Below are positions 1 to 64,000 of a stretch of 64,000 nt of DNA, one piece after another. The notes below the pieces were generated by a model, which searched no databases, was not told the origin of the DNA, and was given only the letters and a program-made list of their open reading frames with translations. The number at the start of each line of letters is the position of its first letter. The first letter of the stretch is position 1. The position numbers and the translations under genes were made by a program. The stretch is from Candidatus Levyibacteriota bacterium (GTDB lineage Bacteria; Patescibacteriota; Microgenomatia; Levybacterales; UBA12049). Where the stretch lies: positions 4,227-68,226 of the forward strand of contig JBBSGK010000004.1 of the NCBI GenBank assembly GCA_038254115.1, written 5' to 3'.

Positions 1-1183
1 GATCAAATCCCTTCATGCCATATGTTCCGTTTAGACTGATGTTGTAGGCTATATTCCATGTAAAATCACTAAGTTTGGGATCTATTAAATCAAACGGTAC
101 GATAAAGAACCCTTCGTTAACAGATGGACTATTATATTGAATACGGATTTTTTTATATACATTCCCATTGCCTTCAATAATAACGCGGGACGGATGTCCC
201 TTCCATCCGACCAGCATATGTGATTCAAATGTTTGGTAAGTGGCCGAAACCGGATCAAGTGCATGATCTGCTTTTCCCTGAATAAATAAGGATTGAAATG
301 CAGGATTTTCAATAGTTACCACGGGAGCCGATTGTGCTGAAGCGGTAATGATCTGACCTGAAGCCTTATATGCAATTTCAGTTGCCCGTGAATGCTGCTC
401 TTTCCCAAACCATTGTCCGGGATCGGTAAATTTATCAACAACAAATTCATAGGATTGGGCACCGGTGCCTATCAACTGATAACTCAACGCCAAGTCGTAA
501 TCACTGCGCCAAAATTTGGCATTTAATTGTACAGATAGGGGACCTGAGTAGGTGGTTGAGAGCGTTGTCGGAGTTAGATGTTTATCTGATTGTGATTGCC
601 TGGTAAAATTGCTTGCTTCTAGAACAGTTCCGTTGTTAACTGCATTAAATCCTACTTTTGTAACGTGTTCCATATTGTCATATCGATAGTCCTGTTGAAG
701 GTAGTTATCGGGAGTATCCGATGCAATCACACGTTGACCAGGATCCAAGTCTTCAAATACCCCTTGCTCGCGCCGCAGAAATAATTGCGTTCCTTGATAG
801 GAAGAAGACGGAATTTGAGAACTTATTAAACCATTTATAATGTGTTTAATTGATTCTAGCCTAACGATTGGGGAGGATTTTTCTTCTTCAGCAAACGCCA
901 AAATTGTCCGCGCGCTATCCTCAGTAAAGTGGATAGCAGGAAGGTTATCGGAATTAATTCCGTCCAGGGAAAATGTCAGCAAGTTATACCGGTTATCAAT
1001 TAAATTTTCCATATAATTTCCGGCATTCCAGCTGAGTTGGGTTGCAGTGGAGATTGGGGTTTGTGCTTTTGTCCTGAAATCATTTTGCTTTCTGAGAAAG
1101 AGAATCGTAATTGGTACTGCTAACAAGAGGAATATTAAGAATAACAGGGTAATATATTTTTTTTGACCCAAAAACCGCCGCAT
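1..1183 (-). CDS. hypothetical secreted/membrane-anchored protein, partial (runs off the window start; N-terminus at 1183)
   Basis: Minus-strand frame reads open from the ATG (reverse complement of 1181-1183) to position 1 with no stop. The ORF track omits it because there is no stop inside the window. The N-terminus MRRFLGQKKYITLLFLIFLLLAVPITILFL looks like a signal anchor. It sits downstream of rplL where rpoB is normally found. Confidence 0.6.
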   Translation of the reverse strand, partial: MRRFLGQKKYITLLFLIFLLLAVPITILFLRKQNDFRTKAQTPISTATQLSWNAGNYMENLIDNRYNLLTFSLDGINSDNLPAIHFTEDSARTILAFAEEEKSSPIVRLESIKHIINGLISSQIPSSSYQGTQLFLRREQGVFEDLDPGQRVIASDTPDNYLQQDYRYDNMEHVTKVGFNAVNNGTVLEASNFTRQSQSDKHLTPTTLSTTYSGPLSVQLNAKFWRSDYDLALSYQLIGTGAQSYEFVVDKFTDPGQWFGKEQHSRATEIAYKASGQIITASAQSAPVVTIENPAFQSLFIQGKADHALDPVSATYQTFESHMLVGWKGHPSRVIIEGNGNVYKKIRIQYNSPSVNEGFFIVPFDLIDPKLSDFTWNIAYNISLNGTYGMKGFD

Positions 1184-1230
1184 TATCCCAGTGTAGCACA
1201 CTTAATATACTTAAAATGGTGAAGAGAATA

Positions 1231-1282
1231 CAAAAATAGTATCTAGCATAAGACTAAAAATAATCGTAATACTAGATACTAT
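1231..1282 (-). terminator. candidate rho-independent terminator after rplL
   Basis: Perfect 11-bp inverted repeat ATAGTATCTAG / CTAGATACTAT (1236-1246 and 1272-1282), followed on the minus strand by a T-run. It lies just 3' of the rplL stop. The loop is unusually large (about 25 nt). Confidence 0.35.
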
Positions 1283-1288
1283 TTATTG

Positions 1289-1681
1289 CTATTTGAGCTC
1301 TACTGTAGCTCCTGCTGTTGTGAGTTTTTCTTTTGCCTCCTCAGCTGTTTTTTTGTTAACACCGTTCATTATTTCTTTTGGAGCTGCGTCAACTAGATCT
1401 TTTGCGTCTTTAAGCCCGAGAGTTGGAACCAACTCACGAAGTGCTTTGATAACAGCAATTTTTTGCGCGCCTGATTGTGCGATCACAACATTGAAAACTG
1501 TTTGTTCCTCAGCCGGAGCGCTGTCTCCTGCCGGAGCGGCACCCGCTGCTGGAGCTGCAACTGCCATCGCTGCTGCTGATACACCGAATTTTTCTTCCAA
1601 AGCTTTTACTAAGTCAGAAAGTTCAAGAACTGACATCTCTTCAATTGATTTCATTAAATCGTCTTTATTTATTTTTGCCAT
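1289..1681 (-). CDS. rplL: 50S ribosomal protein L7/L12
   Basis: 130 aa. N-terminal dimerisation helix, Ala/Pro/Gly hinge ([17 protein letters not shown]) and a conserved C-terminal domain ...[21 protein letters not shown]... Confidence 0.95.
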
Positions 1682-1711
1682 ATATTAACACCTCCCTTCG
1701 TTATAAAATTG

Positions 1712-2260
1712 TTAAGCTTGTTTGGATTTCTCAATTGCCGATAGGGTCATTACAAATTTTTGCAGGTTCCAATTTAGTGCGCGGTGAAGTCCTGAGATTG
1801 GACCTTTCATATTGCCAAGAAGTTGGGCGCGGAGAACATCAAGAGGCGGGAGAGTTGAGATTTTGATTACGTCATCTTCTGCAACGATTTTGCCCTCAAG
1901 AATGCCGAATTTAATTAGAGGAAGCTTGAATTCTTTGATGGATTTGGTTATTGCTTTTAGTGGGCCTACAACGTCATCGTACATAAAAAGCGTTGCTGTT
2001 GGGCGACTAAATCTTTCTTTCTCAGCTTCTGTGTCAATCTTTCCTTTAAGCGCGATAAGAAGAAGTGTATTTTTGGTGTTAATGTATTCCGACTCCATAG
2101 ATTTGAGGGATTTCTTAAGTCCTTCAATCTGTTGATGGGTGAGTCCCTGATAATCAGTGAAGATGATGCCTTTGGCTTTTTCGACTTTTTGAAGGAGTTC
2201 GGCGACGATCTGCTCTTTTTTCTTGCGGTTATTACTTACTTTATTTGTTGCGTCTTGCAT
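1712..2260 (-). CDS. rplJ: 50S ribosomal protein L10
   Basis: 182 aa, immediately upstream of rplL in the same orientation. The L10-like N-terminus is ...IVAELLQKVEKAKGIIFTDYQGLTHQQIEGLKKSL... Confidence 0.93.
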   Translation of the reverse strand: MQDATNKVSNNRKKKEQIVAELLQKVEKAKGIIFTDYQGLTHQQIEGLKKSLKSMESEYINTKNTLLLIALKGKIDTEAEKERFSRPTATLFMYDDVVGPLKAITKSIKEFKLPLIKFGILEGKIVAEDDVIKISTLPPLDVLRAQLLGNMKGPISGLHRALNWNLQKFVMTLSAIEKSKQA

Positions 2261-2426
2261 ATATTCCTCCGTAGGATTTATTCCGAATTTTTCGAAACCT
2301 ACTTCTTAGGACTATTAAATTATAGCAGGGGAGGGGAGGATTGTAAATAGCCATTAAAACTGATAACGAATAAGAACTACTGATAAGAGTTTATCCAAAC
2401 AGGTATAAGTTATTGGTAAGAAGACA

Positions 2427-5318
2427 TTATGGTGCAACTTCTCTTGAGATTGTTTCATCCCGCATCAGAAAAGTTGGGGCATTAAGTATAAAATCAAGTC
2501 TCGGACTGATTGTGAGAGATGGGGTATTTGAGTTAGCGCCGCAAAGACTGCGGTTATTTATTAGCTTTCCATTCCCACCATTACCGGCAGCATTCATGAT
2601 AATTGATCCTTCTACATTTAACATTTTATCAGGAGCCGGGCAATTGTTTTTTCCCTCAAGAACAAAATTCTTATCAGTACTGTAAAATCCTTGTAATTGG
2701 CCTGCGGGTTTGGGCAAAGAGTTGCTTGCGGCGCCTACCGATTTATCGATAACGATGTTCCCGCTTGATGAAAATAGAGCAGTCGAGCCGTTTGGAATTG
2801 TAATGTCGCCTTTAACCGTTAACTTTCCATTGATTAGGAATATATAATTTTGGGATACGGTTGTAGGATTAAAGCTTGTAATAGTTACATCGCTATTGGG
2901 CGGGGCAACATAAATTCCATGGGATAAGTTGCTTGGAAGAGCGCAGTTGGAAATGCCACCGCTGCAAACTGATGCAAGATCAATTGTGGTTAATTGTGCC
3001 CCGGATATCTTGTCGGTCAAACTCCCATAACTTGTATGCAAGCGGCCGGTAGATGAGAAGAATTCAGGATACGATGATCCTCCTACGACCCAATTTTTAC
3101 CGGATGACTGACCCGGGGAAAAATCCGGATTTCCATCTCCTGAAAAAATGACTCCAGGGGTTGATCCGATAGCGCTGTCACTCTCTGAGGCAGATGCGCC
3201 TGAGGGAACATTGTCCACAAATCCGCTATCAATCCGAAGGTCAAGATTATAGCCCTGTATCCAAGCAGTGGAGTTATTGAGGGCAAAATTGAGATTTATT
3301 ATATTTCCTGATGCATCACAACTGCCTCCGGTTGTTGGATTGGGAATAGGATTAACGCATCCCGAGCCGGCAGTTACAGAGAATGCTGCTGGTCCGTAAG
3401 GATATACATGGTAATTAGGCGGAACAGTATTGTACGTTATTGTGTAGGTCCCGGAAGGAACATTTGTAAAGGAATAACTGCCATCCGCGTTATTGGCTAC
3501 TGTTATTCCAGCGCTTGGAGAGATACTTATATTTGGTGGTGTTGCAGTATAGTTTAATTCGCCACGGTTACTCTGATTGTCTCCATTTGTATCAATAAAA
3601 ACCTTTCCGGAGATGCTGAAGAAAGCCGTATTTACAGTAGCTGTATTTACAGTAAATGACAGATTGTCGGTACTAGCATTGCAATTTGCGTCACCCGAAT
3701 AGTCTGCTGTAATTGTATGGGTTCCGGTAGTTAAGGATGAGGTAGAGATGTTTGCTGTTTGCGCGGCAAGAGCTACGGGATTACCCATTGATATGCCCCC
3801 GTCATTGAATTGAATTGTGCCTGTCGGAACACAGGCACCGCTTCCTGCAACTGAAGCTGAAAAAGTAACTGATGTTCCTGAATTAGATGGGCTTACCGGG
3901 GAAGAGGTAAGAGTGGTAGTGGTTGCTGCTAATGAACCTGTTGTAGGTGTTGCGGTTGGAGGAGTAGTTGGAACCGTGGTTGGGGTAGGTGTTGCGGTTG
4001 GAGGAGTAGTTGGAACCGTGGTTGGGGTAGGTGTTGGTGGTTGTATTTGTGGAACTGAGCAGCCTGCTCCTCCGCGTCCTCCGGCACCGCCTGTGTTACC
4101 TGAGGGCGGTTGGCCGGCTTGTCCTGCATGTAATCCGTTACAGCCAGAACCTCCAGCTCCTCCGACACGGCCAGGTCCAACTTTATCATTGTAAATATCG
4201 CCATAACCCCCGGCTCCATAACCGGCAATTGGTCCGGCGGGCGAGGCAGTCCCAGTGGCACCGGTGCCTCCTTGACCTCCATCTCCTCCCTTGCCTCCGT
4301 CGCCACCGGCTGTAGTTCCAAGTCCATTTCCGCCATTGCCACCTAACCCTCCTATACCTCCCTTACCATTGAAGCTCTCAGCAATACTAAACGCTCCGTA
4401 TCCTGCAATTGGACCTGTAAATTTTGCGTCTCCATGGGCATTGTTTCCTCCTCTTCCTCCGTTGCCTCCATTTCCACCATTTCCTCCAGATTGGATCCCG
4501 TTTGAGTCACCTCCATTGCCTCCATCGCCTCCAAAGCCCCCCTCTCCATTATATAAAATTCCAAAACTACCTGCCCCATATCCGACTCCTCCAGGGGATG
4601 AGGCAGTTCCGTGGGCTCCCGTGCCTCCTTGACCTCCATCTCCTCCCTTGCCGCCATTCCGTCCTAATTTTCCATTATTTCCATTCCCTCCCCATCCTCC
4701 GGCACCGTTATATACTTGAGCAAAACTTGAAGCACCATAACCGACAGGTGTTACGGATTTAGCATCGCCCGAAGCATTATCCCCACCACGTCCACCAACT
4801 CCTCCATCTCCACCTGCGCTAATTGCGGTTGCATTTCCTCCCTTGCCTCCATTTCCACCCTTACCGTTGTATACCTGAGTCGAGAAAGCTGAACTGCTAC
4901 TTTTGGCATTACCGGAAGCATAATTACCTCCAGTTCCTCCGCTTCCTCCTGGCCCGGCAACACCATTGCTTGTTATATTATCGCCTCCATTTCCGCCTTT
5001 TCCTCCGAGGCCGTTATATACAGTTGTGAGGGTTGTGGCATCACTTTTAGCATTGGCGACTCCGCCTCCTCCTCCGCCCCCACCGGCGCCGAGTGCTTGG
5101 TTGAGAGTTAATAATCCACTTCCACCATTTCCTCCATTTGCTGCCCCTCCTGCTCCCCCTCCTAAGCCTTGAGAATTATTGCAACCTTTTTGTCCTGGTG
5201 CGCCGGAAGCGCCACCTGTACCACAGCCAACTTGGGCAGATAAGGTGGGTACGAGTATAAGAAAAGTGAAGATAAACAGCGTGAGAATAGAGTTATTGAG
5301 GAATGGTTTTCTTGCCAT
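2427..5318 (-). CDS. glycine-rich repeat cell-surface protein (signal peptide, Gly-rich repeats, Pro/Thr linker, Ig-like/Cna-B-like domains, C-terminal domain)
   Basis: 963 aa. The signal peptide is MARKPFLNNSILTLFIFTFLILVPTLSAQ. It is followed by about 390 aa of roughly 40-aa repeats of the form YNGxGGxGGxGG...DAKS. Then comes a PTPTTVPTTPPTAT x2 linker, then beta-sandwich-like segments such as GKVFIDTNGDNQ...SGTYTITY. The gene lies between rplA and rplJ. Confidence 0.85.
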   Translation of the reverse strand: MARKPFLNNSILTLFIFTFLILVPTLSAQVGCGTGGASGAPGQKGCNNSQGLGGGAGGAANGGNGGSGLLTLNQALGAGGGGGGGGVANAKSDATTLTTVYNGLGGKGGNGGDNITSNGVAGPGGSGGTGGNYASGNAKSSSSAFSTQVYNGKGGNGGKGGNATAISAGGDGGVGGRGGDNASGDAKSVTPVGYGASSFAQVYNGAGGWGGNGNNGKLGRNGGKGGDGGQGGTGAHGTASSPGGVGYGAGSFGILYNGEGGFGGDGGNGGDSNGIQSGGNGGNGGNGGRGGNNAHGDAKFTGPIAGYGAFSIAESFNGKGGIGGLGGNGGNGLGTTAGGDGGKGGDGGQGGTGATGTASPAGPIAGYGAGGYGDIYNDKVGPGRVGGAGGSGCNGLHAGQAGQPPSGNTGGAGGRGGAGCSVPQIQPPTPTPTTVPTTPPTATPTPTTVPTTPPTATPTTGSLAATTTTLTSSPVSPSNSGTSVTFSASVAGSGACVPTGTIQFNDGGISMGNPVALAAQTANISTSSLTTGTHTITADYSGDANCNASTDNLSFTVNTATVNTAFFSISGKVFIDTNGDNQSNRGELNYTATPPNISISPSAGITVANNADGSYSFTNVPSGTYTITYNTVPPNYHVYPYGPAAFSVTAGSGCVNPIPNPTTGGSCDASGNIINLNFALNNSTAWIQGYNLDLRIDSGFVDNVPSGASASESDSAIGSTPGVIFSGDGNPDFSPGQSSGKNWVVGGSSYPEFFSSTGRLHTSYGSLTDKISGAQLTTIDLASVCSGGISNCALPSNLSHGIYVAPPNSDVTITSFNPTTVSQNYIFLINGKLTVKGDITIPNGSTALFSSSGNIVIDKSVGAASNSLPKPAGQLQGFYSTDKNFVLEGKNNCPAPDKMLNVEGSIIMNAAGNGGNGKLINNRSLCGANSNTPSLTISPRLDFILNAPTFLMRDETISREVAP
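3947..4040. repeat. 42-bp tandem repeat (2.3 copies) inside the Gly-rich protein gene, encoding the PT-rich linker
   Basis: GTGTTGCGGTTGGAGGAGTAGTTGGAACCGTGGTTGGGGTAG occurs at 3947-3988 and again at 3989-4030, followed by a partial third copy. Confidence 0.8.
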
Positions 5319-5497
5319 AATTTAACTATACAAAGGGGGGAACTAACTTGTCAACGAAGAGCGTAAAGGATGTTAGGGAAATAAAATTTATAATTATTTA
5401 ATAACTTCTCTTCTAAATCCTAGTGTTGGAAGGATAATGAAAAAATACAGTATAGGATTATAAAAGATGATAAAGATTGAGAATTAGAAACGAAGAA

Positions 5498-5992
5498 TTA
5501 CTTAAGGTCGGCACAAACAATATCTGTTTTAAGATCCTGCGCAGATTTATGCACCCTTACAGCTAGTGGAAATTGTTTTTTAAAATCAGCCAGCGTACCC
5601 GTTATATAGTTTGCCGTTTTTCCATTTACAACAGGGGAGAGAGAATATTTTGCATTTTCCGGTTTTTCACAGCTTCCTTCATAAACATATGCCGGATGCG
5701 AAGCCTTATCAGTCGTATTATTTAGATCAACACCTATAAATACTTTTCCATTAACCTCATTGAATGTTACAATTCCGGAGCTTCCTGAATTGTTTTTTTC
5801 CGAAAGATTAGCCTCCATACTGGCTACAATAGGTCCCTGTTTTAAATCAGGAGTAAGATTTGCGGTAGGGGGAGAGGGGTTGGATTGAACGGGCCGGTTA
5901 TTTGTATTTTTCTTGGGTAGGAAAATTATAGATGCTATCATCAGGACAACGAAAATAGAACCAAAAATAAGTATTTTTTTGTTCATGGTCAT
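5498..5992 (-). CDS. hypothetical membrane-anchored/secreted protein
   Basis: 164 aa. N-terminal TM helix IFGSIFVVLMIASIIFL, Pro-rich spacer, and a C-terminal domain with two Cys. It sits between rplA and the Gly-rich protein gene inside the ribosomal cluster. Confidence 0.6.
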   Translation of the reverse strand: MTMNKKILIFGSIFVVLMIASIIFLPKKNTNNRPVQSNPSPPTANLTPDLKQGPIVASMEANLSEKNNSGSSGIVTFNEVNGKVFIGVDLNNTTDKASHPAYVYEGSCEKPENAKYSLSPVVNGKTANYITGTLADFKKQFPLAVRVHKSAQDLKTDIVCADLK

Positions 5993-6041
5993 ATTAAATT
6001 TACCAATTGTTGCCGGAAATTGTCAAGCTGACCAATGTAGA

Positions 6042-6929
6042 TTATGCAGAAAAATTGAGTTTGATTCCGGGGGACATTGTGGATTTGAGCGTGATGTTTT
6101 TGATATTTTTTGCCTGCACTGCTTGGATAACTGCCTCGACATTGTCAACCAATTTTTTCTCTTCAAATGAAATCTTGCCGATTGATAAGTGCATGATTGG
6201 GGCTTTTGCTTCTGTCTTGAAATTGATTTGTCCGAGCTCAAATTTCTTTGCTGCCTCTTTTGGTTTGGGATGGATGGTGCCGTTTTTGGGATTTGGCATA
6301 AGGCCCCGTGGCCCGAGAACTCTTGCAACTTTTGCAAGATGGCTCATGGTATCAGGCGTTGCGATAAGGATATCAAAATCCACTTGCCCCCCGGTAATTG
6401 CTTTTACAAGTTCTTCAACGTGTTTGGGATCCGCAGCGTGATCCGCAATCTCGATTTTTGCCTTTTTTCCTGATCCATGGGGGAGTGTGAGATTTCCTGA
6501 AATTCCCCGCTCCTGCGTATTGATGTGTAGCTCAACTGTTTCATCAAGTTTGGTTCTTTTTGTAGAATTTAAAATCTTCAAAGCATCTGTCACAGAATAC
6601 TTTTTATTTTTATCTACCTGCTTGGCCATTGCCAGATAACTTTCTGAGTGAGGCCTTGCTTTTTTGGAGGCTTTGTATTTTGATGTCTTGACAGTTTTGG
6701 CCGCTTTTTTTTCAGTCTTTGTTTCCTCAGCTTTTAATTCGGACTGTTCTTCTTTCTCTTCATTTACTGATTCTTTTATTGCTGAGTTTTCAACCTGCGT
6801 TGCTTTTTCGGCTTCGCCTTGTTTTTTGGCAGCTTCTATCCTTTTGGCTTCAGCTTTTTGCTTAGCTTTTTTCTTCTGATCTTTTTCGTCTTCTTCAATT
6901 CCAATTGTTTTAACTCTTATTTTACCCAC
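6042..6929 (-). CDS. rplA: 50S ribosomal protein L1 with an N-terminal Lys/Glu-rich extension of about 85 aa
   Basis: The L1 core begins around MAKQVDKNKKYSVTDALKILN... I place the start at the GTG at 6927-6929, which sits 4 nt after a GGGAGG Shine-Dalgarno sequence. The ORF-track start at 6965 is a TTG inside a heptamer repeat and I discount it. The ATG at MAKQVDK remains a possible alternative start. Confidence 0.85.
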   Translation of the reverse strand: MGKIRVKTIGIEEDEKDQKKKAKQKAEAKRIEAAKKQGEAEKATQVENSAIKESVNEEKEEQSELKAEETKTEKKAAKTVKTSKYKASKKARPHSESYLAMAKQVDKNKKYSVTDALKILNSTKRTKLDETVELHINTQERGISGNLTLPHGSGKKAKIEIADHAADPKHVEELVKAITGGQVDFDILIATPDTMSHLAKVARVLGPRGLMPNPKNGTIHPKPKEAAKKFELGQINFKTEAKAPIMHLSIGKISFEEKKLVDNVEAVIQAVQAKNIKNITLKSTMSPGIKLNFSA

Positions 6930-6952
6930 GTTTCCTCCCTTCGGTCGGTCAA

Positions 6953-6983
6953 GTGCAAAGTGCAAAGTGCAAAGTGCAAAGTG
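6953..6983. repeat. heptanucleotide tandem repeat (GTGCAAA) x4 plus a partial copy, in the rplK-rplA intergenic region
   Basis: Directly visible as gtgcaaagtgcaaagtgcaaagtgcaaagtg. Confidence 0.9.
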
Positions 6984-7039
6984 AAGGAATTTTTGTTTTT
7001 AATTATTTTTATTAAATTTAAACTTTTCATTTTTAACTT

Positions 7040-7462
7040 TTAACTTACTTCAACCCCCATTGATCTTGCAGTTCCGGCTACAATTCTTGCTGCCATTTCT
7101 ACGTCATCTGTATTCAGGTCTTCCATTTTGTCCTTTGCGATTTGGCGGGCCTGATCCATGGTGAGTTTGCCTATTTTTTCCCGTCCAGGTTTTTGTGATC
7201 CTTTTTCCTGGCCCATTGCTTTTTTGATCAGCTCGGCAACAGGGGATTTTTTGGTGATGAAAGAGAAAGTCCTGTCTTCATAAACAGTAATCACAACAGG
7301 GATGACATTGCCTTTCTGATCAGCAGTCTTATCATTGTAGGCTTTGACAAACTCCATGATGTTAAGACCATGTGGCCCGAGAGCAGTTCCGACAGGCGGT
7401 GCTGGTGTTGCTCCTCCTGCAGGTAATGCGATTTTAATTAATGTTTTTATTTTCTTAGCCAT
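7040..7462 (-). CDS. rplK: 50S ribosomal protein L11
   Basis: 140 aa with the L11 signature [43 protein letters not shown]... Confidence 0.93.
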
Positions 7463-7474
7463 AATAGTAAGTAC

Positions 7475-7693
7475 TTAGAAATTTTTTCCTTCACTTTTCC
7501 AGATTTTTCTTGTCCCTCTTCTTGCTCCTATCCTACTAAAATAGAATCCTTCTTTTCGAGCCAAGACTAATTCACCTTGAGTAGCTGTTACTCTGAATTC
7601 TGAACGTGTAACAGGCCATTGGCCTCCTTCCAGCTTTTTTACTCTGACACGAATTGGCAAATCTTCCTCTGATTTTTCAGCGCGTAACTTCAT
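7475..7693 (-). CDS. small basic ORF between nusG and rplK (uncertain; could be a leader region)
   Basis: 72-aa Arg/Lys-rich ORF in the 305-bp nusG-rplK gap, where an L11/L1 regulatory leader is usually found. Confidence 0.2.
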   Translation of the reverse strand: MKLRAEKSEEDLPIRVRVKKLEGGQWPVTRSEFRVTATQGELVLARKEGFYFSRIGARRGTRKIWKSEGKNF

Positions 7694-7767
7694 ATTTGCA
7701 AATACATAATAAAAGAATTAACAGGTTTTAGCACAATGAGTAAGTCTAATACCAATTCTTGGCCATC

Positions 7768-8406
7768 TCATATCTTCTTCACCTGTAAAAAGTCCAGCTC
7801 AACGGGGGTTTCCCTCCCGAAGATTGAGACCAGAACTTTTACTTTTCCGCGGGTTTCGTCTATATTGTCAATTGTTCCCAGGAACTCTGCAAAAGGTCCG
7901 TCTGTGATCTTTACTGCCTCACCGACTGTAAAGGCAACTTTGTAAAGAGGTTCATCCAGGTTCATAAACTTCTGAATTGCCTCAACTTCTTTCTCCGAAA
8001 TTGGAGTCGGTTTGTTCCCGGCTCCGATAAAGCTTGTTACTCCCTGAGTGCTTCTTACCATGAACCATGATTCATCATCCAGAATCATCCTGACAAGTAC
8101 ATATCCCGGGAAGATTTTTTCCTGAATTGTTTCTTTTTTGCCCTGGCTGACCTTGATTGTGTTGCGGGTCGGGACAATGATATCAAAGATACGGTCATCA
8201 AATTTCATCGCCTCGGCTCTTTGCTTAAGAGATCTGGCGACTTTGTTTTCATGCCCAGCATAGGTATGAAGAATGTACCATTTAGCGTTATCAGGAACAG
8301 TTACAACTTTTTTCTCGTCGCCTGCAATGCCCGCTGTATCGACAGGATCTGCTGCTTTTTTTTCTTCTTTCTTTTCTTTTGGTTCGGTTGTCTGCGCTGT
8401 ATCCAT
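7768..8406 (-). CDS. nusG: transcription termination/antitermination factor NusG with a charged N-terminal extension
   Basis: NGN domain (KWYILHTYAGHENKV...) and C-terminal KOW (GEAVKITDGPFAEFLGTIDNID...KVKVLVSIFGRETPVELDFLQV). It is preceded by an approximately 35-aa Lys/Glu-rich tail. Confidence 0.9.
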   Translation of the reverse strand: MDTAQTTEPKEKKEEKKAADPVDTAGIAGDEKKVVTVPDNAKWYILHTYAGHENKVARSLKQRAEAMKFDDRIFDIIVPTRNTIKVSQGKKETIQEKIFPGYVLVRMILDDESWFMVRSTQGVTSFIGAGNKPTPISEKEVEAIQKFMNLDEPLYKVAFTVGEAVKITDGPFAEFLGTIDNIDETRGKVKVLVSIFGRETPVELDFLQVKKI

Positions 8407-8408
8407 AA

Positions 8409-8603
8409 TTATCTTAATATCAATCCCATCAATTTTGTAAACGCCAAATCAAGAGCACCTATATATAGTCCGACAAGTACGCTGATTGTTATGACAACCA
8501 AAGTAAGTCTGATGACTTCATCTCTTGTCGGCCATATGACTTGTCTTAATTCGACATAAGTTTCTTGTAAAAATTTAACAGGAGTAGTCATTATATCAGA
8601 CAT
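8409..8603 (-). CDS. secE: preprotein translocase subunit SecE
   Basis: C-terminal ...KFLQETYVELRQVIWPTRDEVIRLTLVVITISVLVGLYIGALDLAFTKLMGLIL matches the SecE TM helix. I trimmed the start to the internal ATG (MSDIMTTPVKF...). The longer ORF to 8699 overlaps a plus-strand promoter. Confidence 0.8.
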   Translation of the reverse strand: MSDIMTTPVKFLQETYVELRQVIWPTRDEVIRLTLVVITISVLVGLYIGALDLAFTKLMGLILR

Positions 8604-8668
8604 CCGCCTAAAACAGCGGATATGCATTGCAATTGTACCAAAATTGCGGGATGGTGTAAAGAAGCATG

Positions 8669-8696
8669 TTGACAAATAAAAAGTTTGTACTACAAT
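8669..8696 (+). promoter_or_regulatory. sigma-70-like promoter (TTGACA, 16-nt spacer, TACAAT) driving small plus-strand ORFs
   Basis: TTGACA at 8669-8674, 16-nt spacer, TACAAT at 8691-8696. It diverges from secE. Confidence 0.4.
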
Positions 8697-8701
8697 CACA
8701 A

Positions 8702-8902
8702 ATGGAGGAAAGCACGCGTATGTTTGAACGAAGATCCAGAGATGAATCTACAGTATTGCCCGAAGTTGTTGAACCACTTAGAAGATTTTTAATTAGGGAA
8801 GGTCGGCAGTATGTGGATCCTGCAAAATTAAAGAAACCCAACCGCCCAAATCCTAGAACCAGACGCAGTAGGCGGAGAAGAGCTGCCGATAAAGGTAATT
8901 AA
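8702..8902 (+). CDS. small Arg-rich basic protein, hypothetical
   Basis: The ATG lies a few nt after the predicted transcription start (MEESTRMFERRSRDESTVLPEVVEPLRRFLIREGRQYVDPAKLKKPNRPNPRTRRSRRRRAADKGN). An alternative start is the ATG at 8720, 11 nt after a GGAGG. Confidence 0.35.
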   Translation: MEESTRMFERRSRDESTVLPEVVEPLRRFLIREGRQYVDPAKLKKPNRPNPRTRRSRRRRAADKGN

Positions 8903-8977
8903 AACTTTATTAAATCAATCAGTTATTTCAAATATTGAATAAAAAGAGTTATATTTTACTGAAAATATATTAAATAT

Positions 8978-9199
8978 ATGGAGCGTATATTAAGAGAAGG
9001 TCATGTTAAGGGAGATGTTATAAGAGTCCGTAGCGCTGGTAATAGAGTTAAGGGAACGGTTGATATGGGTGAAACAGGGCACATAGAAGTTTTATCATCA
9101 GATCAGGCCAAATGGCAATATGATGAGGACGTGGCAAAAAGACGTTCACGGCAGGGAAACGCTCGGCAACAAGGTAGGGGAAGAAGGGGTGGGTCCTAA
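8978..9199 (+). CDS. small Arg-rich basic protein, hypothetical
   Basis: 73-aa ORF with an Arg/Gly-rich C-terminus (RRSRQGNARQQGRGRRGGS). No recognisable family. Confidence 0.35.
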   Translation: MERILREGHVKGDVIRVRSAGNRVKGTVDMGETGHIEVLSSDQAKWQYDEDVAKRRSRQGNARQQGRGRRGGS

Positions 9200-9253
9200 T
9201 TCTTATTTCTCTATCTTTGCAAAAGGAGCAAGAAACATTATAATATCCACATA

Positions 9254-10135
9254 ATGCGTAAAAAGATCCGTAAAGCTGTTATTCCCGCTGCCGGGTTTGG
9301 TACCCGGTTTTTGCCTCAAACAAAGGCCATGCCCAAGGAAATGCTCCCGATTGTCGATAAGCCTGTGATCCAATACGTTGCCGAGGAAGCTGTAGCATCA
9401 GGGATAAAGGATATTATTATAGTGACAGGATCACTGAAGAGGGCGATCGAAGATCACTTTGATGCACCCAATTCAGATCTTATCAAAAATCTGGAAGTAG
9501 CGGGTAAGGACAAACTTCTCGCCCAGACAAGAGCTATCTCTGAGATGGCCAATTTTATATACATCCGCCAAAAAGGCATGTATGGCAACGGGACACCTGT
9601 TCTATCTGCGGAACCAGCGATTGAAGATGAATTCTTCGCAGTACTCTGGGGAGATGAGTTTATTTATAGTAATCCGCCAAGGCTTTCCCAGATGCTTGCA
9701 GTGCACGAGCAGTATGGCGGCGCTGTTATATCAGGTGTGCGGATTGAGAATAAAGAAGACCTAAGGCGCTATGGAATTGCGGAGGTGGAAGAAGTCAAGG
9801 GAAATGTTTTTAAGATAAAGAAGATAATCGAGAAGCCTCATCCCGATAAAGCTCCATCCAATCTTGCAACCCACGGCGCATACATTCTACCGCCTGAAAT
9901 CTTCGGAATCCTGAGAGATCAAAAGCCGGGGACAGGTGGAGAAATTTATTTACCGGAAGCTATAGATCAGCTCATCAAAACAGGCTATCCCGTATACGCA
10001 TGTGAGATAGAAAACGGCAAATATTTTGATACCGGGAATAAGCTTGAGTACATGAAGACAGTAGTCGAGTTTGCACTAAATCATGAAGATATAAGTGAAG
10101 ATTTCCGCACATTCCTCAAAGAGCTGAAGATTTAG
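9254..10135 (+). CDS. galU: UTP-glucose-1-phosphate uridylyltransferase
   Basis: N-terminal KAVIPAAGFGTRFLPQTKAMPKEMLPIVDKPVIQYVAEEAVASGI is the classic GalU nucleotide-binding signature. Confidence 0.9.
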   Translation: MRKKIRKAVIPAAGFGTRFLPQTKAMPKEMLPIVDKPVIQYVAEEAVASGIKDIIIVTGSLKRAIEDHFDAPNSDLIKNLEVAGKDKLLAQTRAISEMANFIYIRQKGMYGNGTPVLSAEPAIEDEFFAVLWGDEFIYSNPPRLSQMLAVHEQYGGAVISGVRIENKEDLRRYGIAEVEEVKGNVFKIKKIIEKPHPDKAPSNLATHGAYILPPEIFGILRDQKPGTGGEIYLPEAIDQLIKTGYPVYACEIENGKYFDTGNKLEYMKTVVEFALNHEDISEDFRTFLKELKI

Positions 10136-10503
10136 GCTTGATCTATTTTTCTAATTCTAACTTTACCATGGTTGGTTAAAGTCCAGGATCTTATACTAAC
10201 AAGGCTTGGTCCATCGGGATCAATTGATGCAATATGGGTTCGTGCATAGCCCCATTTAGTTAGGGTTGACAATGTCTCAAATACACGAGGTTTAAAAGTA
10301 GGGGTAGAATGTGTATCTACAAGTTCGTCAAAGTGGTGTGAAGCAGAGTCTCCTGCCTGACGGTTTAATAACCGCAAACAATCAGCTTCAAACGGACTTA
10401 ATATTTTGGGTACTCTCCGCCTTTTTCCATTCTGCCACTCGTTAATCATCTGGCGTTTTTCTTGTCCTTCCGATTTTTCTCTTTCTACCATAGCGAGCCG
10501 CAT
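10132..10503 (-). CDS. hypothetical protein (Arg-rich)
   Basis: 123-aa ORF, convergent with and overlapping the galU stop. No confident family. Confidence 0.5.
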   Translation of the reverse strand: MRLAMVEREKSEGQEKRQMINEWQNGKRRRVPKILSPFEADCLRLLNRQAGDSASHHFDELVDTHSTPTFKPRVFETLSTLTKWGYARTHIASIDPDGPSLVSIRSWTLTNHGKVRIRKIDQA

Positions 10504-10530
10504 TATAGCATTTATTAATCACATTGGCAT

Positions 10531-10927
10531 TTTTATTTGCACTTTTTGCAGAAAAAGTGCCCAAAACTGCCGCCGGGTCTAGCTCCAGCTTTTTGAAATC
10601 TCACTCGTTCCCTAAAAGAGCCAGTCTTCGCTGCGCTTGCTTTTCCTCTTTTCCTGCCTGCCGGCAGACGTTCACTCATTCATTTCTCATGCAGTCGCTC
10701 GAATCGGCGGATACTATTTAGGCCTACCGTAATTCGGCAATTCGAGCATGCGTTAAAGAAATATGACTAATGAGCGTTAAGAAAACTGAAAAGTGAAGTG
10801 AAACTGAACGTAGTTTTTAGCGAAGAGGAAATATTTCTAGCACGCGCAGACCTGCCGACGCTTTTCGTTCTTTGTGCGCACAAAGAATAATAGAAAAGAA
10901 ATATTGCTGCAAAAAGTGCAATAAAAA
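10531..10927. mobile_element. MITE-like non-coding element of about 397 bp with 21-bp terminal inverted repeats
   Basis: The left end TTTTATTTGCACTTTTTGCAG (10531-10551) and the reverse complement of the right end CTGCAAAAAGTGCAATAAAAA (10907-10927) match at 19 of 21 positions. The interior carries no consistent ORF. A roughly 150-bp internal segment (10566-10716) recurs at 30866-31010. Confidence 0.5.
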
Positions 10928-10977
10928 ACATTATATTTACACAAAGAACAGATGAGAGAATTTGCTATACTAGTTAA

Positions 10978-11628
10978 ATGCCCAGGAAGTATTTGTTGAT
11001 TTTATCAGGAACTATATTATTTTTCATCTTTATCCTTTTCTCATATCTGGTGCACAAGAATCATTTTACTGCAACAGACTTTAATACAACTGTACGTATC
11101 CAAGACCGGATGCCGAGAAGGTTTGATAATATTTTTTCAACATTCAGTGATATCGGAAAAGTTGAAGTGATGTCTATCATTTTGTTAATAGTTTTGATCA
11201 TCTCAAGAAAAATTATCCGAGGTTTGATTGCTGTTGGATTGTACGTCGGATTTCATCTGATTGAGATTTACGGGAAGTTTTTTGTTTCTCATCCGCCGCC
11301 GCCGCAATTTATGCTCAGGACCAAACATATTATTGATTTTCCCCAGTTTCATGTGCGACTTGAAAATTCTTATCCGTCGGGACATGCGGGGAGGACACTT
11401 TTCCTATCAACGATTTTGATAATATTAATATATAACAGCAAAAAATTTTCTAAGGCGCTAAAAATAGGCTTGATCGGTTTAATAGTTTGTTTTGATATCA
11501 CTATGCTGGTTTCGCGCGTGTATCTGGGAGAGCACTGGACATCTGACGTGATAGGAGGAGCGGTACTGGGAGCAGGTTTGGGATTGGTAAGCGGGGGAGC
11601 GCTTACAAAAGCTTGGTTAGAAAGATGA
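10978..11628 (+). CDS. PAP2-family phosphatase (phosphatidic acid / undecaprenyl-PP phosphatase-like)
   Basis: PAP2 motifs PSGH (SYPSGHAGRTLF) and SRxxxxxHxxxD (SRVYLGEHWTSDVIGG); polytopic membrane protein. Confidence 0.8.
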   Translation: MPRKYLLILSGTILFFIFILFSYLVHKNHFTATDFNTTVRIQDRMPRRFDNIFSTFSDIGKVEVMSIILLIVLIISRKIIRGLIAVGLYVGFHLIEIYGKFFVSHPPPPQFMLRTKHIIDFPQFHVRLENSYPSGHAGRTLFLSTILIILIYNSKKFSKALKIGLIGLIVCFDITMLVSRVYLGEHWTSDVIGGAVLGAGLGLVSGGALTKAWLER

Positions 11629-12390
11629 TTTGTTGTTATAATTTTGCGCGCTGGAATCATTATCAGAATTAATGGAATCTCCACCACTAAACAGTGGTGA
11701 ATAATTGGCAAGGAGAAGTAGGACACCTGTAACTATCAGCAGTATTTTAATAGTTTTATTCTTCATAGCCATATAAAAACTAGGATAGGTGTCTGAGAGA
11801 TAGAAGCTATAAATATTTTGAGCCAAGTCTATTCTTATTGAATCACGGTTGAACTCATAAAGGCTTTCAGGATACTTACCTGTAAAGAGGATTGCAAACC
11901 AAGAAATAACCACAGCCACATAGGATCCATTTTGAATAACGCTTTGGAATATTAAATAGGGAATAAGCAAAATAATTCTAATTAGAAAACCAATTAGAGG
12001 AAAGGCCAACAAACGGCTGGGAGCAGTAGGTTTGTCAATTTTCAATGTAAAGATTCCATTATCATCCAGTCCAAATCCCGGATATTTGTCCGTCAACCCG
12101 TAAACATATAGATTTATTTTTGTGGTAAATTTCATATATTTTAGGTTAAAGTCATATGCTGAGTCCCAATATTTTCCGGTAAACAAGATAACAAACGGAG
12201 TCCCAATCATGTATATGGAAGCTACGAGAGAATAGGCAAAATTCACAAATGCAACCGGAATCAAAAGAATTATTTTTATAAGTATTCCTATGAAGGGAAA
12301 AGCAAGAAGTCGGCTGGGGTTTTCATTATTTTTTATAATCAGCTGGGGATATATATTTTGCTTTACGTTTTTCTTTTCGGCCATATCCAC
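11617..12390 (-). CDS. membrane protein with an internal tandem duplication (DUF4389-like)
   Basis: Two homologous halves, each with PSRLLAFP..IG.LI.IILLIP...LFTGKY....Y.FN. Confidence 0.55.
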   Translation of the reverse strand: MDMAEKKNVKQNIYPQLIIKNNENPSRLLAFPFIGILIKIILLIPVAFVNFAYSLVASIYMIGTPFVILFTGKYWDSAYDFNLKYMKFTTKINLYVYGLTDKYPGFGLDDNGIFTLKIDKPTAPSRLLAFPLIGFLIRIILLIPYLIFQSVIQNGSYVAVVISWFAILFTGKYPESLYEFNRDSIRIDLAQNIYSFYLSDTYPSFYMAMKNKTIKILLIVTGVLLLLANYSPLFSGGDSINSDNDSSAQNYNNKSSF

Positions 12391-12447
12391 AGACTAATCA
12401 AGTGGAGCGTACTTGTCAAGCAGGAATAAATATGCTAATCTAGTATT

Positions 12448-12681
12448 ATGAATCTGCAGGACACTTTCTACATTTTGGGAATAGTATTTATGTCGTTCAG
12501 CATTGTGATACTTATCGCGATTGCTATTCTGATTTTTTATCTCAAAAAAAGAGTTGAGGAAATTCATAAATTTGTTGATAATAAAATTGAGGAGATTTCA
12601 ACAGTTACAAATCCAATTAAGAATGCAGTAGGTTTTGCCAGCTCTTTTTTCTCAAGTAAATCCAAAAAGACAAAGAACTAA
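12448..12681 (+). CDS. small single-pass membrane protein, hypothetical
   Basis: 77 aa with one TM helix (ILGIVFMSFSIVILIAIAILIFYL). Confidence 0.4.
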   Translation: MNLQDTFYILGIVFMSFSIVILIAIAILIFYLKKRVEEIHKFVDNKIEEISTVTNPIKNAVGFASSFFSSKSKKTKN

Positions 12682-12689
12682 TAAAGAAT

Positions 12690-13256
12690 TTGACCAAGCT
12701 ATTTATTCCAATTCTTCTCGGAACTGTACGCCCCAAGCGTGAATCCATAAAAGCCGCAAATTTGATTGAGAAAGTAGGAAAGACGATTAAGGAGATAGAA
12801 GTTTCATTAGTCGATCCGAAGGATTACAATTTTCCCTACGATGGCAATGATCCTGAGAACAAAGACCCGCGCTATTCAAAGCTGACAAAAAAAGCTGATG
12901 GATTTTTTATAGTGACACCGGAATATAATCACAGCTTTCCCGGAACTTTGAAAAGAATGCTCGACTCAGAGCTCAAAAATTACATCCATAAGCCTGTTGC
13001 ATTTGCCGGTGTTTCCAATGGAATTTTTGGGGGAGCCCGGGCTATTGAATCGCTCACCCATACAGTACGTGAGATGGGGCTTGTTCCTACTTTTTCAGAT
13101 GTCTATTTTCCGCAAATTCAGAATCTATTTGATGAAAAAGGAGAGATAATTGATAAGGGATATGTGAAAAGAATTGAGAGGGGATTTGCCGAGCTGATCT
13201 GGATGAGCAAAGCGTTGAAGTGGGGACGGGAGAATCTGGAAAGTATTTATCACTAA
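12690..13256 (+). CDS. NADPH-dependent FMN reductase (flavodoxin-like fold)
   Basis: ...FFIVTPEYNHSFPGTLKRMLD... is the NADPH-dependent FMN reductase signature. The 3' end (ELIWMSKALKWGRENLESIYH*) is repeated twice downstream. Confidence 0.8.
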   Translation: MTKLFIPILLGTVRPKRESIKAANLIEKVGKTIKEIEVSLVDPKDYNFPYDGNDPENKDPRYSKLTKKADGFFIVTPEYNHSFPGTLKRMLDSELKNYIHKPVAFAGVSNGIFGGARAIESLTHTVREMGLVPTFSDVYFPQIQNLFDEKGEIIDKGYVKRIERGFAELIWMSKALKWGRENLESIYH

Positions 13257-13921
13257 GAAGTTGCAAATTCAGGCATTGGTATATCCGCAAAGCGTGGTAC
13301 AAGTTCAGGATTAAGTTCCGGATCCCGGACAGCTCTATTTATAAGTATCAAAGATTCTGCAACATTTCTTTGCAACTCTTCAATTTGATACCATGGGCTT
13401 TCTTCATCCCCAAGTGTGAATCCAGCACCATTTAGCCCTAGGTCTTGCAGCGATTCACGATCCAAGACTTTACCGTACTGGTGGTCAGAATGGTAATTTA
13501 TTTCATGTAGTGGTGTCTCATCAGGTTTAAAGCTGTAATTAATTGTTATAGTACGCATGTCATCCCACTTCGCATCGTCATAACTAACATTCCTGCTTGG
13601 CCTCCCATAAATTTCGGCAACTATCCTGCCGCTTCCATATAATGGTAAAGTAGCTGCTCCAAGATTAACTGGTGTTGAGAAAGCTCTTTTGTTATCTTCA
13701 TTGCCAATGACTTTTAAAAGATCGATTCCTCCTTCGACTAATGATTGTTGTCTTTCAAGAGCAGCAATTTGAAACCGTCTATCAGCAGGATCAATCTCGC
13801 CGTTTTTGACTTTATGATGAGTTTCTGCTCGTTTGAGATGCACTCTCTTTTCTATCATTTGAGCCCTGAGTCTTTCGGGATTCATAAGTATATAGTATAT
13901 CACATAAATGCAATATAGCAA
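13253..13921 (-). CDS. hypothetical protein (cassette gene 1; Arg-rich)
   Basis: 222-aa ORF, convergent with the FMN reductase, stop overlapping its stop. No family recognised. Confidence 0.55.
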   Translation of the reverse strand: MLYCIYVIYYILMNPERLRAQMIEKRVHLKRAETHHKVKNGEIDPADRRFQIAALERQQSLVEGGIDLLKVIGNEDNKRAFSTPVNLGAATLPLYGSGRIVAEIYGRPSRNVSYDDAKWDDMRTITINYSFKPDETPLHEINYHSDHQYGKVLDRESLQDLGLNGAGFTLGDEESPWYQIEELQRNVAESLILINRAVRDPELNPELVPRFADIPMPEFATS

Positions 13922-13976
13922 TAGACAAATTGCGTTAAGCCAAATATTATTTAGTCTTATAGATTTTTTTAATTAT

Positions 13977-14072
13977 TTTGCCAGGCGAATCGAAAAAGTT
14001 TACACCGAGCTGATCTCGTTGGCAAAGAGTCTGAAATGGGGACGGGAGAATTTGAAAAGTATTTATCACTGA
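13977..14072 (+). pseudogene. degenerate duplicate of the FMN-reductase 3' terminus (fragment B)
   Basis: In-frame fragment RIEKVYTELISLAKSLKWGRENLKSIYH* versus genuine RIERGFAELIWMSKALKWGRENLESIYH*. Roughly 80% nt identity with 13165-13256. No upstream remainder of the gene. Confidence 0.7.
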
Positions 14073-14872
14073 GCATCGGGATCTTGCGGATTCTCTTCAT
14101 CAGAAATTGGATTAAGCATCTCCCGGAGCTTGCGTCTTGCTCTCATCAGTTTTAATCTGACTCCGTCTTCGCTAGTACCGAGAACATCTGCGATCTCTTG
14201 TATTGAAAAAAGTCCACTTTCAACAAGATTGACTACAATACGAGGGTCAAATATGACATGTTCAGTATGGTTTGGTGAATCCGAATCCGCATTATTTTTT
14301 TGTTTTTTATTATAATATTGTTTGGCTACTTCTTCTCCTAAAGCATTTACTCTGGTTTTTAATGTATCTAATTCCGGAATCTCCTCTAAGCTACTGCATA
14401 CCACGTTTAAAGCTTCAATGATATCACTTTTTAGATTACCCCTCCTGGGCAAATGGGGCAAAAGGGTATATCCAGCACTCACTAATAAATCAACGCGGTC
14501 ATGAGGACTTATGGAATCATCTTCAGTTTTAAGTGCTTTCAAATACATCTTTGCTAAAATACTGGGCGCTACTTTTTTTTGATTCAATGGTATCATTTCA
14601 AGTAATTTTAAAGCTCCTCTTCTTTGGCGGATAATCCACGGATTTTCAGTTTGCCCACTTATACCAGAAAGCAACTCTCTAGTTAGATTCGCAGTTTGCC
14701 CGTTTGACCTCTCAGAATAATGATCCAATTCTGTCCTGATACCGCTCATTAGGAGCTTGCGTTTCGGATCGCGTTCATTCAATAAAAGTGATAATAGGCT
14801 ATCTTTTTCTAGGATTCCTGCGACTAAAATACGATGGGGCTGCATTCTTAATTCTTTTCTCTCGTATTGCAT
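14066..14872 (-). CDS. hypothetical protein with a C-terminal sigma-70 region-4-like HTH (cassette gene 2)
   Basis: 268 aa. The C-terminus LFSIQEIADVLGTSEDGVRLKLMRARRKLREML resembles sigma-factor region 4.2. Its stop overlaps the fragment B stop. Confidence 0.55.
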   Translation of the reverse strand: MQYERKELRMQPHRILVAGILEKDSLLSLLLNERDPKRKLLMSGIRTELDHYSERSNGQTANLTRELLSGISGQTENPWIIRQRRGALKLLEMIPLNQKKVAPSILAKMYLKALKTEDDSISPHDRVDLLVSAGYTLLPHLPRRGNLKSDIIEALNVVCSSLEEIPELDTLKTRVNALGEEVAKQYYNKKQKNNADSDSPNHTEHVIFDPRIVVNLVESGLFSIQEIADVLGTSEDGVRLKLMRARRKLREMLNPISDEENPQDPDAQ

Positions 14873-14903
14873 AGGTAGTGCATTGTAAGAAATAAGAACT
14901 ATA

Positions 14904-14954
14904 ATGTCAAACGGATCGGAGGGAAGGGAGAATTTGAAAAGTATTTATCATTGA
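14904..14954 (+). pseudogene. second, shorter degenerate duplicate of the FMN-reductase 3' terminus (fragment C)
   Basis: MSNGSEGRENLKSIYH*. It matches fragment B at 27 of 28 nt over GGGAGAATTTGAAAAGTATTTATCA. Confidence 0.6.
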
Positions 14955-14958
14955 CTCA

Positions 14959-15621
14959 TCAATTATCATAAACCCTTACTGCAATATCCGGATTTCCGTA
15001 GACTAACGCAGCATCACAAGATCGGAACCAAATATCCAATTGTGTACCGTAACCGTATGTATCATCAATTATAAATCTGTGACCTGCCATCGGACCGGAT
15101 AGGACATCTACATGTGCCCTTTGTGGTTCATCGTTCATGGCAATATCTCCTTCTTTTGCCAATCCCACACCTGAGTTTGTGTCACAATATGCAGTTGATT
15201 TTACAGTACGATCGTGAAAGGTAGAGGATGGATTAGGACTAGAGGCCAACGGATAGGAATCTGTTGTGCTAGCTGAGGTAGGTTCAGTGAAGGTCGGCTC
15301 GGTTTTAGTCGCCGTTTCTTTTGGGGGTGGTGCGGTTATTTCGGGTGAAGCTGTTGGGGGAGGAGCTACAAAAATGGTACTTGTAGATGTATCAGGATTT
15401 ACAAAAATTGTTGTTGAAGTTGGAATTGTACGGGAGGTTGGTTCTACCGCACGCAGGCCTGATGTCACAATAGTTGCACGGTTGTCTACGTGTCTTGCAG
15501 CTGCAACACCTGCGGCTGATTCGGTTAGTGAAACAAATAACATGGCTGAGCGGAATGTTTTTGATCTAAAAAGCCTATTTATCCTATCGGAACGAGCTCC
15601 TTGTTCATGACTTATTCTCAT
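14959..15621 (-). CDS. hypothetical secreted/anchored protein with a Pro/Thr/Ala-rich linker (cassette gene 3)
   Basis: 220 aa. N-terminal hydrophobic segment AMLFVSLTESAAGVAAA, PT-rich stalk, and an approximately 90-aa C-terminal domain. Confidence 0.5.
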   Translation of the reverse strand: MRISHEQGARSDRINRLFRSKTFRSAMLFVSLTESAAGVAAARHVDNRATIVTSGLRAVEPTSRTIPTSTTIFVNPDTSTSTIFVAPPPTASPEITAPPPKETATKTEPTFTEPTSASTTDSYPLASSPNPSSTFHDRTVKSTAYCDTNSGVGLAKEGDIAMNDEPQRAHVDVLSGPMAGHRFIIDDTYGYGTQLDIWFRSCDAALVYGNPDIAVRVYDN

Positions 15622-15675
15622 TTTATTAAGCTCAAAATAACATCTGGGAGCTTATATGTCAAATTATTAAGGCTA

Positions 15676-16380
15676 TTAGCGGATGTCGCTTAGATCCTGG
15701 GGTTTTTTGAATGCGAATTGGTTTATGTAGCCCGGAAGGTATGAAAGCATGCCTTTTAAAAAGCCATTTTTTACGCGTCTGCCATCAACTATAACGGGGA
15801 AACGGATAAATTTTATTTTCCCAAGCTTGTTAACACGGTTGGCAAGGTCAATGTCCTCATTGCTCAATAGGGCGGGATTGAACTCTCCTGCTTTTTTGTA
15901 ATCATCTGATCGTATGGCGAAGTTGAATCCTGTCAGCCAAAAGTGCCCGGCAAAAAGACGGTAGGCTACCATCGCGGTTGGTTGAATAATGTCGAAACAT
16001 ATATTGGTCCACCTAGAACAATCCTCAATTCTTCCAGTACCTGTAACTGCTACTATATTTTTGTCGGATAGAGGAGCTGTCAATTTCTCAATCCAATCTC
16101 GTGGCGCAATACTGTCTCCATCAAGAGATAGAATTATCTCGCCCTTTGCTTTCCGGAATCCTGCAAATCGTGCTGAACCGCGTCCTTTCACAGGCTCTTT
16201 AATTACTTTTAGATCGAGTTTATCTTTATACTTATTTGCAGTTTCAAAAGTTCTATCAGCCGAGCCATTGTCCACGACAATTACCTCATAAGGTTTATCA
16301 GTAGTTTGGTCGATGAGGGATTCAATACATCTGCCTATTGTTTTCTCTTCATTGTAGGCGGGGATAACTATAGATATCAT
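15676..16380 (-). CDS. family 2 glycosyltransferase
   Basis: MISIVIPAYNEEKTIGRCIESL...VIVVDNGSADRT is the GT2 N-terminal signature, with a DGD motif. Confidence 0.85.
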   Translation of the reverse strand: MISIVIPAYNEEKTIGRCIESLIDQTTDKPYEVIVVDNGSADRTFETANKYKDKLDLKVIKEPVKGRGSARFAGFRKAKGEIILSLDGDSIAPRDWIEKLTAPLSDKNIVAVTGTGRIEDCSRWTNICFDIIQPTAMVAYRLFAGHFWLTGFNFAIRSDDYKKAGEFNPALLSNEDIDLANRVNKLGKIKFIRFPVIVDGRRVKNGFLKGMLSYLPGYINQFAFKKPQDLSDIR

Positions 16381-16444
16381 ATTTTATAAATTCCAAGTTC
16401 TAATTACCAATATCTAATAAATTGACAAATTTTACAAGTGCAAA

Positions 16445-17680
16445 TTAAACCATGCTATCTACTTTAGCCAGAGTACGTGTATGTCCATTTTGGTCCCTCC
16501 TTCTTGCAGATTCAGAGGCTGTATGGGGTTTTATCCCTTCTATTTTCATTTTTTGGGCTACAACCCGACGAGAAATACTATATTTAAGTGCGATATCAGA
16601 TGGGGAAAGTCCATCTTCCCGGAGAAGAACAATTAGTTCCTCTCCAGATAATGCCGCAAAAGTCTCAAACTTTTTTTCTTCTCGGGCCGTAGACTTAGGT
16701 TGGCCATCTTGTGTTTGGGAGTCTGGATTAAAATAGCTATTTAATCTATTTATTGCGTTTTCTACAGTTTGCCGCGCTAATTCTCTAGAAATTTCAAGCA
16801 CAGCTCCAACTTCCACATTCGACCTAGGATAACCCCGGTCAAATCCATAAGATAGCACGACGGCTCGGCGTTCTCTTTCCGGAAGAAGATCTAATATTTC
16901 ACCTATCTCTTTAATTTCAGTACTGCTTAATCCCGCAACATCAGGACGTGGAGCTGTTGTCTCTGCGACCCGATCACCAATCGTCGGTGAATCAGAGTCG
17001 CTACTGACATGATCCTCAAGAGCCCGTTCTTGTTGAAAAATTTTGGCTATGTTTGTTACTTCATCTGGTGTTCTTTTCAATTTTGCTGCGAGCTCATCTG
17101 TAGTTGGTTCGCGCCCATTATCAATTAAAAATGCTGTGCTTACATTTTTGATTGCTCTATGTTCCTCGTGTCTATGGGTGGGAATCCGAATGTTCCTACC
17201 CGTGTCCCGTATACCTTTTATAACTGCTTGTCTGATCCACGAAGTTGCATAAGTTGAAAATTTAAAACCTTTTCTGGCATCAAATTTGTCAACTGCATGC
17301 ATAAGACCAAAAGTCCCTTCTTGTATAAGATCCATAATCGGCAATCCATTACCTGTATATCTTTTTGCTATATTTACAACCAATTTTAAGTTGGACCCGA
17401 CAAACATTTCTTTTGCTTTTCTTCCTGCTTCAACTTGAACCTCTGCTTTTCGTTTTTCATCGTCTGATAATCCACCCCTCCGTTTTAATGCAACTTCTGC
17501 TTTTCTACCCCTTGCAATATCACCAGCCAGTTGGACTTCATCAGCCCTGGTAAGTAAAGGATACTTGCGAATATCGTTTAGATATATTGTAAATGAATCA
17601 GCGTTTTCTCTCCCACGACTTGTAGCTCTCCCTCTGCCGGGCATTACATCTCTTTCTGTATGTTGCTCATTTCTTGGCAT
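16445..17680 (-). CDS. rpoD: RNA polymerase sigma-70 factor (RpoD-like) with an approximately 95-aa C-terminal extension carrying an extra HTH
   Basis: Regions 1.2, 2, 3 and 4 are recognisable: YLNDIRKYPLLTRADEV, MFVGSNLKLVVNIAKRY, LIQEGTFGLMHAVDKFD, IRQAVIKGIRDTGRNIRIP, LPERERRAVVLSYGF. A tail follows region 4, containing LSGEELIVLLREDGLSPSDIALKYSISRRVVAQKM. Confidence 0.88.
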   Translation of the reverse strand: MPRNEQHTERDVMPGRGRATSRGRENADSFTIYLNDIRKYPLLTRADEVQLAGDIARGRKAEVALKRRGGLSDDEKRKAEVQVEAGRKAKEMFVGSNLKLVVNIAKRYTGNGLPIMDLIQEGTFGLMHAVDKFDARKGFKFSTYATSWIRQAVIKGIRDTGRNIRIPTHRHEEHRAIKNVSTAFLIDNGREPTTDELAAKLKRTPDEVTNIAKIFQQERALEDHVSSDSDSPTIGDRVAETTAPRPDVAGLSSTEIKEIGEILDLLPERERRAVVLSYGFDRGYPRSNVEVGAVLEISRELARQTVENAINRLNSYFNPDSQTQDGQPKSTAREEKKFETFAALSGEELIVLLREDGLSPSDIALKYSISRRVVAQKMKIEGIKPHTASESARRRDQNGHTRTLAKVDSMV

Positions 17681-17788
17681 AAAATATTATAGTACGCATT
17701 ATACAGGTAATTAAAGCAAAATTCCATCCTCTTATAGGTTTAGGAAAATTTATTATTGGGCTGTACGGAAATAAAAGCTGGTTTTAAC

Positions 17789-19387
17789 TTATTCCCATCT
17801 CATCGTTGCGGGGGGTTTGGAAGTGATGTCATAAACAACTCTTGAAACATCAGGGACCTCATTTACAATTCTTGATGATATTTGCGCGAGCACATCATAG
17901 GGGATACGGCTCCAATCAGCCGTCATAACATCCTCAGAATCATACGAGCGCACAGCTAGGACTTCTGCATAAACACGGGCGTCTCCTTTGACCGCGGTTG
18001 AAAAGCTTCCTGTCATTACTGCAAAGCATTCAAATACTTTGCTGTATTGGTCTGCTTTTTTCATCTCTTCAACCACTATTTGATCTGCTTTCATGACTTG
18101 TGCAAGCCTTTTTTCTGTGACCTCACCCATTATATTTACCGCATGTCCGGGACCGGGCCAAGGCTGCTGCATTACTATTTCCTCAGGAAGTCCTGAGAGG
18201 CGCCCGATTTCGCGTACTTCATCTTTATAATAAGTCCGGTTGGGTTCGATAAGTTTTAATTTCAAACTCTGAGGAAGTCCTCCGACATTGTGATGGGATT
18301 TGATGTGGGATGCATGCTTAGACCCTTTGGATTCTATAACATCTGAGTAAATTGTTCCCTGCCCGAGGAACTCTGCATCCTTATGCTTTTCTGCAATTTC
18401 CTGGAAGATATCTATATAAAGACTTCCGATTATTTTTCTCTTTTGTTCCGGATCTGTTATTCCTTTTAGCTTGTTTAGGAAACGTGTACGTGCATCAACG
18501 ATCACCAAATTTGCATGTATCAAATCTTTAAAAATGTAACTGACAAGCTGATCTGTGCCGACTCTCATAAGACCTGATTCGACATAGACCGGGATAAGAT
18601 TTGGGCCGATTGCTTTTCCTATCAGAAAAGCTGCAACAGTTGAGTCGACACCTCCTGAAACAGCAGCGATGACTTTACTTGTCCCAACTGTCTTTTTAAT
18701 GTCCGCTATTATTTTTTGCGGATCAAGAGAGAGGGGAACAAGATCCTCTTTACAGATCTTTGCAAAGTTTCTCAAAATTTCCAAACCATAATCTGTGTGC
18801 TGCGCTTCAGGATGAAACTGCACGCCATATAGATTTTTATCTGTGTTTTGGACAGCTGAAAATTCAACTGTTTTGGTGACAGCGAGATTTTCAAAACCCG
18901 GGGGAAGTTTTGTTACAGTGTCGCCATGTGAAACAATAACACTTGAAGTTTGGGGAAATCCATTAAGGATGCTTAATTCTTGATTATTAAGTCTTAATTC
19001 TAACTTTTCAGGTCCGTATTCTTTGGTCGTCTCCTCCACCTTTGCGCCCAATACCTGAGCCATTAATTGCCAGCCGTAACAAATGCCAAGAATTGGTGTT
19101 CCTTGCTCAAAAATCTCTTTTGAAATTGTTGGCGCGCCTTTTTCATAAACAGATGAAGGTCCGCCGGAAAGGATAATTCCCTTGATAGTATCACGGGTAC
19201 CACGTGTAGCACGAGTACCACGAGCTTTTTTCGTTTCTTTCCCGTGATACCCGTGGTACTTTTGATACTCGTGATACTTTTGGAGTGTTTCCTCGGGGTT
19301 TACGTATTCTATTTGGACTCCTATTTGCCGGAGGCGTCTCCCTATGAGGTGAGCAGTTTGTGAGCCAAAGTCAACGATGAGGATCAT
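17789..19387 (-). CDS. guaA: GMP synthase (glutamine-hydrolysing) with an approximately 35-aa low-complexity insert in the amidotransferase domain
   Basis: N-terminal GATase (IVDFGSQ...ILSGGPSS...GICYGWQ), ATP-pyrophosphatase SGGVDS motif, and a C-terminal dimerisation domain. The extra segment YHEYQKYHGYHGKETKKARGTRATRGTRDTIKG is not in canonical GuaA. Confidence 0.93.
   Translation of the reverse strand: MILIVDFGSQTAHLIGRRLRQIGVQIEYVNPEETLQKYHEYQKYHGYHGKETKKARGTRATRGTRDTIKGIILSGGPSSVYEKGAPTISKEIFEQGTPILGICYGWQLMAQVLGAKVEETTKEYGPEKLELRLNNQELSILNGFPQTSSVIVSHGDTVTKLPPGFENLAVTKTVEFSAVQNTDKNLYGVQFHPEAQHTDYGLEILRNFAKICKEDLVPLSLDPQKIIADIKKTVGTSKVIAAVSGGVDSTVAAFLIGKAIGPNLIPVYVESGLMRVGTDQLVSYIFKDLIHANLVIVDARTRFLNKLKGITDPEQKRKIIGSLYIDIFQEIAEKHKDAEFLGQGTIYSDVIESKGSKHASHIKSHHNVGGLPQSLKLKLIEPNRTYYKDEVREIGRLSGLPEEIVMQQPWPGPGHAVNIMGEVTEKRLAQVMKADQIVVEEMKKADQYSKVFECFAVMTGSFSTAVKGDARVYAEVLAVRSYDSEDVMTADWSRIPYDVLAQISSRIVNEVPDVSRVVYDITSKPPATMRWE
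19186..19292. repeat. array of 7 octamer repeats GTAYCACG in both orientations (palindromic), in frame inside guaA
   Basis: Forward copies gtatcacg, ggtaccacg, tgtagcacg, agtaccacg, then inverted copies cgtgatac, ccgtggtac, tcgtgatac. It corresponds exactly to the extra 35 aa in GuaA. Confidence 0.6.
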
Positions 19388-19748
19388 TTGTAGTTATTAT
19401 ACAATTTTATCGCACGGATTGGTAGACTTGGGGCATATCGCTTTTTGAAAGAACCACCTGGAAAAGTAGAAGGGAATTAGATTTGAACGCTCCTGCAAAA
19501 ATTAAAAGATAGTATTTCCATATTCTGTAAAACTTCCCGTCGTATTTTTGAGGACATTTTTTGACTGTCTTTTCGGCCTGATCCATAAGTTAAGGGTATT
19601 ATACTGCTAATTGTGAGGATGGCAAGGGTAGAATTGCTTGAGTTAAATTAAAACTAATCTCATAGCAAACTATTTACTAACTCTCTAAATTTATTTCGAG
19701 GCTTGAAAAATAATAAACGATAGTATATAATTCCCTATAATAATTATT

Positions 19749-20750
19749 ATGAGAACTGAACAGGAAGTAAGAAGAGGTTTGGGACAATATAAGAGAGGTC
19801 TAATAAGGGCAACCTGGGATAATCCTACTACTTTTGATCCTGAAGATGTGCGGCGTCATCTTAGAGCAAAAGGAGTACATAGCACATCACCAATTGTTGT
19901 AATTCCTTATGATATAGAGAGCTTGGATAGAGCCGCTGCAGTAGCTGACTCGTCTGAGTGGCAGGACCCGTTTGTTGTCGGTAAAATAAAGAGTGCTAAA
20001 AGCAAAAGGAAAAAGTTGGATAAAGGCGCCTCAATATATGATATCGGATTTCCCACTGTTTTTTATACAGAGTTGCTCGATTTAGCAGTTGTTATAGACG
20101 ATAGTAAAACAAACGAAGAGTTATTTGGAGAAATTTATTCTAGAGGTGCGTTAATTGAATCATTTGCTCATGAACTTACTCACAGCGCGTTTGCGCCTTT
20201 AACCGTTGTGAGTTTTTCTCCTAAAAACGATTCAGACAAAGTACGGGTAAAATCAACCCATGGTATTGGTCAAGCTAGCGAAACAGTAACTCTAAGTCCA
20301 GGAGCTGGTACTGAAAACCTATATAAACCCGTCTGGATTGATGAAGCGCATGCTGTTAAGTTGGCATCAGAAGTGAGAGGCAACATGGTTCCGGAGTCAG
20401 TTCAGCAAAAGCCATGCGTGATGGAGGAGGAAGAATTTGGTATTGATGAGATAGAAATACCCCCCCCATACCTCATCTTTTCTGAGAGTTATCCGGATGA
20501 ACCGGGGGATGTAGGGGGAAGCGTTGCCGGGGTGGGATTGGATACTCTGGAGACCAAGCGACCTGGATTAATACGTGACATTAATAATCTTACGACAGGC
20601 GGATCTATAGTGGATTTTCACAATAGATTAAAGCATAGTGTTGGGAAAGTTCTTTACAAGGCTATTACAACACGTCAGCCATATAAATCATGGGGAAATG
20701 TTCTTGATCAAATCCTTGATCTTTCTCCATCTCCATCATCAAAGCGCTAA
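19749..20750 (+). CDS. hypothetical protein with an HExxH motif (possible metallopeptidase-like)
   Basis: 333 aa, Arg-rich, containing IESFAHELTHSAF. No confident family. Confidence 0.5.
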   Translation: MRTEQEVRRGLGQYKRGLIRATWDNPTTFDPEDVRRHLRAKGVHSTSPIVVIPYDIESLDRAAAVADSSEWQDPFVVGKIKSAKSKRKKLDKGASIYDIGFPTVFYTELLDLAVVIDDSKTNEELFGEIYSRGALIESFAHELTHSAFAPLTVVSFSPKNDSDKVRVKSTHGIGQASETVTLSPGAGTENLYKPVWIDEAHAVKLASEVRGNMVPESVQQKPCVMEEEEFGIDEIEIPPPYLIFSESYPDEPGDVGGSVAGVGLDTLETKRPGLIRDINNLTTGGSIVDFHNRLKHSVGKVLYKAITTRQPYKSWGNVLDQILDLSPSPSSKR

Positions 20751-21015
20751 ATTTATAGAGCGCAAGGGGAAAGTTGCATAGCCAACTTTATTCTTAACCT
20801 CTAAGATGTCTATATACTTGCAATTAAAGGCTAAAGTGCTATAATATAGGATAATTTTGTATTTAAGCTATAATTAATAAATATGCAGAAAATTTCAAGA
20901 CATGTAAACAATATATTCGCGCTGCGTCACAATTCTCTATACATGAATTCAATTTATATAATGCTGAGTACATTGATGGTGTCTGCAAGAGGATTTTTTA
21001 TTAGCTTTGTTATGA

Positions 21016-21594
21016 GTGATAAGAAAAAATAATATGTATTTAAAACTAATAAATTTTTACATTTCATCCAAATATTTTATTGCACGCGTGAGGTCGATCG
21101 TGTTGGGTTTTAAACCGGAAAACTTCAAAAAGCATATTTACGTTATGCCGCATGTCCTGTTTGAAAACTACCGTCAAATGGATATCGGCTCGTATGTATT
21201 CATAAACCATCACACTGTTTTTTCGACCCCTCACGGCATGAAGATCGGGGACTATGTGATGATAGGGCCATATTGTTTGTTCGCAACAGTACATCACGAA
21301 TTTGATGACTACAAGAGCCCTATGATTTTTCAAAAGCCGCGAATAAGACCAATTGAGATAAGGAAAGATGTGTGGATCGGGGCAAAAGTAACCGTTTTGG
21401 GGGGGGTAACCATTGGTCGGGGAGCAATAGTCGCAGCAGGGGCAGTCGTCACAAAAGATGTTGAGCCTTATTCAATTGTCGGGGGAGTGCCTGCAAAATT
21501 GATAAGATATAGGTTTGATAAAGCAAAAATCCGTAAGGCTTCAATGATTAACTTCAAAAACCTCAAACATCAAAAGACAGATTTATGGGGATAG
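21016..21594 (+). CDS. hexapeptide-repeat (LbH) acetyltransferase, sugar O-acetyltransferase-like
   Basis: The C-terminus VWIGAKVTVLGGVTIGRGAIVAAGAVVTKDVEPYSIVGGVPAKLIRYRF is the left-handed beta-helix acyltransferase signature. The true start may be the internal M (MPHVLFENY...). Confidence 0.8.
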   Translation: MIRKNNMYLKLINFYISSKYFIARVRSIVLGFKPENFKKHIYVMPHVLFENYRQMDIGSYVFINHHTVFSTPHGMKIGDYVMIGPYCLFATVHHEFDDYKSPMIFQKPRIRPIEIRKDVWIGAKVTVLGGVTIGRGAIVAAGAVVTKDVEPYSIVGGVPAKLIRYRFDKAKIRKASMINFKNLKHQKTDLWG

Positions 21595-21607
21595 TTTGGA
21601 GACTTTG

Positions 21608-22723
21608 TTATTTTCTCCAGCCATGTATATTTCCAAAAGCGACTAACACCTTTTCTGTTTCTTCTTTCCCCTCATCAAAGCGAAGATCTATTGGAAAAGC
21701 CTGATCATCGGGTCCGCGTAAATTTTCAAACGATTCTAATATATGGTGCATGCCTCTTGCTTCATGTCTACGTAGCCCATTCATATTATCTGGTGTGGTT
21801 TCAAGTGCTCTATAAAAATCGTTTTGCAAATCGGGAACTTCAAGCCAATTTTCATTGTCTCCCACTGCAAATCCTACCCCCTCAAATAACTGAGAATAAT
21901 CATATGCCTCCTTTGATTTTGCAAGACTTGAAAGTCGCAGAGCTCCTGGAGTACTCAACGCTCTGAGTTCGTGTGCCCCTAAGCTATGCGCAACATACAT
22001 TGCTAAAAAAGCAAGGCATCTTTGTGGTGAAATTTTAAATTTTTTTCTAAATTCAGAGTAACCTTTTATTTTATCCACATCTTTTTTAACAGCAGAACCC
22101 GTCCTTATTATTCTTGTTGCAAGTGATCCAGCTGAGTCCTCTGTCTCGGTATCTATTCCTGTTCTCCATAGTTCCCCAGAAGTTTTGTTGAATGGCTGCC
22201 CCCAATCTATGCCTATGGCAAAATCAAGTGAAAAAGTTCCAGCACCAGATCCTCCTTTACAAGAAAGAAAAAATTTTGTATCTGCAATAGGAGCTTTAAA
22301 TATAGTTGCTCTTTCTTTGTCTTTACTTGCAAAGAAATCTTGTCCGACAAGGCTTATCAAGTATCTTGCATTGTGTGAGGCTCGTGAGAATGCAATAACT
22401 GGATCTTCCTCTTCAGAGATATAATTAAATGATCTGGATTTAAAAAAATCAGGTAAATCTGTAACTTCGTGAAGATCATCTAGTAACTTTAGAGCCGGCT
22501 CGCCCAAAGGAGAAGTATGTAGATTCCAGCGCCTAGCATAATTATAGACTCCGAATATGAGATTTGGAGAGATACCCTTTCGTTCACCATATATATTTAA
22601 CCCATCAAATAAACGCATTCCGCGATTTCGCCTTGTCCTGGAATTTTCCAATATAAATCCTTCCGGGGTTAATTCTGGAGGAGTAATATCTTGTGAGCGA
22701 TCTATTTCGTGCACAGTACTCAT
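21608..22723 (-). CDS. hypothetical protein
   Basis: 371-aa ORF with coding-like composition and no recognisable motif. Confidence 0.55.
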   Translation of the reverse strand: MSTVHEIDRSQDITPPELTPEGFILENSRTRRNRGMRLFDGLNIYGERKGISPNLIFGVYNYARRWNLHTSPLGEPALKLLDDLHEVTDLPDFFKSRSFNYISEEEDPVIAFSRASHNARYLISLVGQDFFASKDKERATIFKAPIADTKFFLSCKGGSGAGTFSLDFAIGIDWGQPFNKTSGELWRTGIDTETEDSAGSLATRIIRTGSAVKKDVDKIKGYSEFRKKFKISPQRCLAFLAMYVAHSLGAHELRALSTPGALRLSSLAKSKEAYDYSQLFEGVGFAVGDNENWLEVPDLQNDFYRALETTPDNMNGLRRHEARGMHHILESFENLRGPDDQAFPIDLRFDEGKEETEKVLVAFGNIHGWRK

Positions 22724-22833
22724 TGTAAGAGTATATCATAATAGGACACTAAGAGCAACCTATAGTAGGTATATAATTATTGATAAGTATTGCATAATAT
22801 AAAGAAAGAATAGTAAATAAAAAGGAGTTTTTC

Positions 22834-24468
22834 CTATTTTACAAGCAATGATTGGGTGGAGATTGTTGGTTGATATGTATAGTTTGATTTTGTAACACTG
22901 GATATTTTTGTAGTGTATGTTCCAAGTTCTTTTGAGCGGAGAGAAAATGATACTTTTCCAAGTGAATCTGTAGTTGCGGAAAATGAAGTAATTTTTCCTG
23001 AGGGAGTTGTTATAGTTGCTTTTACTGCCGCACTTGAAATCGGGACATTCGAGTCTTTGTTAACAGCAGTTATAACTGATATTATCTTTCGCTGGCCGAA
23101 GAGTTGTGAAGCATAAGACATCGTGATATCGGAAACAGTCATCGTAAGAGAAGGTGCTGAAGTTGGTACTGCTGTTGTGGGTGTTGGTGTTGGAATAACA
23201 GGAGCCTGAGTAGGAGTGGGAGTATTAATAGAGAGAGGAGATACTGCTTTGTAGGCGTTAATCCGGCCGTATGTCCAGTTGGTTCCTGTTCCTGTAATCT
23301 GTTCAGCTGTTTTTTCGATTTGTTCACGTACACAGATATTTGTTGAGCAAATTCCTTTGGACCAGATTAGGGCTGCAACTCCTGCTGTAAGTGGAGATGC
23401 CATAGAGGTTCCTGACATGGAAGCGTATGAATTGCCTTTGTAAGTTGAGTAAATTGATGACCCAGGTGCTGCCACATCTACCCAGGGACCATAATTGGAA
23501 TAACTTGTTATTGTATCATTTGCGTCTGTTGCGGCTACAGCAATTACATGTATATACGCTCCGGGGTATGATTCTGCAGTGCTTGATGAGTTTCCTGCCG
23601 CTGCGATTACTACACTCCCTTTGCTCCAGGCATAGTCGACAGCATCTTGAAGAGTTTGGGATGATTGTGTTCCCCCAAGACTCATATTTATGACTTGTGC
23701 TCCCTGATCGGCTGCCCATATAATACCGTTCGCGATCCAAGAGTGGTAACCTGACCCATCATCAGCGAGCACTTTTCCATTTAAAAGTACGGAATTGTAA
23801 CCGGCTCCTGCTACACCAGACCCGTTATTGGTCGAAGAAGCTGCAATTCCTGCAACATGAGTTCCATGGCCATTTAGATCTGTAGCATTTGCTGTTGTTG
23901 TGAAATTTGTACTATTTATGACTTTTCCCGCTAAGTCGGAGTGTGATTCTTCAATCCCGGTATCCAGTATCGCAATTTTAACCGATGATGATCCTGTTGT
24001 CAGGTCCCAGGCACTTTCGCTGCCGCTTTTTGCTGCGTCAATTTTGAATAGTCCCCATTGTTGGGATAAAGACTGATCATTGGTTATTCCTAAAACATGT
24101 GCTTTAAAATTGGGCTCAGCGTATTCAACGAGGGAATTATTACTATATTCTGCTACTGCTTGTTCAATATTTCCCGTTTCTATTTTAATTACCTCAGAAT
24201 TTAATTTATTGATCCTTTGTCTTAACTGTGCTCTACGTGTCTTTCGCAAAGATTCTTTGTCTTTTTCATTTACATTTTTTTTATACTTCACAATAATTTC
24301 ACCGGGAGCTGTATTGCCTGTCGCTGTTCCCTTTACGTCAACTTGGGAAGGTTTATTTAATAAGCTAAAAATACCGATTACTAGAAGTGCGATACCTACT
24401 GCGATAGAGATAAAGGGGGTTTTATTGCTTTTTTTAATTCTTTTCCGGCGGACAGACTTTTTCTTCAT
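22834..24468 (-). CDS. subtilisin-like serine protease (S8) with an N-terminal anchor, PT-rich linker and C-terminal beta-sandwich domain
   Basis: Catalytic triad contexts ILDTGIEESHSDL (Asp), HGTHVAGIAAS (His), MSGTSMASPLTAGVAAL (Ser); TPTPTQAPVIPTPTPT linker. Confidence 0.9.
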   Translation of the reverse strand: MKKKSVRRKRIKKSNKTPFISIAVGIALLVIGIFSLLNKPSQVDVKGTATGNTAPGEIIVKYKKNVNEKDKESLRKTRRAQLRQRINKLNSEVIKIETGNIEQAVAEYSNNSLVEYAEPNFKAHVLGITNDQSLSQQWGLFKIDAAKSGSESAWDLTTGSSSVKIAILDTGIEESHSDLAGKVINSTNFTTTANATDLNGHGTHVAGIAASSTNNGSGVAGAGYNSVLLNGKVLADDGSGYHSWIANGIIWAADQGAQVINMSLGGTQSSQTLQDAVDYAWSKGSVVIAAAGNSSSTAESYPGAYIHVIAVAATDANDTITSYSNYGPWVDVAAPGSSIYSTYKGNSYASMSGTSMASPLTAGVAALIWSKGICSTNICVREQIEKTAEQITGTGTNWTYGRINAYKAVSPLSINTPTPTQAPVIPTPTPTTAVPTSAPSLTMTVSDITMSYASQLFGQRKIISVITAVNKDSNVPISSAAVKATITTPSGKITSFSATTDSLGKVSFSLRSKELGTYTTKISSVTKSNYTYQPTISTQSLLVK

Positions 24469-24557
24469 CTATAAAAATATTAAACTATCAAAAGTATTGA
24501 TGTCAAGTTTAGCTTCATTTAACAGTATTATCCACAGAGGTTATTGCTAAGAAGGTT

Positions 24558-24962
24558 TTACTTCGATTTTTTAAAACTTGGTTTGTCGGGTGGGGCGAGC
24601 ATTATATTGATTAAAGTAACTAACTCCTGAATATCAAATGGTTTGTATAGTACCTCAATTTTATGTTTTTTGAGCCAGTTCGTCTTGTCTTCGCCAAGTG
24701 TTGACGCGGTCGCTATAACCACAGGCATTTCTTTTGTCTGTGGGTCAAGCCTGAGAAGATCAAGCATACTCCATCCTCGTTGCGGGCTATCCATGCGGAT
24801 ATCTAAAATAATTAAGTCGGGTGCTTCTTTTTTCAGGCGGTGATAAGCTTTTTCCCCTTCGTGGATAACAAAGACATCATAATCTCCAATCTCCTGTAGG
24901 AGCATATTCATCGCGTCGATAAAATCTACATCGTCATTTACAATTGCAATTCTTCTCTTCAT
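24558..24962 (-). CDS. stand-alone response-regulator receiver (REC) domain protein
   Basis: 134 aa. Phospho-acceptor context DLIILDIRMD and conserved T/K positions (VVIATAS ... YKPF). No output domain. Confidence 0.85.
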   Translation of the reverse strand: MKRRIAIVNDDVDFIDAMNMLLQEIGDYDVFVIHEGEKAYHRLKKEAPDLIILDIRMDSPQRGWSMLDLLRLDPQTKEMPVVIATASTLGEDKTNWLKKHKIEVLYKPFDIQELVTLINIMLAPPDKPSFKKSK

Positions 24963-25020
24963 TGAAGAATTATTCTAAACAAAAAGTACTTATTTAGCAA
25001 TGAGGACTTATTGTCTGCTA

Positions 25021-25764
25021 TTACTGCTTTGTGATGGAGGCGATAATGCTGTCCAGCTCAGACAGTGTAGTTGCATCTGCCGGGCTTGGGGATTTGGCAC
25101 TGATTGCCCCGTATTTAGTAGGGGAACCATACGATGTCCCGGTTGGATTTTTCTGACAAATAGTATATTCTCCGCCTGTATTCCAGCTTCTTCTGTATTG
25201 TCCTTCTTTTCCTGCTATGTCTGTAAAATCTGTGAATGTTTGGGACATTTCAGCCGGTGGATCGCCTTTGTAAGTACAAGTTCCGCCGCCAAATGCTGCT
25301 TGCAGAATATTAATTGTGTATCCGTTTTTACTGATAATCAGTTTGTCCGAAACATTTGTTGTCTCGTGCTTATCAGTCCAATCGGCCGGAATCTCAACCA
25401 TGTAGGGTTTAAAGCTTGTGCTTCCATCAGTGAGCCCTGCCTTTACGGTTTTTTTGGAACCTATTGTAGGGGATACTTCTTGTTTCATAGCTTGCGTAGG
25501 CTGCTCAATAATTGCCTTGGTGGGAGCTGGAGTCGGGGTAACAGTATCTGAACTTTTCTTGGAACTTCCGAGATAATATCCTCCAAAAAGCAACAGGGCA
25601 ATTGCAGCGATGCCAATCATGACCTTCCCAAATACCGGAAAAGGCTTTTTGTTTTGTGGAGCCGGTGGATTATTTACAACAGTAGTCTCTGATTCCGGAG
25701 CAGTTGGGGGAACAGGTTTTGTCTCTTCAGATGCAGGTATCGTATCTTCTTGTTGCGCGTCCAT
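25021..25764 (-). CDS. hypothetical membrane-anchored protein (Pro-rich cytoplasmic N-terminus, one TM helix, extracytoplasmic domain)
   Basis: 247 aa. TM helix VMIGIAAIALLLFGGYYL. Confidence 0.55.
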   Translation of the reverse strand: MDAQQEDTIPASEETKPVPPTAPESETTVVNNPPAPQNKKPFPVFGKVMIGIAAIALLLFGGYYLGSSKKSSDTVTPTPAPTKAIIEQPTQAMKQEVSPTIGSKKTVKAGLTDGSTSFKPYMVEIPADWTDKHETTNVSDKLIISKNGYTINILQAAFGGGTCTYKGDPPAEMSQTFTDFTDIAGKEGQYRRSWNTGGEYTICQKNPTGTSYGSPTKYGAISAKSPSPADATTLSELDSIIASITKQ

Positions 25765-25998
25765 ATATCAAGTATCGCAGAGAATAAATTAAATTACAAT
25801 ATATCAGGCACTTTTATATCTTTCTTGCGATTACATATAAATAATGTTTGCAAAAAATTCAAAATATTTTATATAATCATCGATATAGTAATGATATGGA
25901 GGAAGCTAAATTTAAGTCATTTTGAGCAGGTTTTGATTCTTCGTTCGTATTATCAATAATTTTTTGCATGATATGGTATAAAGAGTAGTGACATATCT

Positions 25999-26757
25999 AT
26001 GAAAATTATTTATATCATTTTTGCCGCAGTAATTGTCTTACTTGTAGTTATTCTTCTAGTTGAAGTTTTGATGGTCATAAGTATCAAGCAGCCTACGTTT
26101 AAAAATCCTGACCGCGCAGCTCAAGTTTTGGGTACTACCGGTGAGAAGCTGACATATGTCGTGTTGGGAGACAGCACAGGAGCTGGCCGGGGAGCGGATT
26201 ATAAGAGGGGGGTAGCAATTCAAACAGCAAAGTATTTGGCAAAAAAAAGAAAGGTAAAATTTGTAAATTTATCTGTATCCGGCGGGACAACTAGAGATGT
26301 TCTGATCGAGCAAATTCCTCATGTGAGTGTATATAAACCGGATTTGGTTCTTTTGGCTGTTGGATCAAATGATGTTACGCATTTAACGCTTGGAAAATCA
26401 CTTGAGAAAGATCTGAACCTTATAATAGAAGATTTAATAAAAACCAATTGTAATGTAAAGATTGTTGTAACAGGGGCTGCGGAGATGGGTGCGATTCCAC
26501 TTTTTCCCCAGCCTTTGCAATATATTGCAGGATTGAGAACACAGCAGTTAAATAAAATTTTTGGTAGAGTGGCAGAAGAAAAAAATATAACCTTCGCGCA
26601 AATTGCCTATGAAACAGGACCGTTATTTAAAAAATATAAAAGTCTTTTCGCTTCAGATGGTTTTCATCCAAACGAAAGTGGTTACGCAACATGGCTTCCT
26701 GTTCTAAATAAATCAATAGATGGCGCCTTGCAAACTCAGCCAAGCCACTGTAATTAA
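25999..26757 (+). CDS. SGNH/GDSL-family hydrolase
   Basis: Block I VVLGDSTGAGRGA, block III GSNDV, block V DGFHPNESGYATW. It has an N-terminal TM anchor. Confidence 0.8.
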   Translation: MKIIYIIFAAVIVLLVVILLVEVLMVISIKQPTFKNPDRAAQVLGTTGEKLTYVVLGDSTGAGRGADYKRGVAIQTAKYLAKKRKVKFVNLSVSGGTTRDVLIEQIPHVSVYKPDLVLLAVGSNDVTHLTLGKSLEKDLNLIIEDLIKTNCNVKIVVTGAAEMGAIPLFPQPLQYIAGLRTQQLNKIFGRVAEEKNITFAQIAYETGPLFKKYKSLFASDGFHPNESGYATWLPVLNKSIDGALQTQPSHCN

Positions 26758-26891
26758 TGTAAATTACAGAAATATGTCTACGCGCTTTCATATATTTTGG
26801 TACACATTATAATAGTATAGCCCCTCCGAAGCTAAAATTAACCTATAGTGTAATTTAATTATATTTTTCTTATTAATGTTATAATTTCAGC

Positions 26892-27464
26892 ATGTTACAG
26901 ATTTTGGGAATAGGGTCGGGAGTTATATGTTTTTTCGGTTACGTTCCGTATCTAAGGGATATTTTTCGGGGGACTACTAAGCCTGAGCGTGCTTCATGGT
27001 TTATATGGCTGGTACTTGGGATTATTGGATTTTTTTCCCAAAGAGCCGAAGGCGCGACTTGGTCACTCTGGCTATCCGGAGTAAATAATATCGGGATACT
27101 TGTTATTGTTATTTTATCAATTAAATATGGGGTTGGAGGTATGCGCAAGAGAGATGTACTGGCATTGGCTGCCGCGGCAGTGGGACTATATCTCTGGTAT
27201 TTAACGCGTCATGCTTACATCGCACTATACATAACTCTTTTTATAGATGCTTTGGGCTACATCCTGATCTACATGAAGTCATATTCTGATCCGGGAAGCG
27301 AAACACTAATCGCCTGGGTGATTTATTCCTTGGCGGGTCTTGCCGCAGCGTTGTCAATCGGCACATTCAATCCCGTTTTGCTTTCATACCCTGTGTACGT
27401 CTTCGTGGTCAATATGATAGTTGTATTGATTCTTCTTTCAAGAAAACAAAAAATCACCAAATAA
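26892..27464 (+). CDS. polytopic membrane protein, hypothetical
   Basis: 190 aa with about five predicted TM helices. Confidence 0.5.
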   Translation: MLQILGIGSGVICFFGYVPYLRDIFRGTTKPERASWFIWLVLGIIGFFSQRAEGATWSLWLSGVNNIGILVIVILSIKYGVGGMRKRDVLALAAAAVGLYLWYLTRHAYIALYITLFIDALGYILIYMKSYSDPGSETLIAWVIYSLAGLAAALSIGTFNPVLLSYPVYVFVVNMIVVLILLSRKQKITK

Positions 27465-27507
27465 CTTTAGCCTTGATTTATTAAGCTATCCTGCTATAAT
27501 TTCGTTT

Positions 27508-28023
27508 ATGGTAGGTTACGAAGCAAGCTCACATTATATTCCGAGAAAAAACAGAGAATTTAAACCTTCGGATACAGATCCTGCGGCAAGAAGACATTTT
27601 AGAGATCTTCATAAAGCAGCAAATGTATGCGGTGAGAAAAGAGTTACTGTTCCTGCGTATACACCCGAGCGCGCCCTTGTTATAAGAAATTTAGTATCAG
27701 ATTATCCGGATGAGACCCCTATAGCAGTGCTTTATCCACGTTCACAAAAAAGAATGGCCAAAAATAGACTACCTTCTAATCAATGGGAAGAATTTATTGA
27801 TCGACTAGACATATATGTCAAAGGACGCATTGCTTCAGTTTTGAGAAGAGCAGGAACATCCTTTGGCACACTTGGTGCTCTTAGAAAGGCTATAGAAAAA
27901 GGAACGCTTCGCGAGCCACAAAGGTTGGTGTCATCAACAGGGAAAATGAATCCTGCGTTAAGTGAAAGGCAAGCTGGATTTCTTGCACAGGCTTTTGGTC
28001 GTCCTCCCGAAGCTTCACATTAG
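27508..28023 (+). CDS. hypothetical protein (Arg-rich)
   Basis: 171-aa ORF with no recognised family. Confidence 0.45.
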   Translation: MVGYEASSHYIPRKNREFKPSDTDPAARRHFRDLHKAANVCGEKRVTVPAYTPERALVIRNLVSDYPDETPIAVLYPRSQKRMAKNRLPSNQWEEFIDRLDIYVKGRIASVLRRAGTSFGTLGALRKAIEKGTLREPQRLVSSTGKMNPALSERQAGFLAQAFGRPPEASH

Positions 28024-28026
28024 CAA

Positions 28027-29211
28027 TTAATTTTTTGAAATCTTATATTGCGATAAAGAGAAGATGATGAATGCCAGGAAGGCCATCCCGCTTCCGAAGA
28101 GGAAAGTTGCAGATGGACTTATCATCGACCAGATTAGCCCCCCGGCAAATGATGCGATAAAAGTGCCGATTGCTGTGATTGTGTAGTAAGCTCCGAAATA
28201 AGTTCCTGACTCCGAACTTTCTATAAATTCTGAAATGTATGCTTTGGAAACACCATCTGTTGCCGCTATATATATTCCATAAATTGGGAATAAAATCCAT
28301 AAGAAGTTGGCTGTTTTGATCAAGCCGAAAAATAAATAAACTATGGCAAAAATTATAAGTCCTCCTGAGAAGACTTTTTTGGCGCCGATTTTATCAGACA
28401 ACTTTCCAAGCGGTGTTGCAAATACGGTTTGCGAGATATTGTATAGAACGTATGCAAGAACTACCAGAGTTGTTGTGAGTCCCAGATCTTTGGCCCGCAG
28501 GAGTAGGAATGCGTCTGAGCTATTACCTGCCGCAAAAAGAAAACTGACAACAAGGAAAAGCTTGAGCCTTGTATCAATCAGGCTCCATTTGAGATTTTTG
28601 AAGTGGAATTTACGCTCAGTTTTAGTCTTTTTAGTTTCTTTCACAAAGAAAAATAACAAAGCAACTGCTATTACGGCCGGGATAAAAGCGATGAAAAAAG
28701 TAAGGCGTATGTTTTCTTTTAGCAATGCTAGCAGTCCGAGTGCTAGCAATGGACCGATTACAGCGCCAAGACTATCAAATGCGCGGTGAAAGCCAAAAAT
28801 AAATCCTTTGTTGTGCTTTTGTGTATTATCAAGCAGCAGACTATCTCTTGCTGCAGTCCTCATTCCTTTTCCGAGCCTGTCAATGAAGCGGGCAAATAGG
28901 ACTAGAGGCCAGGTATAAGCGAGTCCTGTCAAGAGTTTGGAAATTGCTCCAAAAGAATACCCTCCGATAACAAAAGGTTTTCTTTTCTGCATATAGTCGG
29001 AGTAGGCTCCAAAGAGAAATTTGGTAATCGCAGCAGTTGCCTCAGCAGTTCCTTCAATTAGACCGATGACAGGTATTGGTGTATGTAAAACAGATGTCAG
29101 AAAGATCGGGACGATGGGGTAAATCATCTCAGAGGATAGATCATTGAAAAAACTCACAAGTCCTAAGAATAGAACCGGTCGGGGAATTTTTTTGAGGTTT
29201 GGAAAATTCAT
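28027..29211 (-). CDS. MFS transporter
   Basis: 394 aa, 12 TM-like segments, with an MFS-type loop motif (DRLGKGMRTAARDSLL). Confidence 0.85.
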   Translation of the reverse strand: MNFPNLKKIPRPVLFLGLVSFFNDLSSEMIYPIVPIFLTSVLHTPIPVIGLIEGTAEATAAITKFLFGAYSDYMQKRKPFVIGGYSFGAISKLLTGLAYTWPLVLFARFIDRLGKGMRTAARDSLLLDNTQKHNKGFIFGFHRAFDSLGAVIGPLLALGLLALLKENIRLTFFIAFIPAVIAVALLFFFVKETKKTKTERKFHFKNLKWSLIDTRLKLFLVVSFLFAAGNSSDAFLLLRAKDLGLTTTLVVLAYVLYNISQTVFATPLGKLSDKIGAKKVFSGGLIIFAIVYLFFGLIKTANFLWILFPIYGIYIAATDGVSKAYISEFIESSESGTYFGAYYTITAIGTFIASFAGGLIWSMISPSATFLFGSGMAFLAFIIFSLSQYKISKN

Positions 29212-29251
29212 TTGGTTAAGTAATTATATCAAAAAATATTTTACAAATTAA

Positions 29252-30760
29252 CTATCCCAAACTTTTCCTGAGGATTGCAGCTTGAGTGATTAGGTCGGTA
29301 AGTGATCCGTCATCTGATTCCAATTTATCATAGATCTGATCTGTCAAGGTTTTGTGCTTGATTTCATCTTTTGTGACAGGTCCAAGTTTGATTCCAAGAG
29401 TTGTCTCAATTGCTCTTATGTCGTCCAATATTGGTTTCCAACCAGTGGACTTCTTACTCAATTTATTTAGATTATCAATGTTTAGATACCGTCCTGCCTG
29501 GTCCAGATCTTCTGAAATGTATTTGTAATATTTCTTGACGATATCAAGTTGTCCCATTTTTTTTGCGTTTTCCAGGCCGCGGCCTGTTCCTATCAGCTCA
29601 GGAGGAACGCCGATAGAATACAAAGCTGCGGTAAAACCGATCGCGCGTGGGAGTTTCACCTTTCCAACTCCACGCGAATATCCGAAAAGCCCGATGTGCT
29701 GGACCCGTTCACGCCGTCTTGGCAAAAATGCAGCTACCTTATTGATTAGTGGTGCAATTTTTTCAATTGTTTCGCGGTAGTTTTTCTCAAAACAAGGAAT
29801 CAAGCTTTGCAAAATATCTTCATCCTTTCCGGAAATTATCTCGGCCGTTTGCGTCGGAAGGGTGTCTTCAAGATATTTTATGGCTTTGATGACATCTTTT
29901 TTGTCAAAATCATACCTGAAAGCGCTTTGAATGGTAGTAGTGCGGATTCCTTTATATTCATCAGCAAATTTTTCAATGTTTGTCGGATCGATTCCCCCGC
30001 GGAAGGGAAGTACTGCTGCGCCGATTATCGGATAAAAAGGAATCCCAAGCTTTTCAGCTAATTTTCTGTATCTGGACAGGGCAATTTTAATTGCAAAGAC
30101 AGTCGGAACCATACCGAAATTAAGAGCAGGATCGGATCTAGCAACATAAGGGCGGATGTATGATGGTTTCTTCTTGAACTTATTTTCATAAAGACTTATG
30201 TATTTTTCAATTATTTTGTCAGAATTAATTATCGTTTCAACATCCTCAAATAGCGGGATAATCTTGGGATTGGTCAAAATATTTTCCAGACGGTACAGCG
30301 GATGAGTGAGCGAGTGGATCTGCTGATAGGCGACATGAATCTCAAAAATATCCTCAGCATTGGTGGTCATGGGAAGAATTACTTCAAATATCGGGGGAGT
30401 GGGGAGTCCAAAATGCTTGGCGACGCTTGCTGCGCTAGCTACGTTCATAAACGCGCGTCCTATTCTGAATTCTGTTTCGACTTTGGGATTGGGAAGTCTG
30501 AATGTCAAAAATGTTTCCTGCCCGAGAGGATTTTTTTGGAAAAATTCAAAATGCTCTCCAAACAATCTTTCAAGTACTGATTCATCAACCAATTTTCCTT
30601 CCCAGTCCCATTTGTATTCACGGATTCCAAGCTCTGAATATGCTAGAAATGTTTCGTGGGATTCAAAATTGGTCCTGATAAATTCACGGTCATGCCAAAA
30701 AGGCATGCTTGCGTGATCAGGGTGTTGAGTGGCCATAGTGGCTGAGATTTTTCTTTTCAT
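29252..30760 (-). CDS. archaeal-type phosphoenolpyruvate carboxylase (atPEPC)
   Basis: About 500 aa. The N-terminus ...TMATQHPDHASMPF...YKWDWEGKLVDE matches the conserved atPEPC start (TQHPD). Its size is typical of atPEPC, not the roughly 900-aa bacterial Ppc. Confidence 0.75.
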   Translation of the reverse strand: MKRKISATMATQHPDHASMPFWHDREFIRTNFESHETFLAYSELGIREYKWDWEGKLVDESVLERLFGEHFEFFQKNPLGQETFLTFRLPNPKVETEFRIGRAFMNVASAASVAKHFGLPTPPIFEVILPMTTNAEDIFEIHVAYQQIHSLTHPLYRLENILTNPKIIPLFEDVETIINSDKIIEKYISLYENKFKKKPSYIRPYVARSDPALNFGMVPTVFAIKIALSRYRKLAEKLGIPFYPIIGAAVLPFRGGIDPTNIEKFADEYKGIRTTTIQSAFRYDFDKKDVIKAIKYLEDTLPTQTAEIISGKDEDILQSLIPCFEKNYRETIEKIAPLINKVAAFLPRRRERVQHIGLFGYSRGVGKVKLPRAIGFTAALYSIGVPPELIGTGRGLENAKKMGQLDIVKKYYKYISEDLDQAGRYLNIDNLNKLSKKSTGWKPILDDIRAIETTLGIKLGPVTKDEIKHKTLTDQIYDKLESDDGSLTDLITQAAILRKSLG

Positions 30761-30865
30761 GGATAAGATGGATTATAGCAGATTTATTGTGTACTTTTGG
30801 CAGCAAATGTATGCAAAACTGTTTTTTTATATGTTCTTTGTGTGGACAAAGAACCAAAGCCACCG

Positions 30866-31010
30866 CCAAGTCTAGCTCCAGCTTTCGGAATAGCACTCGC
30901 TCATTAAAAGAGTCAGTCTTCGCTACGCTTGCTTTTCCTCTTTTTCTGCCTGGCGGCAGACATTTTTTCGCTTATTTCTCATGCAGTCGCTCGAATCGGC
31001 GGATAATGGT
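30866..31010. repeat. second, partial copy (about 85% identity over about 150 bp) of the MITE-like element interior
   Basis: GTCTAGCTCCAGCTTT...CAGTCTTCGCT(A/G)CGCTTGCTTTTCCTCTTTT...CTGCCTG(G/C)CGGCAGAC...TTTCTCATGCAGTCGCTCGAATCGGCGGATA is shared with 10566-10716. Both copies are in the same orientation. Overlapping ORFs differ in frame and content, so the segment is non-coding. Confidence 0.6.
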
Positions 31011-31155
31011 TTAATTCTTTGGAAATGTGAGCGTTCAAATAAAAAAATTATTTGTATTTTGCGATTGAAACAAATATATTTAGTGAACATTCAAGCAAAG
31101 CACGTTTTGTAAATTGTGAATGAGTGGCATGTGTAACCAGCTTTATAGCATTTGC

Positions 31156-31809
31156 CTATATCTCTCTTCTTCCAGGACCTTCTATTCCTCTGAAAGCAAT
31201 TTCGGGGATCCTGCGTTCATTTTCGATTCCCAGTGTAATTGGATCGAGATCAAATACCATGGCTGATCCTGGTGGAATAGATTCTTCTATTTTTGGTTCT
31301 GGGTCCTCCGGATGTTTGAGTTTGTGCATAATTACACCAATTCCTTCTGAATGACCCATAATGCCAATCGTAAGTCCTTCATTTTTTTCATCCTGGACAA
31401 TTTCCGTAAAAGATTCCCAAATGCGTCGACTTAATTCTTCAGGTGATTCATCATCTTTATCATCTTGATTGGGTACATAAAATCCATTTTCTCCTATAGA
31501 TCCTTCAACCGGTTTTCCAACCCAACTAGGAGATGATATTGCCTGTAGACCTTTAAATGAAGTAAAGCGGGGACTTTTTTGCTCCAACATAGTTAGTAAA
31601 AGTGTGGCTGATGTTTCTGCTCTGGGAGTAGTGCTTGTGTATATAGCATCAAAAGGGGTACTCCTCAAAGAAGTTGCGAGGTTAGCTATTTCACCCTGCG
31701 CCTGAGGCGCAAGCTTTCCAGATGGACTATAAATAAGTTCCTGCCCTGACGCATTCCGTTCACGATTTACGCTGCCATGGCGCATGAGGACTACTCTTAC
31801 ATTCTTCAT
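31156..31809 (-). CDS. histidine phosphatase superfamily protein (phosphoglycerate-mutase-like)
   Basis: RHG motif (VVLMRHGSV) and a second catalytic His (IGIMGHSEG). Confidence 0.75.
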   Translation of the reverse strand: MKNVRVVLMRHGSVNRERNASGQELIYSPSGKLAPQAQGEIANLATSLRSTPFDAIYTSTTPRAETSATLLLTMLEQKSPRFTSFKGLQAISSPSWVGKPVEGSIGENGFYVPNQDDKDDESPEELSRRIWESFTEIVQDEKNEGLTIGIMGHSEGIGVIMHKLKHPEDPEPKIEESIPPGSAMVFDLDPITLGIENERRIPEIAFRGIEGPGRREI

Positions 31810-32110
31810 GATGGGTATTTTACTTTAAAATTGATGGAGATACAACTATGGGGTTTAGGCGAAAAATATTTCAGTGCCATTTGTCGAATTCTTCAAACAT
31901 CTTAAGCCTTTTCTCGGATCCGTCGTATTCTGAATTGATAAATGCAGTTACAATATTTTTAGATTTCAGGTATGAAGAAACAATTTGTATAGCATCAAAG
32001 CCCTGCAAGTCAGCGCCCAAATAAATCATGCTTGTAATATATCAAATTGTATTACCTTTTCCTTACATGTTTTATACCCGCTTCACACCCTGAGGCATTA
32101 TATTGTTGTA

Positions 32111-32413
32111 ATGAAGAAAAGTGAAAATGGAGTACTGGTTAAAAAGCAATCCAGCAATGGTCATCACAATTCAGTAACACCTGTTGTTGCCGGAATGGTG
32201 GGCGCAGCGGTCGGGGCAGGAGTCGGGATTGCCGGGGCAATCGCGATGAGAGATGAGAAAACAAAAGCTAAAATGATCGATGTGCTCCATACTGTATCGA
32301 AGAAAGCCAGTGAGTATATGGATAATATGAAAAAAGAAGCTACAATTCAACTGAAAGATAAAGCAGGGGAGGCAGTTCCGGAAATTAAAAAAATTGCAGC
32401 GGGTAACAGATAA
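32111..32413 (+). CDS. small Gly-rich membrane-associated protein (YtxH-like?)
   Basis: Start trimmed to MKKSENG... Hydrophobic Gly/Ala segment VVAGMVGAAVGAGVGIAGAIAM, then a charged helical tail. Confidence 0.4.
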   Translation: MKKSENGVLVKKQSSNGHHNSVTPVVAGMVGAAVGAGVGIAGAIAMRDEKTKAKMIDVLHTVSKKASEYMDNMKKEATIQLKDKAGEAVPEIKKIAAGNR

Positions 32414-32572
32414 TATGTCTATACTATTTTTTTCATCAATTAGTCTTATTGGATCGGTCATACTTGCTTATCTTTTGATACAACTTGGCCACGAACTATT
32501 GTAGGGATTTAAGAACCTCATTTACCTCATTGCATTTAAAACTTTTTATGTTAAATTAGATACAGTAAAATA

Positions 32573-33280
32573 ATGAAAAAAACCCACTCAACAACTGAAA
32601 AACAGGCAAGTCCATCCTTGGCAAAAATAATATTGGAATTTTTAGGCTTAGTCGTTTTATCGCTACTGCTAGGCTTGTTTCTGCAGAACAATAAAAATGC
32701 AATGCCGTTTGATAGATTTTTTTATGGACTGGCAGATAAAGTTCCTCATGGACCGTTTTTAGACAGCATAATGTCTGTCTTTGATTACAATTTCCTGCCT
32801 ATCAGCGCCCATCCCCAATTTTTTTTAATTATAATGTTGGTTGCAGTAATATATATAGGGTTAAAAAAACCTAAAGATTTTTGGTATATTGTATTAGCGC
32901 TTACAATCGGAGGTATTATAGCGAGGTTAATCATATTTATAGACACTACATTGGTTTATAGACAACGGCCTTGGCTTTTTCTTCCAAACCATGTCAGCAA
33001 TACTTTAAAGGAAGCTCTAAAAAGTTGGACCTCCTATCCCTCGGGGCACACGAGAGATACGCTTATGATTGGGTTGATTGTAAGTTATTTCATACCCAAA
33101 CTTAAATATTTTATGATTTTTCTTGCACTTCTTGTAGGATTTAGCCGGCTATATTATGGAGTTCATTTCCCGACAGACATTTTGTCAGGTTTAATTATCG
33201 GATATTTTGCTTACATAATAGTAATTAAATTAACAGAGTATATAAGAGGACGATTTTATCCTACTCATGGATCAAGATAG
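32573..33280 (+). CDS. PAP2-family phosphatase
   Basis: SYPSGHTRDTLMIG and SRLYYGVHFPTDILSGLIIG. It overlaps convergently with the next gene by 16 nt. Confidence 0.8.
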   Translation: MKKTHSTTEKQASPSLAKIILEFLGLVVLSLLLGLFLQNNKNAMPFDRFFYGLADKVPHGPFLDSIMSVFDYNFLPISAHPQFFLIIMLVAVIYIGLKKPKDFWYIVLALTIGGIIARLIIFIDTTLVYRQRPWLFLPNHVSNTLKEALKSWTSYPSGHTRDTLMIGLIVSYFIPKLKYFMIFLALLVGFSRLYYGVHFPTDILSGLIIGYFAYIIVIKLTEYIRGRFYPTHGSR

Positions 33281-34248
33281 GTGCGCTTCAAAAGAGCTGC
33301 GCTTTCAGGCTTGGGAAAACCTGTAATCACGTTAATTGCGCTTGGTACTATTTTAAATTCGACAGGAGTTTCTCCAAAAAGTCTTGCATCTGCATGCACC
33401 ATCTTTTCTACTTCGGATGTTATTTTAACTTTTTCAGCTTGATATGTTTTTATATCTTTGATTTTCTTGCCGGGGCGTTTAAATAAAAGCCTTAGAATAT
33501 GAAGAGTTAAGCCAAACATATTCATATTAAAAAGGGTCACAGTTAATTTATGATCATTGAGTTTGGCATCCGGAGCAAGCTCAAGCGCAAGCCCTCCTAG
33601 TGGCCCGTTGGATACAGTTACCATAGTTGCTTTTGTTTCGATTGCGCTATTGTCGAGATAAACCTGCGCTCTATGCCCATAATATGAAAAAAGAGCTTTA
33701 ATAATTCTAAAACCGCTTAGATATTCCTTCCTATCAAAAAATCCTGAAAAGTTATAATGCATTTCCGCGTCAATTCCAAGTCCTGCCTGTTCCAGAAAAT
33801 AATAAGGCTTTTCCATTTTTTCACCATTCAATTTTGTAATACTTCCCAAATCAATTTTTCTAACACGTTTTATTTTTATCAATTGTACAGCTTTTTCAAT
33901 TTCCAGTGGAATTGAGAGCATGCGGGAAACATTCATGACAGTTCCGAGCGGGAGTATAGCAACTGTTACATCTGTGCCCACAAGGCCGTTAATTACTTCA
34001 CCTACAGTTCCGTCACCTCCTGCTGCAATTATAAGATCATAGCCTTCTTTTACGCTGTTTCGCGCTAGAACTGTTGCATGTCTTGCATAACGTGTTGGGA
34101 AGTAGTCAACAGGGATCTGGTATTGCTTGAGCATATTCTTAATATCTTCAAGAGTCATTTTTGAATACAGAGGATTTTTATTGCGTTTTTCTCCTGAATG
34201 CGGATTGTAAATTAGTTTGGCTTTTTTGATTCCTTCGTTTTTTTTCAT
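33265..34248 (-). CDS. lipid kinase, DAGK_cat family (DgkB/YegS-like)
   Basis: LIIAAGGDGTVGEVINGL...VAILPLGTVMNVSRMLSIP is the diacylglycerol-kinase catalytic-domain signature. Confidence 0.85.
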   Translation of the reverse strand: MKKNEGIKKAKLIYNPHSGEKRNKNPLYSKMTLEDIKNMLKQYQIPVDYFPTRYARHATVLARNSVKEGYDLIIAAGGDGTVGEVINGLVGTDVTVAILPLGTVMNVSRMLSIPLEIEKAVQLIKIKRVRKIDLGSITKLNGEKMEKPYYFLEQAGLGIDAEMHYNFSGFFDRKEYLSGFRIIKALFSYYGHRAQVYLDNSAIETKATMVTVSNGPLGGLALELAPDAKLNDHKLTVTLFNMNMFGLTLHILRLLFKRPGKKIKDIKTYQAEKVKITSEVEKMVHADARLFGETPVEFKIVPSAINVITGFPKPESAALLKRTYLDP

Positions 34249-34249
34249 A

Positions 34250-35221
34250 TTATTTTTTCACGATAGGTTTTTTATTAAAAATCAGAGTTTTTGAATAGAA
34301 CAAAAGCAAAAATACAGCCCCGAAAAGTATATAAAAAACAAGAGTAATGAAGCGGAAAATCAAAATTGAGGCAAAAGCTTTTTCAAATGCGACGTTCATA
34401 AGAACGAAAACCCCTGCAATCCCACCTTCGGCAAGTCCTACGCCTCCCGGGACGATGCCTGAAATAGCCCCGATGATAATACTCATCGCGTAAATATATA
34501 TGCTTTGCGCAAAGGTTAGTGGCAGGGAATAGGCGCTAACAATAATATATATCATAAGACCTCCTACAACGTTTGAAAATAAACCTATGCCGATATTGAG
34601 CAGAAATGTACCACCCGGTTTGTGATCGCTTCCTTCATGAAGCATGTTTTTTCTGACTCCTTTCTGGGTTGCTTTAAGAGTCATAGCAGGTTTTTTAAGT
34701 TTTTTAACTTTTCCGATCTTACCGAACAATTTGAAAAGTATTTTTTTATTCCAAATCAAATAAATGGTGAGTAGCATTAGTACAAGCGCAATCAAAGCTA
34801 CATTTAATAGAATTCCGTAAACTAAGCTTCCTATAATCGCAATTATTGCCGAGGAGAAAAATACAATCAAAGCCTGCATTACGACTGGTCCTGATGTTTC
34901 TTTGGTATCAACTCCGGTTTCTTCTTTTAAGATTACGGTTCTGAAAGCTTCCCCGCCTGGGATTGATGAGGTAGCTTGTCCTGCAATATAGACTTTGCAT
35001 ATCTGCCAAAAACTTACTTTGATATCATTTTTCCGCAGAAGCAGGAAAAACCGCCATGATTTAAGTAAAGATATTAATGTTGCTAACAGGCATAAATAAA
35101 TAAGCCGTTCTTTTGGAAAACGACTGATTTCTTTAGACAAAACATTTAGATTAACAGCATGGCTCAATGCAAATAGTACGAGAACACCAATGATGATGAA
35201 AATTATAAAACGGTATTTCAT
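34250..35221 (-). CDS. flippase-like membrane protein (UPF0104 / lysyl-PG-synthase TM-domain-like)
   Basis: 323 aa, about eight TM segments, with the central motif ...YIAGQATSSIPGGEAFRTV. Confidence 0.65.
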   Translation of the reverse strand: MKYRFIIFIIIGVLVLFALSHAVNLNVLSKEISRFPKERLIYLCLLATLISLLKSWRFFLLLRKNDIKVSFWQICKVYIAGQATSSIPGGEAFRTVILKEETGVDTKETSGPVVMQALIVFFSSAIIAIIGSLVYGILLNVALIALVLMLLTIYLIWNKKILFKLFGKIGKVKKLKKPAMTLKATQKGVRKNMLHEGSDHKPGGTFLLNIGIGLFSNVVGGLMIYIIVSAYSLPLTFAQSIYIYAMSIIIGAISGIVPGGVGLAEGGIAGVFVLMNVAFEKAFASILIFRFITLVFYILFGAVFLLLFYSKTLIFNKKPIVKK

Positions 35222-35222
35222 A

Positions 35223-35987
35223 TTATGAAGGTTTTACTTTGGGCTGCCATTTGTTGAATAGGAATATTACAATTGAAAGCCAGATAAAACCAACCAGATA
35301 TGCTCCCATTACATCTGAAAACCAGTGGGCTCCCAAATAAATTCTGGATGTACCGATTAGCGAAACTAAAAATGTTAATATCACAAGAAGAATTATGCGG
35401 AATTTATTGCTTGCAGGTAAAGTAAAGGTAAGATAGAGTAAAAATCCAAAAAATCCAACAAAAAACAATACATGACCTGAAGGAAAGCTATCAGGCTTAA
35501 GATAGCGTGCCACCTGGTGTATGAGCTTGGGATTTGGTCTTAACCTGTGAACAAAATGCTTCATAGTGACTGAAATAATTGTTGCTCCGGCTGTTGAAAA
35601 AATAACCATCATACCTTCTTTTTTACGTTTCTTCAGGAATAAGATTCCGGATGTAATAAGCAGCAGGACAGGGCTTATTCCGGGATTTCCAAGCCATGTT
35701 AAAAAATTCATAAGCATGTCAAACCATGAAGCATTGAACTCCTGCACCTCCTGGGTAATTGTTAAGTCTATTGCAAAATACGGTTTTTGTTTGGCAAAAA
35801 AAGTAAGAACTGCAACCGCACCCATAACAGATGCAAGGATAATATATGATGCAATTCTCCGTGCGTTATAGACGCGTTGGGAAACGACCGGTATGTTATC
35901 AACAGGTTTTGTTACTTTTTTAAGTGATTCAACTTTTTCTTCGATTGCTTTTTTTACAACCGGTAATTTTTTCTTTGGTTTTGCCAT
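35223..35987 (-). CDS. PAP2-family phosphatase
   Basis: SFPSGHVLFFVGF and SRIYLGAHWFSDVMGAYLVG. Confidence 0.8.
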   Translation of the reverse strand: MAKPKKKLPVVKKAIEEKVESLKKVTKPVDNIPVVSQRVYNARRIASYIILASVMGAVAVLTFFAKQKPYFAIDLTITQEVQEFNASWFDMLMNFLTWLGNPGISPVLLLITSGILFLKKRKKEGMMVIFSTAGATIISVTMKHFVHRLRPNPKLIHQVARYLKPDSFPSGHVLFFVGFFGFLLYLTFTLPASNKFRIILLVILTFLVSLIGTSRIYLGAHWFSDVMGAYLVGFIWLSIVIFLFNKWQPKVKPS

Positions 35988-36005
35988 ATAATTTATACGA
36001 TTCTG

Positions 36006-36926
36006 CTATTTTACCATAATCGTCAAGGATTTGGGAAAAATTTCGACTTTCAATTTTTCGACCGGATCGAAAAGGTCACCATCGCATTGAAAAGCTTTTT
36101 TACCTCTTAATGAAACTACGGAAATCTCTTTGCCTGAAAGCAATTTATAGTGCGGGCTTTTGTTGATATTTCCTCTTAAAATATTGATTGCTAAATCAAT
36201 CCAGTGCAGAATTCCTGATGCCTGCATAATACCGATTCTGAGTATTCCATTATCAGCTCTCGCTCCCGGAACTGCTTCAATACCTGATTCAATGCGTCCC
36301 ATGTTTGCGATCATGACACTTTTTGCTTTATAAGTTTTAGGTGGTTTTTTATCAATTGAAACTTTATAATATCCTGATGGGGAGCCAAGGCTTTTAAATC
36401 CTCCTATTATATATGCGAAAAATCCGAGTTTGTTTTTTACTTTACGGTCAGTGTTCTGCATCAATTCTGCGTCAAGTCCTATTCCTGCGATGATTGAGAA
36501 AAATATTCCGTTTGCGCGCCCGATATCTATTTTCTGAGGCTTACCCAATAGTGCAACAGGAATTGCTTTTTTATAATCTGTTGGAATTTTAAGATTCTTG
36601 GCAAACAAATTTCCGGTACCTAGGGGGACTACTCCGATAACGGCCTTTTGTTTGCTTACAGCCTGCAGAATCTCCATTATTGTTCCGTCACCGCCGCAAG
36701 CAATTATATGTCTAGTGCCATTTGCTAGCGCTTTTTTTGCGATAGTGCCGCCATTTATTTTGCGCGACGTTTCATATGCTTTTCCATGCCATCCAAGTTC
36801 TTTTGCAATCTCTAAGATTTTATCTTTCCTTTTCTGACCATCCCCAACCCCGCTTACGGGATTGATGATAAATACAGCATTTTTTGGGCCGTTTTTAGTA
36901 TTAATTTTTATTTTTGTATCAGTCAT
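36006..36926 (-). CDS. lipid kinase, DAGK_cat family (DgkB/YegS-like), second copy
   Basis: IIACGGDGTIMEILQAV...IGVVPLGTGNLFAKNLKIP. Confidence 0.85.
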   Translation of the reverse strand: MTDTKIKINTKNGPKNAVFIINPVSGVGDGQKRKDKILEIAKELGWHGKAYETSRKINGGTIAKKALANGTRHIIACGGDGTIMEILQAVSKQKAVIGVVPLGTGNLFAKNLKIPTDYKKAIPVALLGKPQKIDIGRANGIFFSIIAGIGLDAELMQNTDRKVKNKLGFFAYIIGGFKSLGSPSGYYKVSIDKKPPKTYKAKSVMIANMGRIESGIEAVPGARADNGILRIGIMQASGILHWIDLAINILRGNINKSPHYKLLSGKEISVVSLRGKKAFQCDGDLFDPVEKLKVEIFPKSLTIMVK

Positions 36927-37001
36927 AATTTAAGCAGAATGATACATTGTATCATTTAAATTGCAATTAATGTGTGAGATTATCGATTTGATGCAAATAA
37001 T

Positions 37002-37928
37002 ATGTATTGTTATAATGTGAATGTGCAATTCAGTTTTGTCCCCAAAGGTCCCTTTAATTTACTAAACCAGAATAAATACTTCGGCGGTTGGCCCTCCCTC
37101 AACGATGAAAACAATGCGATAGTTCAAGCATTTCCAGTTGAGGGATGGAGCGATTCCGGAGCTGTTGTAATGGAGCAATCATCTGATGGAAAAATAAGAG
37201 GAGAAGTATTGGGTACAAAAAATTCAGAAAAAGCATGGAAGCAGGCTCTTGCAAATATTTCGCTTGATGTAGATGCAAGAAGTTGGCCTGAAGTAGGGCA
37301 ACGCGATCAGGTAATAAAAAATTTACAGGTGAAATATGATTATCTCCGTCCCATACTTTTCAATTCACCATATGAAGCAGCTGTTTCATTTATCATAGGT
37401 CACCGGATCTCAATCAAACAGGGGAGGGCATTAAGGCAAAATATTTCACAGGAGTTTGGTCAGGAGATTAAAATAGGCAATAAGTCATTTTTTGCTTTCC
37501 CAAATCCGGTTGTGATGCAGCGGATTGAAAAATACCCCGGACTTAGCGGCGAAAAAATAGTACGTCTTCAGGGGGTTGCTAAGGCTGCGCTTGAGGGATT
37601 ACTGGATAGAAAATATTTGCGCAGTATTCCGGTTGAAGAGGCACTTTCAAAGATTTGTACGATAAGGGGGATTGGCAAATTTTTTGCGCAGGGAATATTA
37701 CTGCGTGGCGCAGGGCTTAGTGATTTTGTAACAGAGGATGATATTACCCCGCAAGCAATCCAACAGTTGTACAAATTGGATCATGAACCGAATCGTGCTG
37801 AAGTGTTGGAGATTGCAGATAAATGGAAACCATACCGGATGTGGGCGACTGTCCTTATGCATGTTTGGATAAGAAGTGAGGGAGAGATAGTGAGAAGAAA
37901 CACTCCATTCAGTAAAGTAAAGAAATAA
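37002..37928 (+). CDS. HhH-GPD DNA glycosylase (AlkA-like, 3-methyladenine glycosylase II)
   Basis: AlkA-type N-terminal domain followed by an HhH-GPD core (...IRGIGKFFAQGILLRGAG...). Confidence 0.7.
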   Translation: MYCYNVNVQFSFVPKGPFNLLNQNKYFGGWPSLNDENNAIVQAFPVEGWSDSGAVVMEQSSDGKIRGEVLGTKNSEKAWKQALANISLDVDARSWPEVGQRDQVIKNLQVKYDYLRPILFNSPYEAAVSFIIGHRISIKQGRALRQNISQEFGQEIKIGNKSFFAFPNPVVMQRIEKYPGLSGEKIVRLQGVAKAALEGLLDRKYLRSIPVEEALSKICTIRGIGKFFAQGILLRGAGLSDFVTEDDITPQAIQQLYKLDHEPNRAEVLEIADKWKPYRMWATVLMHVWIRSEGEIVRRNTPFSKVKK

Positions 37929-37929
37929 T

Positions 37930-38060
37930 ATGAGCGATATCCCAAATATATCTTTTCAGAAGCTGCAAGTGGCGGATATTCCCCAAATTCATAAGTGGCT
38001 TAAAGAGCCGCATGTACACGCATGGTAAGATAGGTACAAGAAAAATTCTACTGGCGGCAT
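37930..38060 (+). pseudogene. truncated duplicate of the 5' end of the downstream GNAT acetyltransferase gene
   Basis: MSDIPNISFQKLQVADIPQIHKWLKEPHVHAW* versus intact MLNSHKISFRKLEVGDIPQIHKWLKEPHVHEWYDRDKKNS. The 28-nt block ATAAGTGGCTTAAAGAGCCGCATGTACA is identical. A C-to-A nonsense change turns TGGTAC into TGGTAA. Confidence 0.7.
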
Positions 38061-38075
38061 TTATTTTGCGCTCTC

Positions 38076-38915
38076 TTACATTAAACGTGTTTGGGTTTCC
38101 TCTTGGACACGTTTTGAATCAGTTATAAGAACACCCATTAACAGGTCAACCTGATCAGGAGTTAGTTTATTATCTTGTCCCCATTCGTAACGGTCATCTC
38201 TCATTGCCAATTCACGACCCTGGTCTAATATGCCGATTCCAAGAGCATGCTTTACTTTGGCAATTTCCGATGCCAACCTTCTTCTTTCTACTACAGCATC
38301 TATTATCGTAGAGTCTATTTGGGTATTATCCTCGGGTTTTATTTTTACAGCAGAGGTGACATCTGCAAATACAGCATCGAAATTTCTTAATCCTGCTTGA
38401 GTCAGGATAACTTGATCAACCCTATCTAATCCATTTCTATAATCGCTCAAGCGTTGCAGGGAAGAATCGTTACCCCCCTCAATTGGTATTTTGGTGATTG
38501 CTGGATGATGGCGGACAAATACTGCCCAGTTTTCAAACATGTCCCGTGCTGTGTTTAAGCTTTCACTATCAACTTGTCGATTATTCAAAACATGATTTAC
38601 TGTAGTTTGTACTTTTTTGGAGACTTGTGTTATATAATCATTTGGTGGCATTTCTGTAGGTTTGGCGTCCCAATCGACGATGTTACCCAGGGTAACTTCA
38701 TGATGAAACCTCTCCATTGGATTCGTAGGTATTTCCAGCAACATAATGCCTTGTTCCAATGCGCCTCTGTCGCGTCTATCATCGTAGCCATTACTTGCGC
38801 GCAAGCGTCTTCTACTGCTAAAGACGGTAATTGCATCGCTTACTCTATATAAGTCAAGGAAGGATGCTGCGCGGGGCGCATCAGGTTTTGTCGGTTTTTC
38901 AAGTGTTCCCCACAT
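38076..38915 (-). CDS. hypothetical protein (Arg-rich; inserted between the GNAT fragment and the intact GNAT gene)
   Basis: 279-aa ORF with no family recognised. Confidence 0.55.
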   Translation of the reverse strand: MWGTLEKPTKPDAPRAASFLDLYRVSDAITVFSSRRRLRASNGYDDRRDRGALEQGIMLLEIPTNPMERFHHEVTLGNIVDWDAKPTEMPPNDYITQVSKKVQTTVNHVLNNRQVDSESLNTARDMFENWAVFVRHHPAITKIPIEGGNDSSLQRLSDYRNGLDRVDQVILTQAGLRNFDAVFADVTSAVKIKPEDNTQIDSTIIDAVVERRRLASEIAKVKHALGIGILDQGRELAMRDDRYEWGQDNKLTPDQVDLLMGVLITDSKRVQEETQTRLM

Positions 38916-38963
38916 AATGCGTGATTATATACCAGCAGCCTCATTTTGTAAATCTAACGTCAT

Positions 38964-39524
38964 ATGGAGTGCTACAATATGCATATGCTTAATTCTCACA
39001 AGATATCATTCCGGAAGCTGGAAGTTGGGGATATTCCACAAATCCATAAGTGGCTTAAAGAGCCGCATGTACATGAATGGTACGATAGGGACAAAAAAAA
39101 TTCGCTTGAAGAAGTTACCGCGGAGTATACCAAATACATAACAGGGGAAGACAAAATGGATGGATACTTGGTGTGTATTGAAAATAAAGCAATAGGGTAT
39201 ATCCAGAAATACAGGATCTGGGACTGGCCTGAGTTTGCAAAAGCTTTAGGCTATGATAAGTCCACAGTAGCGATTGATATATTTATAGGAGATAAGAAGT
39301 TTATAGGAAAGGGTTTGGGATGTTGTTTTATTAAAAAGTTTCTAAAGGAAATAGTTTTCAAGGAAGAGGGGATAAGGACATGTCTTATTGATCCCGAGCC
39401 GGAAAATAAGCGTGCAATAAAGTCTTACGAAAAAGCAGGATTCCGATATGTCAAAACCCTAGATATCCCACCAGACCCGGGGCTTACTTATTTGATGGAG
39501 ATAAGGAAAGAAGACGCCAAATAG
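38964..39524 (+). CDS. GNAT-family N-acetyltransferase (aminoglycoside-acetyltransferase-like)
   Basis: GNAT core ...IGDKKFIGKGLGCCFIKKFLKEIVF...NKRAIKSYEKAGFRYV. The likely true start is the ATG at 38985 (MLNSHK...), just after a TACAAT box at 38971-38976, which implies a leaderless mRNA. Confidence 0.85.
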   Translation: MECYNMHMLNSHKISFRKLEVGDIPQIHKWLKEPHVHEWYDRDKKNSLEEVTAEYTKYITGEDKMDGYLVCIENKAIGYIQKYRIWDWPEFAKALGYDKSTVAIDIFIGDKKFIGKGLGCCFIKKFLKEIVFKEEGIRTCLIDPEPENKRAIKSYEKAGFRYVKTLDIPPDPGLTYLMEIRKEDAK

Positions 39525-39603
39525 TAATTTAATTTGAATTCTTACCAAACTGTGATGGTATTCAGATGTGGTCCTTAAGATACTTGCCTACGCTTAATGA
39601 GCT

Positions 39604-40065
39604 ATGGAAACCGTATTAATGAGTAAATCAAGTTTTGCGCAGCAAAGAATGGGCCCTGCCCAAAAAGAGTTAGTGGTAATTGAGGCCAAAAAAAAGGCAA
39701 TAGTCCGTGGAGCCGGCATTTTTTGGCTTTTCTCAACTGTCTTTATTTTTTTACGGTTTTTTCTGGAAGCGATCGGTTCTGATCCTCAGTCTTTTTTTGT
39801 CTCGTTAATTTATGTGATAAGCAGTATTTTCCTTTTTCCTTTTTTCGGAATTTTTCCACACCTCAGAAGTGTTTTGCAGCCTGGTGAGCCGACCTTTGAC
39901 CCAATGGCATTAACAGCAATATTTTGCTATACAATTTTGGTGCTGCTCACTATTGGAGTTGCTCCGCTTACAGCCAGGATATTTAAGACAAGAAAGCATG
40001 TGAAAGAGACGGTTGATAATGATCAAATCATAGACCCAACGGTCGCTGAAAAGATAATAAAATAA
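39604..40065 (+). CDS. hypothetical membrane protein
   Basis: 153 aa with three to four TM helices. Confidence 0.5.
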   Translation: METVLMSKSSFAQQRMGPAQKELVVIEAKKKAIVRGAGIFWLFSTVFIFLRFFLEAIGSDPQSFFVSLIYVISSIFLFPFFGIFPHLRSVLQPGEPTFDPMALTAIFCYTILVLLTIGVAPLTARIFKTRKHVKETVDNDQIIDPTVAEKIIK

Positions 40066-40067
40066 TT

Positions 40068-40139
40068 GCAGGGACGCCCAGACTCGAACTGGGAAAAGCA
40101 GTTTTGGAGACTGCTGTGATAACCATTTCACCACGTCCC
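40068..40139 (-). tRNA. tRNA-Trp (anticodon CCA)
   Basis: Reverse complement AGGGACGTGGTGAAATGGTTATCACAGCAGTCTCCAAAACTGCTTTTCCCAGTTCGAGTCTGGGCGTCCCTG. The anticodon loop CTCCAAA and T-arm AGTTCGAGTCT match E. coli tRNA-Trp. The 7-bp acceptor stem pairs. Confidence 0.9.
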
Positions 40140-40291
40140 TAATTGGCCACAAGTGCATTATGGCATGTAGATTATACTAAAAAGCTTACAGGTTAGCTAC
40201 ATCTTCACCTCAGCTTTGACAAACTCTTCGTTGACAATAACAAATCTTGAGATACAATGTAGGTTGATATAGAAAGGAAAACAACAGAAGT

Positions 40292-41431
40292 ATGGCTGAA
40301 AGGATAAGAAAGGGAATGGAAAGGGTAAGGGGTTCGGAAGAATCACCCAAAAAAGAAAAGCCAACAGGAATTGGAACAGGTATTTACCGGCCAAGAAAAT
40401 TACTAACTACTTTTGAGCTTGGAAGACGAAGGATAATTCTTCCACATAGAGGCGAAGAACAACGAGATGATCGAAGGATGCCTAGGATACTTACAGCTGC
40501 TGATATAGAACGAAAAATTGGCGTTGAACAAAGACGCATAGCTGGTACAACTGAAACAGTCGCGTATATGGGTTACAAAGCTGGGGAGGAGGCGCTTGGG
40601 GAAGACCATAAGGTAGATCTGATCATAACATCTACGACTCACCCCACTTCTGAACATGTTTCGAAAGAGATCGCTAAATCGCTAAAGTTGCCGGAAGATA
40701 CCCCGGCAATTGATGTCCATGCGGCATGCTCGGGATCAGCGCTGGCTTTTGCTTATTTACATGAACATAGAGAGGAAATGCTAGGAAAGAGGATACTTGT
40801 TGTAGCATCTGAAAAAATTACTGATACTCTTGTTGATCTGAGGAATGGGGGAGCGGAACTTGATCCTTCGCTCGGACAAACCATTTTTAGTGACGGCGCT
40901 GCAGCAATCGCTTTTACTTTTGGAAAGGACATTAAAACCCATTTTGCGGGCAATGAATCTCTTCCTGATGCAAGAGGAAGAACAGATTTGATAAAAATGT
41001 CTGTTGGAGACAGCTCTTTTGTGGAGCCTTGCATTACTTATCCTGTTGCTCCTTCACCCAGTACTCCTGAATATCCAAAAGGTTTCTTCACACAGGAAGG
41101 CGGGGCGGTTTATGAAGGAGTTCAATCCGCTATACCCGACATAATACGAGATGCAGTAAAGGCATCCACGTGTAGGCCTGAAGAAATAGATCTTGTAGTC
41201 GCGCATTCCGGAAGTAAAAAAATGGTAGAGGCATTAAAGAGAAGATTAGGTGAGTATAAATTGCATGCATTATACAAAGAAGGTAACGTGTCTTCAGTAT
41301 CTATGCTTTATGCTTTGATAGATGCAATAGACGAAGGATTAATTGGGAAGGGAAGTAAAGTGGTCTTATCAGGATTTGGGGCCGGAAGTCCTGATCTTTT
41401 TTCCTCAACTGTTGTAGCAGAGCTTGGGTAA
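40292..41431 (+). CDS. 3-oxoacyl-ACP synthase III (FabH / KAS III)-like condensing enzyme
   Basis: Active-site Cys context VHAACSGSALAF, His/Asn region VVAHSGSKKM, C-terminal GFGAGS. It has a basic N-terminal extension, and the start could be one of the internal Met codons. Confidence 0.75.
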   Translation: MAERIRKGMERVRGSEESPKKEKPTGIGTGIYRPRKLLTTFELGRRRIILPHRGEEQRDDRRMPRILTAADIERKIGVEQRRIAGTTETVAYMGYKAGEEALGEDHKVDLIITSTTHPTSEHVSKEIAKSLKLPEDTPAIDVHAACSGSALAFAYLHEHREEMLGKRILVVASEKITDTLVDLRNGGAELDPSLGQTIFSDGAAAIAFTFGKDIKTHFAGNESLPDARGRTDLIKMSVGDSSFVEPCITYPVAPSPSTPEYPKGFFTQEGGAVYEGVQSAIPDIIRDAVKASTCRPEEIDLVVAHSGSKKMVEALKRRLGEYKLHALYKEGNVSSVSMLYALIDAIDEGLIGKGSKVVLSGFGAGSPDLFSSTVVAELG

Positions 41432-41661
41432 TTTACTAAGATATAAATATGAATCCTCTTTCTATTTTATTGTGGTGTTTGAGTAGACTTGTATGCCTGA
41501 AGCCAGTTATTTGAAATTTCTTTTTGCGCATCAGGAAGACTTATAAATTATAGGAAATTCTATGCTACCAACATATATCTATTGACAATTTATTGTTTAT
41601 AGTTTATACTACGAGACATGAGTCATTTTTCAGAACTAGGGCGTAAAGACATTTAGCAGCA

Positions 41662-42150
41662 ATGGGCGGCAACCCAGAGCCTGTTGCGCCTGTCGATATG
41701 TTAAGCATGCCAAAAAAGGATTTTAGAGCTAACCTACTTGTAACCAGAAGTTTGGAAAGATTTGTAATAAAGGCTTATGAAAGAAGCAATAAATTGTCTG
41801 TTGAGGATGAAAATAGTTATGACTGGGATTTATTGGATAGTAGAATTAGGGAAGTTGATGAAGCAGTAATGAAAGCAGTTGAAGAAAATAAAGTGGGAGA
41901 TGTTATTGTACACTTAGGATACTCTAATTTAAAACAGGATCAAGAAATGTTTGGATTATTAAGTCTTTACTCTGGACAATTTTTAGCAGATGGTCCTAAG
42001 GAAGAGGATGGTTACCGCGTATTTAAAAAATCAACTATTCACGGCTTGTATTTAGAGAGTTTTTCACCCGTAGAGGGCTCTCCTAGAATCAGGCTATTAG
42101 GCGCGAATAAATTACCCCCAAAAGTAAAAGCCGAATTTGGCATAAAATAA
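41662..42150 (+). CDS. hypothetical protein
   Basis: 162-aa ORF with no family recognised. Confidence 0.45.
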   Translation: MGGNPEPVAPVDMLSMPKKDFRANLLVTRSLERFVIKAYERSNKLSVEDENSYDWDLLDSRIREVDEAVMKAVEENKVGDVIVHLGYSNLKQDQEMFGLLSLYSGQFLADGPKEEDGYRVFKKSTIHGLYLESFSPVEGSPRIRLLGANKLPPKVKAEFGIK

Positions 42151-42481
42151 TATTTGTACCAAGCACTCATATCTACAACATTTTTTGAAGAAACTGTATC
42201 TACTTTTACTTGTATACTCCCTGGAATAAATCGGGTTTATGGCGCTCAGGAGGACATTATTTCAACTTTTCTGATTCTTTGTGATCTGTTACCTTTTTAC
42301 AAAATTTGCACCATTTTTTCAAAACAAGCTTTTCAGGTGTTTCCATCTTATTTTTTTGGCTGATGTAATTGCGGCTTTTACAAATAGAACAAACCAAGCC
42401 TATTTTTATTCTGTGTTCTCCCTTTTTGGCCATAATCTAGCTATTATACAATATTTGGAATCAAACTGCCACTACAATTGA

Positions 42482-42553
42482 GCCGAAGATGGGAATCGGA
42501 CCCATGATCTAGTCATTACCAATGACTTGCTCTACCACTGAGCCACTTCGGCA
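42482..42553 (-). tRNA. tRNA-Thr (anticodon GGT)
   Basis: Reverse complement GCCGAAGTGGCTCAGTGGTAGAGCAAGTCATTGGTAATGACTAGATCATGGGTCCGATTCCCATCTTCGGCT. Cloverleaf with anticodon loop TTGGTAA. Confidence 0.85.
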
Positions 42554-42600
42554 TTCGTTTCATCATGTGTGAACAAGCTTATTCTGATGAGTCAGTTTGT

Positions 42601-42684
42601 GCCAGCTGAGGGACTCGAACCCCCGTAGGCCTTACGGCCGCCTCGTCTACAGCGAGGTGCAATTGCCGCTATGCGAAGCTGGCA
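42601..42684 (-). tRNA. tRNA-Tyr (anticodon GTA), long variable arm
   Basis: Reverse complement GCCAGCTTCGCATAGCGGCAATTGCACCTCGCTGTAGACGAGGCGGCCGTAAGGCCTACGGGGGTTCGAGTCCCTCAGCTGGCA. Anticodon loop CTGTAGA. 84 nt. Confidence 0.85.
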
Positions 42685-42686
42685 GA

Positions 42687-42750
42687 TTAGTCGTTAGCTG
42701 TTAGTCATTAGTCGTTGGCTAAAGACAAAAGACCAAAGACCAAAAGCTAA
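42687..42750. repeat. heptamer tandem repeats in the tRNA spacer: (TAGTCRT)x4 followed by (AAAGACC)x3
   Basis: ttagtcgttagctgttagtcattagtcgttggctaaagacaaaagaccaaagaccaaaagc lies between tRNA-Tyr and tRNA-Thr(TGT). Confidence 0.6.
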
Positions 42751-42754
42751 TTTG

Positions 42755-42826
42755 AGCCGAGACGGGGATTCGGACCCCGGACCTGCTGTTTACAAAACAG
42801 CTGCTCTACCGCTGAGCTATCTCGGC
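42755..42826 (-). tRNA. tRNA-Thr (anticodon TGT)
   Basis: Reverse complement GCCGAGATAGCTCAGCGGTAGAGCAGCTGTTTTGTAAACAGCAGGTCCGGGGTCCGAATCCCCGTCTCGGCT. Anticodon loop TTTGTAA. Confidence 0.85.
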
Positions 42827-43025
42827 AAAAAGATTATATGATTTTACCAAACGGGGGAAGCTTGGGCAAGCAGCAAAGAGTTAAGATTTATCAGTATTGT
42901 TCCAGGGGATGCAGATTTTTTCAACAGCCGATCTCTCTTGTAGTTGTCCGCCGACAAATATTAAGAAATGCATACGTGCATTATAATACTTTATGTTTGG
43001 GGGTGAAATTGGAGTTTAAAAAAGT

Positions 43026-43340
43026 TTATCTAGGTTCTCTTCTAGGTGAAGACCTGCGTGGTTGCAATTTTCGAGTAACTAGTGGAAACACTTCTTTAGA
43101 AGCTCTTCTCCTGCCAGGCATTCCAACCGCTCCTCTTAACTCATCAATGGTAGCGGGAGTACCTTCTTGAGTTTTCAGGGCTTGATCAAATTCTTGAGCA
43201 GTTACTATTAGGGTGAGTACACCTCTATCTATGCGGAATGGTGGTTCTATTGGATCCAGACCCATTGCTATTCTCTGGTATTTAGTAGCATTTTCTTGAT
43301 CTGAGCGTGACGGCTCTCTTTCTCCACCTTTTGTAACCAT
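43026..43340 (-). CDS. hypothetical small protein (Arg-rich C-terminus)
   Basis: 104-aa ORF with no family recognised. Confidence 0.35.
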   Translation of the reverse strand: MVTKGGEREPSRSDQENATKYQRIAMGLDPIEPPFRIDRGVLTLIVTAQEFDQALKTQEGTPATIDELRGAVGMPGRRRASKEVFPLVTRKLQPRRSSPRREPR

Positions 43341-43374
43341 AATAGTATAGCTAACTAATTTGGATAAATTCTTG

Positions 43375-43544
43375 CTCTATGATATGGGTTTGGCTGGTAT
43401 TTTCCCGAGCTAAAACTAATTAGGAAGGTTATCCCGTGCACCACGGTGCAAAGGACTTGCCTCATCTCCCACTTGCGCAGGATACCCCAGGATTTGTGAA
43501 CTTGTTGAGAAAAATTATCCAACCAAATATCCAATATCAAAGAG
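43375..43544. ncRNA. candidate structured RNA or small palindromic element (ends form an approximately 20-bp imperfect helix)
   Basis: 5' TTGCTCTATGATATGGGTTTGG pairs with 3' CCAAATATCCAATATCAAAGAGCAA (7 + 6 + 2 + 5 bp). A further helix TGG...TTTTC / GAAAA...CCA and an internal GCACC-ACG-GTGC hairpin are present. The 170-bp ORF-free region lies between hypothetical ORFs. Strand and identity are unknown. Confidence 0.2.
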
Positions 43545-43941
43545 CAAGGATAGTATATGGTGGGTGATGTGAAAAGTCAAGGAGAGTTTATGTTATTTTA
43601 ACGTCTACGTCTTTGCTGAAGTCTATCCATTAGGGAAGGAAGCTGAGGATCTTCCGGTGCGCCATTAGCCCGCTCGCTGCGAGTTATCCGTCTAAGTTTA
43701 TGAACAGCGTAGACTGCGCCAAGCGGTACTGTCAGAGTTGCAAATTCAAGGACTTTTAGAGGAGTGATATTTGCCAATTGTTCTTTTCCCATTAATTATG
43801 ATTATATTTCTTTTTTTGAAAAAGTCAACAACACCAGTTCGTACAGGAAGGACCAAACAGGATAAAGCGTTCTCTGTCCTCCTGAGGCCAACAGCCGAAG
43901 GATCTAGATTATTTGTTCCGCTCAGAATGACAAAAGGCTTA

Positions 43942-45228
43942 CTACATCATGCAGGTGAAGTTGGGGTGATTTTTGTCTGCTTTGAAAAATCCGCCCCATT
44001 CGGTGACTGTGAAGCCCCGCCTTTTAAATCCAGGAAGGTGGGGAGGAGTAACATTTACAGGTTTATCAAGCGCTTTGAAATATAGCGCAACACGGAGCGT
44101 GCTGTCAGGTACCGGCTGAATACTAAGAGGCGCCAGACTATCAATATCCCGCTCCGGCATTACTCCGACAAAATAATATGGGGAGGCGGGGAGCGCCTTG
44201 AGCCAATATTTTGTAAATTGTAACTGTTCTCTTTCATTCAGTCCGAGTTTGGGGAGAATATCATGGAAAAGTTGAGACAAATCTTGGTGTTTTGTCACAT
44301 ATCCACTTTGCGGGATATTTAATAGCTTATCTGGGATAGCAGCCTCCCAGTACAGATAAGGATAAGATGCGCTGTTGTATGAAATTTCACCATCTGGAGA
44401 GGCACTCACGTCCCATCCGCCCATGGGATACAGTGGAATTGTCTGGGTGAATTTGCCAACAGGCTTTACTTCTACATGAATATCTGATTTTTGAGTAGGG
44501 TATAAGTTGATCGCCGGTTTGCACCATGCTGAGAACCAGCGGTTGTTGGGGGTTTCTACATTGAAAGTTTCAAGCTGCAGATTTTTTTTACCGTTGGCCG
44601 GGGGAGTATTGATAATACTCTGCTTGGAAGTATCATCGGGTTTGGGACACATTGTCGAGACCACATTTGGAACAGCCCCATCACTTAAGCGGAAATATAC
44701 ATCAAAAGGGAGGGATTCAGTTGCTTTATTTGCTTTACATGTAGTTGCGCCATTGCGGCAAACATAAATGATCTCGTCATCGGGAACACAAAAATACCCG
44801 CCAAAGTAAGGTTCACCCGGAGGTTTTTCGGGCCCTCCTGCTATGAAATCCATACCGTTCTGACAACCAGGCAGAAGCGGGCCCAACGGATGGGATTTTA
44901 CGTAATCATTGCGGTCACTTATATTTATAAATATTCTATCGCCTGCAGGACTGTACTGTTCCGTTGGTTCTGTGTGAACTGGCTCTTTCTGATAAATGTT
45001 GGATTTTAAAAGTCCGTATGTTTGTCCGTTGTATGTAAGTTGTTTTTGGTTATTTGGGTGGCAGTCGGCTCCCGATCCACTGTCACAGCATGCATATGCG
45101 GCGCTTGATGATGAAGGCGTTTCGTTTTTTGGGGTAATTCCGCCAACTAAGCCATTTGTAAACGCAATTATAATTGCGAGAATGAGAACGATAAATAAAG
45201 CTCCGGCACTTCCTCCTTTTTCTTTCAT
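43942..45228 (-). CDS. hypothetical secreted Cys-rich protein
   Basis: 428 aa. Signal/anchor ALFIVLILAIIIAF; many Cys in the N-terminal third. Confidence 0.6.
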   Translation of the reverse strand: MKEKGGSAGALFIVLILAIIIAFTNGLVGGITPKNETPSSSSAAYACCDSGSGADCHPNNQKQLTYNGQTYGLLKSNIYQKEPVHTEPTEQYSPAGDRIFINISDRNDYVKSHPLGPLLPGCQNGMDFIAGGPEKPPGEPYFGGYFCVPDDEIIYVCRNGATTCKANKATESLPFDVYFRLSDGAVPNVVSTMCPKPDDTSKQSIINTPPANGKKNLQLETFNVETPNNRWFSAWCKPAINLYPTQKSDIHVEVKPVGKFTQTIPLYPMGGWDVSASPDGEISYNSASYPYLYWEAAIPDKLLNIPQSGYVTKHQDLSQLFHDILPKLGLNEREQLQFTKYWLKALPASPYYFVGVMPERDIDSLAPLSIQPVPDSTLRVALYFKALDKPVNVTPPHLPGFKRRGFTVTEWGGFFKADKNHPNFTCMM

Positions 45229-45277
45229 GTGAGTGTACTACTATTCTGCCAACTTCAAATTTGGTTGTCAAGAATAA

Positions 45278-45928
45278 TCAAAAACCAAGAAGCCTCAGTG
45301 AAAAGTTAATGAGGTTTGTAACTATACCCATGAGAGAGAAAGGACCCAAAGGAAAAAATAGAAGAAAAATCAATAAAAACATCCCCATCCTCTGTCCGAA
45401 GGCAAGAAATGTTGCCGCCTCACGTCTTGGCAAAATCATGGCAAATATTTTTGATCCATCAAGAGGCGGGATAGGAATGAGATTAAATACAGCAAGAATT
45501 AGATTGAGAAAAACTATCTCATGAAGAATGTAACCAATAATTCCAAGTGATTTAATCTCATTGAATCCCGCGTGTGGGAATGCCAAATGTATAACAATGG
45601 TTCCGATAATAACCAATATTAAGTTGGTAAAGGGACCTGCAACTGAAACAAGCGCCAAATCTTTTATGCCGTCACGGAGATTGAAAGGATCAACGGGAAC
45701 AGGTTTGGCACCTCCAAATATAACAGGAGATTGGGCTAGGATAAGTATGAGAGGGAGCGCTATACTCATATAAGGATCTATATGAGGCCGCGGATTTAAT
45801 GTGAGGCGACCTGTGAGTTTGGCTGTTGGATCACCGAGCTGGTAAGCCACGTATCCGTGGGCAATCTCGTGAAGGATAGAGGAGTAAACAAGAATAAATA
45901 TACTTATGATCGGGAAAAGTAATTCCAT
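45278..45928 (-). CDS. site-2-protease-like membrane metalloprotease (peptidase M50 family)
   Basis: HExxH motif (SSILHEIAHGYVAY) in a TM helix, and the NLIPIPPLDGSKI motif typical of M50. I trimmed the start to the ATG at 45926-45928 (MELLFPIISIF...), because the longer ORF overlaps rpmB. Confidence 0.75.
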   Translation of the reverse strand: MELLFPIISIFILVYSSILHEIAHGYVAYQLGDPTAKLTGRLTLNPRPHIDPYMSIALPLILILAQSPVIFGGAKPVPVDPFNLRDGIKDLALVSVAGPFTNLILVIIGTIVIHLAFPHAGFNEIKSLGIIGYILHEIVFLNLILAVFNLIPIPPLDGSKIFAMILPRREAATFLAFGQRMGMFLLIFLLFFPLGPFSLMGIVTNLINFSLRLLGF

Positions 45929-45967
45929 ACGTTGAGAATTTAACGATAATATGATATCATAACCCAT

Positions 45968-46204
45968 ATGGCAATGAAATGTACCAGTTGTAAAAAAGGA
46001 ATAATGTACGGACACAATGTGTCTCATTCTAAGAGGCGAACAGGACGCAAATTCAAACCCAATCTCCACGCGACAAGAGTCGGTGTCAATGGTATGAGTG
46101 TCAAGATGAAACTTTGTACCAAGTGCTTGAGGACAATTAAGAAAGTTAAAACTCCAGTAAAGGTTGCTCTTTCCCCTGAAATCCAAGCCGTAGCATCCTT
46201 CTAA
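45968..46204 (+). CDS. rpmB: 50S ribosomal protein L28
   Basis: 78 aa. CTSCKKGIMYGHNVSHSKRRTGRKFKPNLHATRV matches the L28 core (...[20 protein letters not shown]..R.). Confidence 0.85.
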   Translation: MAMKCTSCKKGIMYGHNVSHSKRRTGRKFKPNLHATRVGVNGMSVKMKLCTKCLRTIKKVKTPVKVALSPEIQAVASF

Positions 46205-46242
46205 GGATTGATTTTTCCTATATCAAATGGTATCATCCACGT

Positions 46243-46818
46243 ATGGTAATTGAACGAGTTGATGCACGAGAGCATCCATCAGAAAATGGTCAAGAAATAA
46301 GGGTAGAATTGGATCAAGATCAAGCTACAAGTGTGCAAGAGGCACTTGAACTGTTAAAGGAATCTGAATCTTTTGACGCCCTCGCTCTGTTGGATGCTCA
46401 AGAGAATATGGTGCATGTATTGTCAGGGATAGGCATAGATTCATTGAGGGTATCAGCTGGAAATCAACTAGTTGTAAGGCCAGGACACAAATTGACAGCT
46501 CCTTCTGAAACCACAAAAAATCGGCATTTAACAATAAAACCCATTGTCGAGTTAATAATCACTAGTGATACTCCATCTCCAGTTTCAGGAAAGACCTCTC
46601 CGGTGAAAGTTTATGTTGCAGAATATGATCAATTTCCGCAAAACCATCCATATTTGGCAGGTGCATTTAGAGTCGCACTAAAGGGGGCAGCTGGTTTGGG
46701 TAAACTAACGGGTAAAGTCACTAATAGAATTGGAACCAGTCCACAAGAAGCATTAGACAAAGCACGGGAGGCATTTATAACCGTTAAAACTAAAGCAAGA
46801 AGAAAGTCAGGCTCTTAA
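46243..46818 (+). CDS. hypothetical protein
   Basis: 191-aa ORF with no family recognised. Confidence 0.45.
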   Translation: MVIERVDAREHPSENGQEIRVELDQDQATSVQEALELLKESESFDALALLDAQENMVHVLSGIGIDSLRVSAGNQLVVRPGHKLTAPSETTKNRHLTIKPIVELIITSDTPSPVSGKTSPVKVYVAEYDQFPQNHPYLAGAFRVALKGAAGLGKLTGKVTNRIGTSPQEALDKAREAFITVKTKARRKSGS

Positions 46819-47097
46819 GATCACGGTGCCCCGCGTGAGTAATAATTTCCGAGATTAAATTTTGACATGCCATGATATAATTCGTCTTGCGATGTCAAAA
46901 GAATGTCCTGCTAGAATAGATAGAAAAACTAGTCCTGGAGCAAGTTCTGCAAGGGTTGTCTGTGCAACAGATTGTCTACTCAACAACAAGTTAATAAGAA
47001 TCCAGAACTCTGGAGAAAATCTTACTGTACCGCCAGAACGCATTAGATGTCCTAAATATAAAGTGTTTAAAGATATTAAAATAGACTAGAAATAAGT

Positions 47098-47931
47098 TTA
47101 CGACTTGAAGATATTTATTATTTCTTTAATCTCAGGATAGCCGTTGAGAAAGTCTTTAACACTCATCGGTTTGCCGCCTTCGACTTGTATTTTTTTCTCC
47201 GGTAATAACTTTATTCTTAATTCTTTATTCTTAATTTTTACTATTGTCCAGACAGCCGGCCAGGGATAATAAGCCCTTATCATGCGGTCAAGTTTATCTT
47301 TACTTGGCAAGTTTTCTATATCTATCTGTCCATCAGATTTGCTCAAGTGTTTTGTGAATGTCGCTTCATGGTGATTTTGTTCACTCCATGACAATTCATC
47401 TTTAACATAACTCTTCAATATCTTTTCAATTAGTTTTGCGCCTAAAGCGAATAATTTGGTATGAAGAGTGTCCGTGGTGTCACTATCTAGAATATTCATT
47501 TTTTCCTGTGCGAGAATAGGCCCATGGTCTACATCTTTGTCCAGAACTATGAGGGTTGTTCCTGTTTCTTTCTCGCCATTTATAATTGCTGTCTGGACGG
47601 GAGTCGGGCCCCGGTACGATGGTAGAAGTGAAGGATGGATGTTCACAATTCCTTTTGGAAAAATGGATAAAAGACTTTGAGGTACGATACGGCCAAAATA
47701 ACCTAGCACAGCAACTTCTGCATTCATATCTTTTAATTTTGAGAGAAGATCTTCAGAATTTAAATCTTTCACAGAAATAAATGAGATATTGTTTTTTATA
47801 GCGTAGTGGGGGACTTCGTCAATTTTATTTGCTTCTGTGGTTACAATAAGCGAGAGGTCAAAATTTTCATTGAGCATTTTTATCACAGGGATTACATGTT
47901 TGGAGGAACCAAAAAATACTGTTTTTATCAT
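47098..47931 (-). CDS. fmt: methionyl-tRNA formyltransferase
   Basis: N-terminal formyltransferase domain VFFGSS...IVNIHPSLLPSYRGPTPVQTAIINGEKETGTTL, plus a C-terminal domain. Confidence 0.9.
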   Translation of the reverse strand: MIKTVFFGSSKHVIPVIKMLNENFDLSLIVTTEANKIDEVPHYAIKNNISFISVKDLNSEDLLSKLKDMNAEVAVLGYFGRIVPQSLLSIFPKGIVNIHPSLLPSYRGPTPVQTAIINGEKETGTTLIVLDKDVDHGPILAQEKMNILDSDTTDTLHTKLFALGAKLIEKILKSYVKDELSWSEQNHHEATFTKHLSKSDGQIDIENLPSKDKLDRMIRAYYPWPAVWTIVKIKNKELRIKLLPEKKIQVEGGKPMSVKDFLNGYPEIKEIINIFKS

Positions 47932-47937
47932 ACCTGT

Positions 47938-48525
47938 CTATATCTCCATCTCCTCAAATTCCGTTTCGCCTTTCTCATTTTTTACTGATTTGTAAAGCTC
48001 CGATTTTTGCTCAAGCACTCTTTTGGGAAAGAGAATTCCCTGAAGATGATCGTATTCATGCTGGATAATTACGCTCATAAATCCATCAAATGTCTTCTTG
48101 TGATCAACTCCTTTTTCATCCTGATAGGACAAAACAACCTCATCATGCCTTTTGACAACTCCCCATATATCTTTTAATGAGAGGCAGCCCTCAAGCTGTA
48201 CTCCTTTTTTAATTCCGGATTTTTTCTTTGCTTTTGTTGTTTTGCTGCTTTGTTTAACAGCAGTTTTTTTATTGGGTTTTTCGATAAACTTTTCAACAAC
48301 AGGATTTATAAATATCTTAATTTCGGCATCGGGATTTTCTTTCACAATGAAAATCTGGAGTCCTTTTCCTATTTGCGGCGCTGCAAGACCGACTCCTTCA
48401 GGATCACTTGCTGCAAGAAGCGCTACCTCCATCTCTTTGAGAAGCTTGTGGATGTATTTATCAATCTTGGCAACCGGTAGAGCAGGATTTGCCAAAACTT
48501 CCTGCGGCGCTTGAACAATTTTCAT
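47938..48525 (-). CDS. def: peptide deformylase
   Basis: Motifs GVGLAAPQIG, EGCLS and HEYDHLQG. It lies immediately upstream of fmt. There is a Lys-rich insert. Confidence 0.9.
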   Translation of the reverse strand: MKIVQAPQEVLANPALPVAKIDKYIHKLLKEMEVALLAASDPEGVGLAAPQIGKGLQIFIVKENPDAEIKIFINPVVEKFIEKPNKKTAVKQSSKTTKAKKKSGIKKGVQLEGCLSLKDIWGVVKRHDEVVLSYQDEKGVDHKKTFDGFMSVIIQHEYDHLQGILFPKRVLEQKSELYKSVKNEKGETEFEEMEI

Positions 48526-48799
48526 ATCAACGCTGTAAATTATATCATATTGACACTATAGAATTTATCCTTCATTATTAATTTATGGGAGCAGATAATA
48601 ATGAACGGGTGCTGATGGACAGGCAGGAGTAGAAAGAATACAGCCTGAAAGTCCTACCTCTACATCAGCTGGCGATAAAGTAGGTCGTCCACAAGCTTCA
48701 AGAGGTGAGTCTGGTAGAGCACGTTCTCCTATTAATTTTGGAAATGCACTTCTGGGTGAGGATTCTATTGATGAATCTCGCAGGAGACCAGAGGGAGAA

Positions 48800-49438
48800 T
48801 TGGAATTGTCTGATGTACCCAGAGGACCGCAAGCTGTTGTTTCAAGACCTGATATCAGTGAAAAAGATTGGGAAGCGGCTAATGCCACTCACCGTATCTT
48901 AACTAAGGAAGAAAGAGAAGTGGATAGACCAGGGGAGGGCCAATTAGACAGGTTTGCGCGGATTTCTAGTGAGGCACAGACCTATTCGGATGTAAATTAT
49001 CGGGTTCAGGAAGCAATTGATATTAATCAAGCCCGTGATACTGCCGAAAGATTTGGGCTTGAGCCTTCTTTGGCTGATGATGATTTGGTTTTCAGAAGAG
49101 ATTTGAAAATCGCCGTACAAATTCTTGATGAGCTTGGTTTGGACGGTAAGCAAGTCTATAGTAATGAGGACCAGCGTCGGGCTCTGCAGCAGCTAATAGC
49201 AAGCGAAGTTAGAGTTGGAGGCCATGAAGGACGCGTTATGAGAGCTAAAGCCGCAGTGGAGCTCGCGCAGCAGAAGTTAGATAATGAACAGGCTTTACTT
49301 GAGCGAGAATTACAAGCAAATGCTTCTAGCGAAGAGGAGTTAGTTAGATTGGCTGGTAGAAATGAATCTGACTCTGCATCATCTCCTAGTGCCAATTCAC
49401 CAGTAAAAGATAATCCTAATTCGGAGCCTGATGTTTGA
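48800..49438 (+). CDS. hypothetical protein (Arg/Glu-rich, coiled-coil-like C-terminus)
   Basis: 212 aa with a TTG start as called. The upstream frame is open to 48605 but lacks ATG or GTG. Confidence 0.45.
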   Translation: MELSDVPRGPQAVVSRPDISEKDWEAANATHRILTKEEREVDRPGEGQLDRFARISSEAQTYSDVNYRVQEAIDINQARDTAERFGLEPSLADDDLVFRRDLKIAVQILDELGLDGKQVYSNEDQRRALQQLIASEVRVGGHEGRVMRAKAAVELAQQKLDNEQALLERELQANASSEEELVRLAGRNESDSASSPSANSPVKDNPNSEPDV

Positions 49439-49441
49439 AAG

Positions 49442-51745
49442 TTATTTTCCCCAGATCTTTAAACTATCTTGTACTTGTTTGTCCTGTAGGTCGATGTTTT
49501 TCAGAATATATTGATATGTATTTATTGCTTTTTGATTATCTCCCACTTCGTGGTAAAAAAGGCCCAGGGCAAAGTATGCATCGCGATAGTCAGGCTTGAG
49601 TTTTATGGTATGCTCCAGGATCTCAATTCCTTTTTTGGGGCCCATTGTTTGTCCTGCAAGTACTCCATAGTTGTAGGATATTTTGGCATCATTTGGCGCA
49701 AGCTCCCGGGCCTTTATGATGGAGCTTAGAGCTTTGCCATAATAATTTTTTTCATTGTCCTTCCCACTCTGCGCAAGTGTATAGAAAAGTCTTACGCGGT
49801 TTTTCCAGTAGACAATATTGTTGGGATGAGTATTTATGACATTGTCACTTATTGTGATTGCATCCCGCGATAACTGAGCTGCTCCTGATGCGTCTTTTTG
49901 AAGATATAAAGCAGATGCCAGGGTGCCCAGATTTATGGATAGTTCATCTTTATAAACAGGCTCATTTGGCTCTGCATTGACCGCGTTTTGGAGAGGGGTA
50001 ATTGCTTCCTGATAACTACCTACTTTATCCAGACTTGAACCATTTGCGTAATTCAGATCAGCGCTCCAGTAGCTAAAAAGGTTCTGAAGGAAGAGAGAAG
50101 AAGTAAGAAGTAAGGCTACTAGCAGAATCCATTGGATGATCGAGGTTTTAGATGGGACAGAAGGCTCATCGGAGACAGAGGGAAAGCTTAATACTTTTTG
50201 GGGATTGAGTATTCCGGATAGTATGAATATGAATGCAGGAATTAGGAAAAAGTAGAGATTGATTATTACAACCGAGAATCCGAAGAAGTTGGAAACCAAG
50301 ATTGAAACCCACCCCGCGAATAGAGCAGTAATCAGAATACTCGGAATACTCAGAGAACCAGTTGATCTGACCTTCAGATTTTCAGATGATCTGAGCGGAC
50401 TGTCATTCTGAGTTTTCAGAGTTTTCTGAAAAACTTGAAAAATAAATAATCCAATGATTGCTAGATAGCTTCCCAGACCAAATGCTCCCGTTGTCGCCAG
50501 ATAATTTAGGTATTCATTGTGGGCCTTGTTGTACAGATAATCCCATTCCGAAGTGACATTGTGTTCCACTGGCCGGTATCTGTAATAGGCAAAAGCAAAT
50601 GTCTCAACACCTGTCCCGATAATCGGATTTGCCTTCCATGCATCTATTGCCCCGCGCCAAACCAAAAGACGGATTTTGCCGGAATCAGTTCCTCCGAGTT
50701 CTCCGGCAGCTGGTAATTCGTGGGTTGAAGTTGGATTTGATGATTTTATTTTGTTCAATTCAGGCAAAGTGAATTTTGAAAGTTGTGAAATAGGAACGCC
50801 CGAAAAGAAATTGAAAACTATAAATATCAGATTGAATAGCAGAAAGTATTTTAGGAAATTTTCTTTGAGATATTTTTTGAAAAATAGTATTGCCCAGAAG
50901 ATAATATTTGCAATCCAAAAACCTATAAAACCGCCTCGTGTATCGGTGTAGGTGAGGCAGGCATAAAATAAAGAAGTAAGAAGTAGGAAGTAAGAAGCAA
51001 GGAAAAAATTTCCTGAACCATAATTCTTGATTCTTGATTCTTGATTCTCATGGGATGATTCTGATTTAGATTTTAGATTTCTTAGAAAGTAGGAAATTGA
51101 AAGAGGTATTAAAACTGACATGTATGCAGCAAGCCAAGCCGGCTGACCAAGAGTTGAGAAGATACGGATTGTGGGTTTGAATGCATCAGTCCAGCATGAT
51201 GTATCAAAACTTCCCCTGAAAATATAACAAGTAGGGTCCCAACCAAAATGGGATGGAAATCCCCAAAGAGCAACAATCAAGCCTGAAAATAAGCTAACTT
51301 TTAAGACTTTAAGTACGTGTTTGGTTTCCAGATTGGAGACAAAGGCGTAGTATAGAAATATATAAGAGATGATAGATAACAGGCCGCCGTTAAATCTTGA
51401 GTAATAACCCCAGAGCGAGACATGCGGATCAAGGGAAAAAATTGTTGAGATTATTTGAGAAGCGAGGAAAAGAATTAGCGGAATATCAAGAGGTGTACGT
51501 TGGATGAAGATTCTTTTTTGAAGAATCATTTTTGCTATCCAGGAAGCGCCGATTATGGTTGTTATTCCAAAAGTAAGCCACATTTTTGGAAATTCAAAAA
51601 GTTCTGAAGGGGATCCGCTAAAAACAATGGGGACTAGGAGGAAGAGGGCGTAGAAGGAGAATTCGATAATGCGGTTGCAAAAATTTATAATTTTCATTAG
51701 CGGGATGATGTACGGCAGATAAAACTTCATTTTCCATGGTATCAT
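49442..51745 (-). CDS. O-antigen-ligase-like polytopic membrane protein with C-terminal TPR repeats
   Basis: 767 aa, at least 12 TM helices with a Wzy_C-like core, then TPR-like repeats (...AINTYQYILKNID...). It contains in-frame heptamer-repeat inserts. Confidence 0.75.
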   Translation of the reverse strand: MIPWKMKFYLPYIIPLMKIINFCNRIIEFSFYALFLLVPIVFSGSPSELFEFPKMWLTFGITTIIGASWIAKMILQKRIFIQRTPLDIPLILFLASQIISTIFSLDPHVSLWGYYSRFNGGLLSIISYIFLYYAFVSNLETKHVLKVLKVSLFSGLIVALWGFPSHFGWDPTCYIFRGSFDTSCWTDAFKPTIRIFSTLGQPAWLAAYMSVLIPLSISYFLRNLKSKSESSHENQESRIKNYGSGNFFLASYFLLLTSLFYACLTYTDTRGGFIGFWIANIIFWAILFFKKYLKENFLKYFLLFNLIFIVFNFFSGVPISQLSKFTLPELNKIKSSNPTSTHELPAAGELGGTDSGKIRLLVWRGAIDAWKANPIIGTGVETFAFAYYRYRPVEHNVTSEWDYLYNKAHNEYLNYLATTGAFGLGSYLAIIGLFIFQVFQKTLKTQNDSPLRSSENLKVRSTGSLSIPSILITALFAGWVSILVSNFFGFSVVIINLYFFLIPAFIFILSGILNPQKVLSFPSVSDEPSVPSKTSIIQWILLVALLLTSSLFLQNLFSYWSADLNYANGSSLDKVGSYQEAITPLQNAVNAEPNEPVYKDELSINLGTLASALYLQKDASGAAQLSRDAITISDNVINTHPNNIVYWKNRVRLFYTLAQSGKDNEKNYYGKALSSIIKARELAPNDAKISYNYGVLAGQTMGPKKGIEILEHTIKLKPDYRDAYFALGLFYHEVGDNQKAINTYQYILKNIDLQDKQVQDSLKIWGK
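50971..51049. repeat. roughly 80-bp imperfect palindromic repeat element: (GAAGTAA)n, spacer, (TTCTTGA)n, in frame in the ligase-like gene
   Basis: aagaagtaagaagtaggaagtaagaagcaagg...aaaaaatttcc...ttcttgattcttgattcttgattctc. A second copy is at 55201-55267, and a half-copy (gaagaagtaagaagtaagg) at 50096-50114. Confidence 0.6.
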
Positions 51746-51746
51746 A

Positions 51747-52901
51747 TTGGAAAAACGTGGGCAAGCTGATAGAATAGGTTTAATTATGAATCTCTTGAAT
51801 AGTTTCTACGGTCTTTTTTCTCACGATATCGGTATAGATCTCGGCACTGCAAATACTCTTGTTTTTGTCCGGGATAAAGGGATTGTGATCCGTGAACCGT
51901 CAGTTGTCGCGAGGCAAAAAAAGAGCAAACAAATCATCGCGATTGGAAGTGAGGCCAAGAAAATGCTTGGCAAGACACCTGCTTCTATAGTTACGGTACG
52001 TCCGCTTCATGGGGGAACGATTGCGGATTTTGACGCGACTGTTTCGATGATCGCTTACTACATCAAGCAAGTCCATGAGATGGGGGGAAAATTGACCGGG
52101 ATTTTTGCCCGTCCCAAAGTGGTGATTGGGATTCCATCTGCAGTAACCGAGGTTCAAAGACGTGCTGTCTGGGAAGCAGCTCTCTCAGCAGGAGCCCGGG
52201 AAGCGTATCTTATTGAAGAGCCGATGGCCGCGGCAATTGGTGAGAATATATCAATTTTTCAGTCAAAGGGCATAATGGTAGTCGATATAGGCGGCGGGAC
52301 TACAGAAATCGCGGTTATCTCGCTTGGTGGAATAGTAGTCGGCCGGTCAATGAAACTCGCCGGAGACGAGATGGATCAGGCGATCCTGCATTATGTGCGG
52401 CTTCGCCATGGAATGCTTCTTGGGGAGAGTACAGCTGAGGATATAAAAATAAAAATAGGAAGCGCTGCCCAGAAAAGCGCAAAAGCGCAAAAGCGAAGAA
52501 GCGAAGAAGGGGAAGAAGAGAAGGAAGAGATTAGCCGTACGGCGAAGGTTATGATTGTGAGGGGACGGGATATTGAGACTGGTCTTCCAAAAAGCCAGAA
52601 GATAACTGAGCCTGAAATACGTGAGGCATTATCTCCGATAATCAATCAAATAATTCAAGCCGTTGCCGATGTTTTGGAGGAAACGCCGCCTGAGCTATTG
52701 CCTGATATTCTCGAGCAGGGAATTCTTCTCACAGGTGGGGGCGCCAATTTGGAAGGCTTTGATCAGTTGATGGTTGAACGGGTGCATCTGCCTGTTTTTG
52801 TTTCATCTGATCCGATGACCTCTGTTGTCCGCGGAACGGGAAAAGTTGTGCAGGATGAAAAACTCCTCGAGCGGGTGAAGGTAATTGGGGGATTGAGGTA
52901 G
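51747..52901 (+). CDS. mreB: rod-shape-determining protein MreB (with an approximately 35-aa charged insert)
   Basis: Actin-fold motifs DLGTANT, VIGIPSAVTEVQRRA and DIGGGTTE. The insert QKSAKAQKRRSEEGEEEKEE is encoded by the heptamer repeat (AAAGCGC)n(GAAGCGA)n at 52474-52512. Confidence 0.93.
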   Translation: MEKRGQADRIGLIMNLLNSFYGLFSHDIGIDLGTANTLVFVRDKGIVIREPSVVARQKKSKQIIAIGSEAKKMLGKTPASIVTVRPLHGGTIADFDATVSMIAYYIKQVHEMGGKLTGIFARPKVVIGIPSAVTEVQRRAVWEAALSAGAREAYLIEEPMAAAIGENISIFQSKGIMVVDIGGGTTEIAVISLGGIVVGRSMKLAGDEMDQAILHYVRLRHGMLLGESTAEDIKIKIGSAAQKSAKAQKRRSEEGEEEKEEISRTAKVMIVRGRDIETGLPKSQKITEPEIREALSPIINQIIQAVADVLEETPPELLPDILEQGILLTGGGANLEGFDQLMVERVHLPVFVSSDPMTSVVRGTGKVVQDEKLLERVKVIGGLR

Positions 52902-52921
52902 GAATAAAATTGTTATCCTGC

Positions 52922-53476
52922 TCATGCAGCCGGATTGAGCGCTATCCTACCGGTACGCAGTCCAAAGAAAAAATCTTCCGCTTTTGCCCGTTCATTTTCT
53001 GTGAGTCTGGCCAGGCTTTCGGCAGTTGAAGCATCAATTCTCGCACCGGTCATCATGATAGGAAGAGCTTCCATTTCGTCTACACTCAATTCACGTGAGC
53101 CTAGAGGAATATGGAATGTTGTTCCGTCTTCTTCTGCAACAACATAAGACTTTCTTTCCATGGATGAAGGTCCAATCCCATCTTTACCAGGAATAGGAGT
53201 AAAGGTTGACTTGACAGTTTGAGGACCATCCTCAAACATTACACCGGAACGTGTTAAACCAACTCCTGCTGTATTTGATTTGGCGTTGGGATCCACATAA
53301 TTGAGGCGATATCCACCATCTGATCCTCTGACTTTTATTCCTTCTTTCGCAGACTTTAAATCTCCTAACCCACCATAAAATAAGCTGATGGCCATTCTTC
53401 TTGCATCATCCTTTCTGCTTTGGTCTGGACTTAGTGGTCTTTCTGGTGAGCTTGCCATAATAAGTGGATGATACAT
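52922..53476 (-). CDS. hypothetical protein inserted between mreB and mreC
   Basis: Start trimmed to the ATG at 53474-53476 (MYHPLIMASSPER...). The longer ORF to 53782 overlaps a plus-strand promoter and ORF. Confidence 0.5.
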   Translation of the reverse strand: MYHPLIMASSPERPLSPDQSRKDDARRMAISLFYGGLGDLKSAKEGIKVRGSDGGYRLNYVDPNAKSNTAGVGLTRSGVMFEDGPQTVKSTFTPIPGKDGIGPSSMERKSYVVAEEDGTTFHIPLGSRELSVDEMEALPIMMTGARIDASTAESLARLTENERAKAEDFFFGLRTGRIALNPAA

Positions 53477-53500
53477 TTTTAATAACAGATTGTCAAGACT

Positions 53501-53531
53501 AGCGGTGAAGGTAATTGGGGGATTGAGGTAG
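53501..53531 (+). repeat. duplicate of the last 31 nt of mreB (29 of 31 identical), distal to the inserted gene
   Basis: AGCGGTGAAGGTAATTGGGGGATTGAGGTAG versus the mreB 3' end GCGGGTGAAGGTAATTGGGGGATTGAGGTAG at 52871-52901. Confidence 0.7.
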
Positions 53532-53534
53532 AGA

Positions 53535-53562
53535 TTGCAAATAAACAAAATTGTGGTAGAAT
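53535..53562 (+). promoter_or_regulatory. sigma-70-like promoter (TTGCAA, 16-nt spacer containing TG, TAGAAT)
   Basis: TTGCAA at 53535-53540, then TGgTAGAAT with TAGAAT at 53557-53562, followed 8 nt later by the ATG at 53571. Confidence 0.35.
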
Positions 53563-53570
53563 GCATTTCT

Positions 53571-53882
53571 ATGGGATTAGAAACACAAGATAGATTGGCA
53601 AGAGAAAGAGTACTTGCTACGCTTACATCAATGTCAAATGATGCATATCCATCAAACACACGGCATATAGCTGAAAGAATGGTTCGAGGCAAACCTACAA
53701 CGGGTGATCTGGTAACTGTTTTTCTTGCGTTGGGTCCACTTGAGGAGGAAGGAAAAGTAGAATCTGTTGTAGTTAGACACACAAATCCGGCACATATTGC
53801 TTATCGATTAACCAGAGAATCAGAGCCAAGACGTAGGCGAAAACGAAATAGAAAATGGCCAATAGAGGAAGTTAGAAGATAA
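53571..53882 (+). CDS. small winged-helix-like protein (PadR-like?) with an Arg-rich tail, hypothetical
   Basis: MGLETQDRLARERVLATLTS...TTGDLVTVFLALGPLEEEGKVESVV resembles the PadR wing (LYPALHRLEEEGLI). The C-terminus is RRRRKRNRK. Confidence 0.35.
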   Translation: MGLETQDRLARERVLATLTSMSNDAYPSNTRHIAERMVRGKPTTGDLVTVFLALGPLEEEGKVESVVVRHTNPAHIAYRLTRESEPRRRRKRNRKWPIEEVRR

Positions 53883-54049
53883 TCATCTAAAATTAAACCA
53901 AAATAATACTAGTTATTGACTAGCGGAAGAGTAATCTGTCAGGATTTGTTAAAATTCCTATTGTTCGAGCGTAGCTGACTTTCATTCGCTAAAGCCTCGG
54001 GGGGATATGCAGTTTTGAATTTACAATCAGGGAAGTATATAATACCTTT

Positions 54050-54805
54050 ATGCAGAAGAGGAAGAGTTTTTTCCCCACGTTTTTAATCTTTTTTATACTT
54101 TCTATATTTATTTTTCTCTTATCCCGCTTAGGATTTCTCAACGGATTGACAGGATTTTTGGAGAGGGCAACAGTACCTCTGCAACGTGTAATATTTGGAG
54201 CAACACATTCCGATAAATGGGGAGAGTCTGCAAAATTGAAGGATGAAAATAGTAAATTGGCCTCACAAATTGTAAAGCAATCAGAATTGAAGCGTGAAAA
54301 TCAGGCACTCCGTGATCAATTCCAGACTTCAAATCCGGCGCCCAGAATACTTTTACCGGCAAAAATTATAGGTAACAATGATGGCAGTCTAACAATTGAT
54401 AAGGGACGCGCGGACACTCTAAAAAAAGGTGATGTAGTAGTTATAAAAGACAATCTAATCGGCAAGGTGGAGAAAATTTCAGAACACCTCGCAACTGTAA
54501 GCCTTCTAACTTCAAACATAATCTTTACTGCAAAAACGGCCAAAACAGGATCAGTCGGAATACTGAAAGGCCAATCAAATGGCATGATACTTGATAATGT
54601 TCTGCTCAATGATCATCTTGAGAAAGACGATTTGGTCATAACAAAGGGGGATGAAGATTTATATGGAAGTGGATTTCCGCCTGATCTGGTTGTCGGGAAA
54701 ATTGTTTCGGTAAATAAAAAAGCAAGCAATCTTTTCCAAAGCGCTGAAGTTAGGAGCTTAATTGATTTTTCCAAACTCGAAACAGTATTCATAATTACGA
54801 AATAA
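54050..54805 (+). CDS. mreC: rod-shape-determining protein MreC
   Basis: N-terminal TM helix, coiled coil (ENSKLASQIVKQSELKRENQALRDQF), then beta-rich domains. It lies downstream of mreB. Confidence 0.85.
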   Translation: MQKRKSFFPTFLIFFILSIFIFLLSRLGFLNGLTGFLERATVPLQRVIFGATHSDKWGESAKLKDENSKLASQIVKQSELKRENQALRDQFQTSNPAPRILLPAKIIGNNDGSLTIDKGRADTLKKGDVVVIKDNLIGKVEKISEHLATVSLLTSNIIFTAKTAKTGSVGILKGQSNGMILDNVLLNDHLEKDDLVITKGDEDLYGSGFPPDLVVGKIVSVNKKASNLFQSAEVRSLIDFSKLETVFIITK

Positions 54806-54811
54806 CTTTAA

Positions 54812-55222
54812 ATGGAGATATTATTTTTCATTCTACTTATAATTTCTATTTTCGTGGAATCAACTTTTATAAACTTGCCCCTAGTATTCATTCTTCTGGT
54901 TGTGTTTTGTATCCTCAAAAAAAGCGGCTACGTATTTTTGAGCGCTTTTTTAGCAGGAATTTTACTGGATCTTACAGCAGTCCGGTTTCCGGGAACATCC
55001 AGTATTTTTTTCCTCCTCGTTCTTTTAATGATCATGCTATATCAACGCAAATATGAAATTAATTCTTATCCTTTTATACTTGTCAGCTCGTTTGTTGGAA
55101 CGTATATGTATTTGATTATTTTTAATAAGCATGCTAATTTATTACAGCCATTTTTATGTACCATTTTAGCATTGGTGCTATACTCAGTTCTGCAAATACG
55201 GGAAGTAAGAAGCAATAATTAA
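54812..55222 (+). CDS. mreD: rod-shape-determining protein MreD-like membrane protein
   Basis: 136 aa, four to five TM helices, positioned between mreC and mrdA. Confidence 0.6.
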   Translation: MEILFFILLIISIFVESTFINLPLVFILLVVFCILKKSGYVFLSAFLAGILLDLTAVRFPGTSSIFFLLVLLMIMLYQRKYEINSYPFILVSSFVGTYMYLIIFNKHANLLQPFLCTILALVLYSVLQIREVRSNN

Positions 55223-55284
55223 GAGTTAAGGTCTTGTGGTAAATTTTTCCTTGATTCTTGATTCGTTATTATTAATTCATATCT

Positions 55285-57078
55285 ATGAAAACAGGATACG
55301 CCTTTGGTGAGCATATAAAAACAGAGAAGATCAAAAAAAGAAGATATTCGTCAGGTCCGTCGGATTTTAACTCGCGCGAATTTTTTCTTCCCCTTGCACT
55401 TTTTGGAGCAGCCGTTCTTCTGATATCCAAACTATTTTATCTGCAAGTGGTTAAGGGTTCTGATTTCCGGGCGCTTTCTGATTCCAACCGAATAAGGACT
55501 CAAATTATTCATGCTCCGCGGGGTGCTATATTTGACCGGAACGGTGTCCCGCTTGTAATAAATAATCCGGGATTCAGGCAGGTAAATAAAGACAAATCAA
55601 CAATCTTGACTCGGGATCAGGCGCTGCCTCTTATTGCAAAAGGGGATAAAAATCTCGAGGTAGACTCTCTCAGGAATTATGTCTTAAAAGACAGTCTGAG
55701 CCATGTTATCGGATACATCGGCCAGGTCTCCAAGCCCGAGCTCGATTCAGGGGAGTTTAATGATTACCGTGGTACTGATTGGATAGGTAAAAGCGGAATT
55801 GAGAGGCAATATGAACACATATTGAGGGGCACAGACGGTAAGCAACTGGTTGAAGTCAATGCAATGGGTAATAAAGTGCGTCCACTTGGCACGACCGATC
55901 CAATTTCAGGGCAGGATATCACACTGACGATTGATTCGAAGCTTCAGCAAGTTGTATTTGACGCGACAAAAGATGTAAAAAAGGGCGCTGTTATCGTCTC
56001 CAGCCCGACAGGTGAAATTCTGGCAATGGTTTCGCGTCCTTCTTATGACCCCAATCTTTTTACCCTGGATAAAACTTATAAAGTTGCAACGGATGCAGCG
56101 CATCAAAATGTAAGTGAGATACTTCTGGATTCACAAAATCAGCCGCTTTTGAACAGGGCAATTGCAGGTACATATCCTCCCGGCTCAACATACAAAATAG
56201 TGACAGCCGCCGCCGGACTTAATGAAAATATTATTGATGAGAATTACAAGATACGCGACAGCGGTGTAATAAAAGTCGGGGAGTTTTCTTTTGCGAATTG
56301 GTACTATACGGGTTATGGCAGGACAGAGCCGGGTGAGCTAAATGTAGTCCGTGCACTGGCTCGGTCCAATGACATTTTTTTCTACAAACTTGCTGAAAAA
56401 GTAAGTCCTGACAAGCTATCTGAAATGGCAGTAAAATTTGGTTTGGGAAATAAATCGGGCATTGACTTGGGAGGAGAAGCAAAAGGTTTGGTTCCTACTG
56501 AAAAATGGAAAAAAACTGTAATTGGGGAGGGATGGTACTTGGGAGACACTTATCATTATGGAATAGGACAGGGATTTTTATTGACAACACCTCTTCAAGT
56601 TAATGAATGGACAGAGGTAGTTGCAAATGGCGGGAGTCTGTACGAGCCACATTTGCTGAAAGCTCAAAGTGAAAAGCGCAAAAGCGCAAATATTTTGAAT
56701 GATAAGACGATTTCTTTGATCAGGCAGGGAATGATTGAAAGCTGCTCAACGGGAGGTGTTGCGTGGCCATTATTCAAGTTTAAAGTTCAAAATCCAAAGT
56801 TAAAAGTTGATGGCAAAAATATTTTGGAAGTAAAAGAAGCCAGTGAATCAGCAAAATCTGAAAGCTTGAGAGAGATTGCGGTGGCGTGCAAGACTGGAAC
56901 CGCCCAGCATGGAGGGGAGACGACCCTGCCTCATGCATGGATTACCCTCTTTGCTCCTGCATACAATCCCCAAGTTGTAGTAACTGTTTTGAATGAGGAG
57001 AGTGGGGAAGGCTCAAATGAGGCAGCCCCAATAGCTAAAAAGATATTGGAAGCCTATTTTACAGAAACACCTCAATAA
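55285..57078 (+). CDS. mrdA: penicillin-binding protein 2 (peptidoglycan D,D-transpeptidase)
   Basis: N-terminal anchor, dimerisation domain, and transpeptidase motifs SxxK (PGSTYKIV), SxN (ARSNDIFFY) and KTG (ACKTGTAQ). It contains (AAAGCGC)x2 at 56672-56689. Confidence 0.9.
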   Translation: MKTGYAFGEHIKTEKIKKRRYSSGPSDFNSREFFLPLALFGAAVLLISKLFYLQVVKGSDFRALSDSNRIRTQIIHAPRGAIFDRNGVPLVINNPGFRQVNKDKSTILTRDQALPLIAKGDKNLEVDSLRNYVLKDSLSHVIGYIGQVSKPELDSGEFNDYRGTDWIGKSGIERQYEHILRGTDGKQLVEVNAMGNKVRPLGTTDPISGQDITLTIDSKLQQVVFDATKDVKKGAVIVSSPTGEILAMVSRPSYDPNLFTLDKTYKVATDAAHQNVSEILLDSQNQPLLNRAIAGTYPPGSTYKIVTAAAGLNENIIDENYKIRDSGVIKVGEFSFANWYYTGYGRTEPGELNVVRALARSNDIFFYKLAEKVSPDKLSEMAVKFGLGNKSGIDLGGEAKGLVPTEKWKKTVIGEGWYLGDTYHYGIGQGFLLTTPLQVNEWTEVVANGGSLYEPHLLKAQSEKRKSANILNDKTISLIRQGMIESCSTGGVAWPLFKFKVQNPKLKVDGKNILEVKEASESAKSESLREIAVACKTGTAQHGGETTLPHAWITLFAPAYNPQVVVTVLNEESGEGSNEAAPIAKKILEAYFTETPQ

Positions 57079-57098
57079 AATCTTGCACTTGAATTTTC

Positions 57099-57674
57099 TT
57101 GCCCCCCCTGATAGAATATAGGACTATGAGATTTGAAAAGCAAGATAGAAGACCACATGTAGCAAGGGATGGTCAACGCGGCAGAAGCGAGGAGGGCTCG
57201 GAGCTTCCGGCCGGCCCAAGAAAAAGTTTTTTTGATGCTGTTAACCAAAAGGGTTCTGATATGCGTGATTTAGCCTGCCGAGGGTTACTATATCAGTCAA
57301 CAACTGGCGAGATAACTGTGGGAAGTAATCCCCAAAATGGGCCAAAAGTTACAATAACGGTTGATATTAAGGCAAATCGTGATATGGTGGTTCATAGACG
57401 CATATATCATGATTCCAGCGGCAAGCATCTAAAAAGACATGATGAATTGGAACTTACATCTTCAGACAGGGATCCAGCAACAAGAACTTTCACAAGAATT
57501 AGAATTGAGAGTGAGGATCACATAAGCGGAAAAAAGTCTTTCACCATTGATAATGAGGGACCAGATCAAGTAGTAGACCAAAGCGGTGTAGATTTTGCAA
57601 CAAAAATTCTTAAAGATGCATCCGGTGATTTAAAGCGCTTAATGAGACCTGAGGCATCTGATGAGTTCGCGTAA
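57099..57674 (+). CDS. hypothetical protein (Arg-rich) inserted after mrdA
   Basis: 191-aa ORF, bracketed by the mrdA 3' end and its duplicate. Confidence 0.5.
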   Translation: MPPLIEYRTMRFEKQDRRPHVARDGQRGRSEEGSELPAGPRKSFFDAVNQKGSDMRDLACRGLLYQSTTGEITVGSNPQNGPKVTITVDIKANRDMVVHRRIYHDSSGKHLKRHDELELTSSDRDPATRTFTRIRIESEDHISGKKSFTIDNEGPDQVVDQSGVDFATKILKDASGDLKRLMRPEASDEFA

Positions 57675-57687
57675 CTCTCCCCAAAAA

Positions 57688-57733
57688 GCCAAAAAAATCT
57701 TGGAAGCGTATTTTACAGATCGAAAATAATTGA
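57688..57733 (+). pseudogene. degenerate duplicate of the mrdA 3' terminus
   Basis: GCCAAAAAAATCTTGGAAGCGTATTTTACAGATCGAAAATAATTGA encodes KKILEAYFTDRK*, versus genuine GCTAAAAAGATATTGGAAGCCTATTTTACAGAAACACCTCAATAA (AKKILEAYFTETPQ*) at 57034-57078. Confidence 0.65.
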
Positions 57734-57779
57734 TTCTTCAAATACTTGATTTTTATTAATCTTATGTTATTATTTTGCT

Positions 57780-58115
57780 ATGATTGATAGGGACCAGGTC
57801 CGAGCAAGGTATAGGAGATTAAAGCCTTTTGTAAGCAGTTTAGAGAGCGTACCAAAAGCAGAGCAATTGTGGAGAAACAAAGACCGAGGCGTAATATTCT
57901 CATTATTAAAATATGCAACTTTAGAAGACGCAGTATTAGGTGATTACACTGGGGCAGAACTAAATTTACGTGGGAGATTAAGAGCAAGAACAAAAGTTGT
58001 TGATGATTTTGTCAGAGCTTTTGGTAAGCCAACTAGAGAAAAATTGACTAAAGTGCTGGGAGTACCTAAAAAGGTAATATGGGAAGATCCAAGAATTAAT
58101 AGATCCTCACAATAA
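57780..58115 (+). CDS. hypothetical protein (Arg-rich)
   Basis: 111-aa ORF. Confidence 0.4.
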   Translation: MIDRDQVRARYRRLKPFVSSLESVPKAEQLWRNKDRGVIFSLLKYATLEDAVLGDYTGAELNLRGRLRARTKVVDDFVRAFGKPTREKLTKVLGVPKKVIWEDPRINRSSQ

Positions 58116-58138
58116 GACTGGATTCTGCATAAAGATTA

Positions 58139-58765
58139 TTGTATAATACCGCCATGGTATTAGCAGAAGTAGAAACAGAAGGCAAAGAACAAGATGGGTA
58201 TTTCAGAGTCCGCAGGTTTGTCGCCCGGGTGTCGGATCTGCATGAGCTTCAGGAACAAAGACTTGAAGGTATGAAGATGGAGCGAGGGGTCGGATCGCTT
58301 GATGGCCAGATCGCTATAGTTGAGGAGGATTTGCGTGACAGAGCTGAGCAGACTGAGGTGCAGGATTGGGCAGCCAGAAAGAAGGAGCAGTACGATGCCG
58401 AGTTTACTGGACTTGTGCGCCAAAAAGGGCGACGGGGACAAAGCCTCTCAGCATTAGATGAAGAGATTGAAGCTCTAAGAGGAAGTAAAGAGGTCTTAGC
58501 TCTACGTTGGTACTTAGAAAGTAGGCAGGGAGGGTCGAGAAAGAGGGGCCAAAAATCTCCATCAGCAAATGCGCAGAAACGAGTTGCTGCACTTGGTAGG
58601 GCTATTAAAGATGGAAATTATAGAACACCACAGGGGCATTTTGCAGTAGGGCGAGCAGCAACAGATATTGGAATAGGGCCAAATACTGCCAAAAGAGATT
58701 TTATGAGACTGCCAGCAGATCAAAGAGGGGGACTGACCCTTAGAACAGCCGCTCCTAGAAAATAA
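58139..58765 (+). CDS. hypothetical protein (Arg-rich)
   Basis: 208-aa ORF. Confidence 0.45.
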   Translation: MYNTAMVLAEVETEGKEQDGYFRVRRFVARVSDLHELQEQRLEGMKMERGVGSLDGQIAIVEEDLRDRAEQTEVQDWAARKKEQYDAEFTGLVRQKGRRGQSLSALDEEIEALRGSKEVLALRWYLESRQGGSRKRGQKSPSANAQKRVAALGRAIKDGNYRTPQGHFAVGRAATDIGIGPNTAKRDFMRLPADQRGGLTLRTAAPRK

Positions 58766-58789
58766 CCTCATTATGCTACTATAAATAGT

Positions 58790-59914
58790 ATGCAAGAAAG
58801 ATCATATTGGCTTGGGTTTTCTTCTTTTTCGGGGATTGGGCCCAAGAAGTGTGAAGCTTTATTAAATGAATTCGGCACTGCTGAGGATGCATGGAAAGCG
58901 GATTTTAAAAATCTGGAGAAAGTATTGGGGAAAGCGCTTACCCCAAAGTTTGCAGATTTCCGTGACAGTTTCTCGATAGCAGACTATGAAAAACAACTCC
59001 TAAGGAAAAAGGTGGGATATTTGATTCTTACGGATAAAGATTACCCGTTCTTGTTAAAACAAATCAAGAAACCTCCATTTGTACTTTATTATAAGGGTAA
59101 TATTGAGATCTTGAAACAAGACGTGCCTACCGGTAGGCAGGTTCAGGATGACTATAAATCTATTGCGATTGTCGGGACGCGGCGGATTACTGAGTATGGA
59201 AAACAAGTGACTACCAGTCTTACAATGGACTTGGTAAACAATGGTTTTGTAGTTGTTTCAGGGCTTGCTCTGGGAGTTGACGCTGCAGCCCACAAGGCAA
59301 CTATCTTGAATAAAGGCAAGACAATAGCGGTACTTGGGTGCGGAGTTGATTGCTGTTATCCCAGGGAGAACCAGCAGATTTATGATAACATTCTTGAGAG
59401 TGGGGGAGCGATTGTGTCTGAATATTCTCTTGGTGAGCCCCCCTCAAAAGGATCTTTTCCATCAAGAAATCGAATTATCTCAGGTTTGTCATGCGGCGTA
59501 ATTGTAACAGAAGGATCTGCAGATAGCGGGGCGTTGTATACGGCAGATGATGCATTTGCCAATGGACGGCCCGTATTCGCAGTTCCAGGGCCCATCACAT
59601 CGAGCCTCTCAAAAGGCCCTCATGGATTGATAGGAAAAGGGGCAAAGCTTATAAGCGGGGCTGGGGAAATCATAGAGGAATTAGGTTTCAGAGGAGACAG
59701 AAGAGACAAAGGGGAGAGAGGGGCGAAGAGTTTTAAGGGAGATACAAAAGATGAACAGAGAATTATCGATCTCCTGCAGAATGAAAGCCTGCATTTTGAT
59801 GAGATTGTAAAACGAAGCAAGATCAGGTCTTCAAAACTGGGCGGAATTCTTTCAATGATGGAGATGAAAGGAATTGTAAAAAGTCAGGAAGCTGGCTTTT
59901 TCTGTTTGATTTAG
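58790..59914 (+). CDS. dprA: DNA-processing protein A (Smf/DprA)
   Basis: Rossmann-like DprA core IAIVGTRRITEYGKQ...VVSGLALGVDAAAHKA...IAVLGCGVD..YP, plus a C-terminal winged-helix-like domain. Confidence 0.85.
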   Translation: MQERSYWLGFSSFSGIGPKKCEALLNEFGTAEDAWKADFKNLEKVLGKALTPKFADFRDSFSIADYEKQLLRKKVGYLILTDKDYPFLLKQIKKPPFVLYYKGNIEILKQDVPTGRQVQDDYKSIAIVGTRRITEYGKQVTTSLTMDLVNNGFVVVSGLALGVDAAAHKATILNKGKTIAVLGCGVDCCYPRENQQIYDNILESGGAIVSEYSLGEPPSKGSFPSRNRIISGLSCGVIVTEGSADSGALYTADDAFANGRPVFAVPGPITSSLSKGPHGLIGKGAKLISGAGEIIEELGFRGDRRDKGERGAKSFKGDTKDEQRIIDLLQNESLHFDEIVKRSKIRSSKLGGILSMMEMKGIVKSQEAGFFCLI

Positions 59915-59924
59915 TCAAGTTTTC

Positions 59925-61760
59925 TTGACAAGGTCCCGAATTTCTAATACGCTGATATTAGCTATCAAACATCCTGCCCGTAAACACAAAGTTAAGAAAA
60001 AAAGTATGATACAAAAAATAAAATCCTTCATAAGTAGGATTAACCCCCGCAGTCCAATTGTAATTACCATTATATTCTCAGCTATTTTATTATTTTTAAT
60101 TGTTGTAGCAATTGCGAACCGCAGCGCTCAGGAGAATCAGCTAACAAGCAACTCATTATTGACCCCGACCCCAACTTCTAAATTCGTTCCCAAAAGTGAA
60201 TATATTAAGGGTCAAATAAATGTAAAATTCAAAGACGGTTTGACTGACGCTGTTATAAATGGGAGGTTACTCAAATATAATGCCCAGATCAAATCCACAA
60301 TTTCAGGAATCAACGTGAAGGTCATTGCTGTACCCGTAGGACAGGAAGCTGCAGTGCGTGTTGCCCTTGTAAAAGAGGGAATAGTCAAATACGCAGAGCT
60401 GGATCACATAGCTCACGGGACATTTGTGCCAAATGATGCCAACTTCCCAAATCAGTATGGGCTAAATAATAAAGGTCAAAGTATAAAAGGACATAAAGGA
60501 AAGGCCAATGCCGATATACACATAGAAGAAGCTTGGGATGTTACAAAAGGGAGCGGCATGAATATCGTAATTCTGGATACAGGAATTGATTTAAATCATC
60601 CTGAATTTTCCGACAAAGTCGTTTTGCAAAAAATATTTATAACAAATTCAATTGATGATGGATATGGACATGGAACACATACGGCCGGAATTTTGGCTGC
60701 TAATACTAATAATAATCAAGGAATTGCCGGAGCATGTCCTGACTGCAAGCTAATTGTTGGGAAAGTACTTGATGATACGGCCAGTGGACCATATTCTGTA
60801 ATTTCGCAGGGAATTACCTGGGCAGCCGACAATAATGCAAAAGTGATAAGCATGAGCCTTGGAGGATATGATGATGACAGCACCTTAAGAGATGCTGTGA
60901 ATTATGCGTGGGGTAAGGGATCTGTTTTGATAGCCGCTGCAGGAAACGATAGCACTGCCACTAAGTTTTATCCGGCAGCTGATTCGAACGTTATATCTGT
61001 TGCCGCAACTGATAATAATGACGTTAAAGCAAGTTTCTCAAATTATGGAGATTGGGTTATGATTGCCGCACCGGGGAAAGATATTTTTTCGACATTTCCA
61101 ACGCATGCTTATAATATTCAGAGATCAATTAGTACTGCTTTGAATTACGATTACCTCTCGGGAACATCCATGGCAACGCCTATGGTATCAGGAGTTGCCG
61201 CTCTTATCTGGACAACACCTTATGGAACATCAAACCAAGCAGTTGTGGATAGGCTTTTTAGTACTGTTGATCCGATAACCGGAACAGGCACCTATTGGCA
61301 GAAGGGCAGACTAAATGCAGTCGCAGCTGTTGGGGCTGCTGTTGCAATCCCAACGCCAACTTTAACTCCAAATCCAACTGTCAGCCCGACAGATTTTCCG
61401 AATCCATCTCCATCTGATACGCCAACCGTTACAGTAAATCCTCCTACTTCTACTCCAGAGCCCAGTCAGCCCGTACCTACCTTTGTCTGCGGAGGGTCTC
61501 CTTTCAGTATCTGTACTTCTCCTACTGTTACGCAAGGCCCTGTTATTACAAAAATTCCTAAGAATCCTAATTTGACAGGAGTCCCAACTCCCAACGGACC
61601 CTGCTTGAATCCTAGGGATCCTGGTTTTGTTCAAAAGATACATACCTGGGTCTCGGATGTACGTAAGACCATTCAGGATTTCGTTAACTCTATATTGGGC
61701 AATCCAACAGCTCCGCGTCCTGCTCCTCCCAAGATCGTCCCACCTTGCATTCAGCATTAG
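59925..61760 (+). CDS. subtilisin-like serine protease (S8), second paralog, with a Pro/Thr-rich C-terminal region
   Basis: ILDTGIDLNHPEF, HGTHTAGILAANTNN and LSGTSMATPMVSGVAAL. The C-terminal 130 aa is P/T-rich and low-complexity. Confidence 0.9.
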   Translation: MTRSRISNTLILAIKHPARKHKVKKKSMIQKIKSFISRINPRSPIVITIIFSAILLFLIVVAIANRSAQENQLTSNSLLTPTPTSKFVPKSEYIKGQINVKFKDGLTDAVINGRLLKYNAQIKSTISGINVKVIAVPVGQEAAVRVALVKEGIVKYAELDHIAHGTFVPNDANFPNQYGLNNKGQSIKGHKGKANADIHIEEAWDVTKGSGMNIVILDTGIDLNHPEFSDKVVLQKIFITNSIDDGYGHGTHTAGILAANTNNNQGIAGACPDCKLIVGKVLDDTASGPYSVISQGITWAADNNAKVISMSLGGYDDDSTLRDAVNYAWGKGSVLIAAAGNDSTATKFYPAADSNVISVAATDNNDVKASFSNYGDWVMIAAPGKDIFSTFPTHAYNIQRSISTALNYDYLSGTSMATPMVSGVAALIWTTPYGTSNQAVVDRLFSTVDPITGTGTYWQKGRLNAVAAVGAAVAIPTPTLTPNPTVSPTDFPNPSPSDTPTVTVNPPTSTPEPSQPVPTFVCGGSPFSICTSPTVTQGPVITKIPKNPNLTGVPTPNGPCLNPRDPGFVQKIHTWVSDVRKTIQDFVNSILGNPTAPRPAPPKIVPPCIQH

Positions 61761-61803
61761 AAATGCATAGGCTTGACAACTACTGTATAATCTAGATTAC
61801 GTT

Positions 61804-63876
61804 ATGAAACATTTAGTCATCGTAGAATCACCGACAAAAGCCCGTACTATTACTAAATTTTTAGGAAGTGATTACGACATCAAATTCTCAATGGGGCATG
61901 TCATGGATTTGCCTAAGAGCCGATTGAGCATTGATGTCGAAAATAATTTTACACCTCTATATGAAGTGATAGGGGACAAAAAAAAATTAATAGCTGAGCT
62001 TAAGAGTCTCGCCAAAAACGCAGATACTATCATTCTGGCAACTGATCCTGACCGCGAAGGAGAGGCGATAGCCGCGCATATAAAGGATGTACTTAGCACA
62101 AATTTAAAACTTAAAACTCAGGATTTAAAAAAATTTCAGAGGATTGCTTTCCATGAAATAACGGAAAGCGCGATCAAAGAGGCTTTGCTTCACCCCCGAG
62201 ATATTGACACAAATTTGGTTAATGCGCAGACAGCAAGGCGCGTTCTTGACCGTTTGGTTGGATATGAGCTGTCACCGCTCCTTTGGAAAAAAGTAAGACG
62301 CGGTTTGTCAGCAGGACGTGTCCAGAGCGTTGCTTTGCGTTTGATTGTACAAAGAGAGCGTGAGATTGAGAGATTTGCAAAAAGTAATTACTGGACAATT
62401 CATGCACTATTTGCAAATAAAATCGGGGAAGCTGAATTTGAACTTCTTGAAATAAATAATCAAAGAATTGAATCAAAGGAAAAATTTACTCTTTATGATG
62501 GGGAATATAATGTAAGTAAAACAACTCTCGATTCAGAAAAAAAAGCGCAGGAAATTCTTAACGATCTGAAAGGCAAAGAATTTGTGGTCTCAGACGTTGC
62601 ACAAAAACAAGCCAAAAGAACACCAAGTCCTGTATTCACAACCTCTACTCTTCAGCAGGATGCTTCACGCAGATTTGGTTTCTCAGGAAAACGGACAATG
62701 AGTCTTGCCCAAAAACTTTATGAAGAGGGATTTATAACTTATCACAGGACTGACTCTATCGCTGTGTCCAAACAGGCGATAATAAAAATGCGGGAATTTA
62801 TAGAAAAGGAATATGGACGTAAATATCTTCCTGATTCACCGCGTATTTTTTCTGGAAAACAAAAGAACGCTCAAGAAGCGCATGAAGGAATCAGGCCGAC
62901 TCAAGCTGGTAGAAAGCAACAGGAAGTAACAGGCCAGATGGGTGTTGATTATGGTAAGCTTTATGACTTGATTTGGAGAAGAGCTCTGGCATCTCAGATG
63001 GCGGATGCCATAATTGAGTCGACTTCTGTTCTGGTTGATGCAAAAAACGGTTCATCCAATGTTTACCGCTTTAAAGCAGCAGGGTCTGTTCTCGTTTTTG
63101 ATGGATTTTTGAGACTAAATCCACAGGCTCTTAAGGATAACCAGTTACCAAAGTTTTCGGCTAATGAGATTCTTGTTGAGAAAAACATAAGGTCCGATGC
63201 TCATGAAACAGCGCCTCCTCCCAGATACAATGAGGCCTCAATCATCGCAACTCTTGAGGAAAAAGGAATCGGCAGGCCATCCACATATGCTGCTATTATC
63301 TCAACTCTAGTTGACCGCGCCTATGTTGAACGGGTTGAGCGGAAATTTGTCCCAACACCGATTGGAATGTCGGTAAATGATTTCTTGGTTGCCAATTTCG
63401 GAGATATTGATGATATTCCATTTACGGCCTCGATGGAGGAGACACTGGATGACGTAGCCAATGGTAAAAAAGATTGGGTTGCGATGATGAAGGATTTTTA
63501 TATTCCTTTTGAAAAAGACATAAAAGACGCTGAAGGATCTGAAAGAGTTGCTATTGCAACTGAGGCAACCGATGAAAAGTGCCCTGAGTGCTCATCAACA
63601 CTTGTCATAAGACATGGTAAATTTGGAAAGTTTCTCTCCTGCAGCACTTTTCCTGACTGTAAATTCACAAAAGCTTTTGTTGAGGAGACTGACTCGCTTT
63701 GCCCCAAAGACGCGGGCAAGATAGTTGTCCGCAAAACACGAAAAGGCCGCAAATTCTATGGCTGCGCCAATTATCCCAAATGCGACTTCGCAGCATGGAA
63801 GCTTGAGGATATAAATAAAAGCGCAGAAGAGAAAGAGCGAAAAAGTGCAAAAAAATCCACTGAGAAAAAGAAATAA
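61804..63876 (+). CDS. topA: DNA topoisomerase I
   Basis: TOPRIM N-terminus (MKHLVIVESPTKARTI...DPDREGEAIA), catalytic Tyr region (YITYHRTDS), and C-terminal zinc-ribbon repeats (CPECSS...CSTFPDC, CPKDAG...CANYPKC). Confidence 0.93.
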   Translation: MKHLVIVESPTKARTITKFLGSDYDIKFSMGHVMDLPKSRLSIDVENNFTPLYEVIGDKKKLIAELKSLAKNADTIILATDPDREGEAIAAHIKDVLSTNLKLKTQDLKKFQRIAFHEITESAIKEALLHPRDIDTNLVNAQTARRVLDRLVGYELSPLLWKKVRRGLSAGRVQSVALRLIVQREREIERFAKSNYWTIHALFANKIGEAEFELLEINNQRIESKEKFTLYDGEYNVSKTTLDSEKKAQEILNDLKGKEFVVSDVAQKQAKRTPSPVFTTSTLQQDASRRFGFSGKRTMSLAQKLYEEGFITYHRTDSIAVSKQAIIKMREFIEKEYGRKYLPDSPRIFSGKQKNAQEAHEGIRPTQAGRKQQEVTGQMGVDYGKLYDLIWRRALASQMADAIIESTSVLVDAKNGSSNVYRFKAAGSVLVFDGFLRLNPQALKDNQLPKFSANEILVEKNIRSDAHETAPPPRYNEASIIATLEEKGIGRPSTYAAIISTLVDRAYVERVERKFVPTPIGMSVNDFLVANFGDIDDIPFTASMEETLDDVANGKKDWVAMMKDFYIPFEKDIKDAEGSERVAIATEATDEKCPECSSTLVIRHGKFGKFLSCSTFPDCKFTKAFVEETDSLCPKDAGKIVVRKTRKGRKFYGCANYPKCDFAAWKLEDINKSAEEKERKSAKKSTEKKK

Positions 63877-64000
63877 TTTTATTTAGTGAATTTGAAGGTG
63901 GAGAGCATGAGGTCAATCTCATTTGTGGGACATGGGCCGCCTATTAAAGTATCAATTACATAATGGTAGTCATTTTTCGTAATAGTATAGAATTCCGATA

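Follow-up and report, generated by a model that had tools for sequence, protein, structure and literature searches.

The 64,000-nt stretch of DNA analysed here (the window), from a Candidatus Levyibacteriota bacterium, contains an intact FMN reductase gene whose 3' end is followed downstream by two orphan copies of that end; three minus-strand genes (g1, g2 and g3) lie between and beyond the copies (Table 1). This gene and guaA, which are convergent, are the conserved left and right borders of a variable interval, the remaining content of which (the GT2 glycosyltransferase and the sigma-70 factor, 15676..17680) is lineage-specific and absent there in all relatives. The FMN reductase has 3240 homologs, the closest 87% identical; relatives with up to 88% identity came from a metagenome scan and from look-ups of exact proteins. 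The gene call is the same on the contig of the Logan assembly.

Table 1. Features of the FMN reductase locus, of the similar loci in the window and of the DprA gene
Feature	Position	Strand	Description
FMN reductase gene	12690..13256	+	188 aa, intact; left border of the variable interval; Pfam FMN_red E=1e-21
Copy A	13216..13257	+	terminal core of the live FMN reductase gene (…KWGRENLESIYH*), stop included
g1	13253..13885	-	inserted ORFan, 210 aa
Fragment B	13977..14072	+	orphan FMN reductase 3' end (RIEKVYTELISLAKSLKWGRENLKSIYH*)
g2	14066..14872	-	inserted ORFan, 268 aa; C-terminal sigma-70 region-4 HTH
Fragment C	14921..14954	+	orphan 34-nt FMN reductase terminus (GRENLKSIYH*)
g3	14959..15621	-	220 aa, beyond the last scar
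GT2 glycosyltransferase	15676-16380	-	
Sigma-70 factor	16445-17680	-	
guaA	17789..19387	-	GMP synthase; right border of the variable interval
GNAT orphan 5' fragment	37930..38048	+	
g279	38076..38915	-	inserted 279-aa gene, C-terminal chorismate mutase II domain; between orphan and intact GNAT 5' ends
GNAT gene	38985..39524	+	intact; second repeat copy is its first 119 nt (38985-39103)
mreB terminus, first copy	52874..52901	+	last 28 nt of mreB including the stop
gX	52922..53458	-	inserted, 178 aa; no family or phage match
mreB terminus, orphan copy	53504..53531	+	100% identical to the first copy
DprA	58790..59914	+	Pfam DNA_processg_A E=1e-71

The terminal 34-39 nt of the FMN reductase gene (copy A, ending at 13256) are repeated at 14039-14072 in fragment B and at 14921-14954 in fragment C, all copies being in frame and stop-terminated. 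The preliminary description, made from the sequence alone, reported three direct copies, and a 25-mer search, a repeat finder and an alignment agree with it; its peptides are right except for fragment C, where GRENLKSIYH* (14921-14954) is homologous and “MSNGSE” is not. A core 25-mer (at most 3 mismatches) matches the plus strand at 13228, 14044 and 14926 and nowhere else in the 64 kb; against these three matches, none is expected and 0/100 shuffles gave any, so the similarity exceeds the chance level. A 34-nt family (13223-13256, 14039-14072 and 14921-14954) with an identity of 91-94% emerges from the repeat finder, as does an A/B pair of 69 nt at 80%; weaker homology of B extends back to about 13977. 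The cores of A, B and C are 85-94% alike (C and B 94%, with an exact run of 25 nt), compared with at most 82% against the ends of 35 orthologs encoding the same peptide. Being nearer to each other than to any of these orthologs, the cores descend from the gene end of one lineage; the fragments are true derivatives of the FMN reductase terminus and not simple sequence, as had been proposed. Copy A carries 3 substitutions absent from both B and C.

Fragment B is not uniform. Its core (14032-14072) is near-identical to A, and to the left of it the sequence resembles another allele. In the global A/B alignment (about 97 nt), 32/35 positions are identical in the core, 29/36 in the middle and 13/27 in the far part (core against the remaining 42/63, Fisher p=0.007); among 175 ortholog pairs that diverge upstream to a similar degree, only 1.1% reach such core identity. 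To the left of the core, B retains consensus residues lost in A. Taken together, the jump in identity, its rarity among orthologs and the consensus residues in B indicate that a crossover within the core joined two alleles. A comparison of synonymous and non-synonymous changes for “two functional alleles” is not significant and involves very few sites.

A core better conserved than the rest of B could also be a functional intergenic element (a terminator, an attC-like site or a regulatory RNA). We consider such an element, or an assembly artefact in its place, very improbable. The core regions fold on both strands more poorly than most shuffles (z from +0.3 to +1.8) and form no hairpins, no terminator-like sites are found at the cores, and Rfam gives no match. 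As to an artefact, the Logan contigs, built separately from the same sequencing run, are 100% identical across the FMN reductase and mreB arrays; the longest exact repeat (28 nt, mreB) is below the k-mer believed to be used by Logan (k=31).

Of the three genes, g1 stands between copies A and B and g2 between B and C; g3 follows C, and no further copy is found on its far side. The initial picture of three cassettes, each followed by a copy, thus stands for g1 and g2 and not for g3, which is probably a resident or an older neighbour. The convergent minus-strand genes abut the copies as originally described: the g1 stop (13253-13255) overlaps the FMN reductase stop (13254-13256), the g2 stop (14066-14068) falls inside fragment B, and the g3 stop (14959-14961) begins 5 nt past the last base of the stop codon of C. 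Each gene has a promoter-like site, namely TTGCTA-N16-TATACT (13921-13894, promoter scan) for g1, TTGACA-N17-TACAAT (14910-14882, 10 nt from fragment C) for g2 and TTGACA-N17-TATTTT (15662-15634) for g3; the consensus matches of the three sites are 11/12, 10/12 and 9/12.

Comparison of the three genes bears out that they are mutually unrelated. A search of 5.8 billion protein clusters for g1 returned only g1 itself; it has no match in Pfam, PHROG, PADLOC or PDB, and its single-sequence AlphaFold model has a pLDDT of 38. No homologs were found for g2, and the PDB, PHROG and PADLOC searches gave just the sigma region-4 match; the idea that g2 duplicates the sigma factor next to it was rejected, since g2 is not derived from that gene. 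As read from its sequence, g3 has an N-terminal hydrophobic segment followed by a Thr/Pro-rich linker; its C-terminal domain is common to about 120 small proteins, some with LysM, and its homologs are distant only.

The in-frame position of the fragments and their conservation at the protein level would suit decayed tandem paralogues of the FMN reductase, two extra copies of which were deleted down to the last codons. Nevertheless, the plus-strand frames between the copies score 29, 28 and 32 against FMN reductase residues 1-157, with null means of 29-31, and these segments hold long minus-strand ORFs with promoter-like sites. Full-length tandem paralogues, which the preliminary description named as evidence against insertion, occur in 0/168 related loci. 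Such decay also leaves the mreB and GNAT cases described below unexplained. We regard this reading as effectively refuted and assign it next to no probability.

The content of the interval between the FMN reductase gene and guaA differs in every relative examined, both flanks being syntenic; an interval so variable between conserved flanks is a hotspot of gene flux, in agreement with the suggested serial insertion at one gene end. An empty site or a variable number of cassettes, suggested as a check, was looked for in relatives and not found; an orphan copy of the terminus occurs in 0/165 other FMN reductase loci with a complete gene end, and homologs of g1, g2 or g3 in 0/168 related loci. No orphan copies of the guaA end were found at the guaA side. 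Among the matches listed in a scan of genome contigs, relatives were at most 64% identical. Exact look-ups of the FMN reductase, g1 and MreB returned the same sample only and no conspecific strain; those of gX, g279 and the TTG-start MreB gave no match, probably owing to differing gene calls. No donor with g1 or g2 beside the FMN reductase gene was found, the closest sampled relative being only 87% identical in this gene.

Two other genes of the window, mreB and a GNAT gene, bear scars of the same architecture, and a relative (L099) has one more example. At the GNAT gene it is the 5' end that is duplicated. The orphan fragment has its own ATG 1 nt past the stop of the upstream gene and a premature TAA; the intact gene has a new leaderless promoter-like site (TACAAT at 38973-38978, then 6 nt and the ATG) located within the inserted DNA. 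The first 18 nt of the two copies are identical at 8/18 positions and the following 101 nt at 88/101 (p=0.0002). This discontinuity and the new promoter in the insert indicate that the incoming DNA supplied its own gene start; the pair is the mirror image of the A/B mosaic. Ordinary decay of B to the left of the core and of the first 18 nt of the GNAT copy was considered and is contradicted by the mosaic data. At mreB, the orphan terminus lies 630 nt downstream of the first copy, ahead of a 115-aa ORF and mreC, and is also present on the Logan contig; the inserted gX has a promoter-like TTGACA-N17-TATCAT-N9-ATG (53496-53468), 7 nt from the distal repeat. The L099 case has a perfect 27-nt repeat.

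In the four window events the repeats are 28, 34, about 96 and about 119 nt long, with longest exact runs of 15, 25, 28 and 29 nt in the four pairs. One boundary lies 0-2 nt from the stop or start codon in 4/4 events, and the other varies. The distance from the -35 box to the distal repeat is 7-10 nt (gX, g2) or 1 nt (L099), and the inserts are antiparallel in 5/5 cases. Four events per 64 kb, compared with a handful of ambiguous cases per 2 Mb of related loci, correspond to an approximately 30-fold enrichment. The FMN reductase gene, mreB and the GNAT gene share no 12-mer beyond chance, and one recombinase core common to the targets was accordingly rejected. The initial idea of a single special terminus for integration is not sustained; scars of the same kind with unrelated repeats at mreB and at the GNAT 5' end favour a general, homology-anchored process over a dedicated site-specific one.

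We put at about an even chance the reading that two genes were acquired one after the other at the FMN reductase stop via homology-driven crossover, with fragments B and C as the scars; that the crossover was driven by homology, and not performed by a dedicated integrase, is most likely. The incoming DNA would each time have contained the terminal 35-100 nt of an FMN reductase gene beside a single compact foreign gene that had a promoter of its own (g1 in one event and g2 in the other, in either order). A crossover within the common terminal ~35 nt would integrate this DNA and rebuild the intact gene end beside the newcomer, on whose other side a second copy of the end, now useless, would remain. 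In what shape the DNA arrived, which enzyme made the crossover and how the DNA entered are matters of inference: a circular molecule may have integrated by a Campbell-type single crossover, or an equivalent homology-anchored event may have taken place, and the result would then spread among strains by ordinary flanking-homology recombination after DNA uptake. The window contains a gene for DprA, a protein that loads RecA onto incoming transforming DNA, and its presence circumstantially supports the view that foreign DNA is taken up and recombined; RecA and DNA-uptake genes (ComEC, pili) were not found within this 64-kb window. Saccharibacteria are naturally competent (PMC10633639).

Variable direct repeats, two-allele mosaics and the absence of a common target sequence, all found here, are those of insertion-duplication, and one codon-anchored boundary combined with a variable other one fits recombination in a homologous segment and not a fixed staggered cut. 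Other observations weigh against this reading. Exact runs of 15-29 nt are near the lower limit for RecA-type recombination. The inserts are unit-precise, unlike random fragment ends, and therefore need either long trimming or a mechanism moving pre-formed units. The core lengths, 27-40 nt, also match those of typical att sites (10.1101/2020.12.28.424599).

The repeats could also be attL/attR scars of small integrative elements at gene termini, either stacked and reduced by decay to one cargo gene each or non-autonomous and served by an integrase in trans, which would make them the CPR counterpart of ICE/IME/CIME accretion or of the partial-tRNA arrays of tycheposons; we think this possible, though rather unlikely. 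Tandem elements at protein-gene 3' ends and CIMEs free of recombination genes are known (PMC7563491), a common att-like 34-nt core is present at A, B and C, ends at the stop and shows a crossover-type mosaic, and the insert boundaries are precise. However, no integrase, transposase or recombinase domain is found in the inserts or in the 58 scanned window ORFs of at least 120 aa, and a cognate integrase or its remains are absent from g1, g2 and the segments between the genes. The three targets within 64 kb (two 3' ends and one 5' end) have no common motif, implying three specificities, and the repeats range from 28 to about 119 nt. Neither pseudogene debris of larger elements between the genes nor an element at the FMN reductase terminus in the 165 other loci was found. 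The repeat cores and the inserted genes gX and g279 are absent from viral contigs, and gX and g1 are unmatched in phage genomes.

The perfection and similar length of two repeats (mreB, 28 nt; L099, 27 nt) and the unit-precise inserts would also follow if a long-stagger cut, transposase-like or by end joining, inserted a pre-formed unit and duplicated 27-35 nt of the target, in the manner of IS1202-group elements, whose duplications are 16-28 bp; GGGGA is present in all four repeats (a marginal, post hoc p of about 0.01-0.05). We find this improbable, considering that the repeat length varies four-fold, that a stagger would not end 0-1 nt from the stop codon in 3/3 cases, and that the GNAT and A/B pairs are two-allele mosaics and not uniform copies. 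There is no transposase, and the inserts have no terminal inverted repeats (best inverted match 7-9 of 16), which also led us to reject a transposon with inverted repeats. Elements of the IS1202 family are about 1.5 kb long with 24-26 bp inverted repeats and a transposase of 441-457 aa (PMC10132070), and in contrast neither a DDE transposase domain nor such repeats occur here. Retro-copying of mRNA was rejected as well, because the inserts contain their own -35 boxes.

Stacking at a protein-gene 3' end is already known: in streptococci, ICEs, IMEs and CIMEs accrete at the 3' ends of fda, rpsI, rpmG and rplL (PMC7563491). The likeness consists in serial units (there two or three) at one protein-gene terminus, parted by direct repeats of the terminus, and in CIMEs keeping att repeats without recombination genes. 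The streptococcal units derive from conjugative or mobilizable elements of 1.2-13 kb (or are gene-free, 130-220 bp) and have an integrase in the tandem partner, whereas the units here are 0.63-1.06 kb with one self-promoted gene and with neither integrase nor relaxase; other loci are involved with unrelated repeats, and a gene 5' end is used too. Homology-driven insertion as we propose it resembles Campbell-type, or homology-facilitated illegitimate, recombination, which leaves variable direct repeats of the homologous segment without a dedicated recombinase; in E. coli, circular DNA with a partial gene produces flanking duplications of 109-950 bp by a single crossover (PMC3240628). Those duplications are known mainly from the laboratory, while the present ones are natural, measure 28-119 nt, number four in 64 kb and have very tidy insert ends. 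In the tycheposon islands of Prochlorococcus, also a streamlined genome, orphan 3' fragments of the target record serial integrations and newer arrivals push older ones outward; their targets, however, are tRNA and tmRNA genes and the elements carry tyrosine recombinases (10.1101/2020.12.28.424599).

Integrons have IntI beside attI, attC hairpins at the cassette 3' ends and mostly promoterless cassettes. The analogy drawn in the preliminary description extends to a series of single-gene units beside a fixed site and fails otherwise: there is no IntI or other integrase domain, no attC-like hairpin and no common promoter, each gene having its own, and the repeat is the coding sequence of the neighbour. 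The PeSL mini-circles of T4-type phages share single ORFans, strong sigma-70 promoters and short bracketing direct repeats, and these cassettes are shuffled by homologous recombination via small circles; they differ in having one common promoter-plus-stem-loop repeat in a phage genome (PMC2839356), as opposed to locus-specific repeats from a neighbouring host gene, without stem-loops, in a bacterial chromosome.

Random capture of fragments does not explain the unit-precise ends, the 5/5 antiparallel orientation, the enrichment and the L099 example. A tentative and on the whole doubtful proposal is that CPR bacteria harbour a hitherto undescribed class of mobile gene cassettes, which would be minimal and lack an integrase. 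Such a cassette would consist of one leaderless gene, a consensus promoter and about 30-100 nt of a host-gene terminus as a homing arm; it would enter exactly at the start or stop codon of the host gene by short-homology recombination, exit as a circle by recombination between the repeats and spread by natural transformation. If real, it would be the chromosomal counterpart, driven by host recombination, of integron cassettes and phage PeSL mini-circles and a main route for tiny genomes to sample ORFan genes.

CPR/Patescibacteria have very small genomes in which ORFan genes are many and recognisable mobile elements few; to our knowledge, the way they gain genes is poorly understood. The array is a record of gene gain in a small CPR-type chromosome and not a new integron-like machine. 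Four acquisitions are preserved in the window with the junctions intact on either side, the joint having apparently formed in about 30 nt of common sequence and the incoming DNA having brought its own end of the neighbouring gene. If the process is homology-driven, competence and host recombination suffice for cassette-like arrays without integrases, and metagenome-assembled genomes can be searched for orphan gene termini as markers of recent gene gain; should an integrase be the cause, accretion at protein-gene termini is extended from Firmicutes to CPR.

As to the composition of g1-g3, their GC and GC3 do not differ significantly from those of the window. They had been called Arg-rich, which is correct in the sense that the balance of Arg to Lys is shifted: R/(R+K) is 0.54-0.75, the window median being 0.34 (Mann-Whitney p=0.009).

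We believe that the region downstream of the FMN-reductase gene documents with unusual clarity how a CPR genome has gained genes. The last 34-39 nt of this gene (its end is called A here) are found again twice downstream on the same strand as the orphan copies B and C, and a core 25-mer with up to 3 mismatches matches only these three sites in the 64 kb, where zero matches are expected. B shows weaker homology upstream of the core, as far as ~13977, and C is the core alone. A, B and C are followed by the minus-strand genes g1, g2 and g3, respectively. The copies and the convergent genes in the preliminary description of this array are thus confirmed; its extent of C and its count of three genes bracketed by copies are not. 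For g1 there is no sequence match at all, the sole recognisable feature of g2 is a sigma-70 region-4 helix-turn-helix, and a search of 5.8 billion protein clusters leaves both as ORFans; g3 is a member of a small-protein family in which LysM domains occur in part. Each of the three has its own promoter-like site, with a consensus TTGACA -35 box in those of g2 and g3.

Coordinates of the array and of the similar insertions (window positions unless a contig is named)
Feature	Coordinates	Strand	Remark
FMN-reductase gene, intact	12690-13256	+	ends in A
Copy B	14039-14072	+	orphan
Copy C	14921-14954	+	orphan
g1	13253-13885	-	between A and B
g2	14066-14872	-	between B and C
g3	14959-15621	-	after C; no copy beyond
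GNAT orphan 5' fragment	37930-38048		ATG one base past the stop of the upstream gene; premature stop
g279 (279 aa)	38076-38915	-	separates the orphan fragment from the intact GNAT gene
GNAT gene, intact	from 38985		repeat copy 38985-39103
mreB repeat	52874-52901 and 53504-53531		last 28 nt including stop; perfect; second copy 630 nt downstream
Insert with gX (178 aa)	52902-53503	-	between mreB and mreC; no known relatives
DprA (DNA-processing protein A) gene	58790-59914		5 kb from the mreB insertion
Promoter-like sites	13894-13921, 14882-14910, 15634-15662, 38973-38987, 53468-53496
Repeat in L099 (contig WNGL01005160.1)	2974-3000 and 3642-3668		perfect, 27 nt

The window is ordinary chromosomal DNA of a small bacterium (GC roughly 41%), with genes for ribosomal proteins L1, L10 and L11, NusG, guaA, mreB-mreC-PBP2, DprA and four tRNAs. 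Logan contigs from run SRR24807095 match it at 100% identity, which rules out an assembly artefact as the source of the copies. Folding, terminator and Rfam checks exclude that the copies are a hairpin, a terminator or a known RNA. Nor are they remnants of tandem FMN-reductase paralogues, the alternative named at the outset: the plus-strand frames between the copies retain no similarity to the enzyme body, and tandem copies are absent from every related locus examined. The closest relatives of the enzyme carry the source names of CPR lineages (Levybacteria, Saccharimonadales). The enzyme itself is unusually conserved: thousands of homologous proteins show 77-87% identity, and the MAGs from which they come bear the labels Levybacteria, Saccharimonadales and even Chloroflexi. 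Strong constraint, horizontal spread or mis-binning may be the reason.

In pairwise comparisons of the last 34 nt, A, B and C reach 85-94% identity among themselves and no more than 82% with any of 35 ortholog ends, many of which encode the same terminal peptide; the copies therefore descend from the gene end of this lineage. A and B agree at 32/35 positions of the core, at 29/36 of the adjoining stretch and at 13/27 further upstream (Fisher p=0.007). In the divergent part, synonymous sites differ even at conserved codons, and B retains family-consensus residues missing from A. Of 175 ortholog pairs that diverge to a comparable degree upstream, no more than 1.1% match this similarity in the core. 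The simplest reading of these sequences is that A and B would go back to two distinct alleles, between which a crossover took place within the last ~35 nt.

Relatives with 82-87% identity of the reductase have syntenic flanks on both sides (NTP-transferase, PAP2, DUF4389 and FMN reductase on the left, guaA on the right), and the interval between the convergent reductase and guaA genes has different content in almost every one of them, for example a histidine kinase, a kinase with an Rce1-like gene, or three other genes. None of these intervals contains g1, g2, g3, the GT2 gene or the sigma factor of our window. Considering that the content differs so, the site is a hotspot of gene flux. An orphan reductase terminus occurs in 0 of 165 other loci with a complete gene end, so at this gene the scars (orphan duplicates of a host-gene terminus bordering an inserted gene) are peculiar to this genome.

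The reductase end is not a unique site. In a systematic scan, all local direct repeats of the window share the scar architecture, except for the internal repeats of one Gly-rich protein. At mreB, the repeats bracket gX with its consensus promoter TTGACA-N17-TATCAT-N9-ATG. At the GNAT acetyltransferase gene it is the 5' end that is duplicated; the inserted g279 has a C-terminal chorismate mutase type II domain, and the intact GNAT gene has a new promoter supplied by the inserted DNA. The GNAT copies agree at 8/18 of the first nucleotides and at 88/101 of the next (p=0.0002); as at the reductase, the incoming DNA would thus have carried its own version of the gene end. The same scar is found in L099, a locus of a relative with 84% reductase identity, where repeats enclose a RelB/RelE-like toxin-antitoxin pair that lies between glmS and a 330-aa gene. 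What appears to be the glmS promoter has its -35 box and spacer within the repeat; 1 nt past the repeat, the insert begins with TTGACA-N17-TATACT-N6-ATG. Only a handful of comparable cases was found in ~2 Mb of related loci, which indicates strong enrichment in this genome; the orphan-terminus pattern can be searched for in others.

In all events one repeat boundary lies 0-2 nt from a start or stop codon, and the other is variable, giving repeats of 28, 34, ~96 and ~119 nt. Every insert (5/5) is a one-gene unit that runs antiparallel to the gene with the duplicated end, and in those repeats whose length allows a judgement, the copies are mosaics of two alleles. The inserts have unit-precise ends: the -35 box is 7 nt (gX), 10 nt (g2) or 1 nt (L099) from the distal repeat, and the stop codon 0-27 nt from the proximal one. 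The inserted genes have a common bias of Arg over Lys, foreign to this genome. Their putative -10 boxes, and that of the re-promoted GNAT gene, stand 6-9 nt ahead of the ATG (15 nt for g3), a spacing that suggests leaderless mRNAs. GGGGA is present in 4/4 duplicated segments (13216-13257, 52874-52901, 38985-39103 and L099 2974-3000), with a post hoc chance of about p 0.01-0.05 for any shared 5-mer and with 101 occurrences on the plus strand of the window vs 31 on the minus; position 14 is where the G-run begins in both perfect repeats (27/28 nt).

We presume that the incoming DNA would have consisted of a gene terminus with a different neighbour, and that recombination would have occurred inside that terminus, either because a circle underwent a Campbell-type single crossover or through some other homology-anchored event with the equivalent result; in an E. 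coli study, duplications of this sort prevailed among the products (PMC3240628). The first proposal, of serial integration anchored at a gene terminus within a hotspot, is supported; its likening to an integron is not, considering that the 58 window ORFs scanned contain no recombinase domain, that hairpins are lacking and that the genes have their own promoters. Judged by their sequences, g1 and g2 are not recombinases either. Neither a motif common to the three targets nor inverted ends on the inserts were found; DprA is present, and Saccharibacteria are naturally competent (PMC10633639). For these reasons, and with about even confidence, we prefer host homologous recombination to a dedicated integrase. 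DprA is of relevance to DNA uptake; no competence gene other than it was found within the 64 kb.

It is tempting to regard the repeats as att sites of site-specific elements, decayed or non-autonomous, since cores of 27-40 nt with tidy borders would agree with it, and since streptococci offer well-documented cases of tandem accretion at protein-gene 3' ends, integrase-less CIMEs included (PMC7563491), and partial-tRNA arrays of Prochlorococcus islands are likewise explained by such elements (10.1101/2020.12.28.424599). However, the scanned ORFs offer no integrase, the three targets are unrelated and one of them is a 5' end, all of which fits less well; we consider this explanation, the main rival, rather doubtful. 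Long target-site duplication of the IS1202-group style (PMC10132070) is unlikely, with mosaic copies, variable repeat lengths and neither transposase nor inverted repeat. Pre-formed, promoter-led single-gene cassettes, with a borrowed host-gene terminus as the homing arm, seem quite improbable to us; we keep them open because of the unit-precise inserts, the constant antiparallel orientation, the shared GGGGA and the Arg-over-Lys bias.

Several other repeats should be mentioned. In L003 and L133 (Saccharibacteria MAG), 29-nt direct repeats (15635-15663 and 16333-16361, 93% identical) that resemble a small hairpin flank a 209-aa gene, which may be a further single-gene insertion or reflect a duplicated terminator. 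A perfect 37-nt repeat 3.2 kb apart in L040 of a Verrucomicrobia MAG (2028-2064 and 5206-5242) resembles the 5' part of a tRNA gene and could mark a classical tRNA-targeted integrative element. A non-coding element of ~170 nt has two intergenic copies in the window, 20 kb apart and ~85% identical (10561-10730 and 30854-31020), with no Rfam match and no copy among the related loci; CCGCCG and CGGCGG could pair in a long-range stem, two sequences giving no covariation. A 963-aa protein (2427-5318, minus strand) has a bacterial Ig-like domain and long Gly-rich internal repeats of nonapeptide type, and its gene contains a perfect 42-nt tandem duplication at 3943-4026.

Follow-up and report, generated by a model that had tools for sequence, protein, structure and literature searches.

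At four loci in the 64,000-nt stretch of DNA analysed here (the window), those of an FMN reductase (A), a GNAT acetyltransferase (B), a PBP2-type transpeptidase (C) and MreB (D), copies of a gene terminus bracket inserts in the order intact gene, single ORF and truncated direct copy of the same terminus. On balance, this arrangement appears to result from the additive integration, anchored by homology and independent of an integrase, of pieces of 0.6-1 kb that came from related genomes. The mechanism class is already known, and the loci are a new natural example of it.

The genome piece is Levybacteria-like (CPR), and its sequence is that of a metagenome-assembled contig. The common design of the four loci, proposed in a preliminary description of the window, was confirmed for each of them by self-comparison and direct reading. 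There are five terminus fragments over the four loci, every one of which includes the exact stop or start codon of its gene (Table 1). The repeats are 28-120 nt long and 0-29% diverged, with identical runs of 28/28 nt at locus D and of 13-29 nt at loci A, B and C, and beyond the stop or start codon the homology ends, the enclosed ORFs being unrelated to anything at the loci of relatives save for cargo C (see below). A tblastn scan with the terminal 40 residues at either end of every ORF (the terminus scan) and self-blastn revealed no further repeat-insert-repeat loci in the window, and the additional orphans listed in the preliminary description carry no flanking duplication in the same scan. 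Comparable gene-end scars are likewise absent from 142 kb of orthologous regions in relatives, so the suggestion of a general route of gene acquisition in this lineage finds no support there.

Table 1 Terminus copies, bracketed genes and neighbouring features (positions in the window)
Feature	Position	Strand	Remarks
Locus A: intact NADPH-dependent FMN reductase	12690-13256	+	Pfam FMN_red, E 9.6e-22
FMN-reductase terminus copy 1, last ~90 nt	13167-13256	+	Resident gene end
Cargo A1, 210-aa orphan	13253-13885	-	No Pfam, PHROG or PADLOC match
FMN-reductase 3′ fragment 2	13977-14073	+	In frame as (F)ARRIEKVYTELISLAKSLKWGRENLKSIYH*, own stop
Cargo A2, 268 aa	14066-14872	-	C-terminal sigma-70 region-4-like HTH; Pfam Sigma70_r4_2, E 3.8e-6
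FMN-reductase 3′ fragment 3, last 34 nt only	14921-14954	+	GRENLKSIYH*
A3, 220-aa secreted-looking protein after last fragment	14959-15621	-	No Pfam match; singleton cluster
CMAS-type methyltransferase remnant, C-terminal 52 aa	19407-19562	-	Adjoins orphan block 19749-22723
Locus B: GNAT 5′ fragment	37930-38052	+	Own ATG 2 nt past upstream stop (gene 37002-37928)
Cargo B, 279 aa	38076-38915	-	C-terminal chorismate-mutase-II-like domain; Pfam CM_2, E 4e-12
Intact GNAT (Acetyltransf_8) gene	38985-39524	+	Pfam, E 3e-25
Locus D: intact MreB	51747-52901	+	Pfam MreB_Mbl, E 2e-122
MreB terminus copy 1, last 28 nt	52874-52901	+	Gene end
Cargo D, 184-aa orphan	52922-53476	-	Convergent with MreB; start codon reassigned
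MreB 3′ fragment	53504-53531	+	Exact 28-nt copy including stop; VKVIGGLR*
Locus C: intact PBP2-type transpeptidase	55285-57078	+	Pfam Transpeptidase, E 3.5e-58
PBP2 terminus copy 1	57025-57078	+	3′ end of intact gene
Cargo C, 182 aa	57126-57674	+	Same orientation as PBP2
PBP2 3′ fragment	57679-57729	+	In frame as PQKAKKILEAYFTDRK*
DprA, transformation recombination mediator	58790-59914	+	Pfam DNA_processg_A, E 9.9e-72

The FMN reductase of locus A has 2885 homologs, the nearest of which are 77-87% identical. In the self-comparison, fragment 2 aligns with the resident end of the gene over 70 nt (87% identity, one gap, E 1.6e-12) and was also recovered in the terminus scan (E 3.7e-11), while the short fragment 3 is 94% identical to fragment 2 (terminus-scan E 0.006). 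Cargo A1 (Arg 7.7%, GC3 0.29) is convergent with the FMN reductase, the stop codons of the two genes overlapping within a 4-nt CTAA, and has only itself as a match among 1.84 billion representative proteins. The stop codon of cargo A2 falls within fragment 2; A2 has only five homologs, all weak (28-33% identity), and the one with a readable neighbourhood, P0133, is located in an accessory region adjoining ParE/Phd toxin-antitoxin genes. The PHROG and PADLOC searches gave a single match, between the HTH of A2 and a sigma-factor PHROG. Neither self-comparison nor the terminus scan found a fourth terminus copy beyond A3, which in the proposed mechanism would be the original neighbour of the FMN reductase and not an insert, with two ORFs having been stacked before it through two successive events. 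The locus had been described as an insertion recurring three times in series; there are indeed three terminus copies, one intact and two fragmentary, but only two ORFs are bracketed by them.

At locus B the copied terminus is the 5′ end. The GNAT fragment matches the intact 5′ end (38985-39107) over 104 nt at 87% identity (E 1.5e-24; terminus scan E 3.7e-14) and carries a TAC to TAA nonsense change in the codon at 38026-38028; the intact ORF opens at 38964, with the ATG corresponding to the start of the fragment located at 38985. Cargo B is divergent from the intact GNAT gene and found only itself in a search of 5.8 billion proteins. Because the best GNAT relatives in a metagenome scan are at most 43% identical, the gene is not a conserved core gene, and the earlier characterization of the host genes as housekeeping does not extend to this locus. 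The PBP2 fragment of locus C matches the resident end over 40 nt at 85% identity (terminus scan E 0.005). The sole homolog of cargo C, P0132 (35% identity, E 1.4e-15), is located between PBP2 and DprA in the relative L096, and an AF2 model of cargo C (pLDDT 67.6) predicts an alpha/beta fold for which structural comparison gave no informative match. The dprA gene of the window lies outside the scars themselves and provides context for the proposed route. At locus D, the ORF 52922-53782 resolves into two genes, 52922-53476(-) and 53571-53882(+), of which the former, cargo D, matches only itself among 1.84 billion representatives and has no family in Pfam, PHROG or PADLOC.

In searches covering 1.8-5.8 billion proteins, the bracketed genes proved to be orphans or near-orphans, and their composition is distinct. 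In 35 Pfam-positive genes, arginine accounts for 4.1% of residues, versus 8.2% in the bracketed genes (p 2e-5) and 10.9% in the other orphans of the window (p 2e-6), and lysine for 9.0%, versus 4.8-5.8% in the two orphan groups. The GC content is not significantly different (0.420 versus 0.404, p about 0.2), GC3 is lower in the orphans (0.28-0.31 versus 0.36; p 0.01 and 0.002) and GC2 is higher. The claim that these genes are Arg-rich and Lys-poor is therefore borne out (p about 1e-5), whereas the accompanying claim of a higher GC content has to be corrected, as GC is similar and GC3 is lower. The bracketed genes have no match to phage, plasmid or defence families in PHROGs, PADLOC or plasmid/phage collections. 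No circular, plasmid, phage or viral carrier of the cargo, for which a search had been proposed, was found among viral contigs, plasmids and phages; nor was an empty site or donor allele found for any cargo in a genome-collection scan for PBP2, in the FMN-reductase contexts or in the metagenome scan for GNAT, and exact-protein look-ups of GuaA and cargo B returned no record.

The equivalent intervals in relatives are similarly variable. Those between mreB and mreC, pbp2 and dprA, and the FMN-reductase gene and guaA are occupied in each relative by different, unrelated small genes, most of them Arg-rich, or by toxin-antitoxin pairs. Moreover, a convergent neighbour lies 0-6 nt past the FMN-reductase stop codon in relatives, and the stop codons of A1 and A2 likewise overlap the terminus copies; judging from this geometry, the units of terminus plus ORF look like natural Levybacteria junctions. 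A gene-end remnant is also present elsewhere in the window, where the C-terminal part of a CMAS-type methyltransferase is 63% identical over 52 aa (tblastx) to the intact gene in the relative L006 and no intact copy exists in the window, and where, in the closest relatives, an S8 peptidase comes immediately after GMP synthase. Lying beside an orphan block, this 3′ remnant documents additional illegitimate joints within genes.

In the proposed mechanism, the incoming DNA would be a piece of approximately 0.6-1 kb consisting of a gene end and the adjoining accessory ORF from the orthologous locus of a diverged relative, with the gene-end homology serving as the only anchor for the integration of each piece. 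The resident gene would be kept or rebuilt intact, mostly using the incoming end, and the recipient's own terminal 28-120 nt would persist beyond the new ORF as a remnant. The route might be either a Campbell-type insertion-duplication, with a single crossover of a circularised fragment, or homology-facilitated illegitimate recombination (HFIR), with the illegitimate joint located within the recipient gene a short distance upstream of the terminus. As in the former, direct repeats flank the insert at all four loci with one copy complete and the other truncated, and as in the latter, a homologous anchor is present on one side only with heterologous DNA beyond it. The Campbell-type crossover invoked in the preliminary description is accordingly consistent with the one-sided homology-anchored product, but HFIR gives the same product and no circular carrier was found. 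The fragment boundaries have short shared strings, AGCGG at D, CCCCAA at C and GG at A3. The length and divergence of the anchors make them unfavourable for RecA-type recombination, and since all fragments are short though both routes permit long ones, trimming or selection has to be added as an assumption. The donors appear to be related Levybacteria and not distant foreign sources, because the fast-evolving family of cargo C occupies the same slot in a relative; on junction geometry and cargo C alone, A1, B and D would presumably also originate from a relative's orthologous locus. The presence of dprA in the window makes natural transformation a plausible means of entry, and we infer that the process would depend on RecA and DprA, as we infer the identity of the donors.

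A different reading is that the units are miniature single-gene cassettes inserted site-specifically by a recombinase encoded elsewhere or by a helper, with an att core in the gene end and a replacement terminus carried along, which we regard as unlikely. The intact gene would then contain attL and the fragment attR, the serial stacking at locus A would be typical of repeated integration, and a core-like segment could be seen in the 34-nt block that is common to all three FMN-reductase copies at 91-94% identity with only about 59% homology in the flanks, as well as in the 28 identical nucleotides at locus D. The terminal 28-mer of MreB is, however, conserved across species anyway (27/28 identical in the relative L001), and the four repeats have no obvious common core, as judged by inspection only. 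As ordinary chromosomal neighbours do, the cargo ORFs overlap the stop codon or lie directly against it, and related cassettes are absent from viral, plasmid and phage collections and from 1.84 billion proteins. Pfam scans of all window ORFs of at least 100 aa detected no integrase, transposase or tyrosine/serine recombinase, upholding the preliminary description in this respect and counting against an integrase-mediated island. In such islands, exemplified by phage 21 and e14 in icd, tRNA islands and tycheposons, an integrase mediates gene-end integration with a replacement end; the loci resemble them in the intact gene with a supplied terminus, the displaced attR-like copy and the tandem arrays produced by repeated integration, and differ in the lack of an integrase, in inserts below 1.1 kb with one unrelated ORF each, and in the use of both 5′ and 3′ ends. 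An IS, MITE or transposon was rejected, because the insert ends lack terminal inverted repeats, no transposase was detected, and the repeats are 28-120 nt long and mostly diverged.

Quite improbable, too, is an origin in which slippage or unequal crossing-over duplicated each gene end in situ together with its neighbour, after which the extra ends would have decayed and the enclosed ORFs would have diverged very fast or arisen de novo. The copies at locus A lie at similar distances from one another (816 and 882 nt), and orphans without homologs are expected if the genes are very fast-evolving or young. The bracketed proteins are nevertheless dissimilar although the much shorter repeats flanking them are still 80-100% identical; a tandem duplication of the ORFs was rejected on the grounds that all-against-all BLASTP found no similarity among the bracketed proteins and phmmer, with the slot genes of relatives included, no paralogy apart from that between cargo C and P0132. 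The sequences of the fragments themselves point in the same direction. The protein encoded by FMN-reductase fragment 2 is 72-75% identical to the orthologs in the relatives L006 and L015 and thus nearer to these outgroups than to the resident end (61%), and it retains the frame, the stop codon and the family-consensus residues; at the nucleotide level, 64/90 positions are identical to the resident end, with 59-73/90 being the range between orthologs of different species. The PBP2 fragment has four synonymous codon states in common with the ortholog in the relative L004 that are missing from the resident end, and its tail TDRK* has the family-typical form, whereas the resident tail ...YFTETPQ* is atypical within the family. 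Differences in the fragments are enriched for synonymous and conservative changes with a synonymous share of roughly 45-50%, which could also arise if one copy is selected and the other drifts; between the GNAT copies, 8/15 differing codons are synonymous versus 19% expected (p 0.003). The previous interpretation of the copy divergence as that of two alleles is supported, and the FMN-reductase and PBP2 fragments resemble normal orthologous ends and not decayed copies of the resident end, two diverged alleles having been juxtaposed. This comparison of allele origin covers loci A and C, as GNAT has no close orthologs and the copies at locus D are identical. Sliding-window identity showed no mosaic signal in the intact FMN reductase and PBP2, because the relatives are too distant (65-80% nucleotide identity). 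Finally, an assembly chimera, in which slot variants of co-occurring strains were concatenated by the assembler at shared gene ends, might be imagined for a metagenome-assembled contig in a lineage with strain-variable slots but is highly improbable, as an independent Logan assembly (k=31) of the single run SRR24807095 agrees with the contig at loci A, C and D (0 mismatches), every fragment begins mid-gene beside unrelated sequence so that the junction is required in real reads, and the copies at A, B and C cannot link de Bruijn paths because their exact common runs are only 13-29 nt.

Two further systems share some traits with the loci. Integron cassette arrays resemble the serial single-ORF units of approximately 0.8-0.9 kb with a recurring short sequence at locus A, yet what recurs there is the FMN-reductase coding end, with no attC-like hairpin; an integron array was rejected as there is no IntI or attI and the folding of the repeats as ssDNA is not better than that of shuffled sequences (z +1.4 to -1.1). 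In the TR/VR pairs of diversity-generating retroelements (DGRs), which are common at gene 3′ ends in CPR, a near-copy of a terminal segment similarly lies close to a gene, but one of the loci here involves a 5′ end, no reverse transcriptase family was matched, and the mismatches involve all four bases and are not adenine-specific, so that a DGR was likewise rejected.

Laboratory work has characterised homology-anchored integration well, both as single crossover of a circularised fragment and as HFIR. To our knowledge, its scars in natural genomes have rarely been documented, and we know of none from CPR bacteria. In Campbell-type insertion-duplication, homologous end repeats likewise flank the insert as a complete and a truncated copy with no element-encoded recombinase, and single crossover of recircularised DNA left homologous-end duplications of 109-950 bp in 56/60 E. 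coli recombinants (PMC3240628), a range that overlaps the upper end of the lengths found here. In contrast to these, the loci described here represent natural events in an uncultivated CPR genome, have shorter repeats with 0-29% divergence, contain single-orphan inserts with two events stacked on one gene, and show no circular intermediate. HFIR, described in A. baylyi, S. pneumoniae and P. stutzeri (PMC3240628), similarly involves a one-sided anchor, approximately 1 kb of foreign DNA and an illegitimate joint, has no recombinase of its own and depends on DNA uptake. Natural competence in CPR bacteria was first demonstrated in 2023. Saccharibacteria, which belong to CPR, undergo comEC-dependent natural transformation, com genes are conserved across CPR (PMC10633639), and dprA is present here. 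While classical HFIR products delete recipient DNA, the loci here retain a terminal remnant, and HFIR would require the joint to fall inside the anchor gene, 28-120 nt from its end, every time.

If the proposed integration is correct, the gene-end remnants would offer a direct, countable signature of the entry of single orphans into conserved operons like mreBCD-pbp2 free of mobile-element machinery, and given closer genomes they would permit both dating and donor inference. A tentative possibility is that Levybacteria-type CPR build up their orphan-rich variable slots by accreting single accessory genes one after another, like cassettes but free of an integrase, at conserved gene ends via very short homeologous anchors, the genes being acquired as short DNA pieces from diverged relatives. 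Each event would then leave a datable gene-end remnant, and the Arg-rich orphans in the slots of every relative would have such accretion as one of their sources. The remnants would in that case preserve a readable genome-wide history of natural transformation in a phylum that is uncultivated.

The repeat-insert-repeat architecture claimed in the preliminary description was borne out by sensitive self-blastn, a repeat finder and direct reading of the sequence at four loci in the window, where copies of the terminus of an FMN reductase (locus A), a GNAT gene (B), PBP2 (C) or MreB (D) bracket ORFs. The GNAT 5′ fragment is 87% identical to the intact gene over 104 nt and contains one nonsense codon. 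A single long ORF at 52922-53782 was rejected as an artefact that fuses ORF D to the antisense strand of a distinct small gene located at 53571-53882. Scanning the window with the terminal 40 residues from both ends of each ORF gave matches at these four loci only, and the same terminus scan found no out-of-ORF terminal fragments (E < 1e-3) in 142 kb from ten related loci; the proposed general route of gene acquisition is thus not matched by comparable scars in the relatives.

Coordinates of the features in the window and of Arg-rich slot ORFs in the loci of relatives (L numbers)
Feature	Position	Strand	Locus	Remark
FMN reductase, intact	12690-13256		A
ORF A1	13253-13885	-	A	stop overlaps terminus copy
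Second copy of FMN-reductase last ~90 nt (fragment 2)	13977-14073		A	in frame ARRIEKVYTELISLAKSLKWGRENLKSIYH*, own stop
ORF A2	14066-14872	-	A	stop overlaps terminus copy
Further copy of FMN-reductase last 34 nt	14921-14954		A
ORF A3	14959-15621	-	A	beyond last terminus copy
GNAT 5′ fragment	37930-38052		B	ATG 2 nt past upstream gene's stop
ORF B	38076-38915	-	B	between GNAT fragment and intact GNAT
GNAT gene, intact	38985-39524		B
ORF D	52922-53476	-	D
mreB last 28 nt, exact copy	53504-53531		D	past ORF D
ORF C	57126-57674		C
PBP2 3′ end copy	57679-57729		C	PQKAKKILEAYFTDRK*, directly past ORF C
Big_3_5 protein, 963 aa	2427-5318	-
guaA	17789-19387	-
CMAS-type methyltransferase remnant, C-terminal 52 aa	19407-19562	-		directly upstream of guaA
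S8 subtilase	22834-24468	-
S8 subtilase	59925-61760	+
Arg-rich slot ORF	L001 7921-8622
Arg-rich slot ORF	L002 8099-8602
Arg-rich slot ORF	L004 5840-6400
Arg-rich slot ORF	L006 277-1047
Arg-rich slot ORF	L006 5372-6040
Arg-rich slot ORF	L006 8574-9245
Arg-rich slot ORF	L096 1885-2382

At loci A and C the copies can be polarised against relatives. Fragment 2 is identical to the resident reductase end at 64/90 nt, a value within the 59-73/90 seen between interspecies orthologs, and its protein is 72-75% identical to the ends in relatives L006 and L015 and 61% identical to the resident end. At positions where different permitted residues occur in the resident end, it carries the family consensus (RR, Y, T, AKS and K). 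Since the frame, the stop and the consensus states would not persist in a local copy drifted so far, two FMN-reductase alleles are juxtaposed. At four codons the PBP2 fragment has the synonymous state of the L004 ortholog and not that of the resident end, and its C-terminal tail, TDRK*, resembles those of the family (TKR*, TK*), whereas the resident gene ends in ETPQ*. Duplication in situ followed by decay is contradicted by these polarity tests and by the unrelated ORFs, whereas the enrichment of synonymous codon differences (8/18 at A, 8/15 at B and 4/8 at C; about 20% expected) could, taken alone, equally arise from one copy being under selection while the other drifts. No close GNAT orthologs were found, so locus B is not polarisable, and nor is locus D, where the MreB 28-mer is 27/28 identical in L001. 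Only the last 34 nt of the three FMN-reductase terminus copies are unusually similar (91-94%), which could reflect a crossover zone or later gene conversion.

No paralogy was found among the bracketed genes. Exhaustive HMMER searches of 1.84 billion representatives returned self-matches only for A1 and D, one homolog for C (P0132, 35% identity) and five weak homologs (28-33% identity) for A2, which contains a sigma-70 region-4-like HTH; the only one of the five with a readable neighbourhood, P0133, lies in an accessory region adjoining ParE/Phd. ORF B has a CM_2-like C-terminus, and a search of 5.8 billion clustered proteins recovered nothing beyond B itself. The bracketed genes present in the collection, from which the exact sequence of D is absent, all form singleton 90% clusters; PHROG and PADLOC searches gave no informative match, and no relatives were found on viral contigs, plasmids or phages. 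The moderately confident structure model of C predicts an alpha/beta protein, for which no informative structural neighbour was found. P0132 is located between PBP2 and DprA in the relative L096, and these two flanking proteins share 75% and 74% identity, respectively, with their counterparts in the window. C is thus a fast-evolving slot resident in the lineage and not a distant import, which speaks against a foreign source for this cargo, described at first as foreign-looking.

The corresponding slots in the relatives are variable. The mreB-mreC interval ranges from 165 to 1240 nt; small Arg-rich ORFs occupy it in L001, L002 and L004, the last of which also has two small Lys-rich ORFs resembling a toxin-antitoxin pair. 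The pbp2-dprA interval of 487 to 2563 nt contains other unrelated genes, with pilin-like ORFs in L003, a desaturase in L096 and likely a putative toxin-antitoxin pair in L004. Between the FMN reductase and guaA, the closest relatives have a convergent histidine kinase, sometimes together with Rce1. A 223-aa Arg-rich orphan and an NRPS-like gene occupy this interval in the complete Candidatus Levybacteria chromosome OY970292.1, which matches the window at 86% identity in MreB and 79% in PBP2. In every relative's case the stop of the FMN reductase lies 0-6 nt from that of its neighbour, and the same tight spacing recurs in all terminus-plus-ORF units at locus A.

A compositional comparison of 35 Pfam-positive genes with the 6 bracketed ORFs and 8 further orphans upholds only part of the initial view that the cargo is Arg-rich and more GC-rich. 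Arg makes up 8.2% of the bracketed group and 10.9% of the further orphans, versus 4.1% in the Pfam-positive genes (p = 2e-5 and 2e-6), and Lys 4.8% and 5.8% versus 9.0% (p = 0.001 and 0.002), but GC is 0.420 in both versus 0.404 (p about 0.2) and GC3 is 0.306 and 0.284 versus 0.361 (p = 0.011 and 0.002). The orphans have raised GC2 and over-use AGA, TTA and ATA codons. The Arg-rich, Lys-poor signature is also present in unrelated small ORFs of the relatives' equivalent slots; the family-less slot ORFs contain 7-19% Arg and 1-8% Lys and are mutually unrelated, whereas the conserved family-less genes of those same relatives are Lys-rich, so Arg-richness tracks orphan status across the lineage.

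The window has 40% GC and belongs to a Levybacteria-like CPR genome. Pfam annotation of its ORFs of at least 100 aa identified ribosomal proteins, NusG, guaA, PEP carboxylase, lipid-kinase and PAP2 genes, fmt, def, and, ahead of dprA and topA, an mreB-mreC-mreD-pbp2 cluster. The methyltransferase remnant, 63% identical to the intact gene in OY970292.1 and without an intact copy in the window, reveals another joint within a gene; it borders an orphan block (19749-22723) that is absent from the closest relatives. The adjacent guaA has an in-frame low-complexity insertion …YHEYQKYHGYHGKETKKARGTRATRGTRDT… at 19187-19278, encoded by 9-nt periodic repeats, and its GMP synthase is 532 aa long versus 505-526 aa in relatives. 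The S8 subtilase paralogs, with a fervidolysin-like prodomain, are 37% identical, and one of the two directly adjoins guaA in relatives. In the Big_3_5 protein, 9-nt periodic Gly-rich repeats make up a GC-rich region in which GC reaches 54% (especially 3943-4026 and 4233-5150). A 42-nt stretch is duplicated exactly in tandem, a 66-nt repeat has its copies 357 nt apart, and the protein resembles a repeat-variable surface protein.

A 184-nt intergenic element with the GC-rich palindrome GCCTGCCGGCAGAC occurs at 10530-10713, adjoining orphan 10132-10503, and at 30824-31005 (81.5% identity), with a partial inverted match at 10848-10907, and might represent either a hitherto undescribed small RNA or a small repeat element. 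The stretch 43372-43588 is about 70-80% identical in nucleotides to L001 (1-164) and L002 (388-607), with matches in all frames, and overlaps two small Arg-rich minus-strand ORFs (43355-43540 and 43598-43792); it represents either small conserved, perhaps ribosomal-like, genes or an unrecognised RNA. Neither sequence had an Rfam match at E<=1. AT-rich, partly palindromic intergenic repeats (GAAGTAAGAAG / CTTGATTCTTGATTC) at 47208-47237, 50086-50115, 50973-51047 and 55202-55278, also intergenic in L001, L002 and L004, possibly represent terminator-like or REP-like elements specific to the lineage.

Among the further alternatives (ALTERNATIVES), an assembly chimera is an unlikely source of the loci, as a second assembler agrees and the copies share no long k-mers. 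Loci A, C and D are reproduced in Logan contigs with zero mismatches, and an FMN reductase identical to the window's is encoded both by an NCBI MAG contig and by Logan contigs from run SRR24807095. Integrase-mediated mini-islands are unlikely, as the window has no recombinase, inspection revealed no obvious common core and the cargo abuts stop codons as ordinary neighbours do. Integron cassettes are rejected by the lack of IntI and attC-like hairpins, a DGR by the lack of a reverse transcriptase and by mismatches that are not adenine-specific, and an IS or MITE by the absence of terminal inverted repeats. Integrases, transposases, recombinases and reverse transcriptases all went undetected in the Pfam scan, confirming the absence of the first two as initially reported.

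The product at the four loci fits the outcome of one-sided, integrase-free, homology-anchored integration; this part of the original interpretation is supported, and its attributes "GC-rich", "foreign", "housekeeping" and "general route" either fail to fit or are not demonstrated. The order produced would be the intact gene, the incoming ORF and then the remnant of the recipient's terminus. A circularised fragment could enter by single crossover, or homology-facilitated illegitimate recombination (HFIR) could place an illegitimate joint within the recipient gene; in an E. coli assay built to detect HFIR, single crossover of circularised fragments was dominant (56/60 recombinants, 109-950 bp duplications; PMC3240628). 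At the FMN reductase, two successive events would account for both the three copies of the terminus and the three ORFs, A3 being the original neighbour. Very short, diverged anchors and the shortness of every remnant count against such integration; no donor allele or empty site was found for the loci, and no mosaic signal was detectable. The DNA may plausibly have entered by natural transformation: dprA is present in the window, comEC-dependent transformation occurs in CPR Saccharibacteria and com genes are conserved throughout CPR (PMC10633639), and alternative pairing in transformation leads to duplications (PMC3784515). While this class of mechanism is already known, the window provides a natural, serial, multi-locus example with orphan cargo in a CPR genome, which is new.

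Follow-up and report, generated by a model that had tools for sequence, protein, structure and literature searches.

The guaA gene in the 64-kb stretch of DNA analysed here (the window) carries a palindromic block of 9-nt units in frame, and this block is a copy of a dispersed DNA-level repeat family which occurs in several genes, in several reading frames, and in non-coding DNA. It is probably a dispersed element of Microgenomates (Patescibacteria) genomes, similar to Rickettsia palindromic elements (RPEs) or to MITEs, selfish or neutral in nature, which is translated and tolerated by its host. The host gene (17789..19387, minus strand) encodes the glutamine-hydrolysing GMP synthase. A structure-sequence search matched its product to GMP synthases in the PDB at ~1e-126, and Pfam assigned the GATase, GMP_synt_C, and NAD_synthase families. 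The catalytic residues C103, H192, and E194 are invariant in an alignment of 71 sequences, and the relatives of the gene belong to Levyibacteriota. Despite the element, the ORF is continuous and intact at 532 aa. An earlier note on this DNA had described a palindromic octamer array in frame in the glutamine-amidotransferase domain of guaA, and this was borne out by the inverted repeat of 36 + 36 nt found within the intact ORF.

The inserted coding segment (19187..19279, minus strand) encodes residues 37-67 (KYHEYQKYHGYHGKETKKARGTRATRGTRDT), which are absent from the 505-508-aa relatives. The inverted repeat itself spans 19187-19278 and consists of two 36-nt arms, made of GTAYCACRR units, around a 20-nt loop. 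In mRNA sense, the 5′ arm (19243..19278, minus strand) was recognized from its sequence, from period-9 direct repeats, and from pattern matches; it contains the units GTATCACGA, GTATCAAAA, GTACCACGG, and GTATCACGG, which are read as YHE, YQK, YHG, and YHG, respectively. The loop between the arms (19223..19242, minus strand) is A-rich on the mRNA strand (GGAAAGAAACGAAAAAAGCT) and contains an AGCT junction motif (19223-19226) common to members of the family. The 3′ arm (19187..19222, minus strand) has the same period of 9 and pairs with the 5′ arm; its units CGTGGTACT, CGTGCTACA, CGTGGTACC, and CGTGATACT are read as RGT, RAT, RGT, and RDT. Over 36 nt the arms are 78% complementary, with 28 Watson-Crick pairs, three G·U, two A·C, and three other combinations. 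The array had first been read as seven GTAYCACG octamers in both orientations. Both orientations are present; the true period, however, is 9 nt (GTAYCACRR) and not 8, and there are six exact and two near units. GTAYCACG occurs nine times in the window against 0.86 expected (at least nine in 0 of 100 shuffles), and six of these matches, three forward and three reverse, fall in 19188-19277. The fourth forward unit, GTAGCACG, has a G at the Y position, and the fourth reverse unit, GTATCAAA, is degenerate.

A full element of the family is ~100 nt long and reads (A)AAG, four GTAYCACRR units, GGG, a variable loop, AGCTC, four inverted units, and CTT. Half elements, which have a single arm, are also present. 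A metagenome scan with GTANCACNNGTANCACNNGTANCACNNGTA returned at least 120 loci, mostly collagen-like or PVA triplet repeats, and eight of those listed were relevant. The GT2 glycosyltransferase gene of locus L166 has two in-frame hairpins 200 nt apart, cysS of L115 has a half element, and intergenic half elements were found in L126, L157, L193, L110, and L175. L081 contains a second array (6030-6070), which is intergenic and lies 3.8 kb from guaA. The first G of the unit is at codon position 3 in guaA, 2 in L166 GT2, and 1 in L115 cysS, therefore all three frames are used. In alignment A2, four guaA elements and two GT2 elements are in register and the AGCTC junction is conserved; the junction also follows the half element of L110, which ends at AGCT. 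The search for arrays elsewhere, proposed in the earlier note, thus found them in related metagenome contigs (GT2, cysS, intergenic DNA, and L081) but not in the 64-kb window, where there is no further array copy.

These copies bear on a local origin without mobility, in which a palindromic microsatellite would have arisen by slippage together with template switching or fold-back at AGCT, and similar inserts in other lineages would be parallel products or the outcome of homologous recombination between guaA alleles. The arms are indeed arranged in tandem and can slip in register, the window has further short-unit arrays whose unit length is not divisible by 3, and both arms change in concert between types (GTATCAAAG/CTTTGATAC, GAGACAAAG/CTGTCTC, and GTATCACGG/CCGTGATAC). 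A local origin would also suit the lack of a visible target-site duplication and the half elements that end at AGCT. However, unrelated genes, other reading frames, and intergenic DNA all have copies with the same heterogeneous order of four units, the same ends, and the AGCTC junction, and the window copy is equally close to each GT2 copy (76% identity) and to the L081 guaA copy (77%). Slippage at separate loci would not arrive at one and the same 100-nt design, and a local origin as a whole is considered unlikely. A plain coding microsatellite produced by slippage alone was rejected, since it leaves the inverted second arm and the homologous full elements at other loci unexplained. The resemblance of the unit to parS, DnaA-box, and omega-heptad motifs was also set aside, since other insert types lack the motif.

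Homologues of L166 bear Curtiss-, Levy-, and Woesebacteria names, which places this locus in the Microgenomates lineage. L110, L115, L126, L157, L175, and L193 are putative members of the lineage, judged from their GC content (0.37-0.41) and their possession of the element. Multiple homologous copies in both genic and intergenic DNA, a mark of RPE-like elements, were therefore seen across contigs and not inside the 64-kb window. In nine of ten related loci no further copy was detected within ~10 kb of guaA, the flanks searched for these relatives being at most 22 kb. Since no second copy is found in the window or near guaA in these nine loci, the copy number per genome may be low. An 11-mer search of each guaA locus for its own insert sequence gave background level. 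A scan of viral contigs returned perfect simple repeats in unrelated viruses alone, and carriage of the element by phages is not indicated.

The ortholog alignment proposed in the earlier note for fixing the boundaries placed the insert between IK(K/R) and LKPKG, at the point IKK^LKPKG, and the relative L213 has an empty site, with GAGATAAAAAGA followed directly by CTAAAGCCAAAGGGT. Inserts of 18-39 residues occupy this site in 22 of the 120 closest GuaA homologues, and the rest have nine residues there. At the DNA level at least five types are represented, mostly hairpins of 7- or 9-nt units, and all of the observed inserts are in frame and without stops. Insert types are discordant with the GuaA tree. 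The core proteins of L083 and L089 are 91% identical (the genes 97% over the first 100 nt and 89% over the last 1200 nt), yet their inserts are unrelated, and there are guaA pairs 85-89% identical in protein in which the insert is present in one and absent from the other. Judged from these comparisons, the IKK^LKPKG site is a recurrent hot spot with several element types. The orthologs do not share a conserved non-repetitive insert, the finding named beforehand as contrary to an element; their inserts are repetitive and palindromic as well. The proposal of a small palindromic element that landed in guaA and was tolerated was essentially right, but too narrow in view of the homologous elements in other genes and in intergenic DNA; it also implied a single landing.

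As sense RNA, the guaA element folds at -48.4 kcal/mol (z = -8.4), and in a 120-nt sliding fold across the 64 kb it is the top outlier (z = -5.0). The hairpin is far beyond chance, and such stability in the mRNA (-48 kcal/mol) could affect regulation, which a purely neutral reading overlooks. As a functional cis-element, an RNA hairpin ~110 nt into the guaA CDS would tune translation or be cut by RNase III; alternatively, the 9-bp array would bind a protein in an operator- or centromere-like manner and be kept by selection. Ribbon-helix-helix proteins bind tandem 7-9-bp repeats, a parallel to the 9-bp array which is an analogy. At four-fold degenerate sites, guaA of the window and that of L081 are 39% identical, which is saturated, whereas the inserts match at 85 of 102 aligned bases. 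Conservation of the units over this saturated background fits functional selection as well as recent spread. Moreover, hairpin potential is kept across types of different sequence, no other structure in the window is as stable as the guaA hairpin, and half elements are found in intergenic DNA close to promoters, among them one in the dnaN-dnaA spacer beside a DnaA box. On the other hand, guaA does not need the insert, because 98 of the 120 close relatives lack a large one and some near-identical backgrounds differ in its presence. In addition, mRNA-strand hairpins are decayed in L083 (-3 kcal/mol), L085 (-8 kcal/mol), and L088 (-9.5 kcal/mol), the window search gave no match of the element to a curated covariance model in Rfam, and the element has no promoter- or terminator-like signal beyond chance. 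A role in cis is given only a small chance of being correct. Readings of the element as a riboswitch, promoter, or terminator were all negative.

Antisense folds of the guaA inserts are mostly more stable than the sense folds (for L090, -41.6 against -19.8 kcal/mol); unlike the usual insert, the window copy folds better in sense. Arm mismatches across the inserts are biased to A·C on the sense strand (38 against 13 G·U). Repair of A·C mismatches in the 3′ arm by a C>T change would mostly convert Ser to Phe or Leu, with a mean hydropathy change of +2.5, and the bias is explained by avoidance of Phe and Leu in the encoded loop. The idea of an antisense RNA was set aside, since this avoidance accounts for the A·C bias and the window copy is better in sense. 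The mismatch patterns indicate selection for hydrophilic residues, a filter acting at the level of the peptide.

The element codes for 31 hydrophilic residues, and not for the ~35 first estimated; an extra segment is nonetheless present, as the site holds 34 aa compared to nine in the 505-508-aa relatives, a net gain of ~25 residues. In an AlphaFold2 model of GuaA (mean pLDDT 83), the insert joins helix 31-46 to strand 70-73 within the amidotransferase domain. The first ten residues of the insert are modelled as an extension of this helix, and residues 47-64, with a pLDDT below 50, as disordered. The insert is thus a predicted surface loop of a domain whose catalytic residues are invariant, which agrees with the location suggested in the earlier note. 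An intein or a known domain, the other contrary case named there, was rejected: the segment has 31 aa compared to the at least ~130 aa needed, Pfam gives GATase alone across the site, and peptide searches were empty. A phmmer search with the insert peptide against 1.84 billion representative proteins had zero hits, and a word-index protein search, for which the window and P0004 inserts were joined into a query of 63 aa, gave two candidates, none of which scored; low complexity defeats such searches. An adaptation at the protein level would have a basic, Tyr-His-rich and Arg-Gly-Thr-rich loop benefit GuaA, for example in oligomerisation or as a tail that binds a partner. The constant frame, the mismatch pattern in favour of hydrophilic residues, and the modelled helix extension would suit such a role. 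However, the peptides of close relatives are unrelated (KYHGYH..RGTRDT, KGKGESVK..PFTLHP, and SEIRNPK..DIRASN), different proteins use this DNA in three frames, most of the insert is modelled at low confidence, and the peptide has no relatives in protein searches, all of which speaks against this very improbable reading.

According to the preferred reading of a tolerated dispersed element, the full element lies in frame, with the IKK codons on one side and the LKPKG codons on the other, and would be transcribed and translated with guaA. Such an element would persist where its insertion keeps the frame, avoids stops, and hits a permissive loop. The guaA loop would be a place of this kind, filled, emptied, or refilled repeatedly by several element types. 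Spread would have proceeded by transposition, or by recombination or template switching between copies, and the guaA copy would have no function of its own. As expected of the terminal inverted repeats of a MITE, the element termini are inverted complements (AAG(R)GTAYC...GRTAC(Y)CTT). The target-site duplication also expected of a MITE was found neither in the comparison of the filled sites of L082 and L088 with the empty site of L213 nor in the guaA and GT2 flanks. Arrays adjoin a tyrosine recombinase gene in L110, and in L175 a 23S_rRNA_IVP gene lies between two inverted GTAYCACRR arrays; the window has neither a transposase gene nor a tyrosine recombinase or 23S_rRNA_IVP gene akin to these array-adjacent ones. 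A bolder proposal, which is possible but doubtful, is that Microgenomates have an active system of array-armed palindromic cassettes at fixed loop-coding positions (GuaA, GT2, probably Wzy-like proteins, and others), whose exchange or regeneration among close relatives would outpace synonymous divergence. This would occur through a dedicated mechanism, such as recombination that is directed by the hairpins and involves the 23S_rRNA_IVP or tyrosine recombinase genes beside arrays, and the cassettes would perhaps be RNA-level regulators or hypervariable surface loops. Palindromes can also come from chimeras of multiple-displacement amplification, and an artefact of assembly or amplification, for example an inverted chimera, was considered. 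It is hardly credible here, as homologous in-frame elements occur at the identical site in independent assemblies (NCBI, ENA, Logan, and JGI) and the arms are imperfect, with coding-compatible mismatches.

RPEs are palindromic repeats of ~100-150 bp, in several families, which are scattered over a small genome and are often found in frame in housekeeping genes (Ogata et al., 2000, 2002, as summarised in PMC10969869). They are translated as extra peptides at fold-compatible positions, and no transposase is known for them (PMC10969869). The guaA element resembles them as a short palindrome with a stable hairpin and by its in-frame surface position in an intact ORF. It differs in that its host belongs to Patescibacteria/Microgenomates, each of its arms consists of four 9-nt (or 7-nt) units in tandem, some members of the family are half elements, and one loop-coding site carries alternative types in close relatives; the likeness is one of description. 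Membership in the RPE families proper is unlikely because the host is in a different phylum. Bacterial MITEs (ERIC, BOX, Correia, Nezha, and others) are small and non-autonomous, have inverted ends, and fold into hairpins; they are intergenic or sometimes form in-frame fusions (PMC10969869). The guaA element is likewise small, with inverted ends and a hairpin, and its family is both intergenic and in-frame; however, neither a target-site duplication nor a related autonomous insertion sequence was found here, and the whole element is an inverted repeat, whereas MITEs have terminal inverted repeats around a core. In mitochondrial genes of Nematomorpha, long inverted repeats lie in functional coding genes, and a strong hairpin can thus go together with translation (PMC6649704). 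There, both arms code for conserved parts of the protein, whereas the arms of the guaA element form an extra, non-conserved loop. PARCELs are similar as coding repeats with dyad symmetry that are horizontally distributed and shuffled within genomes, but they form amphipathic domains of 25 residues, in tandem, in surface proteins and are not single hairpins in enzymes. L175, with its long stem and an ORF in the loop, is like the 23S rRNA intervening sequences with a 23S_rRNA_IVP (four-helix-bundle) ORF; its unit is not in rRNA, and the comparison is a lead only.

To our knowledge, nearly all known cases of protein-coding palindromes in frame come from Rickettsia. The same solution in bacteria of the candidate phyla radiation would make it a recurrent outcome in small genomes, here with a distinct architecture, in which 9-nt units stand in tandem, half elements occur, and a single loop is contested by several families. 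Some of the unusual length variation and of the low-complexity loops in proteins of these bacteria would be accounted for in this way. In annotation, such inserts should be taken for DNA elements and not for lineage-specific protein domains. The guaA site, polymorphic between near-identical alleles, is a marker for strain-level population genetics, and its inserts are natural tests of how far a hairpin and an extra peptide are tolerated in an essential enzyme and its mRNA. As for the remainder of the window, four tRNAs alone reach the Rfam gathering score. An inverted repeat at 50206-50352 was rejected as a chance match; it spans a transmembrane segment and its arms are 99 nt apart. The further short-unit arrays of the window are located in both coding and non-coding DNA.

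The guaA gene of the window (17789..19387, minus strand) is an intact open reading frame of 532 aa, which matches GMP synthase structures (~1e-126) and the Pfam families GATase, GMP_synt_C, and NAD_synthase. This bears out the in-frame insertion in the amidotransferase domain that the earlier note had described. The inserted element forms an inverted repeat at 19187-19278, in which a 20-nt loop separates 36-nt arms that are 78% complementary. Each arm is made up of four tandem 9-nt units, which read on the plus strand GTATCACGG GTACCACGT GTAGCACGA GTACCACG in arm 1 and CGTGATACC CGTGGTACT TTTGATACT CGTGATACT in arm 2. Seven GTAYCACG octamers in both orientations had been proposed; the array and its inversion hold, but there are six exact octamers and two near ones, and the real period is 9 nt. 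GTAYCACG occurs nine times in the 64 kb against 0.86 expected, with six of the nine inside the element, and a window scan for a two-unit pattern (<=3 mismatches) gave essentially only the guaA block. The mRNA-strand segment is predicted to form one long hairpin (-48.4 kcal/mol; z = -8.4 relative to dinucleotide-shuffled sequences); for the opposite strand the values are -38 kcal/mol (z = -4.5) when folded as RNA and -21 kcal/mol (z = -5.9) when folded as DNA. A GC-corrected 120-nt sliding fold over the entire window ranked the element as the top outlier (z = -5.0). The second-strongest predicted RNA structure (8441-8560, minus; -43 kcal/mol, z = -4.4) lies within a small membrane-protein-like coding frame and is without tandem units.

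The element codes for 31 GuaA residues (37-67) rather than about 35, and because the site holds 34 residues here and 9 in relatives, the net gain is ~25. Ortholog comparison established the boundaries: the empty site of locus L213 (GAGATAAAAAGA|CTAAAGCCAAAGGGT) shows that the insertion falls between IK(K/R) and LKPKG. An AlphaFold2 model from 71 homologues (mean pLDDT 83, pTM 0.79) consists in this region of a helix (31-46), residues 47-64 with pLDDT < 50, and a strand (70-73) that is the GIIL of the GIILSGGP motif. The model therefore puts the insert, as had been expected, in a surface loop that joins the first helix of the amidotransferase domain to its second strand, and gives it a disordered centre. 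C103, H192, and E194 are invariant in the 71-homologue alignment. No Pfam domain was found within the insert, contrary to an intein or known domain. These revisions aside, the feature reported in the earlier note is real, its description is correct, and its interpretation is essentially correct.

The GuaA proteins nearest to this one (66-77% identity) belong to Patescibacteria/Microgenomates, and mainly to Candidatus Levyibacteriota. The majority are 504-508 aa long and have about 9 residues at the site, with the consensus ..EIKKLKPK ahead of GIILSGGP. Inserts of 18-39 residues were found at exactly this site in 22 of the 120 closest homologues, and five further homologues gain one to three residues. 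Only one of 80 species-representative genomes, locus L001, has a large guaA insert. An assembly artefact, the least probable explanation, is excluded by independent assemblies. At the DNA level, 12 insert-bearing homologues and one empty homologue were compared. Nearly all inserts are hairpins of short tandem units with inverted arms and an A-rich sense-strand loop. The units differ between loci: GTAYCACGG in the window, L081, and L082; GTATCAAAG in L001; GAGACAAAG / CTGTCTC in L092 and L085-L087; AATCCGAAAT / ATTTCGAATT in L088, with L083 degenerate; and the 7-nt units AGGGTGA in L089 and AAGTGAA / CTCTCAC in L090. L001 also contains a further inverted repeat directly after the guaA stop codon (4642-4767), with AT-rich short units (AATTTTCAATT.. 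vs ..AATTGAAAATT) and 34-nt arms that are 79% complementary.

The type of insert is not tracked by GuaA identities, which were compared with the insert removed. The three GTAYCACGG-type hosts share only 76-78% protein identity. Conversely, homologues P0002 and P0015 are 91% identical, yet their inserts are wholly unrelated; their guaA DNA is 97% identical over the first 100 nt and 89% over the last 1200 nt. Presence versus absence of the insert was also seen in pairs at 85-89% protein identity (P0005/P0006, P0025/P0055, P0065/P0030, P0042/P0075). An adaptive role at the protein level is unlikely, as the peptides are unrelated among close relatives. When the window is compared with L081, identity at four-fold degenerate sites is 39%, which means saturation, and 85 of the 102 aligned insert bases match. 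This leaves two readings: an insert far more recent than the divergence of the gene, or one under constraint at the nucleotide level.

A metagenome scan with four consecutive units found collagen-like triplet repeats in most matches listed. At least eight contigs of GC 0.37-0.41 (window 0.405) contain the heterogeneous arrays of the guaA element at sites other than guaA. In contig L166, a GT2 glycosyltransferase gene has two in-frame hairpins with 200 nt between them, translated KGITGITSTTGTTG...GTFDTLGTRDT in a frame that differs from guaA. Homologues of this L166 protein carry the names Curtissbacteria, Levybacteria, Woesebacteria, and Microgenomates. Among close relatives, the GT2 homologues have differing low-complexity inserts or none at two loop sites, which behave like the guaA site. 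The cysS gene of L115 contains one in-frame arm, translated GVSRVPRVSQVPQ in the third frame. L126 and L157 have one intergenic arm each, and in L193 a half element (3099-3134) lies in the spacer of divergent dnaN/dnaA, a probable origin region, ~40 nt from a DnaA-box-like TGTGGATAA. The single arms of L126, L157, and L193 agree in the order of their units and in their ends: AAAAGTAYCACGA GTACCACGG GTAYCACAA GTAYCACGG GTAA. A six-unit half element in L110 (3843-3888), which follows a separate run of ACGCTGATT-like repeats, has a tyrosine recombinase (Phage_integrase) gene ~60 nt upstream. L081 has a second four-unit array (6030-6070), 3.8 kb from its guaA element. In L175, inverted GTAYCACRR arrays (1896-1940 and 2333-2386) stand on either side of a 23S_rRNA_IVP (four-helix-bundle) gene, and a TrwB/HerA-like ATPase gene adjoins this unit. 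The layout resembles that of an rRNA intervening sequence whose loop holds an ORF, and the unit could be related to the hairpin element, as a longer version of it.

Four guaA and two GT2 elements aligned in register, following one design: four units, GGG, loop, AGCTC, four units, CTT. Identity to the window copy is 76% for either GT2 copy and 77% for the guaA copy of L081; therefore similarity tracks the element family and not the host gene. Purely local slippage and template switching would account for the array structure and the concerted arm change, but would leave unexplained why one 100-nt design recurs at unrelated loci, and this origin is improbable. Based on the palindromic structure, the occurrence in three frames and non-coding DNA, the family-wide design, and the host-gene discordance, these elements make up a family of dispersed repeats that exists at the nucleic-acid level and is tolerated in frame where a loop is permissive. 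The situation is similar to that of Rickettsia palindromic elements, which are in-frame palindromic repeats (PMC10969869), although phylum and architecture differ. RPE/MITE-like in-frame palindromic repeats are a known kind, of which the guaA element is a variant, set apart by its tandem-unit arms, by the existence of half elements, and by a polymorphic hot spot that hosts several types of element. No target-site duplication was found in guaA filled versus empty sites or GT2 flanks, and no transposase-like window gene is related to genes beside arrays elsewhere. Because of this we can only infer the mode of spread, which may have been transposition, recombination among copies, or an event at the AGCT junction (fold-back or template switching).

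All inserts are in frame and without stops, and judging from the sequences the element is evidently translated. Arm mismatches on the sense strand comprise 38 A.C vs 13 G.U. If C>T changes in the 3' arm restored the pairing, they would mostly replace Ser with Phe/Leu (mean hydropathy change +2.5), which points to a peptide-level filter favouring hydrophilic loops. Such a filter would account for the A.C bias and for antisense folds often being better than sense folds, so that antisense RNA need not be invoked. A functional role, as an RNA hairpin or as an array bound by protein, would fit the conserved unit sequence and the half elements near promoters. It is nonetheless doubtful, since the insert is absent from most relatives, mRNA hairpins have decayed in several inserts, and no Rfam, promoter, or terminator signal was found. 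Separately, a near-consensus sigma-70-like promoter (TTGCCA, 16 nt, TATAAT; 19598-19625, minus) lies ~210 nt upstream of the guaA start and would imply a long leader; this putative leader matched no Rfam family.

Since the window has other in-frame short-unit arrays, the guaA element is the clearest example of what is a general habit of its lineage. The sliding fold detected a 9-nt-unit hairpin at ~50332-50429 (TCWGAAAAC vs GTATTCYGA) in a Wzy_C / O-antigen-ligase-like plus TPR gene (49442..51745, minus), in frame and encoding about FQKTLKTQNDSPLRSSENLKVRSTGSLSIPSIL. Its RNA fold (-34 to -38 kcal/mol, z ~ -4, both strands) is among the top outliers. The same gene contains a 7-nt-unit pair, (AAGAAGT)n vs (ATTCTTG)n, at 50971-51048, in frame (..KSKSESSHENQESRIKNYGSG..), with 5/7 positions complementary per unit and a weak hairpin (-15.6 kcal/mol). 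In mreB (51747..52901), an in-frame array of the 8-nt unit (AAAAGCGC)n at 52473-52523 accompanies ~20-25 extra MreB residues, AAQKSAKAQKRRSEEGEEEKEE. This unit is repeated in frame at 56672-56690 in the PBP2 transpeptidase gene (55285..57078), and so appears in two essential genes; PBP2 also has an (AAGTTCA)n array (56776-56808). The 963-aa ORF 2427..5318 (minus), which may code for a surface protein rich in Gly or Pro, contains a perfect 42-nt tandem repeat of 2.2 copies (3943-4036) and many 9-nt-period repeats (4265-4814). Between minus-strand ORFs 6042..6965 and 7040..7462, the intergenic region 6951-7046 holds a perfect (AAGTGCA)x4.7 array and, 30 nt after it, (TTAACTT)x5; the AAGTGCA unit is similar to those, also 7 nt long, in the guaA inserts of L089 and L090.
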